The translations under genes were made by a program, and so were the position numbers. Under the pieces are notes generated by a model, which was not told the DNA's origin, searched no databases, and saw only the letters and a list, made by a program, of their open reading frames with translations. Below, one piece after another: positions 1 through 64,000 of a stretch of 64,000 nucleotides of DNA (positions within the stretch are counted from its first letter, which is position 1; every line of letters begins with the position of its first letter). The stretch is from Escherichia phage vB_Eco_F27, in sequence record OP870146.1. One strand, written 5' to 3'.

Positions 1-2275
1 ATTCTTCACCTTCTTGAAGCATACGACGAATACATTCTTTAAGAGCTTTCTGTACTGCTTTAGGGGTCGAAGATTTCTGAGTTTCTAGACCCATGATTTT
101 GAGTTTAGGCTCGGCGTAACGAGTACCTTCCATATCCCACACGTTTAATGCATAACGTTTCTTACCAGTCCAGAATCCACCAATACCTTTAGAACCGAGC
201 GGAGGACCAGCGATAGCTTCTCGGTCCATGAACATTAAGTGTTGTTTATTGTTCATGTATTCACACATTTCACGGAAACCTCTATCAATAGCAGGTTCCA
301 TACGTTCACGTGCAAACTTATCTAAGAAGTCTACCCAATGGTTAGTATCGCGGAATTTAGATTCACCGACCTTATCGATAATTTTATCGGCGGATACGTA
401 AATAGAGTCTGTATCACCATAAAGAACGAAAGCTTCACCTTCTGTACCACAAACTTCATTCAGATATTCATTAACTTTACGTTCAATCCACTGTAAAGCC
501 ATTTGACCAAATGTTGTGATTGCAGTTGCATTACGCAAATCGTAATAACGGAACCAAACGTTTCCAAGTGCACCATAAAGCGAGTTGATAAGCAATTTAC
601 GGTTAATTTGTGCAGTCATACCTGCAACTTCAGTACGTTGAGCTCTAAACAACATTTCATTAAGAGATTTAGCAGACAACTTTTTAATCTTTTCTTTAAT
701 CTCATCACTGAAGTCGAAACGATAATCAACATCTAATGGTTCGTCAACAGAAAGATTAGGATTATGCAATGCCTCTTTAATTATTTCGCCATTACGTTGA
801 GCTGCAAGCATGTAACCTTTATGTTCTTTACGTTGATTAAAGACCTTAGTGATTTCAGTTGGAACTACACCATCACGGTCTTTATAATACATCATGCCGT
901 TAGGAGAGCAACTGTACACATCTGAAGGACGTTCAGCGATTGCGTTAATATAATCATGCAGTGGAGCTACTTTAAACGTTCCTGCTATTGTTTCAGGGCT
1001 AATATTCACTTGGCGAATAATACTTGGATACAGAGATGTAAGGTCGAAACTCATTACATATTTGTATCGATTTGGAATAGGTTCCTTAACAAAAGCGCCA
1101 GGATAAGGTTGAACCGGGTGAGAACGACCTTGTGGAATCACCTTGTTCTGCTCTTTAAGGCTATTAAAAATAATAGCATCCCATGTTTTAATTGGACTGA
1201 ACACAGATTGAATCTGAATTTTAGCATAATAACCCATGTCCAAACTCAAGTTGATGAACTGACGCTTAGCATCAATTTGCAATACACGATATACGTCGAT
1301 AATGTTATAAGAAATATATCGTTGGTGATTGCTTTCACGAAGTTTAGAAATAGGACCGTCGTATTTCAGTTTACCAACGTTCAATTCAAATTCTGAAATG
1401 TAATCCAGAGAATACGACGGTTGGTTCGTGAAAGAGAACTTTTTGTAAAGGTCAATGTAATCAAGAACAGAGATACCGAACAATGTAATGATTTCACGAG
1501 AACCATACATGTTTTCGATAACTTTAACACGAGTTTTACGATGTGGTGATAAACGTTTAGCGGTAGATTCGCCAAAAATATTCTTGATTCGGTTATACAC
1601 ATATGGAATATCAAATGACTCAACGTTCCATCCAGTCAAAATGACAGGAGTTTTCTGTTGCCAGAAATTGAGATATTCCATCAATAATTCTTTTTCATTA
1701 TCAAACGGCATATAAACAATTTTGTCGATAATTTCGGATGGAACTTCATCACCACCTTGTTCTTGAAGCTTAGCCGCAATTTCGATAGACCATTCTTCTA
1801 CATTACCATATGGAGAATTCAATAGATCAAATACGTAGAACCTGTCGTCAATTGAGTCATAATGGGTGATAGCATCAATCGGATGTTTTGCTTGTGACGG
1901 CTCAGGGAACCCGTCCGGAGATGTTACTTCGATGTCGAAGTTAGCCACACGAATTTTTGTATGGTCGTATTTGATTTCATAGTTATAAGTGTCAGACAAA
2001 TACGCCAATTTGAAATCGTCCATGCCAAGTGCTTCAAGTCCGATATCTTCCATGCGTTTAATCCATTGTGAGGCATCACGCATATTAGCGAACAACTTAC
2101 GAGTACACGGCTTACCATAGATATCGAAATATTTCGTAGCCTGACTTTCTGGACAATGAGCAAACAGTGATGGTTTATATTCTACTTCACGAGTACGTTC
2201 ACGGCCATTAGAATCGATGTAACGTTCAAAAATTGAATCACCGATCTGTTCAACCGTTAAGTAAAATTCTTTCAT
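1..2275 (-). CDS. 43: DNA polymerase gp43, N-terminal ~758 codons. The gene runs off the window start, so the ORF track does not list it.
   Basis: Minus-strand translation from ATG ~2275 gives MKEFYLTVEQIGDSIFERYIDSNGRERTREVEYKPSLFAHC... including SLYPSII, YGDTDS and KKRYAL motifs. This is a family-B polymerase matching RB69 gp43 as I recall it. Confidence 0.9.
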   Translation of the reverse strand, partial: MKEFYLTVEQIGDSIFERYIDSNGRERTREVEYKPSLFAHCPESQATKYFDIYGKPCTRKLFANMRDASQWIKRMEDIGLEALGMDDFKLAYLSDTYNYEIKYDHTKIRVANFDIEVTSPDGFPEPSQAKHPIDAITHYDSIDDRFYVFDLLNSPYGNVEEWSIEIAAKLQEQGGDEVPSEIIDKIVYMPFDNEKELLMEYLNFWQQKTPVILTGWNVESFDIPYVYNRIKNIFGESTAKRLSPHRKTRVKVIENMYGSREIITLFGISVLDYIDLYKKFSFTNQPSYSLDYISEFELNVGKLKYDGPISKLRESNHQRYISYNIIDVYRVLQIDAKRQFINLSLDMGYYAKIQIQSVFSPIKTWDAIIFNSLKEQNKVIPQGRSHPVQPYPGAFVKEPIPNRYKYVMSFDLTSLYPSIIRQVNISPETIAGTFKVAPLHDYINAIAERPSDVYSCSPNGMMYYKDRDGVVPTEITKVFNQRKEHKGYMLAAQRNGEIIKEALHNPNLSVDEPLDVDYRFDFSDEIKEKIKKLSAKSLNEMLFRAQRTEVAGMTAQINRKLLINSLYGALGNVWFRYYDLRNATAITTFGQMALQWIERKVNEYLNEVCGTEGEAFVLYGDTDSIYVSADKIIDKVGESKFRDTNHWVDFLDKFARERMEPAIDRGFREMCEYMNNKQHLMFMDREAIAGPPLGSKGIGGFWTGKKRYALNVWDMEGTRYAEPKLKIMGLETQKSSTPKAVQKALKECIRRMLQEGEE

Positions 2276-2337
2276 TTAATTTCCTTTAGACGAGTTATTG
2301 TCTTTTGTTTGTTGATGAACTTATTATACTCCAAATG

Positions 2338-2352
2338 GGACCGAAGTCCCAT
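2338..2352 (-). other. GGGAC-UUCG-GUCCC tetraloop hairpin in the regA-43 intergenic region, upstream of the gene 43 ribosome-binding site
   Basis: Plus-strand gggaccgaagtccc. On the minus strand this is a 5-bp GC stem with a UUCG loop. The same motif recurs at ~23729 and ~41390. Confidence 0.5.
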
Positions 2353-2356
2353 TGCT

Positions 2357-2734
2357 TTAATTACCAATTGTATATTTTGCTTTCAAAGTCCAGTCATCTT
2401 TCTGTTTAAAAGAGATAACTCGGAAGTTATTAGTCAGGCCAAACAGATCTTCACGAGCAGAGTCTTCAATAACAATCAATCCCCAGTCTTCAAGCAACTG
2501 AGCAATCGAATCACGTCGTTGGTAGTCTTCACCATCGATATCAACTTGACGTCCGTCCATACGCAGCATTTCTTTAAAGTGGACGATATAGTATTTACCT
2601 TGCTTTTGGAGGATATGACAAGACTGGTAAAGGACTTTATCCTTGTTATTAGCGATGCCCATACGGGTCAAAGTCTCTTTGACTTTCAGAAAATCTTCAG
2701 GGTTCTTCAATTTAATTTCAATCATTTTTACCAT
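2357..2734 (-). CDS. regA: RegA translational repressor
   Basis: 125 aa, ...[46 protein letters not shown]...[11 protein letters not shown]. Close to T4 RegA. Confidence 0.9.
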
Positions 2735-3291
2735 TCCAATGCTAATTTTTTAAATTGTTTTTGTTCTTTCACATTTTTTGTAACTTCTTTGAGAAACTCA
2801 TCAGTGACCATGGCCTTCAGTTCTTTAAGGACTATTGGCAACTTGTTATTTTTTTCAAGGAGCCGCTTATACACAGTAGCATCATTCATGTTGATTGTGT
2901 AATGTTTCATCAACAGTTTGATAACTAGTAACTCTGAAGTGTCTTCGACTAGTTTAGCCCATTTAGAGAATCGTCGGCCACGTGGAATTGCCGCCATCAT
3001 ATAGTTGAAGTGCGCTTCATCACTTAATTCAGAACCGACCAAGTTCATCATGTAAACTGCGGGCATACATTCTGGAAACTGGGACAATGAGTTTTCAACC
3101 ATAAATTTTGAGTAGTCAACCTGAGCAATTGACATCGATTTCTTTTCATTAATTGCGTTAATGATTTTAAAGAATTCGTTCTCAGGTTTTTCTTTAAACA
3201 TGTCAGCACATTTTTGAATCGCATCAGCGTCGTTAGACTTCCATGCGATTTGGTGCTCGTTAAGTTGGACGTCATCATCAAATAAGTTCAT
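2728..3291 (-). CDS. 62: clamp loader small subunit gp62
   Basis: 187 aa, same length as T4 gp62. Position between regA and 44. C-terminus ...[16 protein letters not shown]. Confidence 0.9.
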
Positions 3292-3292
3292 A

Positions 3293-4255
3293 TTATTTCC
3301 AAGTCAATTCACAAGTCAATTGAAGAAGCATATACATAACATGTAATTCAATATTACTAGCTAGTCCATGAAACTTATTATTTTCACCTGCAATTTCATA
3401 AAGCGAAATAATACTTTTACCTGGTGCGACTTTGTCATAACACTCAGAAACTAATTTATCGATGAACCATGAATAATCAGCGGCATATTTTGGAGCTAAT
3501 GCACGAAGCTGTTTGATATCTTTATTTTTCATTGCTTCTATGACATCATCTACCGTGCCACGATCATTGGTTACAATCGACAAAATACCTGCATCAAGAA
3601 CACCTTTAGACGAGTACTGGTCTAATTGACCAATTGTACGACGAAAGTCCGGGAAGTTCTTTTTAACCAGAGCTGCAACAACTTTCATGTCAGCGATTTC
3701 GATATTTTCGTTCTTACAGATTTCAACCATACGATGAATCATTTTCTTCATCATCGAGATTTTATCTTCTTCGGTTGGACGACCGAATTCGATAACTCGA
3801 CAACGACTACGTAACGGTTCGATAATTCCATCGATGTTGTTGGCAGTAATAATAATAGAACAGTTACTAGAGAATTCTTCCATGAATGTACGAAGGTGTC
3901 GTTGTGATTCAGCAAGGCCACTACGGTCAAATTCATCGATAACGATAACTTTAGGCTTGCCTTCCATTGAGACTGAACGAGCAAATGCAGTTAACGGACC
4001 GCGTACAAAATCAATTTTACAATCAGAACCGTTGACGAACATCATTTCAGCGTTGATATCGTTACATAATGCTTTTGCCACGGTTGTTTTACCGGTACCA
4101 GGAGAAGGAGAGTGTAAAATAATATGAGGAAGTTTTCCTTTAGATACTAAAGACTTGAATGTTTCATGGTCATACGCAGGCAGAATACATTCGTCAATGG
4201 AAGAAGGACGATATTTCTGTTCTAGAATGTGTTCTTTGGAATTGATAGTAATCAT
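3293..4255 (-). CDS. 44: clamp loader ATPase gp44
   Basis: 320 aa. Walker [11 protein letters not shown], Walker B VIVIDEFD and SRC motif. T4 gp44-like. Confidence 0.95.
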
Positions 4256-4330
4256 GTAATTTTCCTCATTATCATTAAACTGGAGGATTTCTCCTCCATA
4301 ATCGTACTACATTAAACGTAAAGCTTTGAC

Positions 4331-5017
4331 TTAGAAGTCGTGAGTAGAATCGGCTTCCATCGCAATAACATAACTTACTTGAGAGCTTTCAAACTTGGCT
4401 GCAACTTTATCACCAGCTCCCCACAACATTACTTTATAGTTACCTGGCTGGATTTTCATATTAGCCATATTGATTACGAAGTTAAAGTTGTTAGAACCAT
4501 CATAATCGGTAAGAGTCAAAGAATACTTAGGACGAGTTAGTCCGGAATCTTCAACTTTATTATAGCCATTGATAACAATTTTACCATCTTTATTTGTAAT
4601 AGCAATTGTATCAATCTGAAGTCCACGTGAAACTCGAAGCAATTGTTGAAGGTCTTCAGCTTTAATTTCAGTAATCACAGAAGCCACTGGGAATTGAATT
4701 GGCTTATTAGGAAAAACAATGGTGCTCTTGTCGGCAGCAGGCCAATAAACTGTGGAACGTGTATCTGCAATTTTAATATTGCCATCAGTATGCATTGAAA
4801 TTTCGGCATCATCAGACACTAGACTCAAAATGCTTAAGAAGCTATTCAAATCATAAAGTGCTACGTCAAAATCAATTTCATCAGAGATATTTGCTTCCGC
4901 ATAAGTGGTGCCATTAACTGCGCGAGTCATAATAAATTTACCTTGACTCAGCAGAATGCCAGAGTTAATAGAGGCAAAGTTTTTCAGAATAGCGATAGTA
5001 TCTTTAGACAGTTTCAT
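4331..5017 (-). CDS. 45: sliding clamp gp45
   Basis: The ORF track gives 4331..5032 with a TTG start. The internal ATG at 5017 (MKLSKD...) has a GGAAA SD and yields 228 aa, matching T4 gp45. Confidence 0.9.
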   Translation of the reverse strand: MKLSKDTIAILKNFASINSGILLSQGKFIMTRAVNGTTYAEANISDEIDFDVALYDLNSFLSILSLVSDDAEISMHTDGNIKIADTRSTVYWPAADKSTIVFPNKPIQFPVASVITEIKAEDLQQLLRVSRGLQIDTIAITNKDGKIVINGYNKVEDSGLTRPKYSLTLTDYDGSNNFNFVINMANMKIQPGNYKVMLWGAGDKVAAKFESSQVSYVIAMEADSTHDF

Positions 5018-5059
5018 TTTATTTCCTTTCAAGACAATTCAAAGTTTATAACAAATTTA

Positions 5060-5476
5060 TTACGCAGCAACCATCTGCTTTTTAATAGCTTCAGGCAGTG
5101 ATTCAATATATTCTGGAATTTTAGAAGCAACAATTTCGCCAGCTGCAATTAGTTGTTCGTCGGCATCAACACAGTAAAAATCTTCAAGGCGTTCAGAACC
5201 GTCTTTATCAAGAACGATTTTAGCACCTGCTTCGATAGAATCTTTATAGTGCTTACGCATCAAATGAATCCACATATCAGACACATCGTTATCAATAAAA
5301 CCATAAATCATAAAACGAGTTTCTTGTGGCAAAGATTGGAGTTTTTTAGCACTTGCGTCATCACAATGCAGGACCCATGCTTTACGAACACGATTATGGT
5401 TATGTGGGTTAGCGTCAGTACGGATAGAAGTAACTTTCAGATCAGCAGCAGTGAAACCTTTAGCAGTAGTAAACAT
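5060..5476 (-). CDS. rpbA: RNA polymerase-binding protein RpbA-like
   Basis: 138 aa ORF in the T4 rpbA position between 45 and 45.2. Confidence 0.55.
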   Translation of the reverse strand: MFTTAKGFTAADLKVTSIRTDANPHNHNRVRKAWVLHCDDASAKKLQSLPQETRFMIYGFIDNDVSDMWIHLMRKHYKDSIEAGAKIVLDKDGSERLEDFYCVDADEQLIAAGEIVASKIPEYIESLPEAIKKQMVAA

Positions 5477-5488
5477 ATTATTTCTCTC

Positions 5489-5689
5489 TTATTCGTAGAA
5501 GTCGGTAACTGTCCATGCGGAATTGCGATTAGACATTATTTTATTATACTCATCTTTAAAAGCAGATTTGAGCATTTGTTCAGTAACAATATGTTCTTCA
5601 CCTGAAAACGTATTGGTCAAAACATATTTTTTAATTTCAGGGACAACGAGAAGATGTTGTCCAGTTGAATACTCCATGTTGTTCTCCAT
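5489..5689 (-). CDS. conserved small protein (T4 45.2 position)
   Basis: 66 aa ORF; synteny. Confidence 0.45.
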   Translation of the reverse strand: MENNMEYSTGQHLLVVPEIKKYVLTNTFSGEEHIVTEQMLKSAFKDEYNKIMSNRNSAWTVTDFYE

Positions 5690-5731
5690 TTAATTTGATG
5701 TGGTCATTATAACCACATCGTGTTAAAGCGT

Positions 5732-7420
5732 TTATGAAACAGTCATTACAGTAAATCGTCCAACTTTGCTCATTTGCAAATGTTGTCCATAACGTTGAGG
5801 GTCATGGTCCCTATGAGAAATAATGAACACGTTAGTATTTTGTAAACTTCCAAGAATGGTATCTATAGCCTTAACAGCTTCAGAATCAACTGCCCCATCA
5901 AAAACCTCATCAAGAATCAGAGTGTTGATTTTAACACCAGAGACCTTTTCAGCAATATCTCGCCATGTAAACAACAACGCGATATCAATGCGTGCTTTTT
6001 CACCTTGACTAAATGAAGCATAACTAAAATCTTCACGACCACGTGATTTTATAGATTCATTGAATTCTTCATCAATAGAAAACACGTAATCAGCTTCCAT
6101 AATTTTAAGATAATGGTTAATCTGCTTGTTGAACAGAGGCACATATTTTTTAATGATAGCACCTTTAATACCAGAATCTTTTAACATATCTGTGATAATA
6201 CCACGATGGTATTTTTCAAGAACGGTATCCGATTTTGTTTTAATGATTTTATCAAGTTCTTTTTGAAGCAAAGCTATCTCATCGGCATGGTCGATAAATT
6301 CTGCTGAGGCTTGCTCTATTGCAGCTTTAACTTTCTTAGCTTTATCAATAGTGGCAATCATTGCTTGTTTCTTGGTACGAATATCAGATGCAAGGTCCTG
6401 CTTAGTCTTAACATTAGCTCTATATTCATCAACTAGGACACTCAGATTATCTCTGTGACAGGTAAGTTGCTCGAATGAGTGATTACATTCATGAAGCTTA
6501 TCGGTAATCTTAGAGACAATAGGGTCACCCTGGTGCAATTGTGATGCACAAGTAGGACATGTGCCACCGTCATGATACATCTTAATAACTTTGTTATATG
6601 AGTCAATTTTAGATTTAATCAAGAATGCTTCTTGTCCTATCTTATTGAATGCCTCAGTAGGGTCTTCATCAAGAACGATATTAAGTAGTCGCTCATTAGC
6701 TTCTTCGATTTCTGCTTTTAATGAACGAGCTTCTTTGGCTAGGTCGTCATACATATTCTGTAGACGCGCTACATTATCACCAGATAATTTCTTTTGACGT
6801 TCGATATTCTCATTATAAATCTTAATTTGTTGGATAACACCATCTTTCTTGGCATCGAGAACTTGCCCCTGGGAATTAAGTTCGCGAACTTGAGACTTAT
6901 TGATTTTATCCATTTCAGCGAGTGTGCCGACTTCTAAAAGGTCTTCGACAAGTTTTCTACGAGCAGGGGTGCTAAGAGCCATGAAAGGGGTATACCCTGC
7001 CGTCCCAAGCACAACGATCTGTTTAAAAGACGCGTATGACATTCCGATGCTACGTTCAAATTCTTCTTGGAAGTCACGACTGCTGGCAGATTCATCGAGA
7101 CGAACACCGTCAACGGAGATTTCGAAAATATTGGGCTTTTGGCCGCGTCTAATGAAGTATTTTTTATCATCGAATTCCATCCAAAGCTCAACTAAGAGCT
7201 CTTTCTTGTTCGTGCTATTAATGATTTGTCCTTTCTTAACATCACGAAATGGTTTACCGAAAAGTCCGAAAGTAATGGCTTCTAACATCGTAGATTTACC
7301 ACCGCCATTTTTACCAGTGATTAATGTCTTTTGGACTTTATCTAATTGGATATCAATAGGATTCCCACCTACCGACATGATGTTTTGATAACGAACACGA
7401 TTTAATTTAAATGATTTCAT
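5732..7420 (-). CDS. 46: recombination endonuclease subunit gp46 (Rad50/SbcC-like ATPase)
   Basis: 562 aa. Walker A GKNGGGKST, CPTC zinc hook, LILDEVFDG D-loop. T4 gp46-like. Confidence 0.95.
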   Translation of the reverse strand: MKSFKLNRVRYQNIMSVGGNPIDIQLDKVQKTLITGKNGGGKSTMLEAITFGLFGKPFRDVKKGQIINSTNKKELLVELWMEFDDKKYFIRRGQKPNIFEISVDGVRLDESASSRDFQEEFERSIGMSYASFKQIVVLGTAGYTPFMALSTPARRKLVEDLLEVGTLAEMDKINKSQVRELNSQGQVLDAKKDGVIQQIKIYNENIERQKKLSGDNVARLQNMYDDLAKEARSLKAEIEEANERLLNIVLDEDPTEAFNKIGQEAFLIKSKIDSYNKVIKMYHDGGTCPTCASQLHQGDPIVSKITDKLHECNHSFEQLTCHRDNLSVLVDEYRANVKTKQDLASDIRTKKQAMIATIDKAKKVKAAIEQASAEFIDHADEIALLQKELDKIIKTKSDTVLEKYHRGIITDMLKDSGIKGAIIKKYVPLFNKQINHYLKIMEADYVFSIDEEFNESIKSRGREDFSYASFSQGEKARIDIALLFTWRDIAEKVSGVKINTLILDEVFDGAVDSEAVKAIDTILGSLQNTNVFIISHRDHDPQRYGQHLQMSKVGRFTVMTVS

Positions 7421-7671
7421 ATGTATTCTCTTCGAATGAAGTCCTCTACATATTTTAACATGTCATCTCTATCAGCAAAATATTCATCTAGTTCTGCATA
7501 CATAACAACACCTGGTGCGTACTCACAGGTAACATACATTGTTCCAAAGAAACGAGGAGTTGATTCCTCGTAATTCTCAGTCCATTCAACGATACCAATA
7601 TAGCCGTCACCAATACTAAATTCATGACGATGGATTTCATAATCAGTCTTCGTCATTATACGCATCCTCAA
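7417..7671 (-). CDS. hypothetical (T4 46.1 position)
   Basis: 84 aa ORF with ATGA overlap onto gene 46. Confidence 0.45.
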   Translation of the reverse strand: MRMRIMTKTDYEIHRHEFSIGDGYIGIVEWTENYEESTPRFFGTMYVTCEYAPGVVMYAELDEYFADRDDMLKYVEDFIRREYI

Positions 7672-7900
7672 TACACGCTTCAGCCATTTTAATAATAGAG
7701 CCGGGAGTATCGTTGTCCATTATATTAAAGCTAAATTCAATAGCCCAGTCGGTGCAGACATGAACTGCTTTAACTTCATTGCCTTCAACGCGTAATGGCT
7801 CAATCCAATACTTGATGGTGTTCTCGAATCCATCATCATCTTTAACGTCTATTTCAACTTCAAGCCCGAGCCCAGCATTGTTAAATTCATCTAAAGTCAT
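7643..7900 (-). CDS. hypothetical (T4 46.2 position)
   Basis: 85 aa acidic ORF. Confidence 0.45.
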   Translation of the reverse strand: MTLDEFNNAGLGLEVEIDVKDDDGFENTIKYWIEPLRVEGNEVKAVHVCTDWAIEFSFNIMDNDTPGSIIKMAEACIEDAYNDED

Positions 7901-8916
7901 TGTGTTGCCTCAATATAAAGTTCGTTGGAATATTTGACCAGCGCTTCTCTGTCTTCGTCTGAGATATCTGGAATCGCGTCAATATATTCTTTAATGATAT
8001 CTTGAAGTGATTTAATCTCGATTTCCTGGTCGTCATCAGATTCAACACTGTTATCAACTTTAGAAACCATACGAAGAGAGTGAACTACTTTTTCAAGTTC
8101 AGATTCAAACTTAGTCAACTCTGAATCAATTTCTGATACTATAACACGTACGGCTAGATTAGTATAATCAGAATAATTAATTTTGCCTTTAAACGGATAA
8201 GTGATTCGTCGATGCCATGTTGTTTCATTAGGAATAAATTCCATACGTTCAACATCAGTGTCAAATACCCAGAATCCGCGTGGGTCGTTCTCATCGCCTG
8301 CAGTAAGGGTCCATGGTGTCCCAATATATTTGACGTTAGCAGCTTCAGAGATTGTGTGGAAGTGGCCGGACCAGACTTGTTTATAGGTCTTTAAGAAATC
8401 AGGTTCAAGCCCATGAGACTTCATTCCTTTATAGAAATAAAAGCCATTCAGTTCCCAGTGACCAACACAATACGCAGCAGAAGAAGTCTTGATGTGCTCT
8501 AATATTTCACCTGTATTTTCTTCACACATCCATGGAACGATATCAATCAGACATCCGTCAAAATCTACAGTAGTCGGATGCTCGTAAATAGTAAAGTTTT
8601 CAAATTGAGTTAACAATTCAGAAACAGTGTTAGGTGTTATTGTATTCTTAAACGCCATGTCATGGTTTCCTATCGTGACATGAACGTGAATGCCTGCTTT
8701 AGAAATCATATCAACGATTTCACGATTGAATTCCATTGTACGATGTGTTATTGCTTTACGGACGTCAAACCAATCACCGTACTGAATCCAAGTTTTAATC
8801 CCGTGTTTCTTAGAGTATTCAATTGCTTGATGAATACCATCACGTTGAATATCTTGAACCCATGGGTCGTCTTGTTTGACTCCGATATGGAAGTCGCCTA
8901 AGTGCAAAATTTTCAT
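7897..8916 (-). CDS. 47: recombination endonuclease subunit gp47 (Mre11/SbcD-like)
   Basis: 339 aa. Phosphoesterase motifs GDFHIG, GDWFD, GNHD, GHWEL, GHFH. T4 gp47-like. Confidence 0.95.
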   Translation of the reverse strand: MKILHLGDFHIGVKQDDPWVQDIQRDGIHQAIEYSKKHGIKTWIQYGDWFDVRKAITHRTMEFNREIVDMISKAGIHVHVTIGNHDMAFKNTITPNTVSELLTQFENFTIYEHPTTVDFDGCLIDIVPWMCEENTGEILEHIKTSSAAYCVGHWELNGFYFYKGMKSHGLEPDFLKTYKQVWSGHFHTISEAANVKYIGTPWTLTAGDENDPRGFWVFDTDVERMEFIPNETTWHRRITYPFKGKINYSDYTNLAVRVIVSEIDSELTKFESELEKVVHSLRMVSKVDNSVESDDDQEIEIKSLQDIIKEYIDAIPDISDEDREALVKYSNELYIEATQ

Positions 8917-8962
8917 ATTATTTCCTCATTAGTTAATTCATTCTATCATCCGTTTATAAAGC

Positions 8963-8987
8963 AAAAAAAGGAACTCCGAAGAGTTCC
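8963..8987 (-). terminator. rho-independent terminator (minus strand)
   Basis: ggaactc-cgaa-gagttcc hairpin (UUCG loop on the minus strand) followed by a U7 tract on the minus strand. It overlaps the stop codon of the upstream small ORF. Confidence 0.6.
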
Positions 8988-9160
8988 TATCCACATAGTA
9001 CACCATACAGAGGCTCATTTGAACTTTTAAATCGAATGGGCTTGTACGTAATAGTTCCTTCGGCTTTAGCTTTATCATAAGACTCTTTAAAACGTCTCAT
9101 TCTTTCTGCTTTGCCTTTACGGATTTTATCGAAATTTTCAGAAGTCGGGATGTTCGTCAT
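8987..9160 (-). CDS. small hypothetical protein (57 aa, below the ORF-track cutoff; T4 47.1 position)
   Basis: ATG at 9160 preceded by GAGAGG. Translation MTNIPTSENFDKIRKGKAERMRRFKESYDKAKAEGTITYKPIRFKSSNEPLYGVLCG. Confidence 0.4.
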   Translation of the reverse strand: MTNIPTSENFDKIRKGKAERMRRFKESYDKAKAEGTITYKPIRFKSSNEPLYGVLCG

Positions 9161-9199
9161 GCATAAGCACCTCTCAGAAAATACCTAAACCGATTTCTC

Positions 9200-9406
9200 T
9201 CATTGTTTCCACCATTTCTTAACTTGAAATGAATCAACCCACACGAGTTGTTTTGGGTCTGCCTTTACAATAGGCGGACAAATTTCTGTAATAGAACCGT
9301 CATGATATTCCTTTTCAGAAATTTTAACACAAAGAGGACCTCCCAATTTAAGGGTGAACCCTGCGTTCAGCTTCAGACGTTTAAACTTTGTTTGAACTAG
9401 CGCCAT
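9200..9406 (-). CDS. hypothetical (55.x region)
   Basis: The 73-aa ORF is trimmed to the internal ATG at 9406 (MALVQTKFKRL...), which has a GAGGA SD. Confidence 0.4.
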   Translation of the reverse strand: MALVQTKFKRLKLNAGFTLKLGGPLCVKISEKEYHDGSITEICPPIVKADPKQLVWVDSFQVKKWWKQ

Positions 9407-9704
9407 TAATGATGTCCTCAATAGCCTGACGAGTAGTAACCCACTGGATTTTAATTAACTTGTCATTATATGGTTGTCGTAGAATATCCCGAGATTTCTT
9501 AATAGCATATTCGTAAGCTTCGAAGTTGTTTTGAATTGCTGCTTCTTGAGCATGTGCATAAAGACGGTTTAGTTCAAAACGATTCTTTTTAAGAATCTTT
9601 TCGGATTTTTTACGTGCTTCAGCTTCATTTTTCTTTTGGATTTCTTGTAGCATTTTAGCTACTGCATCTTCTGCTTCTTTATTTTCAATAATCTCGGTAG
9701 TCAT
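9381..9704 (-). CDS. hypothetical Lys/Glu-rich helical protein
   Basis: 107 aa ORF. Confidence 0.45.
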   Translation of the reverse strand: MTTEIIENKEAEDAVAKMLQEIQKKNEAEARKKSEKILKKNRFELNRLYAHAQEAAIQNNFEAYEYAIKKSRDILRQPYNDKLIKIQWVTTRQAIEDIINGASSNKV

Positions 9705-9705
9705 A

Positions 9706-9921
9706 TTATCTCATTAAATTAAAATAAAAACGTCCGTCCTCTTCAATACAGAACTCGTACTCAACTGGAGTTCCATTTATCGAAAATGACACGTCATGTG
9801 GGTTCAAAGGGTCGATGTCAAAATTAATTTTAAATTCTCGACCCAACAGTTTTACCAAATAAGGGATTGCTTCGTCAAAAGGTTCTTCTAAGTAGTTAGA
9901 GATGTCAATTGTCATCCTCAT
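9706..9921 (-). CDS. hypothetical
   Basis: The 97-aa ORF overlaps the gene 55 3' end. The likely real start is the internal MRMTIDIS or MTIDIS. Confidence 0.4.
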
Positions 9922-10462
9922 ATAAAAAATCCAAACTAGGCGAATCGCTAACAACTTCCTTCTTTTCAGCCCCAGGAGCTTTATAAGCGGATTCTTCATA
10001 ATGCGTCATTTTATCGTAGATGTCTTGAATAAACGTTTCATCTACCAACGCTACCATATCATCGTCATGACTGTCGTAGACATTATGAACGAAGTAACTA
10101 TATTTCTTTGCAACTTCCTTACGTTCTTTTTTGATACGTTGGACAAAAGCATTAAAACAAGCTCGAGTTATGTATGCATGTGGGTTATTGTACTTAGTTT
10201 CGTCGAAATTATGAAGTCCCTTAATAGAGGCTTCAATCCCATCTGCAATCATCTCCTGCTTCCAAGACTGGGTATATCCTGAAAAGTTGAAACGTTTGGA
10301 CAGGCCTTCGGCGATAAGCATAATTGCTAAACCGATGGTATCATTCTGACGAATAATTTTGTTTGGGTCTTTATTATTTAAGAGCTCCTTTTTCCATTCG
10401 ATTATAGCGGCGAGAAGCTCTTTATTATTCACATAGTTATTTTTAGGTTTTTGTTCAGTCAT
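9905..10462 (-). CDS. 55: late-transcription sigma factor gp55
   Basis: The track gives 9905..10480. ATG at 10462 ([17 protein letters not shown]...) has an AGAGG SD and gives 185 aa. It is near-identical to T4 gp55 over [57 protein letters not shown]. Confidence 0.9.
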
Positions 10463-10617
10463 AAGTACCTCTTGGCTCAATTCATAGGTCTATTATATCA
10501 TAATATTTAGAGACCTATCTTAAAGCACGAGATACTATCAAAGATACGTAACTTTTATAAAGTTGTCGACTTAAAATTCACCAAACTTTTCTTCGGTTAT
10601 AGTGATTCGAGATAGTT

Positions 10618-10845
10618 TCATTCTATTTCCTTTGCTGCAAATAAGGCAGCATCCAACGAATCAAATTGGTCAACGAAATCAATATTCAACGCATCGTCAA
10701 CCGTAGCATATAACCACCATTGTTTGAATTCGTATTCTAGAATAAATCCAGGACCTTCAATCTGAGGAAGACCTAGGCTATTTGTACCAACTTCGTAACC
10801 AGCTAGACGCAAGTCATTAATCAAAGTTTCTGTTAATACGCTCAT
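10618..10845 (-). CDS. hypothetical
   Basis: 75 aa ORF. Confidence 0.45.
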   Translation of the reverse strand: MSVLTETLINDLRLAGYEVGTNSLGLPQIEGPGFILEYEFKQWWLYATVDDALNIDFVDQFDSLDAALFAAKEIE

Positions 10846-11174
10846 TTTACCGCCTTAACAATTTTCAAGTCAGCGAATTTTTTCTTACGTTGATTTTTCA
10901 TACGACGGATAGTCTTTTCAGAGATTTCATGTTTCTGATAAGCTTTAGATTCAACACCAAATGCAGCAACGTCAAATTCAGAAAGAATATATTGTACTAG
11001 AATTTCGCGAATAGAATTACGTCCAATTTTCTGGTCGTGTTTTTGCATGATTTCATAAAGACGGAATTCCCACGCATCAAGAACTTGAGGAGTAACAATA
11101 TTGCCGGATTCCAGAAGAGCAACAACTTTATCGAAAGCGAAAGAATTAACTACGTTTTTGATTTTAGTAGACAT
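10842..11174 (-). CDS. hypothetical
   Basis: The 123-aa ORF is trimmed to MSTKIKNVV... (ATG 11174, GAGGA SD), because the 11212..11240 promoter overlaps the annotated start. Confidence 0.45.
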   Translation of the reverse strand: MSTKIKNVVNSFAFDKVVALLESGNIVTPQVLDAWEFRLYEIMQKHDQKIGRNSIREILVQYILSEFDVAAFGVESKAYQKHEISEKTIRRMKNQRKKKFADLKIVKAVK

Positions 11175-11211
11175 ATTATTTTCCTCGGTTATTTTATTAT
11201 CCAATGAGAGC

Positions 11212-11240
11212 ATTATACTCTGCTCTCAAGAGTTTGTAAA
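11212..11240 (-). promoter_or_regulatory. early/sigma70-type promoter TTTACA-17-TATAAT (copy A of a ~50-bp duplicated element)
   Basis: Minus strand TTTACAaactcttgagagcagagTATAAT. The -10 is flanked by the inverted repeat gagagc/gctctc. Confidence 0.55.
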
Positions 11241-11243
11241 TCG

Positions 11244-11444
11244 TTATCCGAACTTTTTAGCGCCTTTCCAGCCTTCGTACATAACTGCGCAAGTCAATAG
11301 CACAGCGTGTTGGCATTCTTTGTATTTGTAAATCCAGAACCAGCGTAAGAAGTCTTCATCCTCAACGCCGTTGAGTTTCATATTGGCAAAGAATTCAGCT
11401 CGTTCTTCGCGAAGTTTTTGAGATAACATAGATTCAGGATTCAT
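11244..11444 (-). CDS. hypothetical
   Basis: 66 aa ORF. Confidence 0.4.
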   Translation of the reverse strand: MNPESMLSQKLREERAEFFANMKLNGVEDEDFLRWFWIYKYKECQHAVLLTCAVMYEGWKGAKKFG

Positions 11445-11575
11445 TTTATATTCCAGGCCCCATTTTCATCGATGAACTTAATCCAGTCATTTACAGACCA
11501 TTTAGTTGTATCACCCTTTGGATTAACATTTAAAGTATATAATCCCTGCTTAAAAAGCATTCGTTTGATATTCAT
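11441..11575 (-). CDS. hypothetical small protein
   Basis: The 75-aa ORF is trimmed to MNIKRMLFKQ... (ATG 11575, GAGGAAA SD), which removes the overlap with the next gene. Confidence 0.35.
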   Translation of the reverse strand: MNIKRMLFKQGLYTLNVNPKGDTTKWSVNDWIKFIDENGAWNIK

Positions 11576-11582
11576 AATTTCC

Positions 11583-11876
11583 TCAACTGTAACGATAACA
11601 TTCGTTAGCTTTACGTTTGGCTTCAGTATGAGAAGTATTATAATCATACTCTTCTTTACTGTAAACATCTTTTTTCAACTTACGAACTTCTTTGCGGAGT
11701 TGTCGATTCATTTCATTCTTGACTTCAGAATCAACGCCTTTCATACGTTTCCATTTATCTGAGCGGAAAATGTTTTCAACCATGTCTTTGTGGCTAACAC
11801 CGTCAGGAGCTTTACGCTTACCAAAATAGTCGTAATCACGAACTTTCAAATCTTTACGACGATATGTTTTACCCAT
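11583..11876 (-). CDS. hypothetical basic protein
   Basis: The 106-aa ORF is trimmed to MGKTYRRKDLK... (ATG 11876, GAGG SD). Confidence 0.4.
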   Translation of the reverse strand: MGKTYRRKDLKVRDYDYFGKRKAPDGVSHKDMVENIFRSDKWKRMKGVDSEVKNEMNRQLRKEVRKLKKDVYSKEEYDYNTSHTEAKRKANECYRYS

Positions 11877-11883
11877 AAGTACC

Positions 11884-12132
11884 TCAAAGGTTGATTGATA
11901 CAATGCGTTTGATAAAATTCACTTCACTTACTGAAAGGTCTTTAAGACCGATTGATTCTAAACGCTGAGTAAGCGTCAACATCGGGATATAATCCCAATG
12001 AGTTTTATTTGCTTGATAAGTACGAACGCCATTAGCAATTTCAACATACAAATCGGAAATGGTAACGAATACCGGTCGCTCGTCATTAACTTTAAGGGTT
12101 AGAACAACTTTCTTTGAATCTAAACTAATCAT
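11884..12132 (-). CDS. hypothetical
   Basis: 82 aa ORF. Confidence 0.45.
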   Translation of the reverse strand: MISLDSKKVVLTLKVNDERPVFVTISDLYVEIANGVRTYQANKTHWDYIPMLTLTQRLESIGLKDLSVSEVNFIKRIVSINL

Positions 12133-12311
12133 GGCTTAATTTCCTTCGCAATTGAACAGAAGATACCACGGTCACAAAGCATTTCACCAATTTCTGGATA
12201 TTTGATTGAACGGTACCAAACATCCAGGCTTGAAACTCTGGTTATCTGTACGGCATTACCATTGACAGAATAGTACTGGTCAACCTTAATTTCTTTATCT
12301 TCAATTGTCAT
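12129..12311 (-). CDS. hypothetical
   Basis: The 100-aa ORF is trimmed to MTIEDKEIKV... (ATG 12311, GAGGA SD). The early promoter GTTTAC-17-TAAGAT at ~12325..12368 lies inside the untrimmed ORF. Confidence 0.4.
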   Translation of the reverse strand: MTIEDKEIKVDQYYSVNGNAVQITRVSSLDVWYRSIKYPEIGEMLCDRGIFCSIAKEIKP

Positions 12312-12476
12312 TTTATTTTCCTCTATAGTAGATGGTTTAATCTTAACACATCTATTGAGGATGTAAACTGTTTTATGAAAATATTTTTGATTTGAGAGGG
12401 GCACAAGGAGATAGTGAAGTGAAGATTCCAATGGATTATATTAGAAATGAGATAAAGAAGACCAGGCGGCACCTGG

Positions 12477-12800
12477 TCAATCTTCTATGATATCAGAGTC
12501 ATATCCTAATGAAATCAAGGACTTTTTAAACTCTGCAATATTCTTTTGTTTCTTATCATTTAAAAATATGACAGGATAACGAATGTTAAGAGATGTGAAT
12601 CCTGCACGTTTAGCAAGAGATACGATTAAAGGACGGTCATATTCAATCTTACCATTATTAGTGAGGACTTTATAAAATGTATAAGGAGCATTGAGCTCCT
12701 TTAAAAGTTTTGTAACAGTATAACATCCTGGACAACGTCCTACTTCTTCAGGGATGCCATAGATTTCAATCTTGTTCTTTAAGTTCGAGTTTTGTTCCAC
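12477..12800 (-). CDS. nrdH: NrdH-like glutaredoxin
   Basis: CPGC redox motif (EVGRCPGCYTV). The 5' end is uncertain, possibly GTG near 12800 after an AAGGA SD. The ORF-track N-terminus overlaps a neighbouring ORF. Confidence 0.55.
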   Translation of the reverse strand: MEQNSNLKNKIEIYGIPEEVGRCPGCYTVTKLLKELNAPYTFYKVLTNNGKIEYDRPLIVSLAKRAGFTSLNIRYPVIFLNDKKQKNIAEFKKSLISLGYDSDIIED

Positions 12801-13083
12801 AAGAAATAATTCCTTGGTAAGCCCAATAAGGAGGATTAACAGGATCCTCGCCAGAGTTTTCTTCAGGAAAATAAACCTGGATAACGAAGCCGGATTCATC
12901 AAAGGTAAAATAAACCGTAGGCAGTTCACCTAACAAATCGGCACGAGCGTTGATTTCTTCGAGGTCTTGTTCACGTCCAGCCCAGAAGCTTGGGTTCAGA
13001 CTACATTCATAGAAATAATAGTCATTACCGAACATATCAAAACCATTCCAACTCTCTACTACATACCGCTCAAAACTAATCAT
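12766..13083 (-). CDS. hypothetical acidic protein
   Basis: 105 aa ORF. Confidence 0.4.
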   Translation of the reverse strand: MISFERYVVESWNGFDMFGNDYYFYECSLNPSFWAGREQDLEEINARADLLGELPTVYFTFDESGFVIQVYFPEENSGEDPVNPPYWAYQGIISCGTKLELKEQD

Positions 13084-13085
13084 AA

Positions 13086-13301
13086 TTAAGCCTTTTTATC
13101 AAGAACAGAATTCAGTTTATTAGTAATTTTGTCCAAACGTTCATTGAATTCGCTGGAGGATAAACCCTTTTCTGGAGAAATTAAACTAATCACGAAAAAT
13201 ACGCCAGTAAAAGGAATAAGAAAAATAGCTCCAACTGCCATAAACAAAAAGAACGTTACAGTTGTAAGAAAATCAGCTAAACCTTTACGAAATTTGTACA
13301 T
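13086..13301 (-). CDS. small membrane protein
   Basis: 71 aa with a hydrophobic core (FFLFMAVGAIFLIPFTGVFFVISL). Confidence 0.4.
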   Translation of the reverse strand: MYKFRKGLADFLTTVTFFLFMAVGAIFLIPFTGVFFVISLISPEKGLSSSEFNERLDKITNKLNSVLDKKA

Positions 13302-13411
13302 ATTTACCCTTAATTAACTAAGCATTGATAATCATTAAACTATATTGCGAATAAAATTCTGGACCAAAACGAAAAATCATATCATTTATAGTATCCATAA
13401 TGTAATTCAAT

Positions 13412-13882
13412 TTAATCATGTTTCCACACCCCATCGGTATTTGACCAAAGTCGCTGATTATCTGATCCTCGCCACAGCTTTTTAGTCGGAAGATTTTTCT
13501 CATACTTCCCATCAATAATAACATCAACATATTTAAGCATTTCTAGTTGTTTAATATCTTCAAACTTATATCCTGTCCACAACCAAATGCTTTTATTGGG
13601 ATAAAGATTTTTTACTGTTTGAACAATGCAATGAATAACATCTCGGTTATCAGGATAGAGAGGGTCACCTCCGGTTATAGTTAATCCTTCTATATAATCA
13701 TTATTCAAACATTCAATTAATTGTTCTAGTGTTTCACCAGTGAATGGAACACCATTTCTAGCATTCCATGTTGATTTATTATAACACCCTTCGCATTTAT
13801 GCAAACAACCCGTAACGAAAAGAACGACCCTGCATCCAGGGCCATTCACAAAATCGCAAGGATAAAATCTATCATAATTCAT
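13412..13882 (-). CDS. nrdG: anaerobic ribonucleotide reductase activase NrdG (radical SAM)
   Basis: 156 aa with CLHKCEGC (CxxxCxxC). Same length and near-identity to T4 NrdG. Confidence 0.9.
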   Translation of the reverse strand: MNYDRFYPCDFVNGPGCRVVLFVTGCLHKCEGCYNKSTWNARNGVPFTGETLEQLIECLNNDYIEGLTITGGDPLYPDNRDVIHCIVQTVKNLYPNKSIWLWTGYKFEDIKQLEMLKYVDVIIDGKYEKNLPTKKLWRGSDNQRLWSNTDGVWKHD

Positions 13883-15158
13883 TGGTGTTTAACCCTATGC
13901 ATGATTTCTTTATTTTTACCGAGATTAAATCCGCGTTCGTTCGGATTTCCCAAATAACCACATGTTCTTCTTATTGTGTTCATCTTTTTAGGATCAGTTT
14001 CTCCACAAATAGAACAAACAAATCCGTTTTCAGTAGGAGTCATTTCATGGGTACTTCCACATGTAAAACATTTATCTACTGGCATATTAACACCAAAATA
14101 ATCTAAATGTTGTGCAGCATAATCCCATACGGCCTCAAGGCCTTTCAAGTTATTTTTCATATCAGGAAGTTCAACATAAGAAATGTGACCACCTGTCGCA
14201 ATGAAATGATATGGCGCTTCACGAGAAATCTTTTCAAACGGAGTAATATTTTCTTCTACTGAAACATGGAAACTGTTAGTGTACCAACCTTTATCGGTAA
14301 CATCTTTTACGCTTCCATATTTTTCTGTATCAAGTTTACAGAAGCGGTAACAAAGGTTTTCAGCAGGAGTAGAATACAAACTAAAAGCAAATCCAGTTCT
14401 TTCGGACCACTGTTTAAGATGAGCATTCATTTTAGTTAAAATTTCTTGCCCAATATCACGACCGACAAGAATATTCAATTCGTGAATACCAATGTATCCT
14501 AAAGACACTGAACTTCTACCGTTTTTAAATAACTCAATTATGTCGTCATCAGGTTTAAGACGAACCCCGAATGCACCTTCTTGGTAAAGAATAGGAGCAA
14601 CAGTCGCTTTAACACCCTTTAAAGAACTAATTCTACACATCAAGGCTTCAAAACACAGATCCATTCGTTCATTAAACAATTCGATAAATTTCTGTTCATT
14701 GAACTGTGTTCCAATATAAGAATCTAATGCGATACGAGGAAGATTCAGTGTTACAACACCAAGATTATTACGTCCATCAAGAATTTCATTACCGGTTGAA
14801 TCTTTCCACACACTCAAAAAACTGCGGCAACCCATTGGAGAAACAGGAATAGATGAGCCGGTGATAGCTTTATTGTTCTTAGCTGAAATAATATCAGGAT
14901 ACATTCTTTTGCTTGCACATTCTAACGCAAGTTGTTTAATATCATAGTTCGGATCATCTTTATAAAGATTAACACCTTCTTCAACAAACATAACAAGTTT
15001 AGGAAAAATAGGAGTTATTCCATCACGACCAAGGCCTTTAATGCGGTTTTTAAGAATTGCCTTCTGAATCATTCGTTCAGTCCAGTCAGTTCCCGTACCA
15101 AATGTAATTGTTACAAAAGGCGTTTGACCGTTTGAACTGAAAAGTGTATTTACTTCAT
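13879..15158 (-). CDS. nrdD: anaerobic ribonucleotide reductase NrdD, exon 2
   Basis: Exon 2 begins AT GAA GTA AAT (..EVNTLFSS) at 15158, directly after a G. C-terminus is ...RRTCGYLGNPNERGFNLGKNKEIMHRVKHQ (glycyl-radical site). Joined with exon 1 it encodes 605 aa, the T4 NrdD length. Confidence 0.85.
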
Positions 15159-16202
15159 CATTATATTCAGCATGAGTCGCAAATTCATGCCCGTTTATAT
15201 GAAACAACAAAATTTGGATAGTCCATAGATATGCAACGTTCTTTTATAGTGCTAGGATGAAAATTTAGCGCTTTAGCTGCTTCTATATAAGACGTATACT
15301 TAATACCGTCAACAACCACATATTCAGGAACTTTATGAATAGTAGTCTTAATACTCAAAACAAGAGGATGAGTTTCGACTTCACTTTCAGTGCAATTTAA
15401 ATATTCCGCTGCTTTTTTAAAACTTCTAAAAGTTTTATTTTTAAGCTTTATCGATACTTGTTTTTTACTTTTTCGACTATTGATATTATTTTGCACATGT
15501 TCCTTAGATCTTCCGTTTTTAGCATAATATTCAGCTACAGAAGATTTTATATTGTTTTTATGAGATTCGGATAACACTTTACCCTTATGAGCATCTCTTA
15601 ATTTTTGAATATGTTCTTCAGTATCCGGATGCTTATAAAACTTTTTACCGCCTATGGATTTATTTAAACATTTTTTGCTATAAAAATATTTACGTATGAC
15701 CTCTTCTTCATGTTTTAATGCATCTTTATAACTATCAAATGTTTTTAAAATTATCCATTTAGTAGGTGTATCAGTTTTTAAGCGTTCATTTATATACTTA
15801 GATGACGTTGTGTAAGTTTTCCAGTTTGTGGGCTTGTTTTTAATTGTTCTAAATTTTTTATAACCGATATAAATGTCGCCATTAGAAAACTTAACTAAGT
15901 ATGTAAATGCGTCTTTATCTTTTATTTTAGTACAACGTCTTTTATCCATTTCATTGTTTCACCTCGTATTCATAAGATAATCTTATTTATACAAGATGAC
16001 TGCTGCATGTCGCCATGCAGATTAGACTATATCTTCATCTTTCGATGCCGGTCGTTTCGAATAGCATTAGCTTCTATTCTACACCGCTACATTCATCACG
16101 GTTAGTCGTTAGGCATTTAGTTCAAAAGAACATTTAGCACGGGATTGTCTACTAGAGAGGTTCCCCGTTTAGACCGGTTTTACATGAGCCTGAATTAAAT
16201 TA
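15159..16202 (-). mobile_element. group I self-splicing intron in nrdD (1044 nt)
   Basis: Exon 1 is readable to ..DAFQAYE then hits a stop. Exon 2 resumes in frame only if spliced after GAG-U (16203) to AU-GAA (15158), restoring the T4 sequence AFQAYEYEVNTLF. The 5' exon ends in U and the intron ends in G. The intron contains a free-standing endonuclease ORF. Confidence 0.8.
15185..15949 (-). CDS. intron-encoded GIY-YIG homing endonuclease
   Basis: 254 aa. N-terminus FTYLVKFSNGDIYIGYKK (GIY-10-YIG spacing), HEEEVIRKYF and CLNKS motifs as in I-TevI/Seg. NUMOD3-like repeats (TEEHIQKLRDAHKG, SESHKNNIKSSV) and C-terminal HTH-like segments (AAEYLNCTESEV, IEAAKALNFHPSTIKERC). GAGGTG SD before ATG 15949. 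Confidence 0.7.
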   Translation of the reverse strand: MDKRRCTKIKDKDAFTYLVKFSNGDIYIGYKKFRTIKNKPTNWKTYTTSSKYINERLKTDTPTKWIILKTFDSYKDALKHEEEVIRKYFYSKKCLNKSIGGKKFYKHPDTEEHIQKLRDAHKGKVLSESHKNNIKSSVAEYYAKNGRSKEHVQNNINSRKSKKQVSIKLKNKTFRSFKKAAEYLNCTESEVETHPLVLSIKTTIHKVPEYVVVDGIKYTSYIEAAKALNFHPSTIKERCISMDYPNFVVSYKRA

Positions 16203-16740
16203 ACTCATACGCCTGGAACGCGTCATAGACATCTTTTTCTGTTTTAGATTGAGCATAATTCAACGCATCAGCGATTTGCCATTTTTCTGCATCTTCAACA
16301 TGTTTAGCGTATGTGCGTTTAACATAAGGAGAAAGTACTTTATCGACATTCGCAAATGTAGTTCCGCCATACTGGTGTGAAGCAACTTGTGCAGTAATTT
16401 GTGCCATAATTGCAGTAGCAACGCCAATAGATTTAGGCGTTTCAATTTGAGCATTGCCTAATTTAAATCCATTCTCAAGCATCCCCTTTAAATCGACCAA
16501 ACAGCAATTAGTAAACGGAAGAGCAGGAGAATAATCAATATCATGCATGTGAATGATTCCGCTTTCATGCGCATTCATAATAAAAGACGGGACCATATTT
16601 TTGGCAATGTGCTTAGACACAATACCAGCCATAAGGTCCCGTTGAGTTGGAAAAACACGAGAATCTTTATTAGCATTCTCGTTCAAAAGATCTTTATTAG
16701 TTTTATGAATTAATCCTTCAATTTCTTTTTCAATTTTCAT
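16203..16740 (-). CDS. nrdD: NrdD exon 1
   Basis: MKIEKEIEGLIHKTNKDLLNENANKDSRVFPTQRDLMAGIVSKHIAKNMVPSFIM... is near-identical to the T4 NrdD N-terminus. The reading frame terminates at 16195 unless spliced. Confidence 0.85.
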
Positions 16741-17210
16741 TTTAAACTCTTTCTAAGCTGCTTTTTGAATGAAGCTATTAATTGTGTTTTAGTATCAGAT
16801 TCATTATATTCAAATCCTCTTTGAAGCATCTCGGCCATCATTTCCTCTTTACCTAGTCTTGAGAACTCTTTAGTTTTGTCTGGAACAAAATTAGGATGGA
16901 TATTATTAGCAGAATAATCTTGTTTCAAATAAGCAAGAAGAGCTTCAAGCCATTCGAGGTAGTCGACATCACGACCTTTAAGACCAGAACGGTTGAACTT
17001 ATGCTTCATTTGTCCTTCTGCTGCGTTGCACAGAGAACAGAGTAATCCACGAACTCTACCGGCTTTTGGCCCGTTTAATTCATGGTCGTGGTCAAGATGG
17101 TTACCTTGAACATCAGGGTCTAATTCACGGTGGCAAATAGGACACTTACCGTTCTGTGCATCATAAAATTTTTGTTTTTCTTCTTTATATTTTGCGCCTG
17201 ATAATAACAT
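16737..17210 (-). CDS. 49: endonuclease VII (Holliday junction resolvase) gp49
   Basis: 157 aa, CPIC...LCSLCN zinc site, C-terminus ...ESDTKTQLIASFKKQLRKSLK identical to the T4 EndoVII C-terminus. Confidence 0.9.
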   Translation of the reverse strand: MLLSGAKYKEEKQKFYDAQNGKCPICHRELDPDVQGNHLDHDHELNGPKAGRVRGLLCSLCNAAEGQMKHKFNRSGLKGRDVDYLEWLEALLAYLKQDYSANNIHPNFVPDKTKEFSRLGKEEMMAEMLQRGFEYNESDTKTQLIASFKKQLRKSLK

Positions 17211-17245
17211 GATAAACCCTTACCTTAAATAGATAAGGGTATTTA

Positions 17246-17671
17246 TTAACTTAAACGTCTTTCTAAATATTCAATGTATTCTGCGGCTGCTTGCATCAGG
17301 TTACCTTCATAGCCGTCGTTATTTTCTTGTCCGGCTAATTTAGCTAATGCATAAGAAATTCGTTCACCTTCGAATTCACCAAGTTTACTACCTAGCACAT
17401 CCGCAATATCAGCCGAATCAATTTCTTCGAGTTCATCTATTGAATGTGATTCCCAGAAGCACCAAAGAGAAGTATCACGGTCATAGATGCAAAGTTTCTC
17501 ACCAGTGTTCAACATCACTTCAATAATGCCATGGTCGCCATAACCATCTTCGGTAGTAGTACCAATTACCTTGATGATTGTATCTTTCTTTAATTCAGGA
17601 AACTTGACTTGTAGTTCTTCATCTTCTTTAACAATCTTGAACCATTTACCGCGAGTTTCAGAAATATTCAT
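17246..17671 (-). CDS. hypothetical acidic protein (pin/49.1 position)
   Basis: 141 aa ORF. Confidence 0.4.
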   Translation of the reverse strand: MNISETRGKWFKIVKEDEELQVKFPELKKDTIIKVIGTTTEDGYGDHGIIEVMLNTGEKLCIYDRDTSLWCFWESHSIDELEEIDSADIADVLGSKLGEFEGERISYALAKLAGQENNDGYEGNLMQAAAEYIEYLERRLS

Positions 17672-17672
17672 A

Positions 17673-17870
17673 TCAATATTCTCTATAAAAGTTATGATGA
17701 GAACGTTTAGCTTTGCGAAGCTGACGTTTAGTAGGACGAACTGTAAATGGTTGTCCGGAGAAAAAATTTGGTTCAGTTTTAATCAACACATACCAATCGT
17801 GTTCGCCACTTTTTAATAAACGGTATAACAATTTAACTTGCATAATAATCTCTTCCCATTTCCAAATCAA
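17673..17870 (-). CDS. hypothetical basic small protein
   Basis: 65 aa ORF. Confidence 0.35.
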   Translation of the reverse strand: MIWKWEEIIMQVKLLYRLLKSGEHDWYVLIKTEPNFFSGQPFTVRPTKRQLRKAKRSHHNFYREY

Positions 17871-17971
17871 TTATATCGTTTACTGTAGGTTCATTATAAC
17901 ACGTTTCTTCGTCGTTGTAAACTGTTTCGACGTCTGGCTCGACAGTTTCCCATCGAGCCGAATACCATGGT

Positions 17972-18328
17972 TTAGCCCCGGAGTTTATTGAGCTCTTCAT
18001 AATCAATCCAGGATTCTAGCCCTGACGGCAGGTCACATTCAATGTTCCACAGAAGCTCTTCAATGGCTTGCAGGCGATTATATTCTTCAACGGTAATGGT
18101 AACCATTGGTGCAACCGGTTCTGCCTTTTTAACCATCATATCGTTCATCAGGACGTAAAGGTCATCACGAACGTCAGTGTCGTTCCAACCCCATGATTTG
18201 GCTTCGTAAGCTAATGATGAAGTGAGCACATTTAAAACTTCAATAATAGTTGGAGCATCAGGACCAAGTTCATTGGCACAAACTTCGTATACATCTTGGA
18301 AATCTTTAAGATTTAATGAATATGTCAT
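17972..18328 (-). CDS. hypothetical
   Basis: 118 aa ORF. Confidence 0.45.
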   Translation of the reverse strand: MTYSLNLKDFQDVYEVCANELGPDAPTIIEVLNVLTSSLAYEAKSWGWNDTDVRDDLYVLMNDMMVKKAEPVAPMVTITVEEYNRLQAIEELLWNIECDLPSGLESWIDYEELNKLRG

Positions 18329-18588
18329 TTAAAATATTCTCGTAGTTGGTCAAAGCCACCGATCGAAGTTCCATCAGGAGCAAACACCTGAGGCATCGTC
18401 AATCCAACATGTGTTTCACGTCCAAGCTTAGCCAGAAGCTCAGCAATTTTTTCTTCATCGAATACACCTTTTTCTGGCATAACATTAATGAATTCGAACG
18501 GCTGTTTCTTAACAGTCAGCAATCGTTTCGCATTATCACAATAAATGCATTTATGAATAGTAGAGTCATACCCGTACACTTTAAACAT
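18325..18588 (-). CDS. nrdC: glutaredoxin/thioredoxin NrdC
   Basis: Trimmed to MFKVYGYDSTIHKCIYCDNAKRLL... (ATG 18588, AAGGAAA SD), 87 aa. Near-identical to T4 NrdC. Confidence 0.9.
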   Translation of the reverse strand: MFKVYGYDSTIHKCIYCDNAKRLLTVKKQPFEFINVMPEKGVFDEEKIAELLAKLGRETHVGLTMPQVFAPDGTSIGGFDQLREYFK

Positions 18589-18994
18589 TATTTTTCCTTT
18601 CATCGATTAAATATGCAATGCCAAATACAATACATGTAATAAAACCTGTGATACAGATAGAGACCAACAACACTGTACCAAAGAACCAAATCAAGTTATC
18701 TTTAGTAGTTTGTTTGATATCCATCTCACGAATTTCTATAGCTATCGTATCACCTTTATTCAGAAGCGTATAAAATGATGGAGATACACGCCTGTCAAAA
18801 ACTCGTCCTTGCTCATCTTTATAGACTGCAATAAATTCTAATTTAGAATATTTTCCTGTAGATTGGCCTGAGATTAATTCCACTACCTCCACAGGAATTA
18901 CTTTAGTTTCCATGTAAGTATTCTGACTGTTCCAAATGAATGGAATAATGGCAAAAACTAAAGCTGCGATAAAACAACGAAGACTATATCTCAT
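18581..18994 (-). CDS. membrane protein (N- and C-terminal TM helices)
   Basis: 137 aa; FIAALVFAIIPFIW and FFGTVLLVSICITGFITCIVFGIAYLI. Confidence 0.45.
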   Translation of the reverse strand: MRYSLRCFIAALVFAIIPFIWNSQNTYMETKVIPVEVVELISGQSTGKYSKLEFIAVYKDEQGRVFDRRVSPSFYTLLNKGDTIAIEIREMDIKQTTKDNLIWFFGTVLLVSICITGFITCIVFGIAYLIDERKNNV

Positions 18995-19299
18995 TATAAT
19001 GTTCTCTCAAATTTGTGGAAGCATTTACGGCATTTCAATTTCAAGTTATCAGTGGTCCAGTTAACCAGTTGGACTTGGATAGTTCCACATTCTGGGCATG
19101 GATGTTTTGCTGCCGATTTGGCAGCATTTTCACGTCGTTCAACCATTTTCATTATTTCGTTCCATGCCGGAGGAACGAACTCTTCTTCACCGTGGATTTT
19201 ATCTCGCTGAACAAATTCAATCTTTGAACTATCGCCAATAAACTTAACCAAGCGGTGATTAGTGTTCATATCAATATCCTCTAAAAGACGTAGTTTCAT
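18994..19299 (-). CDS. zinc-ribbon protein
   Basis: 101 aa with CPEC...CRKC. Confidence 0.45.
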   Translation of the reverse strand: MKLRLLEDIDMNTNHRLVKFIGDSSKIEFVQRDKIHGEEEFVPPAWNEIMKMVERRENAAKSAAKHPCPECGTIQVQLVNWTTDNLKLKCRKCFHKFERTL

Positions 19300-20249
19300 T
19301 ATAATACCTCAATGGCATTTCGTAAACCATCCGCTTTTGCATTCAGAGCTTTTAATGATTTAGTTTGTTCTGCAATTTGGGCTTCGACTTCTTTCAGACG
19401 AGATTTGAGATATTCGCGTTCTTCAGCCATGATATCGACCTTTTCTGCTTTAGGTTCTTTAATAAGCTTAGGTTTATACGTATTAGGGTTCTTCAGCTTA
19501 ATTCGGGTACGAGAACTGAATAACATTGAACCGTTATCTTCGGTTTCGTCGAACATTTCAACAACATCCATAGTCTCTAACAATGTAATAAGTTTATAAG
19601 ACAACGAACGAATAGTTTTGTTGTGCTTATTAATTTCTTCGGCTTTCATGGTACCGAGATTACGTGAGTAATAATAAGGAACCTGGATATCAATTGATAA
19701 TGATGCGTTACCATTACCGGTTGGTTTGAATACTGCAGTAACCCAATCTTTAACATGAACTTTATTTGTACGACCATCACCGCCTGTGAATAATTTACGA
19801 GAATGTTTAAAAAGCATATTCACTTGTTTATTGAATTCACAAGCAAATTTATCAGCAAATTTAGTTTCAGGAATGGTAGTTAACCAATCAGCCAAATGAG
19901 TCTTTTTAACATCGTTAATAATAGTGAATTCAACCAAATCGGTTTTAGACGTCACAGATTTAATAAAACTCGGCTTCATAAAGTTTTTAATGTTATCGCG
20001 AGCTACAGTAGAAGATAATAAACGAGAACGTTTGAACCATTGAAGCAACGTCCCTAACGAATGAGAATACGCATTTTGAGTATCTTTACAGATATGATTT
20101 TCTTGGCCTATGTATGTACCAAAATCGCGAAGAATACCACTTACCACATCTCGGTGTGGAACATCAAATCCTAGTGCACCAGAAGCGCGCTGAGCATGAA
20201 CGTTAGCGATAAGACCTGCAAAATAATCAATGTAATGTGAACGTGTCAT
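19299..20249 (-). CDS. hypothetical 316-aa protein with a C-terminal coiled coil
   Basis: No motif recognised. Tail ...EEREYLKSRLKEVEAQIAEQTKSLKALNAKADGLRNAIEVL. Confidence 0.5.
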   Translation of the reverse strand: MTRSHYIDYFAGLIANVHAQRASGALGFDVPHRDVVSGILRDFGTYIGQENHICKDTQNAYSHSLGTLLQWFKRSRLLSSTVARDNIKNFMKPSFIKSVTSKTDLVEFTIINDVKKTHLADWLTTIPETKFADKFACEFNKQVNMLFKHSRKLFTGGDGRTNKVHVKDWVTAVFKPTGNGNASLSIDIQVPYYYSRNLGTMKAEEINKHNKTIRSLSYKLITLLETMDVVEMFDETEDNGSMLFSSRTRIKLKNPNTYKPKLIKEPKAEKVDIMAEEREYLKSRLKEVEAQIAEQTKSLKALNAKADGLRNAIEVL

Positions 20250-20277
20250 AATATTTTCCTCTCGTTAAGATAGAAAG

Positions 20278-20306
20278 ATTATACTCCAACCATCCTTGGT
20301 TGTACA
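20278..20306 (-). promoter_or_regulatory. promoter TGTACA-17-TATAAT for the 316-aa gene
   Basis: Minus strand aTGTACAaccaaggatggttggagTATAAT, ~30 nt upstream of ATG 20249. Confidence 0.5.
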
Positions 20307-21302
20307 TCATTCCTTAAGAAGTTTTACTACTTGAATAAGATTAGCTCGTTCTGTTTTATTTTTACCGTTTAAGCCTGCTAATCGTGAGATTTCATCGTCA
20401 GTCTGTTGAATAGTTACATTAAGTTCGTTAATCAAAGCTTCAAAGTATTTGATTTGCTCAGCATGTTTTGATTCAAATTTCTGAACCGGAATAACGTCTT
20501 GATTCAGTTCATCAATAAGGTCTTTAAGAGCATCTTCTTGGTTGATATCATATTCAACTTCTTTTATTTCTTCAACGAGCTCGTCTTTATATCTAACGTC
20601 TTTTAGTCCTGGAGCTGGTCCTAAAATCTCTTCTTTAAGAGTACAAACATATCCAATACGATATCCAGTGCCGTCTCGCTTGATATCAACTTCGTCGATA
20701 AATCCACAATGTTTAAGACCAGAGCCGATTAGGTTAAAATATCCTTGACGTCGTCCTTCAAACGTTACGCGAACTACTAAGACAGTTTTACCTGCAACCT
20801 TTTGAAGCTCACATTTATAAAAGTCAGTTGAACCTGAATAACGTGGATGAGTTTTAAAGTTCATCTGACGATCTAGGCCCATTTGTAAACGTGCTGATAC
20901 GGCCAGAAAACGTGTTTGGTTCTCGTTAAGATGAGCAACAATCTGTTTCAAAGGCATTTTACCATGTTCACGACCGAACAAATCAGTACGTCCTAAATTA
21001 CGCAGGATATTGTTAGAGTTAATCATCGACAGAACGTTAAGTTTATTCAGCGCGCTGAAGATTCCATCAGCCATTGATTTTCCATAACCTTTACACGCTT
21101 TAATAAGTGCTCGCGGCAGATTAGTATAGATTTCAGACGGCATATGAAAATCAAATTTACTAACCAGTAATTGATGAACTTGGATAGAAATTTGTTCATA
21201 ATTAAGTGCTCTGCGATCATTATGGTCTTTAAACCACACTTTAATCTGTGAAGCACATAAACCATTAATTTCATGTTTTACCGCATCAGATGTAATGCTC
21301 AT
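20307..21302 (-). CDS. hypothetical 331-aa protein with a C-terminal coiled coil
   Basis: No motif recognised. C-terminal heptad-like segment. Confidence 0.5.
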   Translation of the reverse strand: MSITSDAVKHEINGLCASQIKVWFKDHNDRRALNYEQISIQVHQLLVSKFDFHMPSEIYTNLPRALIKACKGYGKSMADGIFSALNKLNVLSMINSNNILRNLGRTDLFGREHGKMPLKQIVAHLNENQTRFLAVSARLQMGLDRQMNFKTHPRYSGSTDFYKCELQKVAGKTVLVVRVTFEGRRQGYFNLIGSGLKHCGFIDEVDIKRDGTGYRIGYVCTLKEEILGPAPGLKDVRYKDELVEEIKEVEYDINQEDALKDLIDELNQDVIPVQKFESKHAEQIKYFEALINELNVTIQQTDDEISRLAGLNGKNKTERANLIQVVKLLKE

Positions 21303-21364
21303 AACTATTTCCTCAGATTGAATTGGAACTCAAAACCATTATAACCCGTCCTTGGGTAAAGCGT

Positions 21365-21889
21365 TTATGCGTGAACCGTCTTTAAACGTTCTTCAAATTT
21401 CCGAAGAAGTGCTTGGCGTTCTGCTCGTTGTTCCATATAAGTTTTAATACGACCTGAAGTGAGGGCGTATTGTTCGTTTACCGATTCCTTCATAAAATCA
21501 GGAATCTCACGACAAGTTTTGATTTCGTCGAACTTGTCAATAACTGCTTGTTGTTCTGCAATCAGATTATTGTAGTATTCGATATCTGATTTAATGTTTT
21601 GGATATCAGACTCAGTAGGCATGTTACGTGCTTTACGTTTTGCCTGATATTCTGCGTTTGTAGCACGACTCCAGTGAAGAGTACGTTTTTTGTTAGTGTT
21701 TTTGTAGACTTCCACAATTCCAACTGAATCGATGATAACAATCCAATTCCAGCGAGATTTGAAAATCTGACCTCCGTCCACGGTAATCTCGTTACCATAA
21801 GCAACATCATTAAAGAACTTGCTTTGTGCTTCAGATTTAAATTTACCGTCGTTATAATTTACCAGGTTGAAAATATCTTTAGCGTTCAT
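21365..21889 (-). CDS. hypothetical
   Basis: 174 aa ORF. Early-promoter-like element at 21903..21950 upstream. Confidence 0.45.
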   Translation of the reverse strand: MNAKDIFNLVNYNDGKFKSEAQSKFFNDVAYGNEITVDGGQIFKSRWNWIVIIDSVGIVEVYKNTNKKRTLHWSRATNAEYQAKRKARNMPTESDIQNIKSDIEYYNNLIAEQQAVIDKFDEIKTCREIPDFMKESVNEQYALTSGRIKTYMEQRAERQALLRKFEERLKTVHA

Positions 21890-21947
21890 GTTTTACCTCC
21901 AGTAGTTGATAGGTCTATAATAACATAACCGTAGACCTTGTAAACAA

Positions 21948-22235
21948 CTAAAAGAAACTTTTTTCGGTATTTTTTCCACTGAACCAAACAGACTTCGGTA
22001 TTTTCTGTAATTTTTCAGATTTAAGTTTCTCTTCCCGTTCTTTCTTATATACACCCTTGTCGTACTGGAGCATCTCTATGGCATTCTTTTGCAAACGATC
22101 TAAGGTAATTAAGGCTTTAGTTTTTCCTTTCAAGGAAGAGTCCTGGCGAACCTCCTCGCTATATTGCATTGTAGAACTAACCATATGATGAGCATAGAGT
22201 TCGACTGCGGCTTTAATTTTTTGCATAAAATCCAT
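21948..22235 (-). CDS. hypothetical
   Basis: 95 aa ORF. Confidence 0.4.
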   Translation of the reverse strand: MDFMQKIKAAVELYAHHMVSSTMQYSEEVRQDSSLKGKTKALITLDRLQKNAIEMLQYDKGVYKKEREEKLKSEKLQKIPKSVWFSGKNTEKSFF

Positions 22236-22373
22236 AACATATCCTCTTTGATTTGTACATCATTATTTTTAAATATTTCTATGCCCTAAGTAGGTTCCTG
22301 GTGTCCTTCTTTGAGGTAAGCCATATGATTATTCATCTTTATGGCTTTTGTTACCTCAGAACTTCCTATAAGC

Positions 22374-23375
22374 TTATTTCAGTAAAGTTACTTCAGAGAT
22401 TTCCTCCCAACCATCTTTATCAGTTGAAATAAAATCTGCTACATAAAGAGCCGTACGTAATGATACATTGCGAAGACGAGATACGTTAGCCTTCATCCAG
22501 GACAATGCTTTATACGTTTCTGCATCCGTCAGACCACGTTTCTGCATCATGTCAGTAGATAATATTACATCTTCAACTCGAACCATAATCTCTTCATTAG
22601 AGTGTACTCCAAGGTCGAGATACACTGAACGAGATACTAAAGCTTGAAGGTGCGGAGCAAGTTTCGAACCGCGTTCTAACTCTTTATCGATATCAACGTT
22701 TGTAATGAAAACGATAGTACCTTCAAACTCAAATTCTTTATCAATACCCTTATCATCGAGATAAGATGACGCAGTGCTCCAACAAACTTTGCGTTTATCT
22801 CCGGTATCTAATGCTGCTTTAAGAAGGTTCAAGATGTCCATATCTGAGAATACATCAACGTCGTCGATTAAGAGAACGCTGTCTGCATCACGGTTGAGCC
22901 AAAGTTGTTCGTAAAGGCCAATACCAGAGATTTTACCATTAATGCTTTTGTATTTGATGAAACCATTATCATTAGCATTATTAAGTGCTTTATCCAGAGA
23001 ATACGTCTTACCAATACCGGCTGCACCTGAAATAATGAGTGAACGAATTTTGCCATCGATAATGCCATTCGTCATCATGTTCATTACTTTAAAGCGTTTG
23101 TTGATACGAGTTTTCATATCTTCAGTGCTTTCAACAACTGCAACTGGTGGTGTCTCAACTCCTTCCATTACGATGTCTGATTTGAAGACCCATACTCCAC
23201 GTTCAGAACCATCAATCATAACGAAAATTTTACCATCACCTAAGTGGGAACATTCAGGATTAAGCTTTGCCGGGAACCATGTCTTTGTGGCAACATAAGA
23301 ACCAGAGATTTCGTTATTACGATAGATACCTTTTTTGATTTGAACGTTGAACATTTTATTCTCCAATTTACTCAT
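22374..23375 (-). CDS. AAA+/P-loop ATPase of unknown function
   Basis: 333 aa. Walker A GAAGIGKT and Walker B VLLIDDVD in the central region, with a ~110-aa N-terminal extra domain. Confidence 0.65.
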   Translation of the reverse strand: MSKLENKMFNVQIKKGIYRNNEISGSYVATKTWFPAKLNPECSHLGDGKIFVMIDGSERGVWVFKSDIVMEGVETPPVAVVESTEDMKTRINKRFKVMNMMTNGIIDGKIRSLIISGAAGIGKTYSLDKALNNANDNGFIKYKSINGKISGIGLYEQLWLNRDADSVLLIDDVDVFSDMDILNLLKAALDTGDKRKVCWSTASSYLDDKGIDKEFEFEGTIVFITNVDIDKELERGSKLAPHLQALVSRSVYLDLGVHSNEEIMVRVEDVILSTDMMQKRGLTDAETYKALSWMKANVSRLRNVSLRTALYVADFISTDKDGWEEISEVTLLK

Positions 23376-23423
23376 TTCGTTTCGATAGGTCTATAATAAC
23401 ATGTTTAAAGCAAAAGTAAACAA

Positions 23424-23642
23424 TTATTTGCGACGAGATTTTTTGGTAAGAGGTTGAAAGAACACTGCTTTACCTGCTGGGGATAAGGTGACTCGTAATG
23501 CATTACCGATTCCTAAGGATGCTTTAACTAAACCTTTAGCTTTCAGTTCACCAAATGCTTGACGTTGGTCTGCATCACGAGTGTTAACCATAAGACCTTT
23601 ATCACCTGCTTCACGAATCATTTCTAACATTTTGGTTTTCAT
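23424..23642 (-). CDS. hypothetical small basic protein
   Basis: The 91-aa ORF is trimmed to MKTKMLEMIREAG... (ATG 23642, GAGGAGAAC SD). The upstream promoter element is tgataggtctataataacat. Confidence 0.4.
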   Translation of the reverse strand: MKTKMLEMIREAGDKGLMVNTRDADQRQAFGELKAKGLVKASLGIGNALRVTLSPAGKAVFFQPLTKKSRRK

Positions 23643-23728
23643 TTTGTTCTCCTCTTGTTTTGATAGGTCTATAATAACATATCCTAAAAGCATGTACACT
23701 ACTTTTTAAAAATATTTTAACCCCCTAA

Positions 23729-23745
23729 AGGGACCCGAAGGTCCC
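23729..23745 (-). other. GGGACC-UUCG-GGUCCC hairpin at the 3' end of the NTase/TM operon
   Basis: Plus gggacccgaaggtcccc. On the minus strand this is a GC stem with a UUCG loop followed by UUU. Possible weak terminator or processing-stability element. Confidence 0.45.
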
Positions 23746-23750
23746 CACAT

Positions 23751-24032
23751 TTACTTATCGCACTTAGCAACATAATTAGGCATATCACAGAATACGGAGC
23801 GAGTAACTACTCGGCCCTTTGACCATGCTTCAGTTGCTTGTCCGGCCGTGCTATTAATATAGCTTGATTTGATATTCTCAATACCCTGAGAATGTGATGC
23901 ATTTACCGAACCATTAGAAGGCCCAGAAGACTGGTTACCACCAGCTCCTGCACTACCGCTAGCTGCACCTGTGGTAGCGCCAACAGAGAATGCCATCATT
24001 ACTGCGAATAAACCAATTACTAATTTTTTCAT
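23751..24032 (-). CDS. small secreted Gly/Ser-rich protein
   Basis: Signal peptide MKKLVIGLFAVMMAFSVGA, then a low-complexity region. Confidence 0.5.
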   Translation of the reverse strand: MKKLVIGLFAVMMAFSVGATTGAASGSAGAGGNQSSGPSNGSVNASHSQGIENIKSSYINSTAGQATEAWSKGRVVTRSVFCDMPNYVAKCDK

Positions 24033-24063
24033 ATTTACCTCAAGTTAAGGGTTATTTATCTAC

Positions 24064-25053
24064 TTATTTATAGTAAGAATTATGATTTTCGAGATAGACT
24101 TGTTCAAGGAAGTCATCCCAGAAACTCATATCTACTTTTTGTTGCATACCGTTCTTAGTGGCTTGTTCCGATGCTTGTTCAACTTGGTCAACGATATCTT
24201 CTAGGAATTCTTGTACAGTTTTAAACGTATGTTTACCAAGCTTAACATCGAGAATAAATGGAGCATCCTGAAGTGGGTAAACCAGGTCGCCGGTTTTGTA
24301 AATTTCCAATAGTTGAAGTCCACCACGACATGCATGACTCAATGCTTTCCAGTCAATACCTTCGTTGGCTTCTGCCTTACGAGCACGTTCACCATAGTTC
24401 TCTTCCAGTTTAACCAGGATGGCATTGAACTCTTTATTGGTTAACGTGTCTTGGAATTTACGGTCTAACAGATTATAGAATGTTTGCTTACCTGTTTTCT
24501 CGTTTTCGGTTTCAACCCACGAAGCAAATTCACCTACAGGCAGAACATTCTTCATATGTGATAAACGAATTACTGCACCATTATCAAAGTATTGTCCCCA
24601 TTCATTAGAACGTTTAAGGGCTTGACGAAGAACAGCCAGTCGAGAACCCTTGACACCGTATTTAGAAGCTTGCTTACGGACATACCCTAAATAAGATTTC
24701 ATGTTAGTAGTATAGAAACGAGACCTGTTGTCTTGAATATACTTCCACACGTCAGGCAAATCAGATTTAACTACTAGACTTGGTGGAGTGTGAAGCATAT
24801 CTAATGCGACGGTTTCACCATCCGCAGCTAGTTTAAAGAAATATTTGAGACTATACAACTCATGGTCCACGTCGTCTTTTGTGTTCTTAGAAGATGTGTT
24901 ATTCGTGTTCTTGCTCATGTGTTCTTTAACGTTACCGGTCAAGATATCACGAGCATGAGGGACATAAATTTCTTTAAAATCGACGTCAGATTCAGGAGTA
25001 GACGTTCCATAAAGGTGGCTACCAAAGTAGCCTTTCATAATTGTTTTCATCAT
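24064..25053 (-). CDS. Pol-beta superfamily nucleotidyltransferase with an alpha-helical C-terminal domain
   Basis: 329 aa. N-terminal YFGSHLYGTSTPESDVDF (GS-x9-[DE]h[DE]h), a later VALDML acidic motif, and a ~200-aa helical C-domain. The start ATGATGA overlaps the stop of the upstream TM protein. Confidence 0.6.
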   Translation of the reverse strand: MMKTIMKGYFGSHLYGTSTPESDVDFKEIYVPHARDILTGNVKEHMSKNTNNTSSKNTKDDVDHELYSLKYFFKLAADGETVALDMLHTPPSLVVKSDLPDVWKYIQDNRSRFYTTNMKSYLGYVRKQASKYGVKGSRLAVLRQALKRSNEWGQYFDNGAVIRLSHMKNVLPVGEFASWVETENEKTGKQTFYNLLDRKFQDTLTNKEFNAILVKLEENYGERARKAEANEGIDWKALSHACRGGLQLLEIYKTGDLVYPLQDAPFILDVKLGKHTFKTVQEFLEDIVDQVEQASEQATKNGMQQKVDMSFWDDFLEQVYLENHNSYYK

Positions 25054-25523
25054 TTAGCCTTATATTCAAGAGTAGGACAGACTTTTTCTTTACGAGCTTT
25101 AAGGTATTCGCCTATTAATGATTTCTTACGTTCAATAGGCTCAAGTCCATTTTTAATTCGTTCTTGGTTTTGTGCAATGAGCTCAATTTCTTTATAATAT
25201 TTTCTGTCGTTATATTTGTCTAACAACCAAGACGGACCAATTACCAACCCGGTAGCAATAAAAGCCATGACTGCTACAATTAAAACGCCTACACCAATTG
25301 AGGCTGGAACTAATGTCCATAGACTGCTAAAAACAAAGAATTTAGTTAAAATTTCCTGGCCAATGATTGTGACTGCTGCTAAAATCGCAAATCCAATAAT
25401 TGAAACAGCTAATACCGGGATTAGCGTTTTCCAAAAATAAGCACACAACGTTTTCGGACGATTCCATGTACTATTGAACGCGGCATAAATTTTAAAGTGC
25501 CAAGAGTTTTCATTGATAATCAT
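25050..25523 (-). CDS. multi-pass membrane protein, translationally coupled to the nucleotidyltransferase
   Basis: 157 aa. TM segments LIPVLAVSIIGFAILAAVTIIG, FVFSSLWTLVPASIGVGVLIVAVMAFIATGLVIG, then a charged cytoplasmic tail. Confidence 0.55.
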   Translation of the reverse strand: MIINENSWHFKIYAAFNSTWNRPKTLCAYFWKTLIPVLAVSIIGFAILAAVTIIGQEILTKFFVFSSLWTLVPASIGVGVLIVAVMAFIATGLVIGPSWLLDKYNDRKYYKEIELIAQNQERIKNGLEPIERKKSLIGEYLKARKEKVCPTLEYKAK

Positions 25524-25532
25524 AATAATTCC

Positions 25533-26075
25533 TTATTTCAAAGTTGGGATAATAGAATCGAGATAAGCTTTAAGAGCAACTGCTTCATCTTTGTCTAATG
25601 TAATGATATGTTGACGAAGGTCATCAATTTGGCGAATAACTACGACATCACCGTCTTCATAAGAAGGATTAACGCCTAGGACTGTTGTATAGTCAGGGCG
25701 GTCCTGATTTGTAATAAAAGCATTACGGCATTTAGCCCATTGAAGTTTGGCCTTTTTGGCTGTTTCAGATTCCATTAATTCTTTCACCTTAGTGACGAAT
25801 GTTTTCCAATTATTGATAGAAAGGCATTCATCTTCTGTTTCGATATTAACCCCACTATAAAGACCGTGATAAAAACGAACTTGAAGGTCTTCATCAATGT
25901 TAATTACAGATGCATGGCCGGGCGGATTGAGTTTCAAAATCTTGTCCAGTTCCATAGGAAGAATAGTAACAGCATCATCTTCTTGTGTCAGAACGTAAGC
26001 ATAACCACGTTTTTCGATACATAAATCACCAAACAACTCAGTCGTTTCAATTACAGTTTTCATATTATTCACCAA
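25533..26075 (-). CDS. hypothetical (first gene of the same operon)
   Basis: 180 aa ORF ending 10 nt before the TM gene start. Confidence 0.45.
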   Translation of the reverse strand: MVNNMKTVIETTELFGDLCIEKRGYAYVLTQEDDAVTILPMELDKILKLNPPGHASVINIDEDLQVRFYHGLYSGVNIETEDECLSINNWKTFVTKVKELMESETAKKAKLQWAKCRNAFITNQDRPDYTTVLGVNPSYEDGDVVVIRQIDDLRQHIITLDKDEAVALKAYLDSIIPTLK

Positions 26076-26343
26076 TTAAAGTTTCAACAAAATTCACTAA
26101 AGCATTCTGGCAAGCATCAACCTGATTTCTATAAAAATTAAATAAGATCCATCAATTTATTAGCTTGTTCACGAGTCATTTTACCATGCTCGCTTCAATA
26201 AGATTCATTACACCATTTACCATGTTATAGGTAAACATCGGATAATTGTATTGTACTACAACATAAGCGATAAGCAAAAGTTTCATTTTGTTCTCCATTT
26301 GTTTTGGTAGGACTACTATAACATAGTCCTACCAAGTTGTAAA

Positions 26344-26577
26344 CTACCGATTGTGTTTTAAATGTTGATAAAGCTCTTCAACTTGTTTAGGGTCCAAAAC
26401 AATTAAGTCATTTTCTTGACGAAGATAAATCCATCCCTTATCCCCAGGACCATTTTTACAAAACATCACCACCATATCATCATCTTCAGCGCTTTCAGGT
26501 AAAAGTTCAAGTACACCGTCTTCAGATTTTCCAGTATAATCGTAAAGCATAATATCCTCACATAATCTCGTTAACAT
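26344..26577 (-). CDS. hypothetical acidic small protein
   Basis: 77 aa ORF. Confidence 0.4.
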   Translation of the reverse strand: MLTRLCEDIMLYDYTGKSEDGVLELLPESAEDDDMVVMFCKNGPGDKGWIYLRQENDLIVLDPKQVEELYQHLKHNR

Positions 26578-26737
26578 ACATTTGCAATTCGGTGTGGGCG
26601 TCAGCCATCTTTTTCATAGCTCTGTTAATGTCGATGTCTCCATCTTCGCAACCATGAGCATTTTCCCAATCAGATACCGCATTAGCGTACTCTTCAATCA
26701 AAAACATTAACTTAGAAATTTTTTCTTTACGTGACAT
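26558..26737 (-). CDS. hypothetical
   Basis: The 82-aa ORF is trimmed to MSRKEKISKL... (ATG 26737, GAGGAG SD). The promoter at 26765..26793 lies inside the untrimmed ORF. Confidence 0.4.
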   Translation of the reverse strand: MSRKEKISKLMFLIEEYANAVSDWENAHGCEDGDIDINRAMKKMADAHTELQMYVNEIM

Positions 26738-26764
26738 AACGTTCTCCTCTAGTAAGTAAGGTTT

Positions 26765-26793
26765 ACTATAACACAACCTGAGGAGAAGTAAAC
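26765..26793 (-). promoter_or_regulatory. T4-type early promoter GTTTAC-17-TATAGT
   Basis: Minus strand GTTTACttctcctcaggttgtgtTATAGT. Confidence 0.5.
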
Positions 26794-26803
26794 TGATAGA
26801 TGC

Positions 26804-26832
26804 CAAAAAGCCCCAACCTTTCGGAAGGGGCT
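26804..26832 (-). terminator. rho-independent terminator after rI (identical copy at 42083..42111)
   Basis: Minus strand AGCCCCuuccgaaaggUUGGGGCU then U6. Confidence 0.65.
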
Positions 26833-26838
26833 AGTAAA

Positions 26839-27141
26839 TTAGATAGATGTAGGCTCTAATTTTATTTTCATGAACTCGGCAAATTGTCTGGCAGTTTTTA
26901 TGCCTTGTTCATGACATTCAAATGCATCATCACAGGGGCTATTTTTGTAATGCTTTGCCATATACTTATAGAATTTTTCAGAATTCTCGACATTTTGAAT
27001 TTCAAACAAAGTATATACGTTTTTAATCCCTGATTCCATAAAGTTATCAAAATATGGGTCGATATATGCAGTACCAACGATAGGAGTTGTTGCTGCAAAA
27101 AACCCCAGCATCGCCATGACAGCTATCGCTCTTAAGGCCAT
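26839..27141 (-). CDS. rI: lysis-inhibition regulator RI
   Basis: 100 aa, N-terminal membrane anchor, DPYFDNFMESGIKNVYTLFE...CDDAFECHEQG. T4 RI-like. Confidence 0.85.
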   Translation of the reverse strand: MALRAIAVMAMLGFFAATTPIVGTAYIDPYFDNFMESGIKNVYTLFEIQNVENSEKFYKYMAKHYKNSPCDDAFECHEQGIKTARQFAEFMKIKLEPTSI

Positions 27142-27153
27142 ATAGGCCTCCTG

Positions 27154-27366
27154 TTAATTTTGGCCAGTATTTATTTTTCGCCTTTGGACGGCCTTAACAT
27201 CTGTGAGGTATTTTTCCAGCTTGCGCTTGCGTGTATAATCAGCTTTAGAACCAGTTTGACGGATATCCTCGTTTAAATGAGAAATAGAATGTCCTAATTC
27301 TCTTCGGATTTCATCCAATTTGGTTACAGTAAGATTACGAAGTTGTCTTTCGTTTAATTGCTGCAT
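27154..27366 (-). CDS. hypothetical (rI.1 position)
   Basis: 70 aa ORF. Confidence 0.45.
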
Positions 27367-27393
27367 ATATACCTCTTGGTTAGATATTAGTAT

Positions 27394-27975
27394 TTATAAC
27401 AACCCTGTCAAATCGTTCCAATGCTTCCGGCATAATGACACATATCTATCGGTATCACCAATTTCAATTTGACTGCCATCTGTAATTGGAAGTCCGTCTT
27501 CCGTGACTCTAGCTACCATTGTGGCCTTTTTACCGCAATGACAGACACCTTTAAGTTCAACAAGCTTATCGGCAATAGCCATTAATGCTTGAGAACCTTC
27601 AAATAGATTACCTTTAAAATCTGTTCGTAGTCCATATGCCATTACCGGCACATTGTATACGTCAACAATACGACTAAGTTGATACACCTTTTCAGTAGTT
27701 AAGAACTGAGCTTCGTCAACAAATACGCAGTGAATATCCTTTTGTGCTGCAGCCCATTTATAGAATTCAAAGATATCCATGTCTTTTGTAATTATATTGG
27801 CGTCCTGGCGAATACCAATACGAGAGACTATTTCACCTTTTGAATCGCGAGTATCAATAGCCGGTTTAAGAACTAATACACCCATGCCACGTTCTTTATA
27901 GTTATGTGCGGCAGTAAGTAATGAAGCAGACTTACCAGCGTTCATAGCGGCATAGGTAAAAATTAAACTAGCCAT
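27394..27975 (-). CDS. tk: thymidine kinase
   Basis: 193 aa, P-loop AAMNAGKSASLL. T4 Tk-like. Confidence 0.95.
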   Translation of the reverse strand: MASLIFTYAAMNAGKSASLLTAAHNYKERGMGVLVLKPAIDTRDSKGEIVSRIGIRQDANIITKDMDIFEFYKWAAAQKDIHCVFVDEAQFLTTEKVYQLSRIVDVYNVPVMAYGLRTDFKGNLFEGSQALMAIADKLVELKGVCHCGKKATMVARVTEDGLPITDGSQIEIGDTDRYVSLCRKHWNDLTGLL

Positions 27976-27984
27976 AAGAGTCCC

Positions 27985-28167
27985 TTATAGTGAATTCACG
28001 TAGTCAATGAGTTCTTGTTCTTTCCTGTCAAATGATTCCAACAATGCTTGATATTCTTCGTCCGTCAAAGGAGCATATTCATCATACGCATTGGTGGCTG
28101 CTTGCTCATCCAATAGGTCATGGATAAGTTCAAACAGTTTAGTTTTCTCTTCTTTAGTCAATTTCAT
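27985..28167 (-). CDS. hypothetical (tk.1 position)
   Basis: 60 aa acidic ORF. Confidence 0.4.
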   Translation of the reverse strand: MKLTKEEKTKLFELIHDLLDEQAATNAYDEYAPLTDEEYQALLESFDRKEQELIDYVNSL

Positions 28168-28391
28168 TTAGGTTCACCTTCTTTAACGAAATCTGGGTAA
28201 GGGTAAAATCCTGAGTAAAACCCTTCACCTTTATGATTGCTACAACCTTTGTTCGAACAGTAACACCAATAATCAAAATCACAAGCCATTTCGTCATTGC
28301 ATAAAGCAAAAACTACAGGCCATTCGCATTTTTCGCATTTAGCACCTGTAAGAATTTTTGTTTGACTCATAGCCATGTCACCTTTAAGCAA
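28164..28391 (-). CDS. Cys-rich small protein (tk.2 position)
   Basis: 75 aa with CEKCEW...C..C...CYCSNKGCSNH. Confidence 0.4.
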   Translation of the reverse strand: MLKGDMAMSQTKILTGAKCEKCEWPVVFALCNDEMACDFDYWCYCSNKGCSNHKGEGFYSGFYPYPDFVKEGEPK

Positions 28392-28594
28392 TATTCTTCT
28401 ACATGTTGTTTACGGCCTTTCTTATCAATAAAGGTATATTCAACGAATGTTCCGATGTAGTCTTTATCTACATCATGTGGACTATTAATTGGACATTTAG
28501 TACGACAAATGCGTTCCCATTGACGAATAATTACTGCCTTATTCTTTGGATCATATGGATGTGGATAATGTATATTCATAATAACGGTTCCCAA
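28367..28594 (-). CDS. hypothetical (tk.3 position)
   Basis: 75 aa ORF. Confidence 0.4.
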   Translation of the reverse strand: MGTVIMNIHYPHPYDPKNKAVIIRQWERICRTKCPINSPHDVDKDYIGTFVEYTFIDKKGRKQHVEEYCLKVTWL

Positions 28595-29073
28595 TCAACA
28601 ATCACAATTTCTAGTTTAGTGGAATACGTATCTAAAATCTCTTCGATGACATCCCAGTTTCCACCACCAATACCTGCACCAATTCTTGGCATATAAATTA
28701 CAGGCTTTGTTATCTTATTCTTTCCGAATTCATTTAATTCTATTATACAATTCATTAAAGCAGAGTACTCAAAATTAGGTCCCGGCTCAAACTGTGTATA
28801 AAGATTAAAGCAATAAGCTTTATGGGTCTTAAAATATTTTTCATAAACCGAATAAGTCCAGAGTTTAGACTTGTCTCCGAATTCGGTTTGAAGTTTATCG
28901 GCTTCCAGAATTTTTGGATAAGCCTTTGCTAATTGCCCTGCCACACCAGCGCCCATTGTATGAAAACAATTACACCCATGAGCAATATTATTACCTTTAG
29001 AAAACAGGGCGACAATATCGCCCTTGATATAGTTTTTAATCACTTGCTGCAAGTCCTCTATTATAAGAGTCAA
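28576..29073 (-). CDS. macro-domain (ADP-ribose binding/processing) protein, tk.4 position
   Basis: 165 aa with NIAHGCNCFHTMGAGVAGQLAKAYP, which matches the macrodomain N-x6-G-G-G-V pocket pattern. Confidence 0.65.
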   Translation of the reverse strand: MTLIIEDLQQVIKNYIKGDIVALFSKGNNIAHGCNCFHTMGAGVAGQLAKAYPKILEADKLQTEFGDKSKLWTYSVYEKYFKTHKAYCFNLYTQFEPGPNFEYSALMNCIIELNEFGKNKITKPVIYMPRIGAGIGGGNWDVIEEILDTYSTKLEIVIVDWEPLL

Positions 29074-29383
29074 CTAAACGGTCCACCATAGAATTGCATG
29101 CTGCCTTATCTTTAGGTTCCGCCACCGAGCATTCTAATATTTGCCATTTTTTATAGTATCTTTTAATTAAGGTAGACGCCTTGAACCTACTAGACGCCCC
29201 ATCTTTTTCTCCGTCTTTATAAGCGTATAACAATTTTTGTGAAAAATCTACTTTACACTCTTGACTTTTACCACAATAATCAGACGCCGTTCTGTTTGTA
29301 TACTCCGTTACATCAGTATATGTAGTATTAGCAAGAGCGTTAAATGAAACCAAGCCAACTATTAAAGCCAACATTTTGGTCAT
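29036..29383 (-). CDS. secreted small protein (vs position)
   Basis: 115 aa, signal peptide MTKMLALIVGLVSFNALA. Confidence 0.45.
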   Translation of the reverse strand: MTKMLALIVGLVSFNALANTTYTDVTEYTNRTASDYCGKSQECKVDFSQKLLYAYKDGEKDGASSRFKASTLIKRYYKKWQILECSVAEPKDKAACNSMVDRLVDSYNRGLAASD

Positions 29384-29922
29384 TCTTTTATTTCCAGTAG
29401 TTTATTTGATTTAAGGTAATTAGCCTTTTCTAGGACTTCAGAAGCATATTTACTTCCAGCACTTGTCTTCCATCCCGCATTATATGAGGATATAGCTTTT
29501 CTTATATCCCCGTTATGTATATTTAACCAATAAGAAAATTCGATATAAGCCCATCTGGTTGAATTAGACCGCTTAGATAGCATTTTCTTAATTTGGGCAT
29601 CAGTCATATTATAACCAAGCTGGTTAATTCTTGCCCTCATTGTTGGTAGATAATTTTGGAACATTCCATACGCATGGTGACCTTTCTTATCTTTAAGATT
29701 AATACCGGCAGATGATTCCTGCCATAGTATTGCGGCCATTATGTATCCAAGTCCTTTCTTATGCATATTTTCATGCGTTTTAAATTTTCCATCCTTAGAA
29801 AACTGTTCCCCAAACTGATAAGCATAATTCAAGTTATCGAGTTGGACATTACTAAAAGTATGCTCGGAGCTATGTGCTGATAACGAAAGAGCAAATAGAC
29901 CAGCGAGTAGTGCTTTTCTCAT
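29380..29922 (-). CDS. secreted lytic-transglycosylase-like protein (vs.1 position)
   Basis: 180 aa, signal peptide, ES...GMFQ...Y motif consistent with SLT-domain catalysis (E in WQESSAG). Confidence 0.5.
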   Translation of the reverse strand: MRKALLAGLFALSLSAHSSEHTFSNVQLDNLNYAYQFGEQFSKDGKFKTHENMHKKGLGYIMAAILWQESSAGINLKDKKGHHAYGMFQNYLPTMRARINQLGYNMTDAQIKKMLSKRSNSTRWAYIEFSYWLNIHNGDIRKAISSYNAGWKTSAGSKYASEVLEKANYLKSNKLLEIKE

Positions 29923-29930
29923 GTTTACCT

Positions 29931-30389
29931 CTAGATTTTAATCACTGCTTTAGAAGCTTTTCCTGGTAGTCGTTTACTGTTAATAATAGCCATTCTGCAT
30001 TGAAGAGTCTTCATTTTGAATGCTGGATTTTCGCGACAAACTGTAAGTCCTAACCAAAGATTTCCGTCAGTTATTTCTAAACGGCCTGGACGATACTCGA
30101 CACCTTCGACAAAATCTTCATCAACATCTGGACGGGCCGGCATTGATAAAAATTCTGCAACTTCTTTAACATGATTTTTTACTTTATGAAATAATTCAAA
30201 AACGTAATTCTCATCTATTTCTCTCTGGATGGCACGATCTAAGAGATGTTGAGAATACTTGATATGAAAGCCTGGTAGTCCAAGAGACTTTGCAGCATCT
30301 TTTATACTGGCATTTATTTTGCGGAACTCCGTTTCAAAGATTCGACGGAGTTTATTACGGCGGATAAAAACGTCTGAATTGATAGTCAT
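29931..30389 (-). CDS. regB: RegB site-specific endoribonuclease
   Basis: 152 aa, MTINSDVFIRRNKLRR...YSQHLLDRAIQREIDE...CRMAIINSKRLPGKASKAVIKI. Near-identical to T4 RegB. Confidence 0.9.
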   Translation of the reverse strand: MTINSDVFIRRNKLRRIFETEFRKINASIKDAAKSLGLPGFHIKYSQHLLDRAIQREIDENYVFELFHKVKNHVKEVAEFLSMPARPDVDEDFVEGVEYRPGRLEITDGNLWLGLTVCRENPAFKMKTLQCRMAIINSKRLPGKASKAVIKI

Positions 30390-30417
30390 TTTGATTTCTC
30401 CTCTAGTTGACAGGTCT

Positions 30418-30446
30418 ATAGTAACACAACTAGAGGAGAAGTAAAC
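30418..30446 (-). promoter_or_regulatory. T4-type early promoter GTTTAC-17-TACTAT upstream of regB
   Basis: The -10 is embedded between the 9-bp inverted repeats ctctagttg/caactagag. Confidence 0.5.
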
Positions 30447-30449
30447 TGC

Positions 30450-30701
30450 TTATTCTTGGAATGGTGTGAGTTTTCCAGCTATCGAACAAATTTCTACCAT
30501 TGCAGGATAAAACTCTTTCACTTGTTCAAGGCGCTGGACAGCGTACCGCATTTCGCCTTCTTCAAGACAAGCCACCTGGTCATCGAGCAAATATTTGTGG
30601 TAACCAGTACAGGCTTCACTAATGATACGTTGGAATTCTTGCAAACTTTCAATTTTCACTAGTATTTTTCCTCGGGTCGAAATACTGCACGACATGCCCA
30701 C
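30450..30701 (-). CDS. hypothetical
   Basis: 83 aa ORF. Confidence 0.4.
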   Translation of the reverse strand: MGMSCSISTRGKILVKIESLQEFQRIISEACTGYHKYLLDDQVACLEEGEMRYAVQRLEQVKEFYPAMVEICSIAGKLTPFQE

Positions 30702-30925
30702 ATGCTGGCTTCTTTTAGATGTTGCTTAGCATACTTAAGAGCCTGTACTGCATCCATATCTTCTTTGGTTTGTTGCTCTGTTTCATTTTCTTTCAAGATA
30801 TATGCTTCTTCAATCAGAGCATCAAACAACAATCCAAGACGGACTTCTGCATCTTTAATAGCGTTCACTTTACCGATTTTATCGTCGGTATGTGGCTTGT
30901 AGCCTTTAATATCTTCAATCGACAT
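30659..30925 (-). CDS. hypothetical
   Basis: The 144-aa ORF is trimmed to MSIEDIKGYKPHTDDKIG... (ATG 30925, GAGGAAA SD). This ATG overlaps the stop of the upstream 74-aa gene (tATGtcgatTGA). Confidence 0.4.
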   Translation of the reverse strand: MSIEDIKGYKPHTDDKIGKVNAIKDAEVRLGLLFDALIEEAYILKENETEQQTKEDMDAVQALKYAKQHLKEASMWACRAVFRPEEKY

Positions 30926-31139
30926 AAGGAATTTCCTCATCGGTGGCAAGGTCATATTCGACCAATTGGATAGGCTCATTAATACCATATCCACGTACAG
31001 TGATATCAGTTGCCGGATAGTTTCCAGTAATATCACCCATTCTAAATGCTTCAGTGAATGATTGCTCGCCTGAGCAACTAAACCAGGCGGCAAAACATTT
31101 TAAAACATCTTCAGACCCTTCTATAATCAATTTAGCCAT
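30915..31139 (-). CDS. hypothetical acidic protein
   Basis: 74 aa ORF. Confidence 0.4.
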   Translation of the reverse strand: MAKLIIEGSEDVLKCFAAWFSCSGEQSFTEAFRMGDITGNYPATDITVRGYGINEPIQLVEYDLATDEEIPYVD

Positions 31140-31501
31140 TATAGACTCTCAGTAAAGGTACGAGCGATAACGTCGCGCTGCTGTTCCGGAGTCAGAGAGT
31201 TAAAGCGAACTGCATAACCGGATACACGGATGGTCAGCTGCGGATATTTTTCCGGATGCTTAACTGCATCTTCCAGAGTTTCGCGACGCAGAACGTTAAC
31301 GTTCAGGTGTTGACCACCTTCAATTTTAACTTTAGGTTGATGTTCAATTTCAATTTCACGGGCATGCAAACCGTAGAAAATTTCCGGGTCTACAATAGAG
31401 TCTTCTTTAAAAGTCTTAGAGACGATAATCCGGGCTTGAGTACCGTCTTCAAAATAAATAGTGCCTTTATGTGTACCTTCAAGAATTTGATATGCTTTCA
31501 T
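31139..31501 (-). CDS. grcA: autonomous glycyl-radical cofactor GrcA/YfiD-like protein
   Basis: 120 aa. The C-terminal ~60 aa, [61 protein letters not shown], is a glycyl-radical motif (RVSGYAV) and, as I recall it, essentially identical to E. coli GrcA. Confidence 0.85.
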
Positions 31502-31507
31502 ATAACC

Positions 31508-31816
31508 TCAATTAGAAAATAAATTTATCCAAGATTTTTCTTTAATCAAAAATGGGTCGGAATTAAACGCCATTAAACTTTGAGTGATTAATCCCTTAAA
31601 TGGCCCATCAATAAATTCCATTTTGAAATGTGGAATACTAGTCATCAACCGTGCATTAGGAGCAGTACAAAGAACATGCTGCCCTGCGAACGGACCTTTA
31701 GTTAAACGATATCGTTTAGGTTTAAAATGGTAAATCTCGTAATTTTCTACAAGAGCCCTTTTATTGCATACTGGGCTGTTATAACAATACTCAAAAACTT
31801 CAATAGTGGTCATCAT
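31508..31816 (-). CDS. hypothetical
   Basis: 102 aa ORF. Confidence 0.4.
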   Translation of the reverse strand: MMTTIEVFEYCYNSPVCNKRALVENYEIYHFKPKRYRLTKGPFAGQHVLCTAPNARLMTSIPHFKMEFIDGPFKGLITQSLMAFNSDPFLIKEKSWINLFSN

Positions 31817-32352
31817 TGCATTCCAATCACAAAAAATTGAGGACGAGCATTACCGCCGATGCAATATTTGCTTTTGCAGCAGTGCTGTACTGTTTTAATG
31901 TGGACATTGTAAATCTTATCCATATCAGGAGCTTTAATAGGCTCGTCAATTATATACAGAATACGAGAAAGCGTTAATCCACGGAATTTAGAACCTTCAT
32001 TGCCAATAAAACTACGAACAGAATCAGTAAATAAACGGAATCGAATATCATCGCTAGAATAACGAGAAAATTCTTTTTTAATGTTGCCAGCAGAAATTTT
32101 AGCATAAGCTGAAGTATTAGAAAGAACAATAACTGTTCCACCATCATATAGCCAATTAACAGCAAAATTAGTTACTGCGGACGATTTACCTGATTGTCTG
32201 CCGCCGTCTAAACGAAGTGTACAGTACTGCTTGAGTACGTCTTCAAATGGTGGGGCATAACCGTTCTTACAAATTTCTTCTACTCTAGCATCAGAATGGT
32301 GTGTAAAAGCATTCATCAGGGATAGATAAGGTCCAGTTAAAAATGTTCTCAT
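31813..32352 (-). CDS. P-loop protein of unknown function
   Basis: 179 aa with GGRQSGKSSAV. Confidence 0.45.
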   Translation of the reverse strand: MRTFLTGPYLSLMNAFTHHSDARVEEICKNGYAPPFEDVLKQYCTLRLDGGRQSGKSSAVTNFAVNWLYDGGTVIVLSNTSAYAKISAGNIKKEFSRYSSDDIRFRLFTDSVRSFIGNEGSKFRGLTLSRILYIIDEPIKAPDMDKIYNVHIKTVQHCCKSKYCIGGNARPQFFVIGMQ

Positions 32353-32462
32353 TTAGTTTCTCTTTTAGGTTGGGCCATTCCGTGGCGCATGAATTGTCCA
32401 TTTCTGTATTTACCCCTCCAAGTAATTATGAATATACTATCACAATTCTAGGAGATGTAAAC

Positions 32463-32861
32463 TTATTTGTAGGTTTTCATCCAATTCTTGAACAAAGCCG
32501 CGACGTCTTTCTCTTTAACGTTCAGTTTAATGTCCAACATTTTACCGCCCGCTGCTCTCGTTTGACGAATCTTAGCAGTACCGGTTTCACCATTCCACTC
32601 AACATAATATTGCCCAGTGTTCATAGCGATACCGTTGCCAAAGTCTTCGTTATTAGAAGTAGTGAATGCCAACTTCATGGTCTTAGAGACACGGGCCGGC
32701 ATGCCTGTCTGAAGGGCATTACGAACGCGAATAACCTGAGGAGTGGCCTGGGTCAGGTTCTCATTCAGTTCTTCGGTGAACTCTTCAGATTCAAACATCG
32801 CCAAAAGTTCTTTAGATGCAGGAATTACATTCTCTGCGATAAATTCTTTATATGTTTTCAT
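32463..32861 (-). CDS. capsid internal protein (CTS-bearing, IPIII/IPII-like)
   Basis: N-terminus MKTYKEFIAE, a T4 capsid-targeting sequence. 132 aa. Confidence 0.6.
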   Translation of the reverse strand: MKTYKEFIAENVIPASKELLAMFESEEFTEELNENLTQATPQVIRVRNALQTGMPARVSKTMKLAFTTSNNEDFGNGIAMNTGQYYVEWNGETGTAKIRQTRAAGGKMLDIKLNVKEKDVAALFKNWMKTYK

Positions 32862-32925
32862 TTTTTGTTTCCTTGTTTGTTTTGATAGAGTAATTATACC
32901 ATATTAATACTTAAGCGTAAACCGT

Positions 32926-33186
32926 TTAAGCTTTACCGCCAGAAATAATTCCGAAGTTGTTAAAATCGTATCCAATATCGTCAACATCTACTTTAGGACT
33001 TACTACAACATAAGCAATTTCACTACGTTTTGCATAGGTGTTTATTTCTTTACCATCACCACCTAAGAAAGAATACCCATTACGTTTTAATGAGCCAAAG
33101 TCTTCCGCATCACCAATGAAAGCTTTAACTTTAAATTTAGGACCTTTGGCATCTGCTTCAACGATAAATTCTTGATACATTTTCAT
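32926..33186 (-). CDS. capsid internal protein (CTS-bearing)
   Basis: N-terminus MKMYQEFIVEA. 86 aa. Confidence 0.55.
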   Translation of the reverse strand: MKMYQEFIVEADAKGPKFKVKAFIGDAEDFGSLKRNGYSFLGGDGKEINTYAKRSEIAYVVVSPKVDVDDIGYDFNNFGIISGGKA

Positions 33187-33192
33187 TTTTCC

Positions 33193-33296
33193 TTAGTAAA
33201 TTGATTTACCATAGTATTTGTACCAAGTCGGACGTTGAGCAATTTTTTCATCTAAGCGTGCTTGATTTATCGCAATGGACGCTTCGGACGGGTCAT
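33193..33296 (-). pseudogene. denV: denV (endonuclease V, pyrimidine-dimer glycosylase) remnant
   Basis: An intact promoter element, GGAGG SD and ATG ACC CGT (MTR, the T4 DenV start) are followed by a stop after 9 codons. A different frame encodes ..[34 protein letters not shown], matching the T4 DenV C-terminus. The track's 65-aa ORF 33193..33390 is an artifact that runs through the promoter. Confidence 0.55.
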
Positions 33297-33355
33297 AATT
33301 TCCTCCAAGTAGTTGATGAATGTATAGTATCAAAACCCTTGGAGGAAGTAAACAA

Positions 33356-33637
33356 CTATTTTTCTGAAGCGCCTGAAATATATTTTTCAAGACGTTGTTT
33401 CATTAAAGAGCCGTTCTTAGCGATTTCTTCCGGTTTATCGCACATACGCAACAAGGCTTCGAGCTTAACGATATCGCTGGTACGTTCAAATTTGCGAGTA
33501 TCTATCTTACTAGCAAGTTCAGAAATACGTGCTAATAGACTTTCGGCTTCAACCAAAGCTGCACCTAGCTTAGTTGCAAATGTGTCAGTAGCTTCGTTAA
33601 GAATAGATTCTGATAAAAATTCACTATATGTTTTCAT
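33356..33637 (-). CDS. capsid internal protein (CTS-bearing)
   Basis: Trimmed to [15 protein letters not shown]... (ATG ~33637). Confidence 0.5.
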
Positions 33638-34122
33638 ATATACGCTTTCCAAGTTCCTGTTTTAAATGTTGAGATTACGCGTTTCGCGCGATTAGGTGTC
33701 TGACGATACCATTTAGATTGGGCTAGATTTACTGCCGCTTCGTCCCAACGTTTCTGTTGAAGCATACGAAGAGAATTAGTAAAACCGGCAACGCCTGCTA
33801 CGCCCATTTGGAAGACCATATTGACCAATGCACATCGACGAACAGCATCTAAAGAATCATATACCGGTTTAAGTTTAGCATTACCCAAGATTCCGCGAAC
33901 GGCTTTATCAACGTCTTCATTAAATAGCTTTTCAGCCTCATCAAGGGTAATTGTACCGTTGCATTTACGACCGATCATTCTGTCAAGTTCAGCTTTAGCT
34001 ACGGCTAAAGAAGGGTTCTTTGTTACTAAATGGCCTATGCCAATCGTCCAAAAGCCTTCAGTGTCTTTGTATAAAGTCAGTCTAAGACCTTCGTCATTAC
34101 GAAGCATTTCAAATATATTCAT
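33634..34122 (-). CDS. e: endolysin (T4 lysozyme, gene e)
   Basis: Trimmed to [32 protein letters not shown]... (ATG 34122, GGAGG SD), 162 aa. Near-identical to T4 lysozyme. Confidence 0.95.
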
Positions 34123-34156
34123 AATACCTCCCACGTTTATAGGAGGTATTTATTAC

Positions 34157-34615
34157 TTATAGGAGGGTAGTGAGCACCTTATATAATGATTTGCCCATTA
34201 CATATTCCCATTGAGAAGGTTTAATTAAAGCGAATGCATCAAATTCAGGAATCTGACGTCCGTCTGGGAATGTATGATAGGAATTACAAACACTGTTTCT
34301 GAATTGCTCGTGCTCTACAGGGATGGTATATAGGAACAGATGAATATTCTTATTGTCTGAGTAATGATGTTCACCTAGGTCTTTCAGGAAGGCAGGGTCA
34401 TATTGTGTAAACCCAGTTTCTTCTTCGCATTCACGAATAGCGGCTTCAATAGGAGATTCGCCAGGTTCGACACGGCCTTTAGGAATATCCCACCGATGAG
34501 CTAATGCACCTTTAGGACGAGAACCAGTTACACGGCCCATGAATAATTCTTTATCTTTTGTCATGAAGATAATACCAGCGGACAACTCTTTCACTTTATT
34601 TTTCTTACTCATCAT
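34157..34615 (-). CDS. nudE: Nudix hydrolase NudE
   Basis: 152 aa, Nudix box GRVEPGESPIEAAIRECEEETG. Confidence 0.8.
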   Translation of the reverse strand: MMSKKNKVKELSAGIIFMTKDKELFMGRVTGSRPKGALAHRWDIPKGRVEPGESPIEAAIRECEEETGFTQYDPAFLKDLGEHHYSDNKNIHLFLYTIPVEHEQFRNSVCNSYHTFPDGRQIPEFDAFALIKPSQWEYVMGKSLYKVLTTLL

Positions 34616-34856
34616 CTCGGTCCCATGATTTGGCCATTAATTCGGACATAAATTCTTCAATGCGCGTTTCTTTAGATGGACTTTCACTATTAGAGACCGC
34701 AAGTTTGTAATCTGCAATAGGACAGAACATATCAAGGTCCATATTAAGGTCGTCTTTGATTTTTTCTTCTGACACATCTTTATCGTATGTGTACAGATAA
34801 CTATCACATGATTCTGATTTAATGTAAATTGCTATACTCATCTCAAATTCCTGCAT
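34605..34856 (-). CDS. hypothetical acidic protein
   Basis: 83 aa ORF. Confidence 0.4.
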   Translation of the reverse strand: MQEFEMSIAIYIKSESCDSYLYTYDKDVSEEKIKDDLNMDLDMFCPIADYKLAVSNSESPSKETRIEEFMSELMAKSWDRDDE

Positions 34857-35335
34857 TCGGTAATAAAACGTTCAACTTCATTATTCTTGGCCTTTATCTT
34901 GTCTTTACGTTCCTGTAAACTACTTTTAACAAGATTAATAATGATGCCTACAGTACCTCCACCAATAATACCACCAATAATACTTACAATAGTAGATGCT
35001 AATAAGATAGCGATAATATCTAGTACAGCAAAGGCACTTACTTTAGTACTAAAAAACCATACCGACGGTACAAATATAATCCATCCTGTTATCCATTGGC
35101 ACTTATTGAAAAACTTTTCAAGCTCAGCTTGAGTTGTTCGTATTACTTCATCGATAGGTTGATATCCATTAATGTATCTGTTCACAATAATACCTGCTGG
35201 CTGGTCGATTTTAAATTCTTGGCAAATATGTTTCACTAAGTAGGATGGACATCCTGTCCAATCTACCGAATAATACGAAATACCTTCGTTGCCATCGTCT
35301 ATATTAGACCAATATGTTTTGTTAATCATTACCAA
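34838..35335 (-). CDS. membrane protein
   Basis: 165 aa with TM helices (WIIFVPSVWFF..., VLDIIAILLASTIVSIIGGIIGGGTVGIIINLV). Confidence 0.45.
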   Translation of the reverse strand: MVMINKTYWSNIDDGNEGISYYSVDWTGCPSYLVKHICQEFKIDQPAGIIVNRYINGYQPIDEVIRTTQAELEKFFNKCQWITGWIIFVPSVWFFSTKVSAFAVLDIIAILLASTIVSIIGGIIGGGTVGIIINLVKSSLQERKDKIKAKNNEVERFITECRNLR

Positions 35336-36015
35336 CCTTCCATAGGGAATTCCAGATAAACTTGGGCATTGACACGAATTTCATTGGTAATCTTTTTAAC
35401 TCGGTCTGTATTACGAGATACACGTCCGAACCAACGCCATCCATTACTAATTGCACGAGAACCAGTGTGCCATGTTTGCCAATCAAACTGAAGAAGAGTA
35501 CGATCTGGAGCTTCCCATTTCTCTAGTTCACCTTTTTCAATTTTTTCGAGGACTTCTTTGTGCCACTGGCGATAGATAAGTTCGCCATCAGGAATCTGAC
35601 TGAACTCTGCAGTTCCTGTTGCAAAATGAGTAGGACACACATCAGCGTTAACAAGACCAAGAATATGTTCAGACAAATAGCGAGGATTGTCATAATCAGG
35701 TTGTCCTGCAGTAATAAAATGTTGTCCTGTTGGAATATCTGGGCGTGGTACGTCATCATGGTGATATCCAGGAATAGCAGGGTACCAACCAGGCATCAAC
35801 ATGTGGACTCGTGAATCAAATACTACATCCGAGTCTTTCCAATCGTCAGGGAGATTTTGAATAAAGCTACGAGTAATTGGGCCGCCATTATCAAAAGCAA
35901 AATTCAAATCGCAGTTAAAGAACATAGGCTCGTTTTTAATCTGGTCGTTTTTAATCGCATGAGCAAAACCACCTACTGCACGAGCTTGACTATTAAACAC
36001 TTTAGAACTATTCAT
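35329..36015 (-). CDS. hypothetical 228-aa protein
   Basis: Trp/His-rich, no motif recognised. Confidence 0.45.
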   Translation of the reverse strand: MNSSKVFNSQARAVGGFAHAIKNDQIKNEPMFFNCDLNFAFDNGGPITRSFIQNLPDDWKDSDVVFDSRVHMLMPGWYPAIPGYHHDDVPRPDIPTGQHFITAGQPDYDNPRYLSEHILGLVNADVCPTHFATGTAEFSQIPDGELIYRQWHKEVLEKIEKGELEKWEAPDRTLLQFDWQTWHTGSRAISNGWRWFGRVSRNTDRVKKITNEIRVNAQVYLEFPMEGW

Positions 36016-36016
36016 A

Positions 36017-36322
36017 TTATTTTCCTCGACATTCTTTAATGAAATTTTCTAGATTGGTAGATTCAATAGCTTTTTTACGAGCTTCAACATGTTCTTCTTC
36101 AGACAATTTACATTTATAATTGACCCAGACATTATGGTCGAAACTAGTCGTGGCATATAATAACAAAGCTCCGACGAATAATAAAAACGGTGATAAGAAT
36201 ATACAACCAGGCACACCATCCATACTGTAAGCCTTTTGTAATACTGCAACAGAAAGAGTTGCGTAAAAAAGTGATGCAAATATTGTTAAAAGACCAATTC
36301 GGTTGGTTTCGCCTAATTTCAT
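36017..36322 (-). CDS. small membrane protein
   Basis: 101 aa, two TM segments. Confidence 0.45.
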   Translation of the reverse strand: MKLGETNRIGLLTIFASLFYATLSVAVLQKAYSMDGVPGCIFLSPFLLFVGALLLYATTSFDHNVWVNYKCKLSEEEHVEARKKAIESTNLENFIKECRGK

Positions 36323-36351
36323 AATATTCTCCTCATGTTTTAATAGGACTA

Positions 36352-36382
36352 CTATAACATAGTCCTATAATTGTGTAAACAG
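36352..36382 (-). promoter_or_regulatory. T4-type early promoter GTTTAC-18-TATAGT
   Basis: Minus strand TGTTTACAcaattATAGGACTAtgtTATAGTAGTCCTAT. The -10 lies inside a perfect 9-bp inverted repeat. Confidence 0.55.
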
Positions 36383-36392
36383 TTTTGCGAAA

Positions 36393-37349
36393 TTATTTGA
36401 AAGGTTTTACCATATGGAAATTTTGTTTGAAACGTTTGACGTAATCGTCATGTCCTAAGCTTTGGTACATACTTACTACTTTGCTGTAGTTTTCCCAGGC
36501 GTATTCACGGAACCAACCGGAGGTGATGCTTGTGCAGACTTTTTCTAATGCCATCATGAAACTGGCTTCAGGGTTAATTTTAAAGTCATTAGGAATCTGA
36601 GAACGTTCTAATGCTAGTACACATGATTCTTCATATACACCGGCCAATTTGACCATTTCTGGTAACGATTCGAACTTCTCGCGTGAGGTCATGACTTCAG
36701 AACCGTCTTTCATATAAAATGTATAAGCCGGACGGTCTGTTAGTGCAATGGCTTCATGAATAGTATCATGGTCATATGTATAGATGTCATCTTTAAAGAA
36801 CGCACTTTTAGAAGTGTCAAGAACCGGGTGAGCATAGTTCAAGGTTTCTTTCTGGCGTTTCAGCATAATTTCAGTAAGTTCATCGTTCAGTGTAACACCT
36901 TTACCACGAAGATACTGAATATGGTTCATAGTCTTTAAAAAGAATGGATTATTTTTCTTGAAACGATGAGACATCTTAATTGCAAGACATATCTCAGGAG
37001 TTGCCCAGTAAAACCCGTTCAAACGGTCTTTAGTCAAATTTTTCTTGGCGTATTTTAAAAGGTCATAAGAAGACGTGAAATCTTCAGGAGTGAGTTCACC
37101 GACTAATTCACGGACATTAGTGATTGCCGGAACAATATATGCTTCAAAATGAGTTTCGCGTCCATTATGGAAGCATTTGAAAACTTGGACATCAGGGTTA
37201 TCTTGGTGAACATATACACCCATCATTTGATTTTTGAATGCATTCCAAGAACCTTGGTCCGCAATAAAGTCCCAATCGCTATTTTTGATAGCGCTAGAAT
37301 CAATAAGACCATGATAGTGAAGTGCACGAGAACCAATAACTAACATCAT
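36393..37349 (-). CDS. hypothetical 318-aa protein
   Basis: No motif recognised. Confidence 0.45.
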   Translation of the reverse strand: MMLVIGSRALHYHGLIDSSAIKNSDWDFIADQGSWNAFKNQMMGVYVHQDNPDVQVFKCFHNGRETHFEAYIVPAITNVRELVGELTPEDFTSSYDLLKYAKKNLTKDRLNGFYWATPEICLAIKMSHRFKKNNPFFLKTMNHIQYLRGKGVTLNDELTEIMLKRQKETLNYAHPVLDTSKSAFFKDDIYTYDHDTIHEAIALTDRPAYTFYMKDGSEVMTSREKFESLPEMVKLAGVYEESCVLALERSQIPNDFKINPEASFMMALEKVCTSITSGWFREYAWENYSKVVSMYQSLGHDDYVKRFKQNFHMVKPFK

Positions 37350-37377
37350 AATATTTTCCTCGGATTAATTCATTAAC

Positions 37378-37629
37378 TTAAATTTCACGACATGCGATAT
37401 TATATTCGTCCCAGAGGTCATCGTGTGAAGCCTCTACCAATGGAACGATTGTACCGTTTATGTCTTCATTATAAGGGCAAATTGTACAGTGCGCATCTTC
37501 GAATCGGATGCCTTTGTGTTCAGATTTTTTATAACGCATATCGAATATCTTTGCAAACTTTTCACGAGTAATGGTTTTAGCAACCACTTTGGTTCCGATA
37601 CTTTCGTAATAAATCATTGTGGACTCCAT
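37378..37629 (-). CDS. Cys-containing small protein
   Basis: 83 aa with CTICPYNED...C. Confidence 0.4.
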   Translation of the reverse strand: MESTMIYYESIGTKVVAKTITREKFAKIFDMRYKKSEHKGIRFEDAHCTICPYNEDINGTIVPLVEASHDDLWDEYNIACREI

Positions 37630-37645
37630 TTAATTTGATAGGACT

Positions 37646-37675
37646 ACTATAACATAGCCCTATCTTGTTGTAAAC
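37646..37675 (-). promoter_or_regulatory. T4-type early promoter GTTTAC-18-TATAGT
   Basis: Plus text gataggactactataacatagccctatcttgttgtaaac. Confidence 0.5.
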
Positions 37676-37679
37676 TGTT

Positions 37680-37877
37680 TTAGCAAGAATAACTAGATGA
37701 TACCCAGCCTTGAACAGTGATACTATTATGGGATAATGAGATCGCGTCCTGGAGATTCAGACCTGCGTTATCTTCAATCCATAATGTAACTTCTTCGCGT
37801 TCTTCTGTTGCAATTTGGAACAGGTTTTCCAGAGCAGCTACTGCCGTACGTACAGCACAATCTAATTCACGAGACAT
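37680..37877 (-). CDS. paralog 1 of the GxWVxSSxxC-terminus family
   Basis: 65 aa ending ...VQGWVSSSYSC. Confidence 0.5.
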   Translation of the reverse strand: MSRELDCAVRTAVAALENLFQIATEEREEVTLWIEDNAGLNLQDAISLSHNSITVQGWVSSSYSC

Positions 37878-37886
37878 ATTGTTTCC

Positions 37887-38159
37887 TTAGCAAGTGTGAG
37901 AAGATGCGACCCAACCACCAGTTTCGAGGCTCAGGTTGTAGTCGTATTGGTAAACGTCAGCCCATTCAGCATAGCCGTTTTTTGTACAACGTTCAAGATC
38001 GGCTTTAAGATGTCCGGGTGAATGATAGGTTCCACCCATACCATAAGCTGGATACAAGTCGAATGTTGTGTTTTGTTTATCAGCAATTTCTTTGGCAGCC
38101 TCAATAGCTGCATAGATTTTTGCTACAGCTTCAGCCAGTTCGGTTTGTTCTTTAGACAT
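37887..38159 (-). CDS. paralog 2 of the GxWVxSSxxC-terminus family
   Basis: 90 aa ending ...TGGWVASSHTC. Confidence 0.5.
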   Translation of the reverse strand: MSKEQTELAEAVAKIYAAIEAAKEIADKQNTTFDLYPAYGMGGTYHSPGHLKADLERCTKNGYAEWADVYQYDYNLSLETGGWVASSHTC

Positions 38160-38168
38160 AATGATTCC

Positions 38169-38474
38169 TTAGCACAACGCAGAAGACGAAACCCAAGCAC
38201 CTTCAGTAATAACGTAACCATTACCTTCACGCTTAACATCGCCACCATTATTTTCAATTTCATCTTTCATCCACTGGGATACGATTTCACCCTTAGGATA
38301 ATAAGTACGACCACTACCATAATCACCTACAGAAAATGATACGGCATATTGGTCTGCGATCTTTGTTGCTTCTTCTTCGATACGTTCAGCTTGATTCAGA
38401 AGTTTATAAATTGCATCTGAAGCGGATTTGGCATCATTAAACTCTGGTACTTTAATTTCAATAATCTTACTCAT
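38169..38474 (-). CDS. paralog 3 of the GxWVxSSxxC-terminus family
   Basis: 101 aa ending ...EGAWVSSSALC. Confidence 0.5.
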   Translation of the reverse strand: MSKIIEIKVPEFNDAKSASDAIYKLLNQAERIEEEATKIADQYAVSFSVGDYGSGRTYYPKGEIVSQWMKDEIENNGGDVKREGNGYVITEGAWVSSSALC

Positions 38475-38830
38475 TTTCTACATTCCTTAATAAAGTTTTC
38501 GATTGTTTCATTTTCACGTCTAGCTAGGAGTTCATTATAACTAATCGTTTGAGAAGCGTAAACCTTTTTATTTTTCTTGTTGTGGTTTATAAAATCGTAG
38601 TAAAAATAGACTACAGTACAAAATGATGCGATGGATGCAAAGGCTTGGGTATACCGTAAGTCCTGCCATTGGTCTGTGAATCCACCAGTGTTCCCTATAA
38701 ATCCTAACACAACGCCGTCAATAAGAAATCCAACTAATCCAAAGGCAAATCCCATGCCAATACTCATAATAAAAATTAGAATGTTCTCACCAAGAGAAGG
38801 CCATACGGTTAAGAGTTGAGGCTTTTGCAT
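38471..38830 (-). CDS. membrane protein
   Basis: 119 aa, two or three TM segments. Confidence 0.45.
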   Translation of the reverse strand: MQKPQLLTVWPSLGENILIFIMSIGMGFAFGLVGFLIDGVVLGFIGNTGGFTDQWQDLRYTQAFASIASFCTVVYFYYDFINHNKKNKKVYASQTISYNELLARRENETIENFIKECRK

Positions 38831-39234
38831 CTTATTTCCTTAACGAATTCCATAGCTTCTTCATATTCATACTTTTTAACAGCTTCATCATACTGAGCTT
38901 GGGCTTTTGCGCACTGAACTTTCCATTCGCGTACTCGAGCTCTATAATGACGGCCTTGGTGCCAATATCCTGCCCAATTAATAGGCATTAATAAAAATGG
39001 CACAATAAACGGCCCGGCTATAATAAGTAAAAACACTGCATCAGACGATATAACTTCACTAGAATCTAAAACAGCTCCTATAATCATAAAGATTAAAAAT
39101 GCTAAAGCTAAAATAGGGCCAAATAGTACTTCATTTGGGATTAATTTACGTTTGTATTCGTATGCCCAGGGCTTAATTGGCATGTACAGGGTTGGCTTTG
39201 ACATATTCTCTACATTCCATAATAAATTGCTCAA
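38809..39234 (-). CDS. membrane protein
   Basis: 141 aa, TM hairpin then a basic helical tail. Confidence 0.45.
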   Translation of the reverse strand: MSNLLWNVENMSKPTLYMPIKPWAYEYKRKLIPNEVLFGPILALAFLIFMIIGAVLDSSEVISSDAVFLLIIAGPFIVPFLLMPINWAGYWHQGRHYRARVREWKVQCAKAQAQYDEAVKKYEYEEAMEFVKEIRCKSLNS

Positions 39235-39796
39235 GGATTAAATTGTTAGTGAAATTAGGACTAACAACCATAGTTTCATAAAGCGCATCAATAGCACTTA
39301 AAGCATCAACTCTTTTAAGCAAAGGCTTGCCTTCATACATAGTTTCAGAATCGATGATTAACGTAAAGTAATATTTTTTATTATCGACTAGAACTTCCGT
39401 ATCGATATAAAACATATTAGACCTCAGAAGCTTATCTCTAAAACCATAATAATCTTCAGAGCGTTCGCTGATATATTCCCATTCAGTGTTTAAACAACAA
39501 ACAGACCATGTAGGAGCAACGAAATCGGTGAATCTAATATCATGGTCTGCAACTAGTTTAGCAATAGCTCCGATATCATGAATCATAATACCTGGGGCTA
39601 ATAAAGATTTTCTGCTATGGCTAGCCGTTTTCTCAGTAGTCTCATAAGAAGACGACCAGTACCATTTACGTCCAGTTGCAACATATCGTAATGAATCAAC
39701 TAAAGATGTAGGTGGATTTACCTTATCTCGGAACTCTTCGAACATTGAGTCAATATCATTATTTTGGTTTCGCATGTTAACTCCTTTATTATCCAA
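39173..39796 (-). CDS. hypothetical 207-aa protein
   Basis: No motif recognised. Confidence 0.45.
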   Translation of the reverse strand: MDNKGVNMRNQNNDIDSMFEEFRDKVNPPTSLVDSLRYVATGRKWYWSSSYETTEKTASHSRKSLLAPGIMIHDIGAIAKLVADHDIRFTDFVAPTWSVCCLNTEWEYISERSEDYYGFRDKLLRSNMFYIDTEVLVDNKKYYFTLIIDSETMYEGKPLLKRVDALSAIDALYETMVVSPNFTNNLILEQFIMECREYVKANPVHAN

Positions 39797-39824
39797 AAGG
39801 AGGACCGGAGTCCTCCGTATTATT

Positions 39825-40418
39825 TTATTTCAAAGAGTTAATATATTCTTGTACATCAGCAGAAGTGGTTTCGACGCCGGCTGGAGTGCCATTGAACGTT
39901 TCAACACGAGTCAGAGTGTCTTCGATATCAACCTTAGTCAGTGCAGCGATTTCAATTACATCATCGGCCGTAGAGATACCAAGGGCATTGGCTGCTCGAG
40001 TTTCACGAATGTATTCGAGTTTGATTGCCAGGTTCTGACGAGCATCGTCAAGTTCAACCACCTTACGAGCAATTTCAATTCGCATAGCGGCATACCCGTC
40101 AGCTTTTGTATTAAGTTGTTCGGCAGTTCGACGATACAGAAGACCAAGCTTAGCATGCATGGTAACATCTTGTCCTTCAGCCAGGAGCTTACGAATTTCA
40201 CGTTCCTTAGAAGCGGCTTGCTTGTTCTTTTCATTAACAAGTTCGCGAATACGTTTTTCTTCATTAATAGATTTAACAGAAGCCGTTTTTAGTTCTTTGA
40301 TTTGGGTAATCAACTTATCTGCAGCTGCGTTATACTGTTCTTCGACAGTCAGATTTTTAGCCATAGCAGTACCAAGTTTAGTGCGGATGAATTCAACAAG
40401 TTTCTTCAGTGTGTTCAT
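39825..40418 (-). CDS. coiled-coil protein, possibly PspA/IM30-like
   Basis: Trimmed to [10 protein letters not shown]... (ATG 40418, AAAGG SD), 197 aa. All-helical heptad sequence with stretches resembling PspA (e.g. [34 protein letters not shown]). The similarity is weak. Confidence 0.4.
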
Positions 40419-40459
40419 ATTATTACCTTTCAATTGGTGGTTTATTATCCAACGAGAGC

Positions 40460-40488
40460 ATTATACTCTGCTCTCAAGAGATTGTAAA
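40460..40488 (-). promoter_or_regulatory. promoter TTTACA-17-TATAAT (copy B of the duplicated ~50-bp element)
   Basis: 47/49 identical to 11195..11245. Confidence 0.55.
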
Positions 40489-40716
40489 TTATTTTTTAAT
40501 CAAATTGACATAAAACTCGGCGTCTTCCGGGTGCATGCCTTCGCAGTATTCTTCAACCATGAACTTCTTAACAGCTTCATAAGGACCGCTCAGATTAAGC
40601 TCAGTTGTCCAGAACTTGGAATCTTGGACCGAATCGATACGAACTTCAGGGTGACGGTTGCGAATAACTTCTTCAGTGTATTCATAATCAACGACATCAA
40701 TACTAACTGTAGCCAT
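40489..40716 (-). CDS. hypothetical acidic protein
   Basis: 75 aa ORF. Confidence 0.4.
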   Translation of the reverse strand: MATVSIDVVDYEYTEEVIRNRHPEVRIDSVQDSKFWTTELNLSGPYEAVKKFMVEEYCEGMHPEDAEFYVNLIKK

Positions 40717-40769
40717 TTTGTTTCTCCTCTTGATTTGATGTGATTACTATAACATAAACGTACTTAGAT

Positions 40770-40928
40770 GTAAATTATTTCAACGTCACCTTTAGCGGCT
40801 TTATAACCTTCAGCCCAAGATACAACAGAGTTTTTATCCGAGGATTCAAATTCAGGCATTGGACTTTCACCAATATTCACACAGTATGTTTCTTCATTTT
40901 CATCGAACCAAATAATTAAAGTAGTCAT
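40770..40928 (-). CDS. small hypothetical protein (52 aa, below the track cutoff)
   Basis: ATG 40928 (MTTLIIWFDENEETYCV...) preceded by GGAG. Confidence 0.3.
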
Positions 40929-40996
40929 TTTGTTTACTCCTCTGTAGTTGATAAGTCTATAGTATCACCATCCTTGGTGCTTGTACATCATTATTT

Positions 40997-41302
40997 TTAA
41001 TTTTTCCAACTTAACAACTTGTAGTGTCCTTCATTCATACGTGGTTTATCCCAAGAAATACTAATATATGATTCGCTGTCAATAGAAGTCGCCGGGTTTT
41101 TCTCTACCGTAAGACCTTCACTTTCCAGCCATTCAATAGTATTTGCGCATAAATCAGAAGAACACCTAATCGGAAACCGGCAAGATTTTTCACCTTTAGC
41201 TGCAGTGTTATACATCTTTTCTAAAATACGCTTTTGCACGTTTTTAAAAATAGTTTCAGCAGATTCTTCAGATTTTTTATTCAGTTCAGTGTAAAGACTC
41301 AT
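40997..41302 (-). CDS. hypothetical
   Basis: 101 aa ORF, GAGGAGAAT SD. Confidence 0.45.
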   Translation of the reverse strand: MSLYTELNKKSEESAETIFKNVQKRILEKMYNTAAKGEKSCRFPIRCSSDLCANTIEWLESEGLTVEKNPATSIDSESYISISWDKPRMNEGHYKLLSWKN

Positions 41303-41329
41303 AATATTCTCCTCATGTTTTGATAGGTC

Positions 41330-41358
41330 TATAGTAACACATCTAGGGAAGAAGTAAA
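41330..41358 (-). promoter_or_regulatory. T4-type early promoter GTTTAC-17-TACTAT
   Basis: Plus text tgataggtctatagtaacacatctagggaagaagtaaac. Confidence 0.5.
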
Positions 41359-41389
41359 CAACTTTTTCAGTAAGTTATAAACCCCCTAA

Positions 41390-41405
41390 TGGGGACCGAA
41401 GTCCC
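41390..41405 (-). other. GGGGAC-UUCG-GUCCCC hairpin 3' of the 208-aa internal-protein gene
   Basis: Same motif family as 2338 and 23729. No U-tract follows on the minus strand, so likely an RNA-stability or processing hairpin. Confidence 0.45.
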
Positions 41406-41411
41406 CATTCT

Positions 41412-42038
41412 TTACTTACGAGTTTTTGCATATTGAGCAGCGTCAGCAGCCAAACGACCTGCCTGACGAAGTTTTTCTTTAATCGCATCGTGAAGTGGTT
41501 GAGTGTACTTCAAACCTTCGATAGTCAAATAAAGACGATAAAGGTCCGGGGTATCAAGGTTGTTGATATGTTGGCCATTACGAAGAATATTGAATTCACG
41601 AACGAGTGAAGATGTATCGGATTCAATATCACGAACAAGCGAAGATAGTTGTTTATATTTTTTTTCCAGACTAGAAGTATCAAACTTAAGAGCAGGAGCT
41701 TTAGGAGTTGCTTTTACTTCAGGCTTAGGCTCAGGTTTTGCTATTGCTTTAGGGGTCGCAGGTTTAGGAATGGAAGGAGTAGGTTTTACTTTAGGCGAAC
41801 CCGATTTAGCAGAAACACCACCACTAACAATATCTTTGAATGCTTTAGAAGCTCTGTAATATTCTTTTTGGCTGGAAGTGTCGATACCGTACATGGCTTG
41901 AACGTTTTTGAAAAACTCTGTACTAGTTTTTGTACCAGAAATAGCATCGTAAGCAGCTTGCCATTTCTCTTTTGTCATACGTACACCGGCTTCGGTGATT
42001 ACTTCCGTTTCGGCTAAAAATTCATTAAAAGTATACAT
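41412..42038 (-). CDS. capsid internal protein (CTS-bearing) with a Pro/Lys-rich repeat region
   Basis: N-terminus MYTFNEFLAETEV, a CTS variant. Central SGSPKVKPTPSIPKPATPKAIAKPEPKPEVKATPKAPALK. 208 aa. Confidence 0.5.
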   Translation of the reverse strand: MYTFNEFLAETEVITEAGVRMTKEKWQAAYDAISGTKTSTEFFKNVQAMYGIDTSSQKEYYRASKAFKDIVSGGVSAKSGSPKVKPTPSIPKPATPKAIAKPEPKPEVKATPKAPALKFDTSSLEKKYKQLSSLVRDIESDTSSLVREFNILRNGQHINNLDTPDLYRLYLTIEGLKYTQPLHDAIKEKLRQAGRLAADAAQYAKTRK

Positions 42039-42082
42039 CGATGGTCCTTAGAAAGTAGGTTTATTGTTTACTATATTTATAC

Positions 42083-42111
42083 AAAAAAGCCCCAACCTTT
42101 CGGAAGGGGCT
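42083..42111 (-). terminator. rho-independent terminator ending the tRNA/stable-RNA transcript
   Basis: Identical to the 26804..26832 hairpin, followed by U6 on the minus strand. Confidence 0.65.
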
Positions 42112-42119
42112 ATATACCT

Positions 42120-42414
42120 TGTCGGGGTTTCCACCTACTAAGGCAAGTGTTTGTACGAAACGCCGGGATTCGAACCCGGTTATTGAGTAGTTGACGCTAC
42201 TCAATATTTTTAAAAGGCCATATCTCGACCATATCCGAACGTTCCGTCAAAAACGCTACTCGGCTTACGGCAAAGATATTTCCTCGAATCGATAATTCGG
42301 TGCGCCGTTTCTGCTGTGATGTAAGGGGATATTAACAAATCGTAAAGATTTATTAAGACCAGTCCTTACTCAGGGAACATCAGTCCGACGACTTACCGGT
42401 AGCGACCCGGCTTC
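42120..42414 (-). ncRNA. candidate small stable RNA(s) / tRNA-like remnant (T4 species 1/2 RNA position)
   Basis: No ORF. Minus strand carries a perfect T-arm CCGGG-TTCGAAT-CCCGG (42161..42180) with a matching acceptor-like pairing CGGAACG/CGTTTCG. The 26 nt preceding it form a perfect 10-bp hairpin instead of an anticodon arm. Confidence 0.3.
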
Positions 42415-42759
42415 TTATTTTGGCATATCATCAATTTGCTCTCGACGCCGACGCCATAGATTAATCGCTTCATAAACACATTCTGCGTTTGGTATATGAC
42501 GGCAATAATATAATGATTCGCGTTTCTGGAATCGATGTTGCAATGGGATTTCGTTTAAAAGGTCTTTACGGTCAAAGTATTCAAAACTAGTTAACCCGGA
42601 ACGGTTTTTAATGAACTTCCAATGACCAAATTCATTTTGAACATAGATGTAATCTGCATGTTGGTATAACAAATTAATCAATCGGTCTGAAATAACTGTA
42701 TCATGTTCGTTAAAATAAAACGTTAAATCATGAACTACTAAGTAAACATTACCTTTCAT
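42415..42759 (-). CDS. hypothetical 114-aa protein immediately 3' of tRNA-Arg
   Basis: The track ORF 42415..42807 overlaps tRNA-Arg. It is trimmed to MKGNVYLVVHDL... (ATG 42759, GAGGAAA SD). Confidence 0.45.
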   Translation of the reverse strand: MKGNVYLVVHDLTFYFNEHDTVISDRLINLLYQHADYIYVQNEFGHWKFIKNRSGLTSFEYFDRKDLLNEIPLQHRFQKRESLYYCRHIPNAECVYEAINLWRRRREQIDDMPK

Positions 42760-42777
42760 ATTTTCCTCACTTAAAAT

Positions 42778-42854
<77 letters not shown>

Positions 42855-42954
42855 ATGATGCGGCTTTGGGTGTTTCAGTGTTACTCGTTTGTAGGTTCTA
42901 CTTTTAACCCTTATTCGAACAACTTACCTACCTAAGAGCGTACTCACCGCGAAT

Positions 42955-43029
42955 TGGTGGCCCTGGCTGGTTTCGATCCAGCTACCTATCAGTTATGAGC
43001 TGACAGCTCTCCCATTGAGCTACAGGGCC
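42955..43029 (-). tRNA. tRNA with CAU anticodon (Met, or Ile2 if lysidine-modified as in T4), CCA encoded
   Basis: Hand-folded. Acceptor GGCCCTG/CAGGGCC, D-stem GCTC/GAGC, anticodon stem GTCAG/CTGAT with loop CUCAUAA, T-arm GCTGG-ATCGAAA-CCAGC, discriminator A, then CCA. Confidence 0.8.
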
Positions 43030-43091
43030 TAAATAAATTTCTATTATGAAAGGCCCTTGAGGGAGCACCTTTGGTAATAGAGGGTAGATTA

Positions 43092-43118
43092 ATAATAACA
43101 CATAATTCTTAAAGCAAA
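43092..43118 (-). promoter_or_regulatory. candidate MotA-dependent middle promoter for the tRNA transcript
   Basis: Minus strand tTTGCTTtA (MotA box), 12 nt, then TATTAT, about 60 nt upstream of the first tRNA. Confidence 0.4.
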
Positions 43119-43125
43119 TTACGTT

Positions 43126-43416
43126 TTACCGTACCATATTAATGTAGTTATATTCAATGCAACGTAATTTCAAAGGGTTCTTGAAAATATCATATTCAAG
43201 AGGGCCTTTTTCTGTTTCAATAAAGAAATCAAAGTTAACTGTGTTAAATTTAACGTCTTCACAGAGTAATTTAACTTGTGAAGATGAACGGTCGATATAA
43301 ACCTTTTCAACCTCAAAGATAGTCAGAATACCGTAGTCATTAACCAGTGCTTTAGCTGCACGTTGGTCGCTTTCATATCCGTTCTCAATGGACGATACTT
43401 TAGCATAAAGAATCAT
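43126..43416 (-). CDS. hypothetical
   Basis: 96 aa ORF. Confidence 0.4.
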   Translation of the reverse strand: MILYAKVSSIENGYESDQRAAKALVNDYGILTIFEVEKVYIDRSSSQVKLLCEDVKFNTVNFDFFIETEKGPLEYDIFKNPLKLRCIEYNYINMVR

Positions 43417-43793
43417 GAATGTTCCACCATTTCAAAGGTATGAGCATCAACAATATGATACCAGTCAAAATTTTCTTCCGCGTTTTTATAAATTTCGCGA
43501 AGAGCTTCAACAGTTTTTCCTGTAGCAACAAGATCGTCAATACCACCAAGAGGATAACAGTAATAACCAGCAAACAGAAGGAAATTAATAGTTTCTGTAG
43601 GTTCTGGATGCAGAACACCGTTATCGTCTACCACTTCAAAGAAAGTGTAAGAAGGAGTACAAGTTTTAATCCAAGCCCATGCTTGAGCTGCTGAATCAAA
43701 TGGTCTGCGTATCAAACGACAATCAGGGTCTTTAGAAGGATTTGCTTCAAAATCCGCATATACGTGATATTTCATTTTACTCACCTTTTGCAA
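43413..43793 (-). CDS. hypothetical
   Basis: 126 aa ORF with ATGA coupling to the downstream gene. Confidence 0.45.
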   Translation of the reverse strand: MQKVSKMKYHVYADFEANPSKDPDCRLIRRPFDSAAQAWAWIKTCTPSYTFFEVVDDNGVLHPEPTETINFLLFAGYYCYPLGGIDDLVATGKTVEALREIYKNAEENFDWYHIVDAHTFEMVEHS

Positions 43794-43983
43794 TTTTATC
43801 CATAACGATAGCGATTAAGCCGATTAGAAATGCTACTACCAATGAGATAGAGTTTTCAGTTGTTGTCAGTAGTCCACAAATGAATCCTACAAACATCGAA
43901 AAACTAAAAGCCATTGAAGCAATTACTACAGCAACATTACGAATCAGTTCAGCGCGTTTCATTTTATTTCTCCATTTACTCAT
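43777..43983 (-). CDS. small membrane protein
   Basis: 68 aa, two TM helices. Confidence 0.4.
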   Translation of the reverse strand: MSKWRNKMKRAELIRNVAVVIASMAFSFSMFVGFICGLLTTTENSISLVVAFLIGLIAIVMDKIAKGE

Positions 43984-43999
43984 TTGTTTTGATAGGACT

Positions 44000-44029
44000 A
44001 CTATAACATATCCCTATAGGCTTGTATAC
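44000..44029 (-). promoter_or_regulatory. early promoter GTATAC-18-TATAGT
   Basis: Plus text gataggactactataacatatccctataggcttgtatac. Confidence 0.45.
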
Positions 44030-44031
44030 CT

Positions 44032-44295
44032 TTATTTCAAATATATTGCGTATTTTTTATAGCCACCAGGCTCGTGTCGAAGACCTTTATCATTCGCAAA
44101 ACGTTGAATGTTATTGAACTGATTTTCATCAAGTTCGGATGTGTCAAATATGAAAAAGTTTCGTTTGTTGCCAAGCGTGATATGCGGAGTTAAGTCAATG
44201 TTATACAAATTAAGAATATCAGCAATAACCTGATTGACCGCTTTGTTAATTTTCACACCAGACGATTCTGAGATGAATTCGTTGAAAGTTTTCAT
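44032..44295 (-). CDS. capsid internal protein (CTS-bearing)
   Basis: Trimmed to MKTFNEFISESSGV... (ATG ~44295). Confidence 0.5.
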   Translation of the reverse strand: MKTFNEFISESSGVKINKAVNQVIADILNLYNIDLTPHITLGNKRNFFIFDTSELDENQFNNIQRFANDKGLRHEPGGYKKYAIYLK

Positions 44296-44326
44296 TTTAG
44301 GTTCCATTTGGTTGTTTTGATAGGAC

Positions 44327-44358
44327 TACTATAACATAATCCTATCGTGTTGTAAATT
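44327..44358 (-). promoter_or_regulatory. early promoter ATTTAC-20-TATAGT
   Basis: Plus text gataggactactataacataatcctatcgtgttgtaaat. Confidence 0.45.
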
Positions 44359-44668
44359 ATTTTATGCCTTTAGAAGAAATGGTGTTTTGGCGTTTGGTCC
44401 CTGTTTGTGAAAAATCGTGGTTATCGATTTGGTCGACTCGCATAACACCAAATGCAGATTTAATTTTAGCCTTTGAACCTTTTTTGATACTAATTATCAT
44501 ATAAGTATCATTTTTCTTATATTCGAAATTTGTTACTTCAACGCCTTGATTAGAAATTGACTTAATAATAGCATTAGCGTATTCATCATCTAACGGACCG
44601 GTGGTGTTAATAATAAAATTTTTATCGGCTTTAGTAGCTTCAGCGATAAACTCTTGATAAGTTTTCAT
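44357..44668 (-). CDS. capsid internal protein (CTS-bearing, IPI position)
   Basis: Trimmed to MKTYQEFIAEATKADKNF... (ATG 44668), the canonical T4 CTS. Confidence 0.55.
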   Translation of the reverse strand: MKTYQEFIAEATKADKNFIINTTGPLDDEYANAIIKSISNQGVEVTNFEYKKNDTYMIISIKKGSKAKIKSAFGVMRVDQIDNHDFSQTGTKRQNTISSKGIK

Positions 44669-44705
44669 TTGTTTTTTCCGTTTGGTTTGAGATTTGATAG
44701 GATGA

Positions 44706-44734
44706 TAGTAACACACCATCATCCTTATGTAAAC
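44706..44734 (-). promoter_or_regulatory. T4-type early promoter GTTTAC-17-TACTAT
   Basis: Plus text gataggatgatagtaacacaccatcatccttatgtaaac. The -10 is flanked by aggatgat/atcatcct. Confidence 0.5.
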
Positions 44735-44747
44735 TGTTTTGTGAAAA

Positions 44748-45433
<686 letters not shown>

Positions 45434-45437
45434 TTTA

Positions 45438-46172
45438 TTACCTTAAGATTGTTTCAATTTTAGAATAAAGCTCTTCTAAAGAGCCGTCGTTTGTAATAAC
45501 TAAATCGCCTTCTTCAATAGGCAACCCAGCTTCTGTAATATGTTTATCAGTGGATTCCGTACCAGAGCGAACCACATGAATAACTGTAGCACCCATCGCT
45601 CTAGCGGTTTCCATTTCATGGACTTGGCGTGTATCGGTTACAACATAGTAATCGAAATCACTTCCAATATAATCCATATAGTTTAATGCAAAAAGCTTAA
45701 CCCAATACATACGGTCAAATAAATTAACGACAACATCCGTACCGAGGGCTTGCATAAGACGGCGGATTGACCATGTGTCGTTGATATTATTTATAGCTTC
45801 ACGCAGGGCTTCATATGGTTTAATATCTAGATATGAATACCCACCTTCTAATGATGATAATACTTTAACATTATTAATTGGTAAATATTGACTTTGTAAA
45901 TAAATTAGCGCTTCTTCCAATAATTCAATAACATCCAACTTATTGATATTTAATGGTGTTTCACGGTCATATCCGACACCTTCAAAGTATTCGTATTTCA
46001 ACTCTGTGAATACATCAGGATCTTCAGCATGTTTACGTCCCCAGGCTATTGCTAGAGCGTCTTTAATCGGATATGCCAATTGGTATTTTACGGATTTAAA
46101 GTTTGAATTGATGTAATCAGCAGTAGTGTCTTTACCACTACGTTTGATGCCGCTTAAAAAGATTAGCTCCAT
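45438..46172 (-). CDS. 1: deoxynucleoside monophosphate kinase gp1
   Basis: 244 aa, P-loop GIKRSGKDTTAD. C-terminus ...ATVIHVVRSGTESTDKHITEAGLPIEEGDLVITNDGSLEELYSKIE is T4 gp1-like. Confidence 0.9.
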   Translation of the reverse strand: MELIFLSGIKRSGKDTTADYINSNFKSVKYQLAYPIKDALAIAWGRKHAEDPDVFTELKYEYFEGVGYDRETPLNINKLDVIELLEEALIYLQSQYLPINNVKVLSSLEGGYSYLDIKPYEALREAINNINDTWSIRRLMQALGTDVVVNLFDRMYWVKLFALNYMDYIGSDFDYYVVTDTRQVHEMETARAMGATVIHVVRSGTESTDKHITEAGLPIEEGDLVITNDGSLEELYSKIETILR

Positions 46173-46225
46173 AGGTTTTCCTCATATAATTTATGAGTGA
46201 TTATAACATACGGAGCTAGAAGCGA

Positions 46226-46816
46226 TTAACGCAAAGAAGGGTGTCTAGAAATGGATTTAGATTCGGCTGCCTGACGTGGTTGTTGAGATACAATGACTTC
46301 ACCATCTTTTTCTATCGTCATATACGCATAGTGAATAGTTGCTACGCACGTAACAGCAGGGTCAGAGTCTTCAGTGTAACTAAATTCAATTTCACTCAAA
46401 TCAGAAATCCATGGTTTATAGAAATTTGCCGTCAAAACGACTTCAGTCTTATTGTTGTTTAAAATGTGCAAAGTAACAAACTCAGGACCATCGGAGTGGG
46501 CTGTATTATGTCCGGTTATATAGTTATTAGTGCTGAGCATCCATTTATACATGTTCATCCAGGACGTCATGTCTTCATCAACTATAAATCGTACAACAAA
46601 AGGGTCATATTCAAATGTGGTGCCTGCACGCATTGCACGCCCTAACCCCATTGTGCCTGTCACAGTTTCAACAACAGGAATTCTCACACCTGGCAATGGT
46701 GCCGTTTGGGCATTGAGCACAAAACCTGAAGTTCGTGTACTATCCGGGATATCCACAACAAAGTTTGTTATATTTGTTTGGTTAAAAATCTGTCTCGTTG
46801 GACGAGTCATAAGCAC
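46226..46816 (-). CDS. 3: tail completion / sheath stabilizer gp3
   Basis: 196 aa ORF. Synteny 1-3-2-4. Confidence 0.6.
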   Translation of the reverse strand: MLMTRPTRQIFNQTNITNFVVDIPDSTRTSGFVLNAQTAPLPGVRIPVVETVTGTMGLGRAMRAGTTFEYDPFVVRFIVDEDMTSWMNMYKWMLSTNNYITGHNTAHSDGPEFVTLHILNNNKTEVVLTANFYKPWISDLSEIEFSYTEDSDPAVTCVATIHYAYMTIEKDGEVIVSQQPRQAAESKSISRHPSLR

Positions 46817-46912
46817 CTCAAAAACGCTTTAATAAAAATGCAGTATAATGGTTTTAGGTCTCTTCCATTAATCTGGTTCAACAGAATATCAGAAGAACGG
46901 AAGAGAATAGAA

Positions 46913-47734
46913 TTAAGATTTCCAAACAGTATTCGCAGAGAAACGTTTTCCTTTTGACATAAACTGCTGAGTAGGTAACATGATTATGTTAGCCCAGTCT
47001 TTAGGAGCTATTTCTGTTATTGTTCCTCTAATGTGGCCTGGCAGGTATGCTTTAATCATTTTGTCAGCACCTTGAAATCCTTTCACCTTGCTCCAGTCTA
47101 TCTTCAACTTTGTGTTATTAGTAATAGTAGTTGTGCTAGCGTATTGCTTCAGCAATTCTTCAAGAAACTGTTGACGTGCTTTAGGTGGGATATAGTGCAA
47201 GTTTAACCCGTACATCAAATTATGTTTACCTAATCCCAAATAAATAATTAAAGGATATCGGTCCCAGTATGGCAGAGTATCTTTATGTTTAGCATCATAC
47301 ATGTAAGTATAAATTTTGCCTGGCGTAGGCTTGACTACTTTATGACCCTTTACACTTTTCTTAATTGTTTCAGCAAACCACTTAGATGATTTGTTGTTTA
47401 CTGCTGCGCCTTCATTTCTAATCTTTTCTCGTATTGAACTGCGAAACGAGTTTATCATCAGAAGTTGACGTTCTTGCTTATTGAGTTTATTTTTAGGTTT
47501 AGATTCAAGCGTTTCAATTTTCTGTGCAGTCTTAATAGATGATGCATATCTAGACATTGCGGATGTAAACGACGAGTATTTTATTCCTTTTGATTCTGCA
47601 AATGCTTTTGCAGTGATTCCTTTCTCTTTAGCTTTCTTGTATTCTAATCCTATCTCAATCCATTTTCTTTCATTCATAGACTGAGCAATCTTAGGGGCTT
47701 GTACGCCTTCAGATATAATTTGGAATATGCTCAT
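46913..47734 (-). CDS. 2: DNA end-protector gp2
   Basis: 273 aa. T4 gp2 is ~274 aa. Synteny. Confidence 0.8.
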
Positions 47735-47736
47735 AA

Positions 47737-48186
47737 TTACCCCTTGTATCCGAGTTTTCTAAGACCATCTTCGGTTAGAACTCGAAATTTTATATTTCTC
47801 TTTTCAGCAACAGCTGAGGCAGCTTTCCATTTGTCACAGTTCACAGACCACGTGTAGATTTCATTCATATAACGTTTCTTTGCTGCAGTCGTAAGATTTG
47901 CAGGCTTAATAGGTGGTTGAGTTTCTTTCTTTGGTTTTATTTCTACAAAGAACTCTTGACCTGATGCATCTTTCATCCATATGTCCATATAGTATCGACG
48001 TTTCTTACCTTCAGCATTACAAAAATATGGAATTACTGCTGTTTCACTACCCCATGCAATAATTTCTGGATTTTTATCTAACCATTCGAAAAAGAATTTT
48101 TCCCAGTTTGAACGATACGTTATTTTGGTATGGTCTCCACGGTATTTTTTTAAATTTTTTGGGACCCATTTACCAGAGTAGGCCAT
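47737..48186 (-). CDS. 4: head completion protein gp4
   Basis: Trimmed to [18 protein letters not shown]... (ATG 48186, AAGGAGG SD), 149 aa. Near-identical to T4 gp4. Confidence 0.85.
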
Positions 48187-48197
48187 GTTGTCCTCCT

Positions 48198-48205
48198 TAT
48201 AAATA
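48198..48205 (+). promoter_or_regulatory. late promoter TATAAATA for gene 53
   Basis: Exact T4 late -10 consensus, ~43 nt before the gene 53 start. Confidence 0.6.
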
Positions 48206-48212
48206 GTATTAT

Positions 48213-48220
48213 TATTTATA
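48213..48220 (-). promoter_or_regulatory. late promoter TATAAATA (minus strand) for genes 4-2-3
   Basis: Plus tatttata, 27 nt upstream of ATG 48186. Divergent with the gene 53 late promoter. Confidence 0.55.
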
Positions 48221-48247
48221 CCAATTTCATATTGGAAGGAGACTATC

Positions 48248-48823
48248 TTGTTATTTACATTCTTCGACCCAATAGGATATAGTGCTAAAACAGTTAATAA
48301 GAATGCACCTACTATTCCTATGACAGACATATTTCGTAATTATAAAGAGTACTTTAAGCGTGTGGCTGCCAATTATAGATTACGTTCTTATTATATTAAA
48401 GGCTCTCCACGTCCTGAAGAACTAGCGAATATCATTTATGGCAACCCGCAATTATACTGGGTTCTTTTGATGTGTAATGATAACTATGATCCGTATTATG
48501 GTTGGATTACATCTCAGGAAGCAGCGTATCAAGCTTCTATTCAGAAATATGCTAATGCCGGCGGCGACCAAATTCTTTATCATATTAACGAGAACCGTGA
48601 GAAATTTTACAATTTAGTTTCATATCCTGACGAGCCTTTAGTGTGGTACGATAAAGGTGATGAAGCTCGTAAGTATCCGCAATATAAAGGACCTTTAGCT
48701 GCAGTAGATATTTATGAAGCGGCTGTATTAGATAACGAAAAACTTCGTAAAATAAAAATTGTTGCAAAAGAAGATATAAACTCGTTTATTACTGATTTGA
48801 TTCGTGAGATGGAGATTGCATAA
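48248..48823 (+). CDS. 53: baseplate wedge protein gp53
   Basis: 191 aa, MLFTFFDPIGYSAKTVNKNAPTIPMTDIFRNYKEYFKR... Near-identical to T4 gp53. Apparent TTG start after AAGGAG. Confidence 0.9.
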   Translation: MLFTFFDPIGYSAKTVNKNAPTIPMTDIFRNYKEYFKRVAANYRLRSYYIKGSPRPEELANIIYGNPQLYWVLLMCNDNYDPYYGWITSQEAAYQASIQKYANAGGDQILYHINENREKFYNLVSYPDEPLVWYDKGDEARKYPQYKGPLAAVDIYEAAVLDNEKLRKIKIVAKEDINSFITDLIREMEIA

Positions 48824-50556
48824 TGGAAATGATTAGCAGTAGCCTTAATTGGTTCGTGGGTGTTGTCGAGGACAGAATGGACCCATTAAAACAAGGGCGA
48901 GTTCGAGTTCGAGTCGTTGGTCTTCATCCAGCACAGAGAGCACAAGGTGATGTACAAGGTATTCCTACAGAAAAACTTCCATGGATGACTGTTATTCAAC
49001 CTATTACGTCTGCATCAATGTCAGGTATTGGTGGTTCTGTTACAGGTCCTGTTGAAGGAACTCGAGTATATGGTCATTTCTTAGACAAATGGAAAACAAA
49101 CGGGATTGTACTTGGTACATACGGCGGAATCGTACGTGAAAAGCCTAATAGACTTGAAGGTTTTTCAGACCCGACAGGCCAATATCCGCGACGTTTAGGT
49201 AATGATACGAACGTATTAAACCAAGGTGGTGAAGCTGGTTATTATTCGAACTCTAACGTAATTCAAGATAACAACTTGGATTATGGTATAAACCCAGACG
49301 ATACAGATTTAGCAAATATTCCAGAAGATGATGACCCTAATTTTACAATAACAGAAATGTTACGTCGTGACGAAGGTCTTCGTGATAAAGTGTATTGGGA
49401 CCATCTCGGATATCCTACCGTAGGTATTGGACACCTTATCGTAATGGAAAAGACCAGAGATATGTCTCGAATTAATAAATTGTTATCCGATCAAGTAGGG
49501 CGTGAAGTAACAGGAAATCCGGGAACTATTACATTAGAAGAAGCAACAGCGTTATTTGAGAAAGACCTTGCTAAGATGCAGAAAGACATTCGTTCTAATT
49601 CTAAAGTAGGTCCTGTTTATGCTAAAATGAACAGGTCTCGTCAAATGGCATTAGAAAACATGTGTTTCCAAATGGGCGTTGGTGGTGTAGCAAAATTCAA
49701 TACTATGCTTAAAGCAATGGCCACAGGCGATTGGAAAACTGCATACAAATCTGGACGCGATTCATTATGGTTCCAACAGACTAAAGGACGCGCTTCACGT
49801 GTAACAACAATTATTTTAACCGGTAACATGGAATCATACGGTGTTCCTGTTAAAACTCCGCCTTCACCAGGAGTTGGTGCCGATTTAGTTACTAGAAATA
49901 CCGATCCAGAAGACCCGGCCGGTCCTCCTGTTCCATTAGATTCACGTATCCTTTTTAAAGAACCAGAATCAAGTTATCGTGGTGAGTATCCATACGTTCA
50001 TGCTATGGAAACAGAAAGTGGTCATATCCAAGAATTTGACGATACTCCAGGTAATGAACGTTATCGCTTAGTTCATCCAACAGGGTCATATGAGGAAGTT
50101 TCTCCATCCGGCCGTCGTACTCGTAAAACTGTAGAAGACCTTTTTGACATCACTAATGGCGATGGGAACTTTTTGATTTCTGGCGATAAGCTTGTTAACG
50201 TTGGTGCTAATGAAATATATTATAACATGGCAGACCGCCTCCATCAAATAGACGGCAATGACACAATCTTTATTCGTGGTAACCAATCTAAAACTGTTGA
50301 AGGCGATGGAACTCTTTACGTTAAGGGTAATATCAAAATAGTTGTTGACGGAAATGCAGATATTCTTGTTAAAGGTGATGCTAAAACTCAGGTCGAAGGG
50401 AATCATGATTACACCGTCAACGGAAACGTTAAATGGACTGTTAATGGTAATGTTGATATGACTGTTGCCGGGGATTGGGCAGAAACAATGTCTACAATGA
50501 GCTCAGTAGCTTCAGGACAATACACCGTTGACGGATCTCGTATTGATATTGGGTAA
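48823..50556 (+). CDS. 5: baseplate hub / tail lysozyme gp5
   Basis: 577 aa. OB domain, lysozyme domain (TEMLRRDEGLRDKVYWDHLGYPTVGIGHL), C-terminal VxGxxxxx beta-helix repeats. Confidence 0.95.
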   Translation: MEMISSSLNWFVGVVEDRMDPLKQGRVRVRVVGLHPAQRAQGDVQGIPTEKLPWMTVIQPITSASMSGIGGSVTGPVEGTRVYGHFLDKWKTNGIVLGTYGGIVREKPNRLEGFSDPTGQYPRRLGNDTNVLNQGGEAGYYSNSNVIQDNNLDYGINPDDTDLANIPEDDDPNFTITEMLRRDEGLRDKVYWDHLGYPTVGIGHLIVMEKTRDMSRINKLLSDQVGREVTGNPGTITLEEATALFEKDLAKMQKDIRSNSKVGPVYAKMNRSRQMALENMCFQMGVGGVAKFNTMLKAMATGDWKTAYKSGRDSLWFQQTKGRASRVTTIILTGNMESYGVPVKTPPSPGVGADLVTRNTDPEDPAGPPVPLDSRILFKEPESSYRGEYPYVHAMETESGHIQEFDDTPGNERYRLVHPTGSYEEVSPSGRRTRKTVEDLFDITNGDGNFLISGDKLVNVGANEIYYNMADRLHQIDGNDTIFIRGNQSKTVEGDGTLYVKGNIKIVVDGNADILVKGDAKTQVEGNHDYTVNGNVKWTVNGNVDMTVAGDWAETMSTMSSVASGQYTVDGSRIDIG

Positions 50557-50559
50557 TAT

Positions 50560-51075
50560 ATGGCACAAATACTTCCTTTAAATACCGACTTAGGAGAAGA
50601 CATGGAAGGGGCGTCTATTGACGTCCTTTTTACTCCACAGTTAGAAACAACCGAAACTTTAGTGTCAATAAATATAACAGATTATGAACCGACACAAGGC
50701 ATTACGGTAGATGGTAATCGTTTATATGGAACATATGAAAGTGTGTTTAGCTTTTCTTCGGACGCATTGAAATACCGATTAAATGATGATTTTGAAACTG
50801 CATCTTCATGGGATGATTTACCAAAAGATGAGTCTACACAGTTATATTTGTGGAGAGCTCCTCAGAATCTTCGTAAAGTGTTTAGTTATACGGTTGAAAT
50901 GATTTATAACTACCAAGAAGAAAGTTCATCAGGCGGTTCTAGAAGTGACTCTGGTACAGAACCTCCACCGGCTCCAGTACAAAAAACTCTTACTAAGGTT
51001 TATACAAAAACTATAGTAGGAAATTGGAGCAAATGGGCTCATCAATTACGAAACTATGTTTATGTGAGGCCGTGA
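50560..51075 (+). CDS. 5.1: conserved protein (5.1 position)
   Basis: 171 aa ORF. Synteny. Confidence 0.55.
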
Positions 51076-51077
51076 AA

Positions 51078-51371
51078 ATGTCTGGCTTAAGTTACGACAA
51101 GTGCGTTACAACAGGTCATAAAGCATGGCCTCCTACTGTAATAAATGCTTCCCAATCTAAAGTGTTCACCGGCGGTATTCCTGTTCTTGTGGCAGGAGAC
51201 CAAATAACACCTCATACAGAAATTAAAAAACCATACGAGACTCATGGAGGTGTTACTGAACCTCGTACATCTAAAGTATACGTCACCGGTAAAAAGGCCG
51301 TTCAAATGGCTGACCCAATTTCATGCGGGGATACTGTTTCTCAGGCCTCGTCAAAAGTCTTTATAAAATAG
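51078..51371 (+). CDS. 5.4: PAAR-repeat spike tip protein gp5.4
   Basis: Trimmed to [14 protein letters not shown]... (ATG 51078, GAGG SD), 97 aa. T4 gp5.4 is 97 aa. Confidence 0.8.
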
Positions 51372-51379
51372 GAATTAAA

Positions 51380-53353
51380 ATGGCAAACACTCCTGTAAAT
51401 TATCAATTAACACGAACAGCGAATGCTATTCCCGAGATTTTTATCGGGGGCACATTTGCCGAAATCAAACAGAACATTATCGAATGGCTCAATGGACAGA
51501 ATGAATTTCTTGATTATGATTTTGAAGGTTCACGCTTAAACGTATTGTGCGACCTTTTAGCATATAACACTCTTTACATCCAACAGTTCAGTAATAGTGC
51601 AGTGTATGAAAGTTTTATGCGTACTGCAAACTTGCGTAGTTCTGTTGTACAAGCGGCTCAAGATAACGGATATCTGCCTTCATCTAAATCAGCAGCACAA
51701 ACAGAAATTATGCTCACATGTACAGATGCATTAAATAGAAACTATATCACCATTCCACGTGGCACTCGTTTCTTAGCATACGCTAAAGATACTTCTGTTA
51801 ACCCGTATAACTTTGTTTCTACTGAAGATGTCATTGTAGTTAAAGACAAAAATAACCAATATTTTCCACGTCTTCGATTAGCTCAAGGACGTATTGTTCG
51901 CACTGAATTAACATTTGATAGATTAAAACCTATCATTATTCGTGATAAGAATATTGACCGTAATTTGGTTAAGTTGTATGTTGACGGAGCAGAATGGATT
52001 AACTGGACTCGTAAGTCGATGGTTCACGCTGGTTCTACGTCAACAATCTATTATATGCGTGAAACAGTTGATGGGAACACCGAATTTTATTTTGGTGAAG
52101 GCGAAATCTCTATTAACACATCAGAAGGTGCGTTAACATCTAACTATATTGGTGGCCTTAAACCTGTTCAGGGTTCTAAAATCGTAATTGAGTATATTTC
52201 TACTAATGGCGCAGATGCTAACGGTGCTGTAGGATTTTCTTATGCTGATACATTAGCTAATATCACGGTAATCGATATTAACGAGAACCCTAGCAATAAC
52301 CCAGACTTTGTCGGGGCCATCGGCGGCGGTGACCCTGAAGATATTGAACGTATCCGCGAATTAGGCACAATTAAACGCGAAACTCAACAACGTTGTGTAA
52401 CCGCTTCCGACTATGACACATTCGTCTCTGAGCGGTTTGGTTCTATTATTCAAGCGGTTCAAACATTCACAGATTCATCTAAACCAGGGTACGCATATAT
52501 TGCTGCTAAGCCTAAATCTGGATTGTATTTGACTTCTGTCCAACGCGATGATATCAAAAACTATTTGAATGATTATAACTTAGGGACTATTACACCTGTT
52601 GTTATTTCGCCTGATTATTTGTTTATCAAAATGAATATCAAAGTTACATACGCGTTGAATAAACTCCAAGAATCAGAACAATATCTTGAAGGGCAGATTA
52701 TTAATAAAATAGACCGTTATTATATTGAAGATGTAGAAATTTTTAACTCATCGTTTGCAAAATCTAAAATGCTAACTTATGTCGATGATGCAGATATTTC
52801 TATTATTGGTTCTTCAGCTACTATTCAAATGGTTCGCGAAGTACAAAACTTCTATAAAACGCCTGAGGCCGGTATTAAATACAATAATCAGATTAAAGAT
52901 AGATCGATGGAATCTAATATATTCTCGTTTGATTCGCACAGACCTAATCCAGAAAATGTAAATGAAACTATTAAATACGGTGTTCGCATAGTATCTTCTG
53001 ACCGTAATGATCGTGGCATAGGTCAAGTTATTATTGGTCCATTTGCAGACGGTGATGTTGTTGAAAACGAAAATATACAACCTTATACAGGTAATGATTT
53101 TAATAAACTTACTGTTACTGACGGACGAAACAAATACTATTCAATTGGTGAAGTGAATTATCCTGCCGATTCGATTTATTGGAACATTGCTAAAATTGAC
53201 CTCACTTCAGACCGTTTTGAAGTTCAAACAATTGAACTTTATTCCGACCCTGCAGATGATATTATTTTTACAAAGGATGGTTCTTTAATCGTATTCGAAA
53301 ATGACTTACGTCCTCAGTACTTAACTATAGATTTGGAGCCTATTTCACAATGA
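51380..53353 (+). CDS. 6: baseplate wedge protein gp6
   Basis: Trimmed to MANTPVNYQLTRTANAIPEIF... (ATG 51380). T4 gp6-like. Confidence 0.9.
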   Translation: MANTPVNYQLTRTANAIPEIFIGGTFAEIKQNIIEWLNGQNEFLDYDFEGSRLNVLCDLLAYNTLYIQQFSNSAVYESFMRTANLRSSVVQAAQDNGYLPSSKSAAQTEIMLTCTDALNRNYITIPRGTRFLAYAKDTSVNPYNFVSTEDVIVVKDKNNQYFPRLRLAQGRIVRTELTFDRLKPIIIRDKNIDRNLVKLYVDGAEWINWTRKSMVHAGSTSTIYYMRETVDGNTEFYFGEGEISINTSEGALTSNYIGGLKPVQGSKIVIEYISTNGADANGAVGFSYADTLANITVIDINENPSNNPDFVGAIGGGDPEDIERIRELGTIKRETQQRCVTASDYDTFVSERFGSIIQAVQTFTDSSKPGYAYIAAKPKSGLYLTSVQRDDIKNYLNDYNLGTITPVVISPDYLFIKMNIKVTYALNKLQESEQYLEGQIINKIDRYYIEDVEIFNSSFAKSKMLTYVDDADISIIGSSATIQMVREVQNFYKTPEAGIKYNNQIKDRSMESNIFSFDSHRPNPENVNETIKYGVRIVSSDRNDRGIGQVIIGPFADGDVVENENIQPYTGNDFNKLTVTDGRNKYYSIGEVNYPADSIYWNIAKIDLTSDRFEVQTIELYSDPADDIIFTKDGSLIVFENDLRPQYLTIDLEPISQ

Positions 53354-56300
53354 CAGTAAAAGCGCCAGCAGTCACAAGTCTCAGAATATCCAAGTTGTCC
53401 GCTAACCAAGTTCAAATACGCTGGGATGACGTTGGTGCTAATTTCTACTATTTTGTAGAAATCGCTGAGACTAAAACGGCAGACGGGGAAATAATTCCCA
53501 CTGCCAGCTACAGATGGATAAATTTAGGATATACTCCTAATAGCAACTGGTTCGAAAGTAGCTTAGACCCATTAACTTCTTATATTATTCGTGTATCAAC
53601 TGCCGCCGAAGGCTTCGAGAGATCTGATTGGGTATATACCGAAATATTTGAATCATTTCAGACTAACGCGTATACATTTCAACATATGATTGAAATGCAA
53701 TTGGCTAACACTTTTATTAGAGAAAAATTTACAAATAACAACATGGCTTATGTCGATTTTAATACCGACACTATAATGGCAGCTCTAATGAATGAATCGT
53801 TCCAATTTAGCCCTGCTTATGCGGATATTTCATCTATTAAAAATTTCATTATTGGCGAAAATGAGTATCATGAAATTCAAGGTTCGATTCAACAGGTGTG
53901 TCATGATATAAACCGTGTTTATTTGATGGAATCCGAAGGAATTCTTTATTTGTTTGAACGGTATCAGCCTGTGGTTAAAGTCTCTAATGATAAGGGACAA
54001 ACCTGGAAATCGGTTAAATTGTTTAATGACCGTGTAGGGTACCCTGTATCAAGAACAGTGTATTACCAGACAGATTATACCACGTATGTTCTTGGGTACG
54101 ATAAATTATTTTACGGTCGTAAATCAACTGACGTTCGTTGGTCTGCTGATGATGTGAGATTTAGTTCTCAAGATATAACATTTGCTAAAATTGGTGACCA
54201 GTTAAATTTAGGATTTGATGTAGAAATATTTGGTAACTATGCATCATTACCTGCTAACGTATCACGTATTGCAGAAGCTATCGTTTGCAATGACGATTAT
54301 GTATACGTTGCTGCTCGAGATAAAGTTCGTTTTATTAAAACTAGTAATGCCCCTATTGATTCAGACCCGTTATCTCCGACATATTCCGAACGTTTGTTTG
54401 AACAAGAAACATTTAACATCACAGGTAACCCTAAGGCAGTTTGCTATAAAATGGATTCTGTCGGTGGTAAGATATTTGCACTGATTATCGGTGAAGTTGT
54501 TAATCTTAACGATGACCCGAGGACTACTCCTATTGTTGATTCTTCTGATAAGGGTATTTACGTTCTAGACCATGACGCTGGCACATTTAAACGTGTGTTT
54601 GGTAATACTGAAGAAGAACGTCGCCGTATTGAACCAGGGTACACCAGTATGTCTACTGATGGTGTTGAGTTATCTATTTCATCTAGTAATTTTAAATTTC
54701 TAGAATCAGATATTGTTGATGACCCAAAAACACAAGTCAAGTACGGTTTAATCGGTGCTGTTAAATATGAGTATCCTCGTGAATGGCTGGCTGATAAACA
54801 TTACCATATGATGGCATTTATTTCAACTGAAGACTCTCAATGGGAATCGTTCACTCCCCAACCGATGGAATACTATGCCGAGCCGTTCTTTAGTTATTCT
54901 AGAAAGTCTGGTACTCGTTGTTGGATTAATAACTCAGACAAGGCCGTTGTAATTTATTCTGATTTACTTTACACTAAGGTTATTGAGAATCATCCACTTA
55001 GTTCTTCAGACCGTGAAGTTCATGAATATTGGAAGGACGGTGACTGTACAATAGTGATGCCTAACGTAGATTTCACCGGATTTAAAAAATATGCATCCGG
55101 CATGATTTTCTATAAATCATCAGGTGAGATTATTTCTTATTATGATTTTAGTTATCGTGTTAGAGATAATGTTTCTATAATTTGGAAGCCTACTAATATA
55201 TTCTTAACAGCATCATTACAAAACCAAGAAAAAGATACCACATGGACTCCTGTGGAAGAGAATGGTATTGCGGACCCAGATTTACGACCATTGCTCACTA
55301 CAATGATGCCGGAGTCTTATCTTTTAGATAATACAAACTTCGAAGCATTCTGCGAGGCTTATATTCAGTATCTTTCTGACGGTTATGGGACCCATTATAA
55401 CAACCTTTTGAATCTTATTAAAAATCAATATCCGCGCGAAGAACATGCGTGGGAATACTTATGGTCTGAGATTTATAAACGAAACATTTACTTAAACGCC
55501 GAAAAACGCGATTTAGTGTCTCGTTTCTTTGAATCAAGAAGTTATGACTTCTATTCAACTAAAGGAACTGAAGCATCGTATAAATTCTTGTTTAAAGTGC
55601 TTTATAACGAAGATGTTGAAATTGAAATTGAATCTAGTTCCGGGACCGAATATGATATCATCATTGAATCTGATTCGCTGACAGAAGATTTGGTCGGACA
55701 AACCATATACACCGCGACAGGACGTTGTAATGTGACGTATATCGAGAGAAGTTACTCTAAAGGTAAATTACAATGGACTGTAACAATTCACAACCTCTTA
55801 GGTCGTTTAATCCAAGGACAGGAAGTTAAAGCTGAAAGACTCCCTGGTTTTGAAGGTGAAATTGTTCGTGGTATTAAAGGTAAAGAGCTTTCTCAGAACA
55901 ACATCGATTACATAAATCGTGGTAGAGCATACTACGTAATGAAGATTAAATCTAAACTTCCATCATCTCGTTGGAAATCAGACGTATTACGTTTTGTTCA
56001 TCCGGTTGGATTTGGATTTATCGCAATTACACTTCTCACAATGTTTATTAACACCGGTTTAACACTTAAACATGTTGAAACCATTATTAATAAATACAAA
56101 AACTATAAGTGGGATTCTGGATTACCGACTAAATATGCAGACCGAGTGGCTAAATTAGACCCACAAGGAAATGTTGAGTTTGACCCTATTACAGGTAAAG
56201 CGATATATGAAATAGGCCCTATGGCTGGTCAAGATTATCCATTACCTGAAGATTATAACGCTGAAAACAATAACTCCATATTTCAAGGTCAACTTCCATC

Positions 56301-56448
56301 GGAACGACGTAAACTGATGAGCCCATTATTTGATGCGTCCGGAACAACATTCTCTAGATTTAGAGATTTGGTTGAACAACGGTTAATCGATAATGTAGGA
56401 AATCCAAGAGACCCCGTGAATCCACCACAGGTTAAATTAGATGAATGA
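53350..56448 (+). CDS. 7: baseplate wedge protein gp7
   Basis: 1032 aa, same length as T4 gp7. ATGA overlap with gene 6. Confidence 0.9.
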   Translation: MTVKAPAVTSLRISKLSANQVQIRWDDVGANFYYFVEIAETKTADGEIIPTASYRWINLGYTPNSNWFESSLDPLTSYIIRVSTAAEGFERSDWVYTEIFESFQTNAYTFQHMIEMQLANTFIREKFTNNNMAYVDFNTDTIMAALMNESFQFSPAYADISSIKNFIIGENEYHEIQGSIQQVCHDINRVYLMESEGILYLFERYQPVVKVSNDKGQTWKSVKLFNDRVGYPVSRTVYYQTDYTTYVLGYDKLFYGRKSTDVRWSADDVRFSSQDITFAKIGDQLNLGFDVEIFGNYASLPANVSRIAEAIVCNDDYVYVAARDKVRFIKTSNAPIDSDPLSPTYSERLFEQETFNITGNPKAVCYKMDSVGGKIFALIIGEVVNLNDDPRTTPIVDSSDKGIYVLDHDAGTFKRVFGNTEEERRRIEPGYTSMSTDGVELSISSSNFKFLESDIVDDPKTQVKYGLIGAVKYEYPREWLADKHYHMMAFISTEDSQWESFTPQPMEYYAEPFFSYSRKSGTRCWINNSDKAVVIYSDLLYTKVIENHPLSSSDREVHEYWKDGDCTIVMPNVDFTGFKKYASGMIFYKSSGEIISYYDFSYRVRDNVSIIWKPTNIFLTASLQNQEKDTTWTPVEENGIADPDLRPLLTTMMPESYLLDNTNFEAFCEAYIQYLSDGYGTHYNNLLNLIKNQYPREEHAWEYLWSEIYKRNIYLNAEKRDLVSRFFESRSYDFYSTKGTEASYKFLFKVLYNEDVEIEIESSSGTEYDIIIESDSLTEDLVGQTIYTATGRCNVTYIERSYSKGKLQWTVTIHNLLGRLIQGQEVKAERLPGFEGEIVRGIKGKELSQNNIDYINRGRAYYVMKIKSKLPSSRWKSDVLRFVHPVGFGFIAITLLTMFINTGLTLKHVETIINKYKNYKWDSGLPTKYADRVAKLDPQGNVEFDPITGKAIYEIGPMAGQDYPLPEDYNAENNNSIFQGQLPSERRKLMSPLFDASGTTFSRFRDLVEQRLIDNVGNPRDPVNPPQVKLDE

Positions 56449-57445
56449 TTCAAGTGTTATCTATCGTGCAATAGTTACATCAAAATTTAGAACAGAAAAA
56501 ATGCTGAATTTTTATAATTCAGTTGGGGATGGAGATGATAAGAACTCCATTTATATTACGTTTGGACGTTCAGAGCCTTGGGCGTCAAATGAAAATGAGG
56601 TGGGCTTCGCCCCACCTTATCCTACAGATTCTGTTCTTGGTGTTACTGATATGTGGACCCATATGATGGGTACCGTTAAAGTTTTACCTTCAATGTTAGA
56701 TTCTGTTATTCCTAGACGTGATTGGGGAGATGTGCGATATCCAGACCCTTACACGTTTAGAATTAATGATATAGTCGCATGTAATACTGCTCCGTACAAC
56801 GCGACAGAAGTTGGAGCCGGTTGGTTAATTTACCGTTGTTTAGATGTCCCTGACGTAGGGCTCTGTTCAATAGAATCTTTAGATAATAAAGATGAATGTC
56901 TTAAATTGGGTGGTAAATGGACTCCGTCTGTTCGTTCTATGTCTCCTCCTGAAGGCAGAGGCGATGCTAATGGGGTTATCGAAACCGGTGATGGATATAT
57001 TTGGGAATATCTTTACGAGATTCCTGCCGATGTGTCAATTAACCGTTGCACTAATGAATATCTTGTAGTTCCGTGGCCGGAAGAAATTAAAGAAGACCCC
57101 ACCCGTTGGGGATATGAAAATAACTTAACTTGGCAACAAGACGACTACGGCTTGATTTACCGTGTTAAAGCTAATACGATGCGGTTTAAAGCATATTTTG
57201 ATTCTGTTTATTTCCCTGAGGCAGCTTTGCCTGGTAACAAGGGTTTTAGACAGATATCAATTATCGCAAACCCGTTAGAAGCTAAGAAAAATCCAAATGA
57301 CCCTAATGTTAAAGCAGAAAAGGATTATTATGACCCTAGAGACCTGCAACGTCATTCTGGTGAAATGATTTATATGGAAAACCGACCACCTGTTATTATG
57401 GCAATGGACCAAACAGAAGAAATTAACATTTTGTTTATGTTTTAA
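56441..57445 (+). CDS. 8: baseplate wedge protein gp8
   Basis: 334 aa, same length as T4 gp8. Confidence 0.9.
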   Translation: MNDSSVIYRAIVTSKFRTEKMLNFYNSVGDGDDKNSIYITFGRSEPWASNENEVGFAPPYPTDSVLGVTDMWTHMMGTVKVLPSMLDSVIPRRDWGDVRYPDPYTFRINDIVACNTAPYNATEVGAGWLIYRCLDVPDVGLCSIESLDNKDECLKLGGKWTPSVRSMSPPEGRGDANGVIETGDGYIWEYLYEIPADVSINRCTNEYLVVPWPEEIKEDPTRWGYENNLTWQQDDYGLIYRVKANTMRFKAYFDSVYFPEAALPGNKGFRQISIIANPLEAKKNPNDPNVKAEKDYYDPRDLQRHSGEMIYMENRPPVIMAMDQTEEINILFMF

Positions 57446-57447
57446 TT

Positions 57448-57472
57448 AGGGAGCCTTCGGGCTCCCATTTTT
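57448..57472 (+). terminator. rho-independent terminator after gene 8
   Basis: GGGAGCC-UUCG-GGCUCCC then AUUUUUG. Confidence 0.65.
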
Positions 57473-57476
57473 GTAT

Positions 57477-57484
57477 CTATAAAT
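57477..57484 (+). promoter_or_regulatory. late promoter TATAAATA for gene 9
   Basis: Exact late consensus, 34 nt before ATG 57518. Confidence 0.6.
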
Positions 57485-57517
57485 AGAATATAATATCGGA
57501 CAACAAAAGGCAGAATT

Positions 57518-58390
57518 ATGGCATTTTTTAAGCAAACTCCTAAACAATTAATCGATACCGGCGAAATTGGTAATGCCTCAACAGGTGATATCTTATTCGA
57601 CGGTGGTAATAAAATAAATGACGATATCAACGCTATTTACAATGCATTTGGCGATCAACGTAAAATGGCCGTGGCAGATGGAACCGGACCTACAGGTCAA
57701 ACTATTCATGCCACAGGTTATTATCAAAAAGGAAAGGCGGTCGATTATCAAACTCCTATTAAACCAGGCACTATGCATGATATTGATGCTTCTGATGGTG
57801 GTGTGATTGTTATTATTGACCGTCCTGAATTAGGTGACTCTGTAGAATTCATAAACTCTAATGGGTCTATTTCTGTTAACAATCCTTTAAGTATCCAAGT
57901 AACCGATGGTTCGATTAAAGGTGTTCTTAATAATCTTGTTATTTCCACCCCTTATACCCATGTTGTTCTTCGTTGTGTTGAAATTAATGGGCCAACTTCA
58001 GTATGGAATTATTCTACTGATAGCATGTTTGGGCAGAAAGAATCTCCTGTTGATGGGACTTGGAGTCTTACAGGAAACTCAGTTTCTATTCCTCTGTTTT
58101 ATCGCACAGATTATAACATGGCTAAATTGCTTGTTACATGCCAATCCGCCGACGGTAGAAAAATAAAAACATGTGAAATAAATATTCTAATAGATACAAT
58201 TAACTCAGAAGTTCTTTCTACCGAATTTGCAGTAATGCGAGTTGGTAATGTAGATGAAACCGACGAGATTGCTAATATTAGCTTTAGTATTATTAACAAC
58301 TTTGCTACTATGACGATTACATCCGATATTATTGGATTACGTTCAGCAGTTAAAATTATCTCAACTCAGAAAATTGGGGTCGCTCAATAA
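57518..58390 (+). CDS. 9: baseplate protein gp9 (long tail fiber socket)
   Basis: 290 aa. T4 gp9 is 288 aa. Confidence 0.9.
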   Translation: MAFFKQTPKQLIDTGEIGNASTGDILFDGGNKINDDINAIYNAFGDQRKMAVADGTGPTGQTIHATGYYQKGKAVDYQTPIKPGTMHDIDASDGGVIVIIDRPELGDSVEFINSNGSISVNNPLSIQVTDGSIKGVLNNLVISTPYTHVVLRCVEINGPTSVWNYSTDSMFGQKESPVDGTWSLTGNSVSIPLFYRTDYNMAKLLVTCQSADGRKIKTCEINILIDTINSEVLSTEFAVMRVGNVDETDEIANISFSIINNFATMTITSDIIGLRSAVKIISTQKIGVAQ

Positions 58391-60195
58391 TGAAACAAAA
58401 TATTAAAATTGGTAACGTCGTTGATGACGGACAAGGCGATTACCTTCGTCGAGGTGGTGAAAAAATAAATGAGAACTTTGACGAAATCTATTATGAATTA
58501 GGTGATGGTGAAGTTCCTTATGCCGCTGGTGCATGGAAGACTTATGATGCGGCTGATGGTCTTAATCTTAAGGCTGCTTGGGGTAAATCTTATGCAATTA
58601 ATACTACTTCTGGGCGAGTTTCGGTAAATCTTCCTAAAGGGACAATTGCAGACTATAATAAAGTTATTCGTGCTCGTGACGTATTTGCAACTTGGAACAT
58701 TAACCCTGTTACTTTAATTCCGGCAAACGGAGACACGATTAAAGGTTCTTCATCTCCGGTAGAAATTAACGTTCAGTTCTCTGATTTAGAATTAGTTTAT
58801 TGTGCTCCTGGACGTTGGGAATACATCAAGAACAAACAAATTGACAAAATAGTTAGCTCTGACATTAGTAACGTTGCTCGTAGAGAATATCTGGTTGAAA
58901 CCCAAGGTCAGACCGATTTCATGGATGTTTTTAACGGGACCTCTTATAACGTTAACAACATTCGCGTAAAACATCGTGGCAACGAATTGTACTATGGTGA
59001 TGTATTCAGTGATAACAGTGATTTTGGTTCTCCAGGCGCTAATCCTGGTGAACTGGTTGCACTTGATGGATTTAATATTAGATTACGCCAACCATGTAAT
59101 GTTGGAGACACTGTACAAATTGAGACATTCCTAGATGGTGTTTCTCAGTGGCGTAGTTCATATACTCGTCGCCAAGTTCGCATTTTAGATAGTAAATTGA
59201 CTGCTAAAAAGTCTATTGACGGAAGTATTTACGTCACCGATTTGAGTACTTTCCGGTCTATTCCATTTACAGCATTTGGTATTAATCCTACGGAACCACC
59301 TAACCCAAATTCATTAGAAGTTCGCTTCAATGGTATTCTCCAAGAATTAGCTGGTACTGTTGGAACTCCTATTTTCCGTTGTGAAGGTGTGGATGCTGAT
59401 TCTGAAGAGTCATGCGCTAATCTCGGTGGGACATGGACCCAATCATATACAGATTATGCGATTGAATATACTGATAATATCCCTAGCGCAATTCTGTTTG
59501 ACCGTCAATTTGAAGACCAAGACATTATTACCATCACATGGTTTAATAACGATTTAGGAACTCTTCTTGAAATGGAAGAAATCCTTGATGTCGCTGATGA
59601 GAAATATGTTTCTCAAGGGTCTAACATTGAAATTACTGGTGACGTTGCATTAACCGATTTCGATAAAATTGGATGGCCTAATGTAGAACCTGTTCCTAAG
59701 TATGAACGTGAATTCTCGACTATCTCAGCAATATTTGACACAATTTATCCTGTCGGGACTATTTACGAAAATGCGGTTAACCCTAATAATCCGGCCACTT
59801 ATTTAGGTTTTGGTTCGTGGAAAATTTGGGGACAAGGCAAAGTATTAGCAGGTTGGAATGACGACGCGGCGGATCCTAATTTTGCATTAAATAATAATGA
59901 CCTTGACGTCAATGGTAACCCTACTCATACCGCAGGTGGTACTGTTGGTGTAACAACTATCACATTAGAAAATGCTGATTTACCAGCTACACAAACCGAT
60001 GAAAAGGTTCTTATTTCTGATGATAATGGTACGGTAATTATAGGCGGTTGCCAATATGACCCGGATGCAGAAGGTCCTATTTACACTAAATATCGTGAAG
60101 ACCATGCAAAGACTAATGGATCTCATGTTCCAGCGCGTTCTATAACTAATATTCAGCCATCTATAACTGTATACCGTTGGGTAAGGATTGCATAA
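58390..60195 (+). CDS. 10: baseplate wedge / short-fiber attachment protein gp10
   Basis: 601 aa. T4 gp10 is 602 aa. Confidence 0.9.
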
Positions 60196-60854
60196 TGACT
60201 GTACTTAATACAAAGGCTGGAGTTATTTCCCGTCATGCTGATTTTTTGAATTACAGAAAAAATCCAGCTCAAATTGATGTTTTAAACAACCAAGCTGTAG
60301 GTTCCGTGACTATTTCTCAGTTAGCTCGCGGTTTTTATGATGCTAACGTAGAATCTGCAATAAATGATGTCCATAATATGGCACGAGCTGATATTGGTAC
60401 TGTTGTCACAAACACTTCAGGCATATCGCCTGAAGGTACAGCACAAGTTGATTATTGGACTTTTTCTGGTGATGTTCTCGACGATACTTTGGCCCCTGGA
60501 ACGCCGGTCGTTATTAACGTATTTGGACTTGCTGTTAAAGCAACAATCGGTATGACTGATAACGAATTAACGGCACAAGTTCGTATAGCTTTACAAGAAG
60601 CCATTGCTAATCAAATCGCTATTTCTTCTTATAAAGACCATCCGTCTGAAGGTAATAAACTTCAGGTGACATATTTAGATAACCAACGTCATGTGTTGCC
60701 AACATATGCTTCGTTTGGTGTAACAATTTCGCAAGAAATTTTGTCTGAAGCAAAATCCGGATACGGAACATGGAATTTATTGGGTGCCCAAACGGTTACT
60801 CTTGATAACCATGATACTCCTACCGTTTTCTACCACTTTGTGAGAGCCTCATGA
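60195..60854 (+). CDS. 11: baseplate wedge protein gp11
   Basis: Trimmed to [18 protein letters not shown]... (ATG 60195, overlapping the gene 10 stop), 219 aa, same length as T4 gp11. Confidence 0.9.
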
Positions 60855-62434
60855 GTAATAACAATACATACCAACACGTTTCAAACGAATCCATTTACGT
60901 TGAATTCGACCCTACGGGGTCGAATTTTCCAGATACAGTCACTAATGTCCAAGCCGCATTAGCTGCTATTTCTCCTTCAGGTGTTAATGGCGTACCAGAA
61001 GCAACAACTACCACACCTGGAATTATTCAAATAGCTACTCCACAAGAAGTTATTGATGGATTAGATAATAGTAAAGCTGTTACTCCGGCAACACTGAATG
61101 CTCGTCTACAATATCCTAATGCAACCGAAACTCAATATGGCTTAACTCGTTATGCTACTGAAGATGAAGCAGTAACAGGAACTATTGACGATGCATCAAT
61201 TACTCCGCTTAAATTGAATCAAAAAATAGACGATGTATTTCAGACAAAAGTGTCAACAGAAGCAACAAATGGTGTAATTAAAATTTCAACTTCTGCTGCG
61301 GCATTAGCTGGTTCTGATGATACAACGGCAATGACCCCGTTAAAAACACAACAATTAGCAATTAAACTTATTTCACAAATTGCTCCAAATAATAGTGACG
61401 CCACCGAATCTATTACCGGTGTTGTTCGTTTAGCTACAGTTGCACAAGCACAACAAGGCACCCTGCGTGAAGGCTATGCAATTTCACCTTATACCTTTAT
61501 GAATTCAGTAGCATCAGAAACTAATAAAGGTGTCGTTAAACTAGGGACCCAGACTGAAGTAAATAGTAACAACTCTTCAGTTGTAGTGACCGGCGCAACA
61601 TTAAACGGGCGTGGGGCTACAACTTCTTTACGTGGAGTTGTTCGTTTAACTACACAAGCGGGTAACCAATCAGGTGGTGATGGTTCTTCTGCCCTTGCTT
61701 GGAATGCTGATGTTATCCACCAACGAGGCGGACAAACTATTAATGGCACGCTTCGCGTTAATAATACGTTGACGGTTGGTTCTGGCGGTGCTAATATAAC
61801 GGGTAATGTCAATATGACTGGTGGTTATATTCAAGGCAATCGTATTGTGACTCAAAACGAATTAGACCGAATTCTTCCAGTTGGCGCTATTACAATGTGG
61901 GCTGCAGATAGTTTACCAAGTTCTGATTGGCGCTTCTGCCACGGTGGGACCGTTTCTGCTTCAGAATGTCCGGTATATGCTTCCAGAATTGGGACACGAT
62001 ATGGTGGTAGTTCTTCTAACCCAGGCTTGCCTGATATGCGTGGATTATTTGTTCGCGGCTCAGGTCGTGGTAACCATTTAACTAACCCTAATGTTAATGG
62101 TAATGACCAATTCGGTAAGCCTCGACTGGCAGTAGGTTGTACTGGTGGATATGTCGGTGAAGTGCAAAAACAACAGATGTCGTATCATAAGCATGCTGGT
62201 GGTTTTGGCGAACATGACGATTCCGGTGCATTTGGTAATACTCGTCGTTCAAACTTTGTTGGTACTCGTAAAGGACTTGACTGGGATAACCGTTCATATT
62301 TTACTAACGAAGGATATGAAATTGATCCAGCGTCTCAGCGTAACTCTAAATATACCATGAATCGTCCAGAATTAATTGGAAATGAAACTCGTCCATGGAA
62401 TATTTCTTTAAACTATATCATTAAGGTAAAATAA
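60851..62434 (+). CDS. 12: short tail fiber gp12
   Basis: 527 aa, same length as T4 gp12. Confidence 0.9.
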
Positions 62435-63882
62435 TGGCTGATATAACTCTGGTAGATTTACCATATGTTGACGGCCCGCCAGACGCGGGTCAGAGTCGTA
62501 TTGAATGGATTAAAAACGATGAAGAAATAACAGGTGCTGACACAAAATACGGTTCTGAAGGTGTAATGAACCGTCCTATTGTTGAAGTTCAACGTAACGT
62601 AGAAGCGTTAGATGTTAATATTAAAACTATAGCATCTTCTTTGAATACGGCCAATGAAGATATCAAAGTTATTCAAGGTATTTTAGATGTTTCTGGGGAT
62701 GTTGATGCTCTTGCACAGATAGGCCAGAACACCCAAGATATCGATGTCATTAAAGTCACAGTTCAAACCCATGCCAGTGAATTGAATGATTTGAATGAAC
62801 ATATTGATGCGAATACTGATGATATTGGTGTTTATAATCAGGAAACAGATTCAGTTTATAGAACGGTTCGTAACGACCTGCTTTGGATTAAAAATGAATT
62901 AGGACAATATACTGGTCAAGATATTAATGGGGTTCCTACTCCAGGAAATGATAGCACTGGTATGAAACGCCGTATTATGTCTAATAGCTCCGTAATTGTT
63001 GACCATGGTGTTCGATTAACTGATTTAGAAACTAAATTTGCTGATTCTGATGTTGGCTCTTTAACTACTGAAGTCGAACACTTGCGTGAAGAAATGGGAC
63101 CTCGCACTTCTTTCACTACTCCAGTGTTTAGTCGTCTTTCTAGTATTGATTTAACTTTGTCGCGTCAAAATGCTGACTTGGATGGCATTAAACAGTCTAT
63201 TGGGTATCCTAATATGACTTCTATTATTACTACCACTAATGCAAATAGTTCAGCAATAAATGACATTAATCTTGAGCTCAATCAATCCGGTGGTATTAAA
63301 CCTCGTTTGACTACAGTAGAAACTGCCATTGGCGCCGATGATTTGCCTACTACAATCCAAGGACGTATTAAACTAAATACTGATGCTATCGGAGCATTGA
63401 ACACTGTTGTCGGCTCTGATTCTTCTTCAGGATTGCGTTTTAATGTGTCATGGTTAAATAACGTAGTTGGTGTTGACGCTTCAGGTGGGAAACCGGAACC
63501 AGACGGCTCTTTGCTTTATCGTACTCGAGAGCTTGAAGGAACTATCAGTGGGATGAGTAATGACATCCAGAACATTCAAACTGATGTTGGGACTAATTCC
63601 ACAGGAATTAAGGGTTCTGTAAACACATTAAATACTCTTATAAACGGCACCCACCCAAATGGTTCGACTGTTGAAGAACGCGGTATATTGCCTACAGTTA
63701 AAAGTCATGATACGACAATTAATGGTTTAACTTCTAGAATTGCTACTCTTGAAACTGATTTGGCCGCTGCAGAAGCTGAAATCCAAACTCTTAAGGACGC
63801 TGGATATATTGAAGATGCTCCTTCAGACGGTAAATTCTATGTTCGCAAAGATGGTGCATGGGTTGAACTTCCTACAGCTTAA
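62434..63882 (+). CDS. wac: fibritin (whisker antigen control)
   Basis: 482 aa coiled-coil. C-terminal foldon-like ...GYIEDAPSDGKFYVRKDGAWVELPTA. Confidence 0.9.
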   Translation: MADITLVDLPYVDGPPDAGQSRIEWIKNDEEITGADTKYGSEGVMNRPIVEVQRNVEALDVNIKTIASSLNTANEDIKVIQGILDVSGDVDALAQIGQNTQDIDVIKVTVQTHASELNDLNEHIDANTDDIGVYNQETDSVYRTVRNDLLWIKNELGQYTGQDINGVPTPGNDSTGMKRRIMSNSSVIVDHGVRLTDLETKFADSDVGSLTTEVEHLREEMGPRTSFTTPVFSRLSSIDLTLSRQNADLDGIKQSIGYPNMTSIITTTNANSSAINDINLELNQSGGIKPRLTTVETAIGADDLPTTIQGRIKLNTDAIGALNTVVGSDSSSGLRFNVSWLNNVVGVDASGGKPEPDGSLLYRTRELEGTISGMSNDIQNIQTDVGTNSTGIKGSVNTLNTLINGTHPNGSTVEERGILPTVKSHDTTINGLTSRIATLETDLAAAEAEIQTLKDAGYIEDAPSDGKFYVRKDGAWVELPTA

Positions 63883-63888
63883 TGAAAA

Positions 63889-63903
63889 GGGCCTTCGGGC
63901 CCT
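63889..63903 (+). terminator. GGGCC-UUCG-GGCCC hairpin after wac (weak or partial terminator)
   Basis: GC hairpin with UUCG loop. Only a short U-stretch follows, 13 nt before the gene 13 ATG. Confidence 0.45.
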
Positions 63904-63905
63904 AA

Positions 63906-64000
<95 letters not shown>

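Follow-up and report, generated by a model that had tools for sequence, protein, structure and literature searches.

An insert in nrdD of Escherichia phage vB_Eco_F27 is very probably the RB69-lineage version of the T4 nrdD (sunY) group I intron

The insert that interrupts nrdD in phage vB_Eco_F27 is very probably the RB69-lineage counterpart of the T4 nrdD (sunY) intron, a group I intron that is mobile and self-splicing. The main value of this assignment is to correct the record: the element is an RB69-lineage relative of one of the best-studied mobile introns, and it represents no new pairing of endonuclease and intron.

Exons, splice junctions and group I core

The nrdD gene occupies positions 16740..13879 on the minus strand of the window (the whole stretch of DNA analysed, 64,000 nt) and is interrupted by a 1044-nt insert at 16202..15159, which divides it as follows:

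16203..16740, minus: nrdD exon 1, 538 nt, ending ...GCG UAU GAG U (from the ORF listing and splicing reconstruction)
15159..16202, minus: group I intron, 1044 nt, beginning UAAUUUAAUUC and ending ...AUAUAAUG, with its terminal G at 15159 (excision restores NrdD)
13879..15158, minus: nrdD exon 2, 1280 nt including the stop, beginning AUGAAGUAAAUACAC (from the ORF listing and splicing reconstruction)

An earlier, sequence-only reading had described exon 1 as running to ...DAFQAYE ahead of an early stop, with an in-frame continuation, EVNTLFSS, downstream. Both are seen in the ORF listing, in which DAFQAYE is followed by L, I and a stop and the exon 2 frame picks up at ...EVNTLFSS. In silico excision of 15159..16202 leaves 1818 nt that encode a 605-aa NrdD with zero internal stops and the junction AFQAYEYEVNTLF, and residues 1-605 of this protein align to residues 1-605 of the crystallised T4 NrdD (1H78; 1398 bits). 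At the nucleotide level, exon 1 is 92.0% identical to T4 and 95.4% identical to phage JK45. The intron length of 1044 nt and the nucleotide-exact junctions proposed from the sequence are thus upheld, since the reconstruction restores a protein colinear with T4 NrdD; their placement by group I rules also holds and yields the 605 residues, the 5' exon terminating in U (U16203) and the intron in G (G15159). Ligation of the exons would give a normal 605-aa NrdD, from an mRNA that would carry the junction ...UAUGAGU|AUGAAGU..., i.e. ...UAUGAGU|AUGAAGUAAAU....

Three elements of the insert bear on splicing:

16003..16234, minus: catalytic core, P1 and P3-P9 including P7.1 and P7.2 (Rfam RF00028 and covariation)
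16183..16189, minus: internal guide sequence GCUCAUG, which forms the predicted P1 with exon 1 UAUGAGU, with a U.G at the 5' splice site
15170..15190, minus: 3'-terminal hairpin GCAUGA/UCAUGC, which holds the ORF stop codon, with CUGAAUAUAAUG and then the 3' splice site after it

The core, which lies wholly upstream of the endonuclease ORF, matches Rfam Intron_gpI (RF00028) on the minus strand with 73.1 bits (E = 7e-19) over the full model, 1-253; the gathering score is 50, and the T4 nrdD intron scores 105.3 bits. This match was obtained only by scanning a 361-nt stretch. The core was not reported by a 5-kb Rfam E-value scan or by a gathering scan of the whole window; these misses reflect the filters and are no sign of absence. 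Rfam detection of this core depends on filters.

Covariation was assessed across four lineages, in which the 54 pairs examined are paired in 98.6% of cells and 21 of them show compensatory (both-sided) change. Slid alignments reached 32-39% paired with at most 2 compensatory pairs, and none of 500 shuffles attained the observed values. When vB_Eco_F27 is compared with T4 alone, the helices compared contain 17 both-sided changes, 3 one-sided changes and no disruptive ones. The extra helices P7.1 and P7.2, located between P7 and P3', are the mark of subgroup IA2 (T4 td/nrdD type). Both are present here, with both-sided change in two P7.1 pairs and five P7.2 pairs, and on this sequence evidence we class the nrdD intron as an IA2-type group I intron. 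The 3'-terminal hairpin has been altered in the same manner, four of its six pairs being compensatory relative to T4 GUAGAG/CUCUAC; the fold supports it, and counterparts were found in L008 and L011.

The group I core that the sequence-only reading had proposed to look for, with a P1 involving UAUGAGU and conserved P3, P4, P6 and P7, is therefore present according to both the Rfam score and covariation. It is homologous to the T4 nrdD (sunY) intron core, with 181 of 230 aligned core positions identical. The guide GCUCAUG would pair with exon 1 UAUGAGU to form P1, in which U16203 pairs with the G of the guide at the splice site; P3-P9, inside the first ~205 nt of the intron, would bind guanosine, and the terminal G15159 would define the 3' splice site. 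Homology to T4 together with covariation suggests that the intron is self-splicing.

Since most database records list two separate nrdD CDSs, it could be argued that nrdD is permanently split or broken, whether as genes-in-pieces like nrdA of Aeromonas phage Aeh1 or as a pseudogene, and that the insert stays in the RNA. This we regard as extremely improbable, given a full group I core above the Rfam gathering score with extensive covariation, the U.G at the 5' site, the terminal G and the exact restoration of frame. The T4 homologue, moreover, is annotated as a joined CDS and described as self-splicing (PMC2988022).

Relationship to the T4 nrdD intron and other known systems

The insertion site lies between the U and the A of a Tyr codon (...GAG U|AU GAA...) and is identical to the nucleotide to that in T4, where the borders read TATGAGT|TAACG...CATTG|ATGAAG, compared with TATGAGT|TAATT...ATAATG|ATGAAG in vB_Eco_F27. 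The two introns share a common layout, in which the P1-P9 core comes first; after it come a late promoter, a hairpin covering the ribosome-binding site and then the ORF, whose stop codon lies in a 3' hairpin. Stems P1, P7 and P9 are the same in both introns, and the GIY-YIG and NUMOD enzymes belong to one family. The T4 intron differs in length (1033 nt versus 1044 nt), and identity is 69% for the intron and 65% (nucleotide) or 56% (amino acid) for the ORF, as against 92-95% for the exons. P3, P4, P6a, P7.1, P7.2 and the 3' hairpin have been rebuilt by compensatory changes, while in vB_Eco_F27 P8 is shorter and the ribosome-binding-site hairpin longer. The vB_Eco_F27 intron also differs from that of T4 in that its carriers are mostly RB69-type phages and in that its canonical ORF start is frameshifted.

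The intron ORF is a further point of comparison:

15185..15949, minus: 254-aa I-TevII-family GIY-YIG homing endonuclease ORF, opening at an overlapping ATG 5 nt 3' of the canonical start

Over its whole length, this ORF is 56% identical to T4 I-TevII (252 residues, E = 2e-99). Profile searches matched SegE_GIY-YIG (PF19835; 26.7 bits, cut-off 25) and NUMOD1 (25.3 bits, cut-off 22.8) in Pfam and assigned it to PHROG 314, homing endonuclease (E = 2e-27), and from residue 3 on it is 100% identical to many annotated homing endonucleases. Its nearest relatives are all GIY-YIG, and no HNH family was among its Pfam matches at E up to 1. NCBIfam returned nothing for the ORF and nothing for I-TevII either, a PDB search found no relative, and a word-indexed protein search recovered its own cluster alone. 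The assignment to a GIY-YIG/NUMOD type, as opposed to HNH, is accordingly borne out, whereas the literal N-terminal motif that had been reported, GIY-x10-YIG, is not: the actual motif is FTY-x9-YIG, a degenerate form shared with I-TevII. We infer an I-TevII-family GIY-YIG/NUMOD endonuclease, whose activity and cleavage site are predicted from I-TevII at this level of identity.

The sequence-only reading had taken the T4/RB3 nrdD intron for a carrier of the HNH enzyme I-TevIII, and had suggested that the same nrdD site was independently invaded by, or had swapped to, a GIY-YIG enzyme in its place. The premise is wrong. The T4 nrdD intron is mobile and self-splicing and encodes the GIY-YIG enzyme I-TevII (PMC2988022), I-TevIII being the enzyme of the nrdB intron (PMC2988022, Table 1), and the T4 annotation likewise places I-TevII in the nrdD intron and gives nrdD as a joined CDS. 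The element mistaken for the nrdD intron was thus the T4/RB3 nrdB intron, which is likewise a T-even phage group I intron that interrupts a gene for ribonucleotide reductase but differs in its host gene and in its HNH enzyme. Although the ORF is indeed GIY-YIG/NUMOD without an HNH domain, a swap or independent invasion is barely credible: homology to I-TevII is full-length, at 52-63% identity in each 50-residue block, the insertion nucleotide is identical, the ribozyme around the ORF is homologous to that of T4, and the same enzyme family occupies the same nrdD site in two more distant metagenomic lineages.

These metagenomic introns, with the enzymes P0002 and P0003, share the insertion site ...DAFQ(A/G)LE|YE(V/I)NTL, have Rfam group I cores of 65.9 and 81.5 bits and carry an I-TevII-like ORF of 257-267 aa after P9. 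They differ in that their enzymes are 38% identical and the contigs short, and their P1 has changed in step with an exon sequence of their own (CUUGAGU/GCUCAAG). At least four diverged lineages have thus had one intron-endonuclease pair at the same nrdD site.

The T4 td intron (I-TevI) has the same IA2 core type and likewise a GIY-YIG enzyme, and nt 30-71 of the vB_Eco_F27 intron (P4-P5-P4') are identical to td at 42 of 42 positions; over the surrounding nt 26-75, 35 of 50 positions are identical to the T4 nrdD intron. The td intron, however, lies in another host gene and has its ORF in the P6 loop instead of downstream of P9. I-TevI and the vB_Eco_F27 ORF are 24% identical in a multiple alignment (MAFFT) in which the GIY motif is misplaced.

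Integrity and expression of the endonuclease gene

Four features surround the start of the endonuclease gene:

15984..15991, minus: late-promoter consensus TATAAATA, just upstream of the endonuclease gene, read from the sequence
15959..15999, minus: hairpin over the endonuclease Shine-Dalgarno GAGG (15962-15965), from folding
15922..15954, minus: 10-codon ORF (MKWIKDVVLK*) opened by the canonical endonuclease start, ATG 15952-15954, located by alignment with JK45, SA20RB and T4
15940..15943, minus: A4 run, the frameshift site, A5 in 43 related records

Expression of the T4 nrdD intron enzyme relies on a late promoter and on sequestration of the ribosome-binding site in a hairpin (PMC2988022). 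The T4 late-promoter motif TATAAATA is equally placed in T4, and the SA20RB annotation marks it as a late promoter; the vB_Eco_F27 hairpin has a minimum free energy of -17.3 kcal/mol (z = -5.8; 0 of 200 shuffles equally stable), versus -10.5 kcal/mol for its T4 homologue. By analogy, the late promoter would drive the endonuclease gene, and the hairpin would hide the ribosome-binding site on early read-through transcripts.

The canonical ATG opens just 10 codons because of a 1-nt deletion at codon 5-6 (A5 to A4), so that the frame from the family start codon is not intact in vB_Eco_F27. All 43 full-length relatives have one extra base at this run, and there the canonical ATG reads MKWIKRRC.... 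Translation would be possible solely from the overlapping ATG, with a poor Shine-Dalgarno spacing of 12 nt. The loss of the canonical frame together with this spacing suggests that the gene is probably weakened or in early decay, with the ribozyme intact, and the earlier description of the element as active-looking was overstated for the endonuclease gene: the canonical start (15954) is frameshifted, and the start that had been called, 15949, is non-canonical. Programmed frameshifting at the A-run as a rescue of the canonical start was considered and rejected, no slippery heptamer or stimulatory structure being evident.

A stronger reading is that the gene is a pseudogene: a genuine deletion would leave it yielding little enzyme or none, and the vB_Eco_F27 copy of the intron, now immobile, would be in the process of shedding its ORF. 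We consider this a serious possibility that falls a little short of probable. It would account for the 10-codon ORF in place of the A5 run and MKWIKRRC... of every full-length relative, and decay is seen elsewhere: the A4 state recurs in BYEP01, which in addition has a ~700-nt ORF deletion between the imperfect repeats ATAAAAGACGTTG / ATAAAAGAACGTTG, leaving a 345-nt ORF-less intron, and further frameshifted copies occur in F1, FN and 236Ecol005PP, each of which aligns in two pieces. However, use of the in-frame ATG 5 nt downstream costs just the first four residues, and its 12-nt spacing from GAGG may still permit some initiation. Beyond these residues the ORF matches intact copies at 100% identity, so any decay must be very recent. 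A homopolymer sequencing error could also have produced the A4 run, in which case the endonuclease gene is intact. Exact pattern scans of IMG/VR for the A4 and A5 alleles gave no match. The 43 intact copies, the frameshifted vB_Eco_F27 gene and the ORF-deleted BYEP01 line up clearly as naturally occurring stages in the life cycle of such an endonuclease gene.

Distribution and mobility

Over the neighbouring 10 kb, vB_Eco_F27 is 95.6% identical to RB69 versus 78.9% to T4, and its closest relative, JK45, is currently classified as Mosigvirus jaykay. An assignment to Tequatrovirus, which the JK45 record suggests in its taxonomy line, was ruled out by the RB69/T4 comparison and by current taxonomy. 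RB69 has been reported to be without group I introns (PMC1524935), and sequence comparison finds its nrdD intronless. The intron is present at >99% identity in 43 full-length phage records, roughly 1/4 to 1/3 of ~150 RB69-type records. The view of this as an RB69-type genome from an intron-poor group thus stands as far as the genome type and RB69 itself are concerned, but the notability attached to the intron is weakened, because so many records share it. Among the full texts searched, none describes an RB69-lineage variant of the nrdD intron. The vB_Eco_F27 intron represents a lineage not yet characterised within a mobile intron that is otherwise well known.

The intron is 99.8% identical to those of JK45 and SP21535, whereas the exons flanking it are 95.3-95.4% identical to JK45. 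In addition, all carriers of the RB69-lineage intron begin exon 2 with the same 21 nt, including BYEP01, whose exon 1 is T4-like. The contrasts between intron and exon identity, with JK45 and with T4, and this common 21-nt stretch were counted as a signature of mobility. In intact relatives, the endonuclease presumably would cut intronless nrdD shortly after the start of exon 2, and repair would then copy in the intron plus adjacent exon sequence; I-TevII itself cuts about 13-15 nt into this exon. In SA20RB and BYEP01, both labelled Tequatrovirus, the genome is T4-like upstream of nrdD and RB69-like from the intron through nrdG, a mosaic that is the expected trace of a long co-conversion tract from a break in exon 2.

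The start of exon 2 is GUAAAUACACUU in the RB69 type versus GUGAACACGUUA in T4, the two differing synonymously at five positions within the first 17 nt. That the specificity of the RB69-lineage enzyme is tuned to RB69-type exon 2, with homing of the intron driving exchange between genera, is an idea we advance tentatively and consider rather unlikely. If specificity is so tuned, there would be partial insulation or competition between the two lineages of nrdD intron; if it differs from that of I-TevII, the pair might, speculatively, be useful for GIY-YIG retargeting studies.

Most database records annotate two nrdD fragments and a free 'homing endonuclease'; such annotations of split nrdD should become one joined CDS.

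Predicted splice junctions of the split nrdD gene

In the window, nrdD lies on the minus strand between gene 49 (endonuclease VII), upstream, and nrdG, directly downstream. The ORF listing and the sequence place the following features here, together with two distant tRNA genes.

16740..16195, minus: nrdD N-terminal ORF, ending ...DAFQAYELI*
16202..15159, minus: group I intron, 1044 nt, removal of which restores NrdD
15984..15991, minus: TATAAATA, ahead of the intron ORF as in T4
15959..15999, minus: hairpin burying the GAGG Shine-Dalgarno (-17.3 kcal/mol, z = -5.8)
15949..15185, minus: 254-aa ORF between both nrdD parts
15210 to 13879, minus: second NrdD frame, open, through ...EVNTLFSS... to the NrdD end
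13412..13882: nrdG, overlapping the nrdD end at 13879-13882
42781-42854, minus: tRNA gene (Rfam tRNA, 71.1 bits)
42958-43029, minus: tRNA gene (Rfam tRNA, 62.4 bits)

In a splicing reconstruction, excision of 16202..15159 fuses ...UAUGAGU with AUGAAGU... (junction AFQAYEYEVNTLF) and yields an 1818-nt nrdD encoding 605 aa without an internal stop. Since this product is colinear with crystallised T4 NrdD (1H78; 1-605 to 1-605, 1398 bits), the intron and the predicted splice coordinates of the sequence-only reading are confirmed at the sequence level. The T4 nrdD intron occupies the identical insertion nucleotide (TATGAGT/TAACG...CATTG/ATGAAG, slashes marking the junctions). Within the last 30 nt of exon 1 (16203-16232), the window has GATGTCTATGACGCG versus GACGTATACGATGCA in T4, in the closest relative JK45 (NC_054940.1 / MK962757.1) and in BYEP01 (L005, OR757453.1), with five synonymous differences clustered 17-29 nt before the splice site. 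Downstream, nrdG directly overlaps the nrdD end in RB69 as in the window, whereas in T4 the HNH gene mobC lies between the two, and SA20RB (L001) and BYEP01 carry other endonuclease genes at that position (MobC-like, NUMOD3 protein).

Group I core and endonuclease family

The full Rfam Intron_gpI model matches 16003..16234 (minus) at 73.1 bits (E = 7e-19; gathering score 50) when the 361-nt stretch 15900..16260 is scanned, and the anticipated group I core is therefore present; by comparison, the T4 nrdD core reaches 105.3 bits in an identical test. The core was unreported in a 5-kb E-value scan (13000-18000) and in the default (gathering) scan of the whole window. Routine Rfam annotation can thus miss introns with ORFs of this type.

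Helices were laid out by hand against the T4 nrdD intron. In the window intron, UAUGAGU pairs with GCUCAUG as P1, placing a U.G pair at the splice site, and P3, P4, P6a, P7, P7.1, P7.2, P8 and P9 form in both introns, as do the ribosome-binding-site hairpin and the 3'-terminal hairpin. All compared helices are kept, with 17 both-sided changes, three one-sided and none disruptive. When two metagenomic nrdD introns are added (four lineages), the 54 aligned pairs are 98.6% paired and compensatory change is seen at 21 of them; the observed values were not attained in any of 500 shuffles, and control alignments with slid 3' partners gave 32-39% pairing and at most two compensatory pairs. P1 also covaries with the exon (UAUGAGU/GCUCAUG in the phages versus CUUGAGU/GCUCAAG in the metagenomic relatives), providing independent support for the 5' splice site.

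Across the four lineages, the loop of the 3'-terminal hairpin retains a GCGA motif (UAGCGA in three) despite wholly different stems, and this loop may form a tertiary contact. Positions 16132-16173, minus (intron nt 30-71, P4-P5-P4'), form a 42-nt block that matches the T4 td intron at every position, and intron nt 26-75 match the T4 nrdD intron at only 35 of 50 positions. The core outside this block is nearer to the T4 nrdD intron than to td, and the pattern suggests that td and nrdD introns have exchanged domains. Such exchange has been described for T4.

The sequence-only reading assigned an I-TevIII-type HNH enzyme to the T4/RB3 nrdD intron and took the window ORF to suggest that the site had been independently invaded by, or had switched to, a different endonuclease family. 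That assignment was mistaken, and the claimed switch falls with it. I-TevI (td intron) and I-TevII (nrdD intron) are GIY-YIG enzymes, and I-TevIII, active in RB3, is the HNH enzyme of the nrdB intron (PMC2988022); in the T4 annotation, nrdD is joined from two pieces that flank I-TevII ('GIY-YIG family', 'group 1A intron in nrdD'). The window ORF and I-TevII share 56% identity across 252 residues (E = 2e-99), with divergence spread evenly along the protein (52-63% identity per 50-residue block). Its assignment to GIY-YIG/NUMOD rather than HNH does hold: the Pfam matches are SegE_GIY-YIG and NUMOD1, each barely over cut-off, with no HNH family among them, and PHROGs labels it 'homing endonuclease'.

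An exhaustive HMMER search with the window endonuclease among 1.84 billion representatives returned only three at E < 1e-30, namely its own 50% cluster, P0002 and P0003; I-TevII, without a separate listing, presumably falls into that cluster. P0002 and P0003, each 38% identical to the window protein, lie on short metagenome contigs (L008, L011) directly after NrdD exon 1 (...DAFQ(A/G)LE), with a group I core between exon and ORF (65.9 and 81.5 bits) and exon 2 restarting at YE(V/I)NTL. Thus, a single intron-endonuclease pair has occupied the same position in nrdD in four diverged lineages or more. Support for the window element as a genuine group I intron, carrying a gene of the I-TevII endonuclease family, is strong. 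It is a relative of the T4 nrdD intron rather than a new intron-endonuclease combination, and forms a new and experimentally uncharacterised branch of an element that has long been known.

Expression signals and possible decay of the endonuclease gene

In the published scheme, late transcripts begin inside the hairpin and thereby expose the ribosome-binding site (PMC2988022). The window signals match this scheme and would operate likewise. The hairpin is more stable than its T4 counterpart (-17.3 versus -10.5 kcal/mol).

The endonuclease gene starts ATGAAATGG (MKW...) in JK45, SA20RB and T4, and the window carries ATGGATAAAAGACG in place of their ATGGATAAAAAGACG; a 71-nt window probe aligns with each of its 43 full-length matches over 72 nt, with a single gap. 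Owing to this 1-nt difference, the canonical ATG (15954) opens just MKWIKDVVLK*. The 254-aa ORF begins instead at an overlapping ATG (15949), with a GAGG spacing of 12 nt rather than 7 nt, and beyond its second residue the protein matches intact copies at 100% identity. The start of the gene is disrupted, and the shortened A-run (A4, against A5 in intact copies) may be either the real state or a homopolymer sequencing error. BYEP01 is also in the A4 state and carries a deletion of ~700 nt of its ORF, bounded by the imperfect repeats ATAAAAGACGTTG and ATAAAAGAACGTTG; the result is a natural ORF-less derivative (2284-2628, 345 nt) that retains a 72-bit core. Because the ORF remnant is in frame with exon 2, its record lists a spurious 1377-nt 'nrdD' CDS beginning at the endonuclease ATG. 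In F1, FN and 236Ecol005PP (MT682712, MZ170041, PP434423), the endonuclease ORF of the same intron yields two separate alignment segments at 96% identity, marking independent copies with frameshifts. Together, the window, BYEP01 and these three records appear to represent consecutive stages in the decay of the endonuclease gene.

Carriers and mosaic flanks

Against T4, the intron is 69% identical overall (core, 181 of 230 aligned positions; ORF, 65% of nucleotides) and the exons 92.0% and 94.7%; against JK45, the intron is 99.8% identical and the exons 95.4% and 95.3%. These values point to an old intron lineage that has recently spread, a pattern expected of homing. The T4-type nrdD intron occurs in 25 phage records (including T4 and derivatives, PST, RB55, RB59, U5 and fPS-2) and the window type in 43 full-length records; at the protein level, the window-type endonuclease is found in 44 records, with no match between 95% and 57% identity.

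Judged by identity around nrdD, the window genome is RB69-type (10 kb of RB69: 95.6%, 93% covered; T4: 78.9%). These values rule out a Tequatrovirus assignment taken from the JK45 record, whose taxonomy line still reads Tequatrovirus jaykay, although the phage is currently Mosigvirus jaykay (NCBI taxonomy); genus labels in such records are unreliable for separating T4-type from RB69-type. RB69 nrdD is an uninterrupted gene of 1818 nt that shares 94.9% identity with the spliced window nrdD, and RB69 is reported to lack group I introns (PMC1524935). The description of RB69-type genomes as intron-poor therefore has a basis, but between about one quarter and one third of ~150 records that are RB69-type at a diagnostic marker carry the window-type intron (both this count and the 43 carriers include GenBank/RefSeq duplicates), which is widespread in public RB69-type genomes. 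Records that carry it mostly annotate nrdD wrongly, as two separate genes.

All window-type carriers share the exon 2 start ATGAAGTAAATACACTTTTCAG, from which T4 differs at five of the first 17 positions; the tract is present even in BYEP01, with an exon 1 that is 97% T4-like. In SA20RB and BYEP01, both labelled Tequatrovirus, the region upstream of nrdD (pin, gene 49) is 93-95% T4-like and nrdG is 91-94% RB69/window-like, which places a mosaic boundary at or near the intron. This arrangement is consistent with a transfer between genera in which the intron took flanking DNA on its downstream side along with it.

Follow-up and report, generated by a model that had tools for sequence, protein, structure and literature searches.

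Why should the early promoters of a T4-type phage be enclosed by inverted repeats whose arms differ from copy to copy while remaining complementary? The question was raised by a sequence-only reading of a 64,000-nucleotide stretch of Escherichia phage vB_Eco_F27 (accession no.: OP870146.1; hereafter the window), an RB69-like T4-type phage (Mosigvirus), which spans the nrdC-tk-regB-denV-e-tRNA-ipI early region. When the window was searched for GTTTAC-N16-19-TAYART, nine exact matches were found where 0.24 would be expected, none of them on the plus strand, and a relaxed pattern ([AG]TTTAC-N17/18-TAnnnT, then Shine-Dalgarno and ATG) gave 21 minus-strand T4-type early promoters. Sixteen of these strict copies lie within 20275-44740, in agreement with the reading that more than 15 minus-strand genes there carry such a promoter; beyond the 21, degenerate copies were noticed with GTATAC at 44024-44029 and ATGTAC at 20302-20307. 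Early promoters had been predicted in RB69 at the corresponding sites by Nolan et al. 2006 (PMC1524935), and the consensus of the T4 early promoter class in that paper (i.e., GTTTAC -35, extended -10, and UP-like A-tract) is common to the window promoters. Also, the preference for C at -3 to -1 in that study corresponds to the CC of the ...CCTA 3' arm in the window; the promoters were treated there as linear motifs with dyad symmetry and hairpins unmentioned.

Indeed, about half of the early promoters in the window have a hairpin with its 5' arm in the -35/-10 spacer and its 3' arm past the -10. All six inverted repeats quoted in the sequence-only reading were found where it had placed them, and several extend further, namely to 13 pairs at 26344 and to 14 perfect pairs, reaching into the GGAG Shine-Dalgarno, at 30446. 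The -10 had been described as sitting in the hairpin loop; the bracketing stems are real, but the final 1-2 nucleotides of the -10 are usually within the 3' arm, and the hexamer is hence not wholly in the loop. Two classes can be distinguished. In class I, to which the previously quoted examples belong (the one at regB extends into class II), a short stem of 8-13 bp surrounds the -10 without involving the Shine-Dalgarno. The class I loci, together with a degenerate copy and an imperfect -10-bracketing helix, are as follows, with z relative to dinucleotide shuffles.

44666..44734, minus strand: early promoter, class I hairpin, upstream of an internal-protein-like gene (MKTYQEFIAE...); -35 44729-44734, -10 TACTAT 44705-44710, ATG 44666-44668; arms AGGATGATG (44717-44725) and TATCATCCT (44699-44707); MFE -15.7, z -3.04; Shine-Dalgarno remains open in read-through RNA.
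44293..44357, minus strand: early promoter, class I hairpin with one U·G pair; -35 ATTTAC 44352-44357, -10 TATAGT 44328-44333; arms 44336-44346 and 44319-44329; z -3.51.
43981..44029, minus strand: degenerate copy (GTATAC -35), imperfect TAGGGAT/AGTCCTA hairpin; GTATAC AAGCCTATAGGGATATGT TATAGT AGTCCTATC, -10 44000-44005.
40416..40489, minus strand: early promoter, class I hairpin TGAGAGCA/TGCTCTC(G), one copy of a duplicated cassette; -35 40484-40489, -10 TATAAT 40460-40465; arms within 40469-40482 and 40447-40460; z -3.00.
37615..37675, minus strand: early promoter, class I hairpin with one G·U pair; arms GATAGGGCTAT (37654-37664) and GTAGTCCTATC (37637-37647); z -3.88.
36320..36380, minus strand: early promoter, class I hairpin (quoted at 36338-36363); arms ATAGGACTAT (36359-36368) and GTAGTCCTAT (36343-36352), -10 TATAGT 36351-36356; z -3.21.
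26284..26344, minus strand: early promoter, class I hairpin of 13 pairs (quoted at 26288-26316); arms TTGGTAGGACTAT (26323-26335) and GTAGTCCTACCAA (26304-26316); z -4.72.
21887..21945, minus strand: early promoter, weak class I hairpin; arms 21930-21938 and 21911-21919; the quoted aggtcta/tagacct (21905-21935) is present but not significant alone (z -0.37).
11573..11666, minus strand: early promoter, imperfect -10-bracketing helix, long leader; arms 11646-11660 and 11625-11638; cognate dG -8.1.
11172..11241, minus strand: second copy of the duplicated cassette, class I hairpin TGAGAGCA/TGCTCTCA; arms 11221-11228 and 11205-11212; z -3.41.

In class II, at regB, denV, and other genes, the stems are longer and join the spacer to the Shine-Dalgarno downstream. 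Class II is clear in four window promoters, those at 30446, 33353, 26793, and 12368, and the promoter at 32462 probably also belongs to it. These stems had been missed by the sequence-only reading.

30387..30446, minus strand: regB early promoter, class II hairpin (quoted at 30408-30436, here extended); arms TTCTCCTCTAGTTG (30427-30440) and CAACTAGAGGAGAA (30396-30409), -10 30418-30423; z -4.93; probability of an unpaired Shine-Dalgarno, P(SD unpaired), 0.00 in read-through RNA vs 0.40-0.45 in its own transcript.
33294..33353, minus strand: early promoter, class II (anti-Shine-Dalgarno) hairpin; arms TTCCTCCAAG (33338-33347) and CTTGGAGGAA (33300-33309); z -4.10; P(SD unpaired) 0.00 in read-through RNA and 0.10 in the modelled own transcript, in which the Shine-Dalgarno likewise remains mostly paired; its start codon opens merely a 9-codon frame (MTRPKRPLR), and the equivalent promoter-leader in relatives precedes denV.
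26735..26793, minus strand: early promoter, class II hairpin; outer TTCTCCTC/GAGGAGAA, inner AGGTT/AACCT; z just -1.53; P(SD unpaired) 0.00 in read-through RNA vs 0.45-0.47 in its own transcript.
12309..12368, minus strand: early promoter, class II hairpin, outside 20275-44740; UCCUC with GAGGA, inner TAGATG/CATCTA; z -2.70; P(SD unpaired) 0.00 in read-through RNA vs 0.64-0.66 in its own transcript.
32399..32462, minus strand: early promoter, nested helices, the outer pairing CUCC with GGAG; arms 32440-32455 and 32415-32431; MFE -20.0, z -4.08.

Folding against shuffles found no hairpin at seven window promoters, about a third of the set.

41300..41359, minus strand: early promoter, no significant hairpin (weak TTCTTCC/GGAGAA); z +0.32.
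40714..40775, minus strand: early promoter, no hairpin; z +1.87.
38472..38563, minus strand: early-promoter match within coding sequence, no upstream ORF end nearby, no hairpin; z +0.57.
32859..32922, minus strand: early promoter upstream of an internal-protein-like gene, no hairpin; z -0.46.
23352..23421, minus strand: early promoter, no hairpin; z +0.86.
19267..19327, minus strand: early promoter overlapping the upstream ORF end, with the upstream stop codon inside the promoter, no hairpin; z +0.05.
17841..17922, minus strand: early promoter, no straddling hairpin; z -0.15.

Flanking complementarity was compared with shuffled controls, a check called for by the sequence-only reading, and it exceeded them: z was -2.7 or lower in 11 of the 20 window promoter-leaders folded, and the mean duplex energy between spacer and downstream segment was -11.4 kcal/mol for cognate pairs vs -7.15 +/- 0.6 for deranged ones, with none of 20000 derangements reaching the cognate value. 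Pairing is thus far stronger between cognate arms than after exchange of arms among promoters, and such copy-specific pairing was found also in RB69, T4, and Dhakavirus. In a pooled set of 275 unique promoters, furthermore, 42% of cognate but only 4.9-5.4% of non-cognate pairs reached the stem threshold, although the pooled sequences are phylogenetically related and the p-values are hence optimistic. The complementarity is position-specific; the 30 nucleotides upstream gave no signal with the spacer (1.1% vs 0.8%). Where the -35 closely follows the end of an upstream ORF, 46% of the promoters have a hairpin, compared with 7% of those without a nearby ORF end. About a quarter of the pooled promoters are SD-gated. 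A P(SD unpaired) lower than 0.05 was obtained for 29% of the cognate read-through RNAs, compared with 1.1% of the own transcripts and 2.9% of the chimeric read-through RNAs.

The proposal that selection acts on pairing and not on sequence is supported by this copy-specific complementarity together with compensatory changes, by which pairing is retained in the orthologous promoters of T4, Dhakavirus, and 39 IMG/VR contigs. At regB, 26 of 29 distinct orthologous leaders keep pairing with the Shine-Dalgarno by way of about ten different stems, and several columns of the leader alignment carry GC, CG, TA, and AT pair types. Covariation was found also at denV, nrdC.8, and mobD.2a-like promoters; the anti-Shine-Dalgarno of denV orthologues occupies either the spacer or the discriminator, in every case preceding the start site. 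In class I, the Dhakavirus orthologues of the two cassette copies have GAGGAC/GTCCTC (40416..40489) and GGGACC/GGTCCC with two double compensatory changes (11172..11241). The T4 orthologue of 26284..26344 has an unrelated 14-bp stem, AAGTTGACAAGATT/AATCTTGTCAACT, and that of 21887..21945 pairs GTTCCTCTG with CGGAGGAAC instead, with the Shine-Dalgarno included.

The stems also carry a strand signature. Among 74 distinct stems, G·T outnumbers A·C by 32:10 (controls, 37:33), and in 87 of 115 cases folding is more stable for the sense than for the antisense strand (mean MFE, -17.3 vs -15.3; p = 8e-10). This three-to-one excess and the better folding of the sense strand point to RNA rather than to a cruciform or a protein operator, and are as expected if the structure acts on read-through sense-strand transcripts, as had been proposed. 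A single operator is further excluded by the number of distinct arm sequences, at least 45 in class I and at least 27 in class II.

The combination of promoter and stem-loop is already known as PeSL (promoter-early stem-loop), described in RB49/phi1 (Arbiol et al. 2010, PMC2839356) and in PST/T4 and nt-1/KVP40 (Comeau et al. 2014, PMC4122927); elements of the T-even IP locus were described by Repoila et al. 1994, as cited in later literature. PeSL stem-loops commonly lie between the -35 and -10 or overlap the -10. They share their build with the window cassettes: an A/T-rich tract comes first, followed by the early promoter, the stem-loop, and lastly the Shine-Dalgarno and ATG. Both kinds cluster in hyperplastic early regions, with small ORFs and IP genes as neighbors, and both are linked to insertions, deletions, and replacements. 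The two PeSL papers, which leave out the RB69 group, assign the stem-loops to termination/attenuation and recombination and are silent on translation and ribosomes; in the window, by contrast, a sizeable fraction of the hairpins has the Shine-Dalgarno as pairing partner, and both the covariation and the wobble statistics indicate sense RNA. Also, the window stems are AT-richer and copy-specific, whereas RB49 PeSL stems are GGGG/CCCC.

On balance, we favor the reading that these PeSL-type cassettes specify RNA hairpins formed only upon read-through, with class II gating the Shine-Dalgarno of the next gene and class I marking a boundary. Each cassette would be a compact T4-type early (sigma-70) promoter in which the free positions (the spacer and the stretch that follows the -10) have acquired complementarity in evolution. 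When the start site is placed at the seventh nucleotide after the -10, as inferred from the T4 consensus and Nolan's logo, the 5' arm is always upstream of it; the transcript made from the promoter itself thus lacks this arm, and the hairpin can form only in read-through RNA. From the pairing and covariation in class II, read-through RNA is predicted to be translationally silent for the next gene and the own transcript to be open, and in the modeled RNAs translational sequestration, rather than processing, would be the most direct reading. A ribosome at the upstream stop, 2-7 nucleotides before the -35, might partly open class II stems, which might then be coupling devices rather than blocks. 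The class I step is the weakest: these hairpins most likely mark a boundary in read-through RNA, where they may attenuate or pause polymerase and/or block exonucleases after RegB or RNase E cuts, and the attenuation would have to be non-canonical given that a T-run is missing; the parts of processing site, stability element, or attenuator suggested for them in the sequence-only reading are candidates. A search of the accessible literature found no transcript, structure-probing, or translation data for the OP870146.1 phage or the equivalent T4 sites.

A purely transcriptional role, in which the stem-loops terminate or attenuate transcription from upstream and insulate each gene while pairing with the Shine-Dalgarno is incidental, is possible but rather unlikely. 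Inserting a PeSL stem-loop upstream of lacZ, behind a promoter, did cut expression in RB49 work about as much as rrnB T1 does, a result that cannot tell termination from effects on translation or stability. Like rho-independent terminators, the window hairpins are stable intergenic stem-loops at gene boundaries, immediately past upstream stop codons; they differ in that no T-run or U-tract was found after any window promoter hairpin, while canonical terminator-like sites occur elsewhere in the window (e.g., 39799-39816), in that their loops (6-35 nucleotides; 17-35 in class II, atypical of terminators) contain the -10, and in their often AU-rich stems. Moreover, the conserved partner in those 26 regB leaders and in most denV leaders is the Shine-Dalgarno core.

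Structure at the DNA level, i.e., a cruciform or single-strand hairpin that aids promoter opening or is a hot spot of recombination or nicking, seems improbable. The -10 is in or beside the loop, and PeSL mini-circles have been reported in RB49 and phi1, but a cruciform pairs both strands, and the cruciform/single-strand alternative offered by the sequence-only reading is disfavored by the G·T excess and the better sense fold. The region from -22 to -14, where the 5' arm is located, stays duplex in the sigma-70 open complex, and class II arms are up to 35 nucleotides apart and target a functional RNA motif. Breakpoints between relatives are indeed enriched at the cassettes: 7 of 24 between the window and RB69 are within 30 nucleotides of a promoter-leader vs 1.9 expected, including one at 41316 in the leader of the 41300..41359 promoter. 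One deletion at a cassette is the following.

20247..20307, minus strand: chimeric degenerate promoter (ATGTAC ... TATAAT), left by nrdC.5 deletion.

In RB69, two ACAACCAAGGATGGTTGGAGTATAAT copies flank nrdC.5, whereas the window has one hybrid copy, and the window/RB69 alignment blocks overlap at 20278-20304; judged from this alignment, the window is without nrdC.5 through recombination between two promoter copies. Such recombination requires the shared promoter sequence alone, the junction being in a 27-nucleotide identity.

Equally doubtful is translational coupling, in which the ribosome ending the upstream gene melts the anti-Shine-Dalgarno hairpin and read-through translation needs upstream translation. 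The close spacing of stop codon and -35 and the start of class II 5' arms at the first spacer bases would suit it; ribosomal helicase reach is about +11 from the P site, and yet the 5' arm begins 5-9 nucleotides past the stop, at or beyond that reach, and class I arms still further. That the palindromes have no such function, and arose from the promoter consensus, cassette duplication, or template-switch quasi-palindrome correction, or are operators of dimeric repressors, is very improbable: TAGGACT...AGTCCTA is common to several copies and one cassette is duplicated (40489 and 11241), but the rate is 1-8% for non-cognate pairs, for shuffled spacers, and for other pairs of segments vs 42% for cognate pairs, the distinct arms are too many for one operator, orthologues retain pairing through changes on both sides, and the strand asymmetry is unexpected from template switching or protein binding.

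For the favored reading, that of hairpins specific to read-through RNA, the closest precedents are the hairpins sequestering the ribosome-binding site in T4 e, soc, 49, I-TevI/II/III, and segB and in Aeh1 mobE (PMC3014915, PMC2988022), where a long upstream transcript pairs the Shine-Dalgarno and/or AUG and an internal promoter gives a shorter, translated RNA without the 5' arm. In modeled RNA, class II elements share exactly this geometry, and their logic would, by analogy, be that of T4 genes e, soc, 49, and I-TevI moved to early promoters. According to the literature, the genes known to be gated in this way are all late ones, served by late (gp55) or sometimes middle promoters, whereas class II has an early sigma-70 internal promoter and early genes (regB, denV, nrdC.8, and others). 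Gating of the ribosome site at early promoters appears to be undescribed, and, with the internal promoter being early, it is predicted to confine translation to the early period, in contrast to the late-only translation in the known cases. At the DNA level, the repeated cassettes would furthermore provide short homologies for gene gain, loss, and replacement, as exemplified by the one deletion seen here.

Between positions 30000 and 40000 the window is 96-98% identical to coliphages of the RB69 group (mogra, RB69 and others), and the range from 20275 to 44740 corresponds, by RB69 annotation, to the early minus-strand region nrdC-tk-vs-regB-denV-e-tRNA-ipI-57B, which is a classic hyperplastic region of T4-type genomes. 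The strict promoter motif GTTTAC-N16-19-TAYART was matched nine times in the window, with 0.24 matches expected, and every match lies on the minus strand. When the definition was relaxed ([AG]TTTAC, 17-18 bp spacing, any TAnnnT, and then a required Shine-Dalgarno sequence (SD) and ATG), 21 minus-strand promoters were obtained, all 21 with the SD and ATG and 16 of them within 20275-44740, which bears out the sequence-only reading that more than 15 minus-strand genes are preceded by a T4-type early promoter; two further copies are degenerate. These promoters agree, with a constant 14-nt offset, with the early promoters that Nolan et al. 2006 predicted for RB69 (supplementary table; PMC1524935). 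The 30 nt upstream of the promoters contain 68% A+T as compared with 63% in the window, and A amounts to 45% at -50 to -36 against 32%. Upstream genes usually end very close to the promoter, with the stop codon 2-7 nt before the -35 element or overlapping the first base of that element (TAA/TAG + TTTAC), and the intergenic space is thus almost wholly promoter and leader. The region also carries, on the minus strand and as in RB69, tRNA-Arg(UCU) at 42778-42854 and tRNA-Met(CAU) at 42955-43029; the sequence around them belongs to the segments with the greatest divergence from RB69 (87-94% identity, with indels). An Rfam search of the window returned these two tRNAs only and no family for the promoter hairpins.

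All six inverted repeats that the sequence-only reading had quoted around the -10 hexamer are present where it had placed them, and its observation is confirmed and statistically solid. Indeed, the pairing is specific to each copy: cognate pairs of spacer and downstream sequence in the window had a mean energy of -11.4 kcal/mol, against -7.15 +/- 0.6 for deranged pairs; none of 20000 derangements reached the cognate value, and the longest perfect stems averaged 6.7 in cognate and 4.7 in swapped pairs. Against dinucleotide shuffles, 11 of 20 promoter-leaders gave z of -2.7 to -4.9, two were marginal (26793, z -1.53, and 21945, z -0.37, the latter one of the original examples; numbers denote the window position of the upstream end of the -35 element), and seven gave no signal, so that about a third of the promoters are without a stem-loop. 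In a pooled set of 275 unique promoter sequences from 44 loci, furthermore, the stem-score threshold was passed by 42% of cognate but only 4.9-5.4% of non-cognate pairs, and by 0.8% of shuffled and 7.6% of reversed spacers. The 30 nt upstream showed no signal in this set when paired with the spacer (1.1% against 0.8%) or with the downstream sequence (2.5% against 1.9%); hairpins wholly upstream of the -35 element, as worded in the figure legend for phage PST, were probed only through these two pairings. Since the signal is limited to spacer and downstream sequence, the hairpin specifically straddles the -10 element and the start site.

The cognate-pairing signal was also found in RB69 (17 promoters), T4 (17 promoters; -11.7 against -6.8 +/- 0.5) and a Dhakavirus genome (14 promoters; -12.7 against -8.65 +/- 0.54). 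At orthologous promoters, the stem is kept by compensation while its sequence changes. The regB promoter, for example, has TTCTCCTCTAGTTG/CAACTAGAGGAGAA in the window, TTTTCCTCTTGACTG/CAGTTAAGAGGAGAA with two G·U pairs in T4, and ATCTCCTGTAG/CTACAGGAGAT in CLB_P2; a cassette duplicated in the window shows double compensatory changes from GAGAGC/GCTCTC to GGGACC/GGTCCC and GAGGAC/GTCCTC in the Dhakavirus; and the mobD.2a-like promoter has a 13-pair TAGGACT stem in the window and an unrelated 14-bp stem in T4. Orthologues were sampled by taking two of six tk matches shortlisted across genera and, more broadly, by a RegB-anchored IMG/VR scan (39 loci). The SD was paired with the spacer in 26 of 29 distinct regB leaders through about ten different stems (cognate -17.7, non-cognate -11.5). 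Pair counts for regB were anchored on the SD/anti-SD core instead of a MAFFT alignment, in which the covarying arms fall out of register; several columns then contained three or four Watson-Crick pair types (e.g., GC 8, CG 6, TA 6), and the overall pairing of 0.72 was reached by no slid register and by none of 1000 partner shuffles (maximum 0.69). Orthologues of denV show the same pattern of covarying SD pairing, and many of the hairpins target the SD of these two conserved early genes, in many genera. In the denV leaders of loci L020, L023, L030, L032 and L036-L039, the anti-SD lies not in the spacer but in the six bases after the -10 (TATGAT GTCCTCC...GGAGGAC), still upstream of the inferred start site, and the spacer-based stem score counted these leaders as having no hairpin. 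In the distant relatives L038 and L039, the spacer of the regB leader (about 9930-10020) has no anti-SD; its GTTAGTTCA is complementary to regB codons 2-4, TGAACTAAC, a match that may be due to chance or may be another way to mask the initiation region.

The promoter cassettes coincide with rearrangement joints. Alignment of the window with RB69 gave 13 collinear blocks, and seven of 24 block ends fell within 30 nt of a promoter-leader, with 1.9 expected (p = 0.003). The clearest case, at the very start of the 20275-44740 range, is the deletion of nrdC.5: this gene is flanked in RB69 (L001) by cassettes at about 2033-2154 and 3058-3112 with two copies of the 27-nt ACAACCAAGGATGGTTGGAGTATAAT, and is absent from the window, where 20247-20307 is one hybrid of both cassettes (hybrid copy at 20278-20307) with a degenerate -35, ATGTAC. 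The duplicated cassette, ATTTAC AA[A/T]CTCTTGAGAGCAGAG TATAAT GCTCTC..TTGGATAATAAA, stands at 11172-11241 and 40416-40489, 29 kb apart and before unrelated genes, and the Dhakavirus (L003) has related but compensated cassettes at both positions (34503 and 7877). Also, the small genes starting at 44666-44722, 44293-44307 and 32859-32861, each with its own early promoter, encode the N-termini MKTYQEFIAE, MKTFNEFISE and MKTYKEFIAE, a shared start that, judged by sequence, is similar to the leader that targets T4 internal proteins to the capsid; the segment from 44010 to 44269 is replaced relative to RB69.

In the window, the hairpins can be categorized into two classes, namely, a short stem bracketing the -10 element (class I, the set noted by the sequence-only reading) and a spacer arm paired with the downstream SD (class II):

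44734, minus strand, class I
44357, minus strand, class I
40489, minus strand, class I
37675, minus strand, class I
36380, minus strand, class I
26344, minus strand, class I
11241, minus strand, class I
21945, minus strand, weakly class I
11666, minus strand, weakly class I
30446, minus strand, class II, promoter of regB
33353, minus strand, class II
26793, minus strand, class II
12368, minus strand, class II
32462, minus strand, probably class II

Class I has a stem of 8-13 bp with the extended -10 in a loop of 3-8 nt, and its 3' arm begins with the final one or two bases of the -10 hexamer; the SD stays accessible, being outside the pairing at 44734, 44357, 40489, 37675, 36380, 26344 and 11241. 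The arms of class II, in contrast, include the SD: a 5' arm right after the -35, such as TTCTCCTC, pairs with GAGGAGAA, the SD of the next gene. In either class the 5' arm always precedes the inferred start site (the seventh nucleotide past the -10, an A that follows CCT, as judged by the T4 consensus and Nolan's C at -3 to -1) and is hence absent from the transcript that begins at the cassette's own promoter; a search for published T4 or RB69 start-site, Term-seq and dRNA-seq data found nothing usable. In read-through RNA begun at an upstream promoter, modelling gave an unpaired SD a probability of about 0.00 at 30446, 33353, 26793 and 12368; in the own transcript this value was 0.40-0.66 for 30446, 26793 and 12368, but just 0.10 for 33353. 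In the pooled set, practically complete pairing of the SD was predicted for 29% of the cognate read-through RNAs; the corresponding share was 1.1% for own transcripts and 2.9% when the read-through RNA carried another promoter (chimeric control). When gating was defined as a probability below 0.1 in read-through RNA and above 0.3 in the own transcript, 67 of 274 leaders were gated, against 7 in the chimeric control. We infer that read-through RNA folds into the hairpin in vivo and that class II would then block initiation on it, which would confine these genes to the time in which their own early promoter is active.

Elements of this type are known as promoter-early stem-loop (PeSL) cassettes (Arbiol et al. 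2010, PMC2839356), a description later extended to PST/T4 and nt-1/KVP40 (Comeau et al. 2014, PMC4122927); those of the T-even IP locus have been noted as based on the T4 early promoter, with weaker, AT-rich stems of variable size. [quoted passage not shown] A further PeSL trait is mini-circles from recombination between cassettes. The RB69 group is absent from both papers, which discuss terminator/attenuator and recombination roles and never mention translation. On the other hand, hairpins that sequester the ribosome-binding site with a promoter inside are textbook knowledge for T4 e, soc, 49, I-TevI and segB. There, the SD and/or start codon is paired in the long transcript, as modelled here for class II only; the own transcript is without the 5' arm, as here with the start site taken from the consensus; and translation of the long transcript is repressed, as would be predicted for class II. 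Those cases differ, however, in having a late promoter and a late gene, while the promoters here are of the early GTTTAC/TATAAT type and serve early genes such as regB and denV. Because a 2010 review states that the genes with such hairpins "are all late genes", class II looks like an early-promoter variant of the known mechanism, although an earlier description may exist in the older subscription literature, which lay outside our check. In a review of T4 post-transcriptional control, regB is tightly regulated by promoter shut-off and self-cleavage of its SD, and a hairpin is not mentioned.

A purely transcriptional role, in which the hairpin acts as an attenuator, is a rival to translational gating; for the PeSL stem-loop, experimental support for termination or attenuation comes from RB49 only. 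Intrinsic termination itself is rejected because T-runs are absent: the stems are followed by ATCAAAAC-like sequence, the combination of G+C-rich stem, short loop and U-tract is not found, and of the 17 terminator-like sites called by a consensus scan of 25001-45000, none coincides with a promoter hairpin. By sequence, the strongest candidate in the early region for a genuine intrinsic terminator is instead 39799-39816, a perfect palindrome (GGAGGACCGGAGTCCTCC), T-rich on both sides and called on both strands. The hairpins might alternatively serve translational coupling, which is favoured by the upstream stop codons 2-7 nt before the -35.

Structures at the DNA level, such as the cruciform that the sequence-only reading had offered as its alternative, are disfavoured by strand asymmetry and by the controls. 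With a scoring in which G·T and A·C count the same, 74 distinct stems contained 32 internal G·T and 10 A·C (22:7 in class I and 10:3 in class II), against 37:33 in non-cognate stems. A cruciform or the operator of a dimeric protein should penalise both mismatch types equally, and the constraint is therefore on the sense strand, of which RNA is the simplest reading. Hairpin-bearing leaders also fold more stably in sense (-17.3 kcal/mol) than in antisense (-15.3 kcal/mol; 87 versus 28 cases, p = 8e-10), whereas the folds of hairpin-less leaders do not differ. A hairpin accompanies 46% of promoters directly after a same-strand upstream ORF but 7% of motif matches where no ORF ends close by (which may include false promoters), and this fits a role in read-through RNA. 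Selection on a hairpin in read-through RNA, as originally proposed, is thus upheld by copy-specific pairing, compensation and sense bias, while the SD pairing and the PeSL literature had been missed. Non-functional palindromes are disfavoured on the same grounds as DNA-level structures, and a single operator or a palindromic consensus is ruled out by the diversity of the arms and the non-cognate controls.

Selection at the RNA level, a 5' arm before the start site and the targeting of the SD turn a descriptive motif into the specific hypothesis that translation depends on the promoter that made the RNA. The finding in the window belongs with the PeSL cassettes, whose function other than recombination is poorly defined, and brings a moderately interesting and readily testable extension; in annotating T4-like genomes, dyad symmetry around the -10 flags real early promoters and likely recombination joints. 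We propose, tentatively and with somewhat less than even confidence, that about a quarter of early promoters across the Tevenvirinae lie in anti-SD hairpins that permit translation only from transcripts of the gene's own early promoter. If so, read-through from upstream or middle promoters would be translationally silent for the gated genes after early-promoter shut-off (2-3 min post infection). The short hairpins bracketing the -10 would play the corresponding insulating part at genes for which translation from read-through RNA can be tolerated; as the weakest step, class I might mark boundaries by attenuating or pausing transcription or by shielding RNA from nucleases. How T4 early gene expression is brought to an end has been described as not completely understood, and gating by class II would provide a cis-encoded, post-transcriptional route to an abrupt stop of early protein synthesis, in particular that of the RegB nuclease, and would mirror the gating that confines lysozyme to late translation.

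Follow-up and report, generated by a model that had tools for sequence, protein, structure and literature searches.

A T4 vs.6-type GrcA spare-part gene whose glycyl-radical domain was probably overwritten by host grcA in T-even coliphages

According to PMC8683613, which cites Wagner (2001), two spare-part proteins have been validated for the rescue of PFL, namely Y06I of phage T4 and YfiD of Escherichia coli, both of which are activated by PFL-AE; Y06I is presented there as an autonomous glycyl-radical cofactor that reconstitutes O2-fragmented PFL. In PFL itself, G734 is the site of both cleavage and the radical, and the disordered region formed by residues 1-60 of YfiD assists binding to cleaved PFL and activation (PMC8683613). 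The T4 gene vs.6 was noted in 2006 as a conserved Gly_radical ORF, present in six of six T4-like genomes (PMC1524935). E. coli GrcA, also referred to as YfiD (P68066; NMR structure 6OWR), has a two-part layout consisting of a variable N-terminal half and a structured glycyl-radical plug, and its gene is situated at an FNR/ArcA-regulated locus between ung and eamB. The plug is also found at the C-terminus of PflB and in GrcA2 and GrcA3 (NCBIfam NF008341 and NF038360), which are about 78-80 aa long and devoid of the N-terminal half.

A different kind of precedent is offered by the cyanophage genes psbA and psbD, auxiliary metabolic genes within which phage and host copies have reportedly recombined (Zeidner 2005; Sullivan 2006). 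The gene discussed in this article resembles these in being the phage version of a metabolic gene of the host, the product of which suffers damage in infection, and in showing mosaic patches and composition breaks. Besides the different identity of gene, host, and phage group, it differs from them in that the exchanged tract appears to be limited to one domain with fixed edges, in that the carrier is a hydroxymethylcytosine-containing lytic coliphage, and in that the product is a stand-alone fragment mimic, whereas those of psbA and psbD are full enzyme subunits.

The window, that is, the whole 64,000-nt stretch of Escherichia phage vB_Eco_F27 (OP870146.1) that was analysed, carries on its minus strand an ORF of 120 codons (31139..31501, from ATG to TAA) with Pfam and NCBIfam matches to GrcA-like proteins. 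A GAGG Shine-Dalgarno sequence (31506..31509, minus strand) is located 4 nt upstream of the ATG and is overlapped by the TGA that ends the preceding vs.7-like ORF (31508-31816). At the other end of the gene, the TAA stop and the start codon of the following vs.5-like ORF (30915-31139) overlap in the sequence TAATG, the shared A lying at 31139, where the downstream ORF begins. With its own Shine-Dalgarno sequence and ATG, the ORF encodes a stand-alone small protein and not the C-terminal end of a full-length glycyl-radical enzyme. It belongs to a dense co-directional cluster, in which its flanking small ORFs are unrelated to it, and a scan for promoters and terminators near the gene returned no sites above chance.

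On the basis of sequence and gene order, this ORF is identified as the syntenic orthologue of T4 vs.6/Y06I in a Mosigvirus-type T-even phage. The two genes share 94.2% nucleotide identity across all 363 nt, and 115 of their 120 residues are identical, the exceptions (window to T4) being T21I, I36F, H54P, K57T, and R73H. Both lie on the same strand between vs.7-like and vs.5-like ORFs of the regB-denV interval, a position conserved in the maps of T4 and of Mosigvirus phage mogra as the cluster regB ... vs.4-vs.5-vs.6-vs.7-vs.8 ... denV, and the T4 region is colinear with 30657-32415 of the window at 79.5%. Gene 160 of mogra, annotated as 'autonomous glycyl radical cofactor', is closer still (99.4% nucleotide identity). 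T4 vs.6 (NP_049730) bears the GrcA name in RefSeq and, as the sole Gly_radical ORF of that T4 interval, presumably corresponds to SwissProt entry Y06I. Gene and function are thus already known, T4 vs.6 being Y06I, annotated as GrcA, with PFL rescue shown biochemically.

The assignment to the autonomous glycyl-radical proteins of the GrcA type, already made in an earlier sequence-only reading of this DNA, is borne out by matches to Pfam Gly_radical (PF01228; 67 bits, E 2.3e-18) and to the NCBIfam GrcA equivalog TIGR04365 (IPR011140; 158 bits, E 1.3e-46, residues 18-120), the latter falling under the equivalog cut-off of 170 bits because the N-terminal half is divergent. Residues 55-120 score 106 bits with the GrcA2 model and 94 bits with that of GrcA3, far under their cut-offs, and full-length GrcA remains the best match. 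Among solved structures, 6OWR of E. coli YfiD matches best (E 1.4e-42), and the PFL C-terminus comes next. The glycyl-radical motif RVSGYAV (residues 92-98; 31208..31228, minus strand), within which the radical glycine lies in the window protein and E. coli GrcA alike, includes G95 (codon at 31217-31219, minus strand), which aligns with G102 of E. coli GrcA and G734 of PflB.

Residues 61-120 (EGGQHLNV...TFTESL) are identical at all 60 positions to residues 68-127 of E. coli K-12 GrcA, in agreement with the resemblance of the last 60 or so residues that the sequence-only reading had pointed out, except that the residue preceding EGGQ, given there as V, is I in the phage, V being the E. coli residue. 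Protein identity alone is uninformative on transfer, since this 60-residue block is nearly invariant among Enterobacterales and Pasteurellaceae. The DNA, which that reading had proposed to align, is more telling. From ORF nt 179 to nt 353 (residues 60/61-118, the structured glycyl-radical domain; 31149..31323, minus strand), 175 of 175 nt match grcA of E. coli K-12, so that the block is the exact K-12 allele; in T4 it contains CGC->CAT (R73H). The preceding 178 nt (residues 1-59/60; 31324..31501, minus strand) are about 50% identical to E. coli grcA, and within the 10-nt phage-type tail (ORF nt 354-363; 31139..31148, minus strand), defined from the alignments, each of the last three sense codons differs synonymously from E. 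coli grcA; tail codons also differ between the window gene and T4. The block has no synonymous differences from E. coli at 44 synonymous sites, compared with a pS of 0.72 and a pN of 0.44 in the 5' half, and its GC content is 0.50 against 0.35 in the 5' half and about 35-40% in the surrounding genome region. Synonymous divergence and composition both change sharply at ORF nt 178/179 and 353/354, and the next-best bacterial genus matches the block at only 90.6%. A 175-nt identity of this kind is far beyond chance. It also exceeds what protein constraint explains, because Cronobacter phage leB encodes an identical 60-aa block at a DNA identity of only 83%.

Derivation of the C-terminal part from the host E. 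coli is supported by these data, with the synonymous sites providing confirmation. Within E. coli, the match is to grcA at 100%, and an origin of the block from pflB (only about 79.5%) or tdcE was rejected on this ground. Transfer in the opposite direction, from phage to host, was likewise rejected, as none of the phage-private, AT-ward variants occurs among 5,426 E. coli genomes and the GC content of the block is host-like. Contamination of phage assemblies by host reads was considered as well, given that phage lysates contain host DNA and that the window block is the allele of a common laboratory strain, K-12; its probability is negligible in view of the presence of the block, between constant phage-specific flanks, in some 640 independent genomes (reference T4 among them), of the phage-private substitutions that the block contains, and of the non-K-12 haplotype of mogra, which was grown on K-12 MG1655.

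The N-terminal half has a different history. In the sequence-only reading, the gene was taken for a captured host gene or a recombinant chimera. The host origin of the C-terminal part upholds one side of this proposal, and the N-terminal half, a homologous GrcA N-domain in an ancient gene, contradicts the other. Although an NCBIfam search with the N-terminal half alone gave no match, hhalign comparison of 10 phage and 11 bacterial N-terminal halves returned a probability of 97.6% (E 4e-12, 62 columns, 26% identity). A chimera with an unrelated N-terminus was consequently rejected, the profile-profile homology to the GrcA N-domain extending over its whole length. Residues 1-59/60, which correspond to the disordered region 1-60 of YfiD, are therefore an anciently diverged, phage-lineage GrcA N-domain and not foreign sequence; this half is about 26-33% identical to that of E. 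coli GrcA, 7 residues shorter, and AT-rich.

The distribution of the gene points the same way. About 1,590 phage records carry it, in T4-like, T5-like, and jumbo phages, which indicates that the phage gene is old and widespread and not a fresh capture of an entire gene. Equal divergence of the gene in all T4-like phages, named in the earlier reading as evidence against a recent acquisition, is not what the records display; identity is bimodal, at least 96.6% in about 640 records and at most 88% in the others. The E. coli-type block is found in about 640 genomes of Tequatrovirus and Mosigvirus, reference T4 among them. Taken together, the patterns are read as patch-wise gene conversion, in which a long-established phage gene had its glycyl-radical domain overwritten by a host-derived patch, and not as capture of a whole gene.

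Other phage lineages encode this peptide, or one almost identical to it, at 74-85% DNA identity. The block of Krischvirus and T5-like E. coli phages is 68-74% identical to E. coli, that of Slopekvirus 05F is 79-80% identical to Klebsiella, and that of leB is 81% identical to Cronobacter grcA; a recent host patch in every lineage was rejected, as such lineages carry old, diverged blocks. These data bear on the age of the patch in the T-even coliphages. A single ancient capture, predating the split of the T-even genera and preserved by strong purifying selection, would accord with the near invariance of the 60 residues in Enterobacterales and Pasteurellaceae and with the shared edges. Selection on the protein, however, leaves synonymous sites unprotected, and those of the block are unchanged relative to E. 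coli (0/44) and nearly so between T4 and the window (pS 0.02, against 0.34 in the adjoining sequence); moreover, a host-like GC content of 50% has been retained in a region of about 35-40%, and other phage lineages spell the peptide differently. An ancient and therefore non-recent block is thus highly improbable and effectively refuted by the synonymous-site data.

A recent origin may involve one event or many. Base-by-base analysis at fine scale was carried out on 19 genes drawn from the approximately 640 E. coli-class phage copies. Between T4 and the window, the contrast in pS between the 5' half and the block is significant (Fisher p = 3.6e-4), and in a sliding comparison of the two across about 7.5 kb divergence has a single lowest point, the block, which shows 2 mismatches where the median 175-nt stretch shows 40. 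The 5' halves of Mosigvirus-type and T4-type backbones are separated by 10 fixed differences, their blocks by none (p = 0.022), and sites 192 and 219 are polymorphic in E. coli and on both phage backbones. Phages carry unaltered copies of four natural E. coli alleles, namely K-12, T219, T219+A282, and G192+T219, and a variant of a further E. coli allele is present in phage Sf24. Six of the nine phages with G192+T219 had been isolated on Shigella, and in Tequatroviruses isolated on Yersinia and Hafnia the alleles are those of E. coli and not of the isolation hosts. The probability of the allele coincidence ranges from 0.0005 to 0.14, the value of 0.14 being obtained under the strictest null, that of uniform synonymous transitions. 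Blocks of E. coli phages have 0-6 mismatches to E. coli and at least 15 to other genera.

A counterpart of the E. coli-type block is seen in the Klebsiella phages of Jiaodavirus, whose block is of the Klebsiella type, with 7-14 mismatches (4-8%) to alleles of the K. pneumoniae complex and 18-25 (10-14%) to other genera. Different Klebsiella alleles make up this block as a mosaic, its diversity is above that of its own 5' half, and its 5' edge coincides with that of the E. coli-type block.

The main competing explanation is that the block was captured once, recently, in a single T-even lineage and was subsequently spread between Tequatrovirus and Mosigvirus by phage-phage recombination in co-infections, with no further input from the host. 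T-even genomes are mosaics, which would favor such spread, and the commonest phage haplotype, T219, corresponds to just one E. coli allele. Vertical inheritance of the block is also evident from nested AT-ward substitutions shared by some Mosigviruses (C207T, C327T, G249A, and C265T), and all 19 E. coli-class genes have identical block edges, as a single founding event would also yield. Shared edges nevertheless do not require one event, because the independently derived Klebsiella-type block has the same 5' edge. In addition, genus-specific differences occur as near as 9 nt to the 5' edge and also in the 10-nt tail, so that each exchange between genera would need both crossovers inside the block or at its very edges, and a single capture leaves the exact K-12, G192+T219, and T219+A282 alleles and the variant of a fourth in Sf24 to be accounted for. 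A single recent capture with later spread is accordingly considered rather unlikely. Repeated, and not single, conversion of the block from host sequence is the most likely history, as suggested by the occurrence of several E. coli alleles, the lack of fixed differences between genera in the block, and the Klebsiella-derived counterpart. For the window phage itself, a private re-conversion was dropped from consideration; its gene differs from that of mogra solely inside the block, and the 2 differences in 175 nt are no excess over a local background of 0.8-1.2%.

Under repeated conversion, 175 nt of an old phage grcA homologue would have been overwritten by host grcA through homologous recombination in the T-even phages of E. 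coli, the 5' edge of the conversion corresponding to the onset of phage-host DNA homology and the 3' edge lying just ahead of the stop codon, which overlaps the start of the next gene. On balance, ongoing concerted evolution of the glycyl-radical domain of lytic phages with chromosomal grcA, through repeated copying of host alleles into vs.6 during infection, is favored by a narrow margin; it would have arisen independently in E. coli T-evens and Jiaodaviruses and possibly in Pasteurellaceae phages. A scan of IMG/VR, a dereplicated collection, contained only 7 E. coli-class copies. In the literature searched, no description of host-to-phage gene conversion in vs.6 was found, only functional papers and the 2006 note on the conserved ORF, and the identity at DNA level may have been remarked on before.

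As for function, the rescue of PFL by the window protein is transferred from T4 Y06I, with which it shares all but 5 of 120 residues. The protein would be produced during infection from the packed vs-regB-denV cluster, as can be supposed from the T4 and E. coli proteins. Its C-terminal domain (residues ~61-120) is predicted to mimic PflB 693-759 and to dock on host PFL cleaved by oxygen at Gly734, after which the host PFL activase (PflA) would place the radical on Gly95. Pyruvate might thereby again be converted to acetyl-CoA and formate after host shut-off, when presumably no new PflB is made; this would sustain the anaerobic ATP supply, and the formate may serve as reductant for the phage-encoded class III ribonucleotide reductase. 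The nrdD/nrdG genes of this reductase had been placed at 13.4-16.7 kb in the sequence-only reading, which is correct, NrdG being encoded at 13412-13882 and NrdD in two pieces (13879-15210 and 16195-16740) with an insertion between them. The insertion carries a GIY-YIG/NUMOD1 endonuclease ORF, and an Rfam scan of the nrdD gap for a group I intron gave none at the gathering threshold.

The presence of NrdD and NrdG in the phage, like the PflB-type C-terminus of TdcE, lends some appeal to the idea that PflB is not the chief glycyl-radical enzyme served by the protein, which might instead attend to the NrdD of the phage itself or to TdcE of the host, or act as a decoy titrating PflA. A role in nucleotide metabolism was guessed in an early comparative paper (PMC1524935), and the authors of the JBC 2021 paper speculate that some GrcAs repair other glycyl-radical enzymes (PMC8683613). 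The domain encoded by the block is, however, of the GrcA/PflB type, with 95 bits to PFL residues 696-759 at the C-terminus and at most 49 bits to any other glycyl-radical enzyme, and the DNA match is to grcA and not to pflB or nrdD. Reconstitution of cleaved PFL by T4 Y06I with PFL-AE (PMC8683613) likewise speaks against this idea, which is regarded as quite improbable; the suggestion in the earlier reading that other glycyl-radical enzymes are rescued finds no support in these scores. The account as a whole, in which a vs.6 orthologue acts as a GrcA/YfiD-type spare part for cleaved PFL and has had its domain overwritten by host grcA, most likely repeatedly, is held with considerable confidence.

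Several implications for phage biology follow at different levels of certainty. For a nearly invariant domain, protein identity to a host gene is no proof of recent transfer, and synonymous sites alone decide the matter. The gene would provide the phage with a repair module for a host enzyme needed at low oxygen, which is consistent with its own anaerobic ribonucleotide reductase. The evolutionary pattern may deserve attention in its own right, since exact host alleles, differing among phages, are found in a lytic phage that contains hydroxymethylcytosine and degrades host DNA. If the exchange is recurrent, vs.6 would constitute a PCR-sized natural assay for recombination between host chromosome fragments and T-even phages, and an enterobacterial counterpart of the cyanophage psbA mosaics. 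The block would then be a running record of the host alleles that a lineage has recently infected, and it may serve as a marker of the recent host species or clade, which could be useful for phage-therapy isolates whose natural hosts are ambiguous.

The ORF at window 31139-31501, read on the minus strand from ATG to TAA over 120 codons, with a GAGG Shine-Dalgarno sequence 4 nt upstream of its ATG, belongs by sequence to the T4 vs.6 orthologue group, and its product is assigned to act as GrcA. The DNA is that of a T-even phage whose nearest relative is Escherichia phage mogra (Mosigvirus); gene 160 there, annotated "autonomous glycyl radical cofactor", is 99.4% identical to the ORF, while T4 vs.6 (NP_049730), named "autonomous glycyl radical cofactor GrcA" in RefSeq, is 94.2% identical in nucleotides and at 115 of 120 amino acids, and the ORF occupies the position of vs.6 within the regB - vs.3-vs.8 - denV cluster. 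The genes are tightly packed here, the TGA stop of the upstream ORF overlapping the Shine-Dalgarno sequence (TGAGG, window 31506-31510) and the TAA stop sharing one A with the ATG of a downstream 74-aa ORF (TAATG, window 31139). According to PMC8683613 (citing Wagner et al. 2001), T4 Y06I and E. coli YfiD are the two spare parts for which experiments have demonstrated activation by PFL activase and revival of oxygen-cleaved PFL. Y06I would correspond to vs.6, the sole Gly_radical ORF of that T4 interval, and what the sequence-only reading had brought forward is therefore a gene already known, with a known biochemical function.

The product scores 67 bits against Pfam Gly_radical (E 2.3e-18) and, over residues 18-120, 158 bits against the NCBIfam GrcA equivalog TIGR04365, narrowly missing the 170-bit cut-off because its N-terminal half is divergent. 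Among solved structures, E. coli YfiD/GrcA comes closest (6OWR, E 1.4e-42) and residues 696-759 at the C-terminus of pyruvate formate-lyase come next (95 bits), with other glycyl-radical enzymes giving at most 49 bits. Phage residues 61-120 show no differences from residues 68-127 of E. coli K-12 GrcA, and the C-terminal string given in the sequence-only reading is right apart from its first letter, where the phage has I and E. coli has V. The N-terminal half alone found no match in NCBIfam; ten diverse phage N-terminal halves aligned end-to-end with eleven bacterial ones (hhalign, 97.6% probability, E 4e-12, 26% identity). This profile-profile homology rules out the fusion of a host piece to a foreign N-terminus; the N-terminal half is a divergent homologue of the GrcA N-domain.

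GrcA-like genes occur in about 1,590 phage records covering T4-like, T5-like and jumbo phages, the T4-like carriers including phages of Escherichia, Klebsiella, Enterobacter, Citrobacter, Cronobacter, Yersinia and Aeromonas, and a 2006 comparison found a vs.6-type gene conserved in 6/6 T4-like genomes (PMC1524935). Together with the N-terminal homology, this wide spread indicates that the phage lineage has long possessed its own grcA homologue, a single stretch of which was later swapped for host sequence.

This stretch, termed the block, comprises ORF nt 179-353 (window 31149-31323) and is identical to E. coli K-12 grcA at 175 of 175 positions, none of its 44 synonymous sites (Nei-Gojobori counting) differing, whereas the 178 nt 5' of it (the 5' half) are about 50% identical, with pS 0.72 and pN 0.44; the final three sense codons carry one synonymous difference each. 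The GC content is 0.50 in the block and 0.35 in the 5' half. Nucleotide-level alignment and synonymous sites thus uphold the proposed host derivation for the block, which comes from E. coli grcA, but as the replacement of one stretch within an ancient phage homologue. Among 81 grcA genes of Enterobacterales and Pasteurellaceae, the next-best genus reaches 90.6%, and in 5,426 of 5,426 complete E. coli genomes the block is at least 98.3% identical (100% in roughly a quarter). The encoded 60-residue peptide is nearly invariant among the Enterobacterales and Pasteurellaceae surveyed, and Cronobacter phage leB has the same peptide at a DNA identity of just 83%, so protein identity alone would be insufficient to show an E. 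coli origin. The disordered residues 1-60 of YfiD assist activation and binding to cleaved PFL, while residues 61-127 form a structured plug mimicking PFL 693-759 (PMC8683613); the host-replaced stretch corresponds to this plug. No prior account of the vs.6 block was found in the searchable literature; an earlier mention may exist outside it.

Across the phage collection, block identity is bimodal rather than uniformly diverged: relative to the window's block (equivalently, E. coli grcA), about 640 records stand at 96.6% or above and all others at 88% or below. The former, on Tequatrovirus and Mosigvirus backbones (E. coli-class), have 5' halves ranging over 87.5-100% and, in the lineage survey, share uninterrupted identical stretches of 131-173 nt with E. 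coli, except L105 (longest run 71 nt). In Klebsiella Jiaodavirus genes, a block of 57-58% GC adjoins a 5' half of 36% GC and is nearest to grcA of the K. pneumoniae complex (7-14 mismatches/175, against 18-25 for other genera; exact runs of 44-77 nt). In the remaining lineages (Karamvirus, Pseudotevenvirus, Slopekvirus, Krischvirus, T5-like, Aeromonas and jumbo phages among them), some of which infect E. coli or Klebsiella, identity to any bacterium is 70-85%, and no exact run exceeds about 35 nt except in L121 (56 nt).

The host-derived block is securely placed, by comparison of these sequences, as younger than the split of Mosigvirus and Tequatrovirus. A single founding event could account for the identical block edges in all 19 E. 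coli-class genes inspected base by base, yet the 5' edge recurs unchanged in the Klebsiella-type block, which was derived independently. That edge is probably the limit of phage-host DNA homology, at the start of the conserved domain, and the 3' edge lies just ahead of the stop, at the end of homology and the overlap with the next gene's start, an overlap which may explain why host sequence never extends through the final 10 nt. A single old event is further opposed by the comparison of T4 with the window: pS falls from 0.34 in the 5' half to 0.02 in the block (Fisher p = 3.6e-4), and along about 7.5 kb that can be aligned, where the median is 40 mismatches per 175 nt, the lowest count (2) occurs once, exactly at the block. 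Between Mosigvirus-type and T4-type backbones, 10 fixed differences fall in the 5' half and 0 in the block (Fisher p = 0.022), and block divergence between genera (3.1) equals the diversity inside them (2.1-3.4).

Repeated host-to-phage conversion of the block is the most likely, although not proven, reading of these patterns. Sites 192 and 219 are polymorphic in E. coli and on both phage backbones, and four E. coli alleles exist as 175/175 phage copies: the K-12 allele in the window and DCP548, the common T219 allele in L101 and L103, T219+A282 in 5 phage records, and G192+T219 in 9 records on both backbones (Mosigvirus SSE1; Tequatrovirus ESh36 and Kelasse). Shigella phage Sf24 is one mismatch from a fifth allele (strain C25). 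Phage-private block substitutions, mostly GC-to-AT, were found in none of the E. coli genomes, which indicates flow from host to phage. Three Jiaodavirus phages differ by 9-10 nt in the block against 2-6 nt in the 5' half and carry mixed sets of Klebsiella allelic states. As a separate observation, six of the nine G192+T219 phages were isolated on Shigella.

Several considerations keep recurrence below the grade of secure. Three matches in both site and base would arise by chance with a probability between 0.0005, when any change is allowed, and 0.14, when only uniform synonymous transitions are; nested substitution series in some Mosigviruses show that the block is also passed on vertically, decaying toward AT; and phage-phage exchange during co-infection could explain part of the pattern. 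The two nucleotide differences between the window and mogra both lie within the block, with no excess over the 1% local background. Tequatroviruses from Yersinia (PYps32T, PYps47T) and Hafnia (IsaacDaniel) carry exact E. coli grcA alleles rather than those of their isolation hosts, pointing to E. coli or Shigella as the hosts in which they recently replicated in nature.

Further variants were observed among the sequences gathered. IMG/VR contigs from human-associated metagenomes (L118-L123, L129) encode a clade of GrcA-like phage proteins, 130-137 aa long, with C-blocks nearest Haemophilus grcA (81-83%), and L121 has its 56-nt exact run in common with the Haemophilus MAG L081; this clade may represent a third and older case of a block taken from the host, here in phages of Pasteurellaceae. 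The GrcA-like gene lies directly downstream of tRNA genes in Escherichia phage EC104 (L091, Tequintavirus; regions 29-274 and 301-669) and Aeromonas phage L9-6 (L092; region 107-178), a context that differs from the T-even vs cluster and implies that the gene moved or was separately acquired in T5-like and Aeromonas T4-like phages. Escherichia phage vB_VIPECOOM03 (L190, Tequatrovirus; 251-619) has a 6-nt duplication (two codons, 'IE') in an EIEIE repeat just 5' of the block, which lengthens the protein to 122 aa, and a nonsynonymous E77K within the block. Short 'viral' IMG/VR contigs (L169-L172, L174-L178) hold 71-aa ORFs beginning [28 protein letters not shown], C-terminally of PflB rather than GrcA type, which could be host pflB ends adjoining prophages or GrcA3-kind spare parts from PflB. 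Among bacterial sequences, Klebsiella sp. WOUb02 carries a full-length grcA on a 275-kb replicon labelled 'plasmid unnamed4' (L026, NZ_CP170105.1), and a grcA of enterobacterial type, at 91% amino-acid identity to E. coli, lies on a contig of a genome labelled Vagococcus sp. WN89Y (L034), a Firmicute, probably through contamination or mislabelling.

The window also encodes, as claimed earlier, the anaerobic reductase genes nrdG (13412-13882) and nrdD, the latter (13879-16740, minus strand) in two pieces, a 5' exon at 16195-16740, which covers positions 1-141 of the NRDD profile, and a 3' exon at 13879-15210, which covers 145-562. The roughly 1-kb insertion splitting it holds a 254-aa GIY-YIG/NUMOD1 homing-endonuclease-like ORF (15185-15949) and resembles the T4 nrdD intron with I-TevII; no Rfam group I intron model matched there at the gathering threshold. 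Two minus-strand tRNA genes (42781-42854 and 42958-43029; RF00005, 71 and 62 bits) presumably belong to the T-even tRNA cluster.

Earlier work on the proteins of T4 and E. coli showed PFL activase placing the radical on the RVSGYAV glycine (G95 in the ORF product) and the plug standing in for the C-terminal piece lost from PflB on oxygen cleavage at G734 (PMC8683613). The phage would make a 120-aa module because the 760-aa PflB could not be resynthesised in a shut-off host, and the revived PFL would sustain acetyl-CoA/ATP and formate flow while oxygen fluctuates. Class III ribonucleotide reductase requires formate, which may thus serve as reductant for the phage's own enzyme. Fragments of the degraded host chromosome bearing grcA would pair with vs.6 where identity suffices and be copied into it by the T4 recombination system, and a first patch, once present, would offer perfect homology for subsequent events. 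The nearest evolutionary analogy is psbA of cyanophages, a host-phage mosaic. Recurrent conversion of vs.6 is a testable by-product of modest interest.
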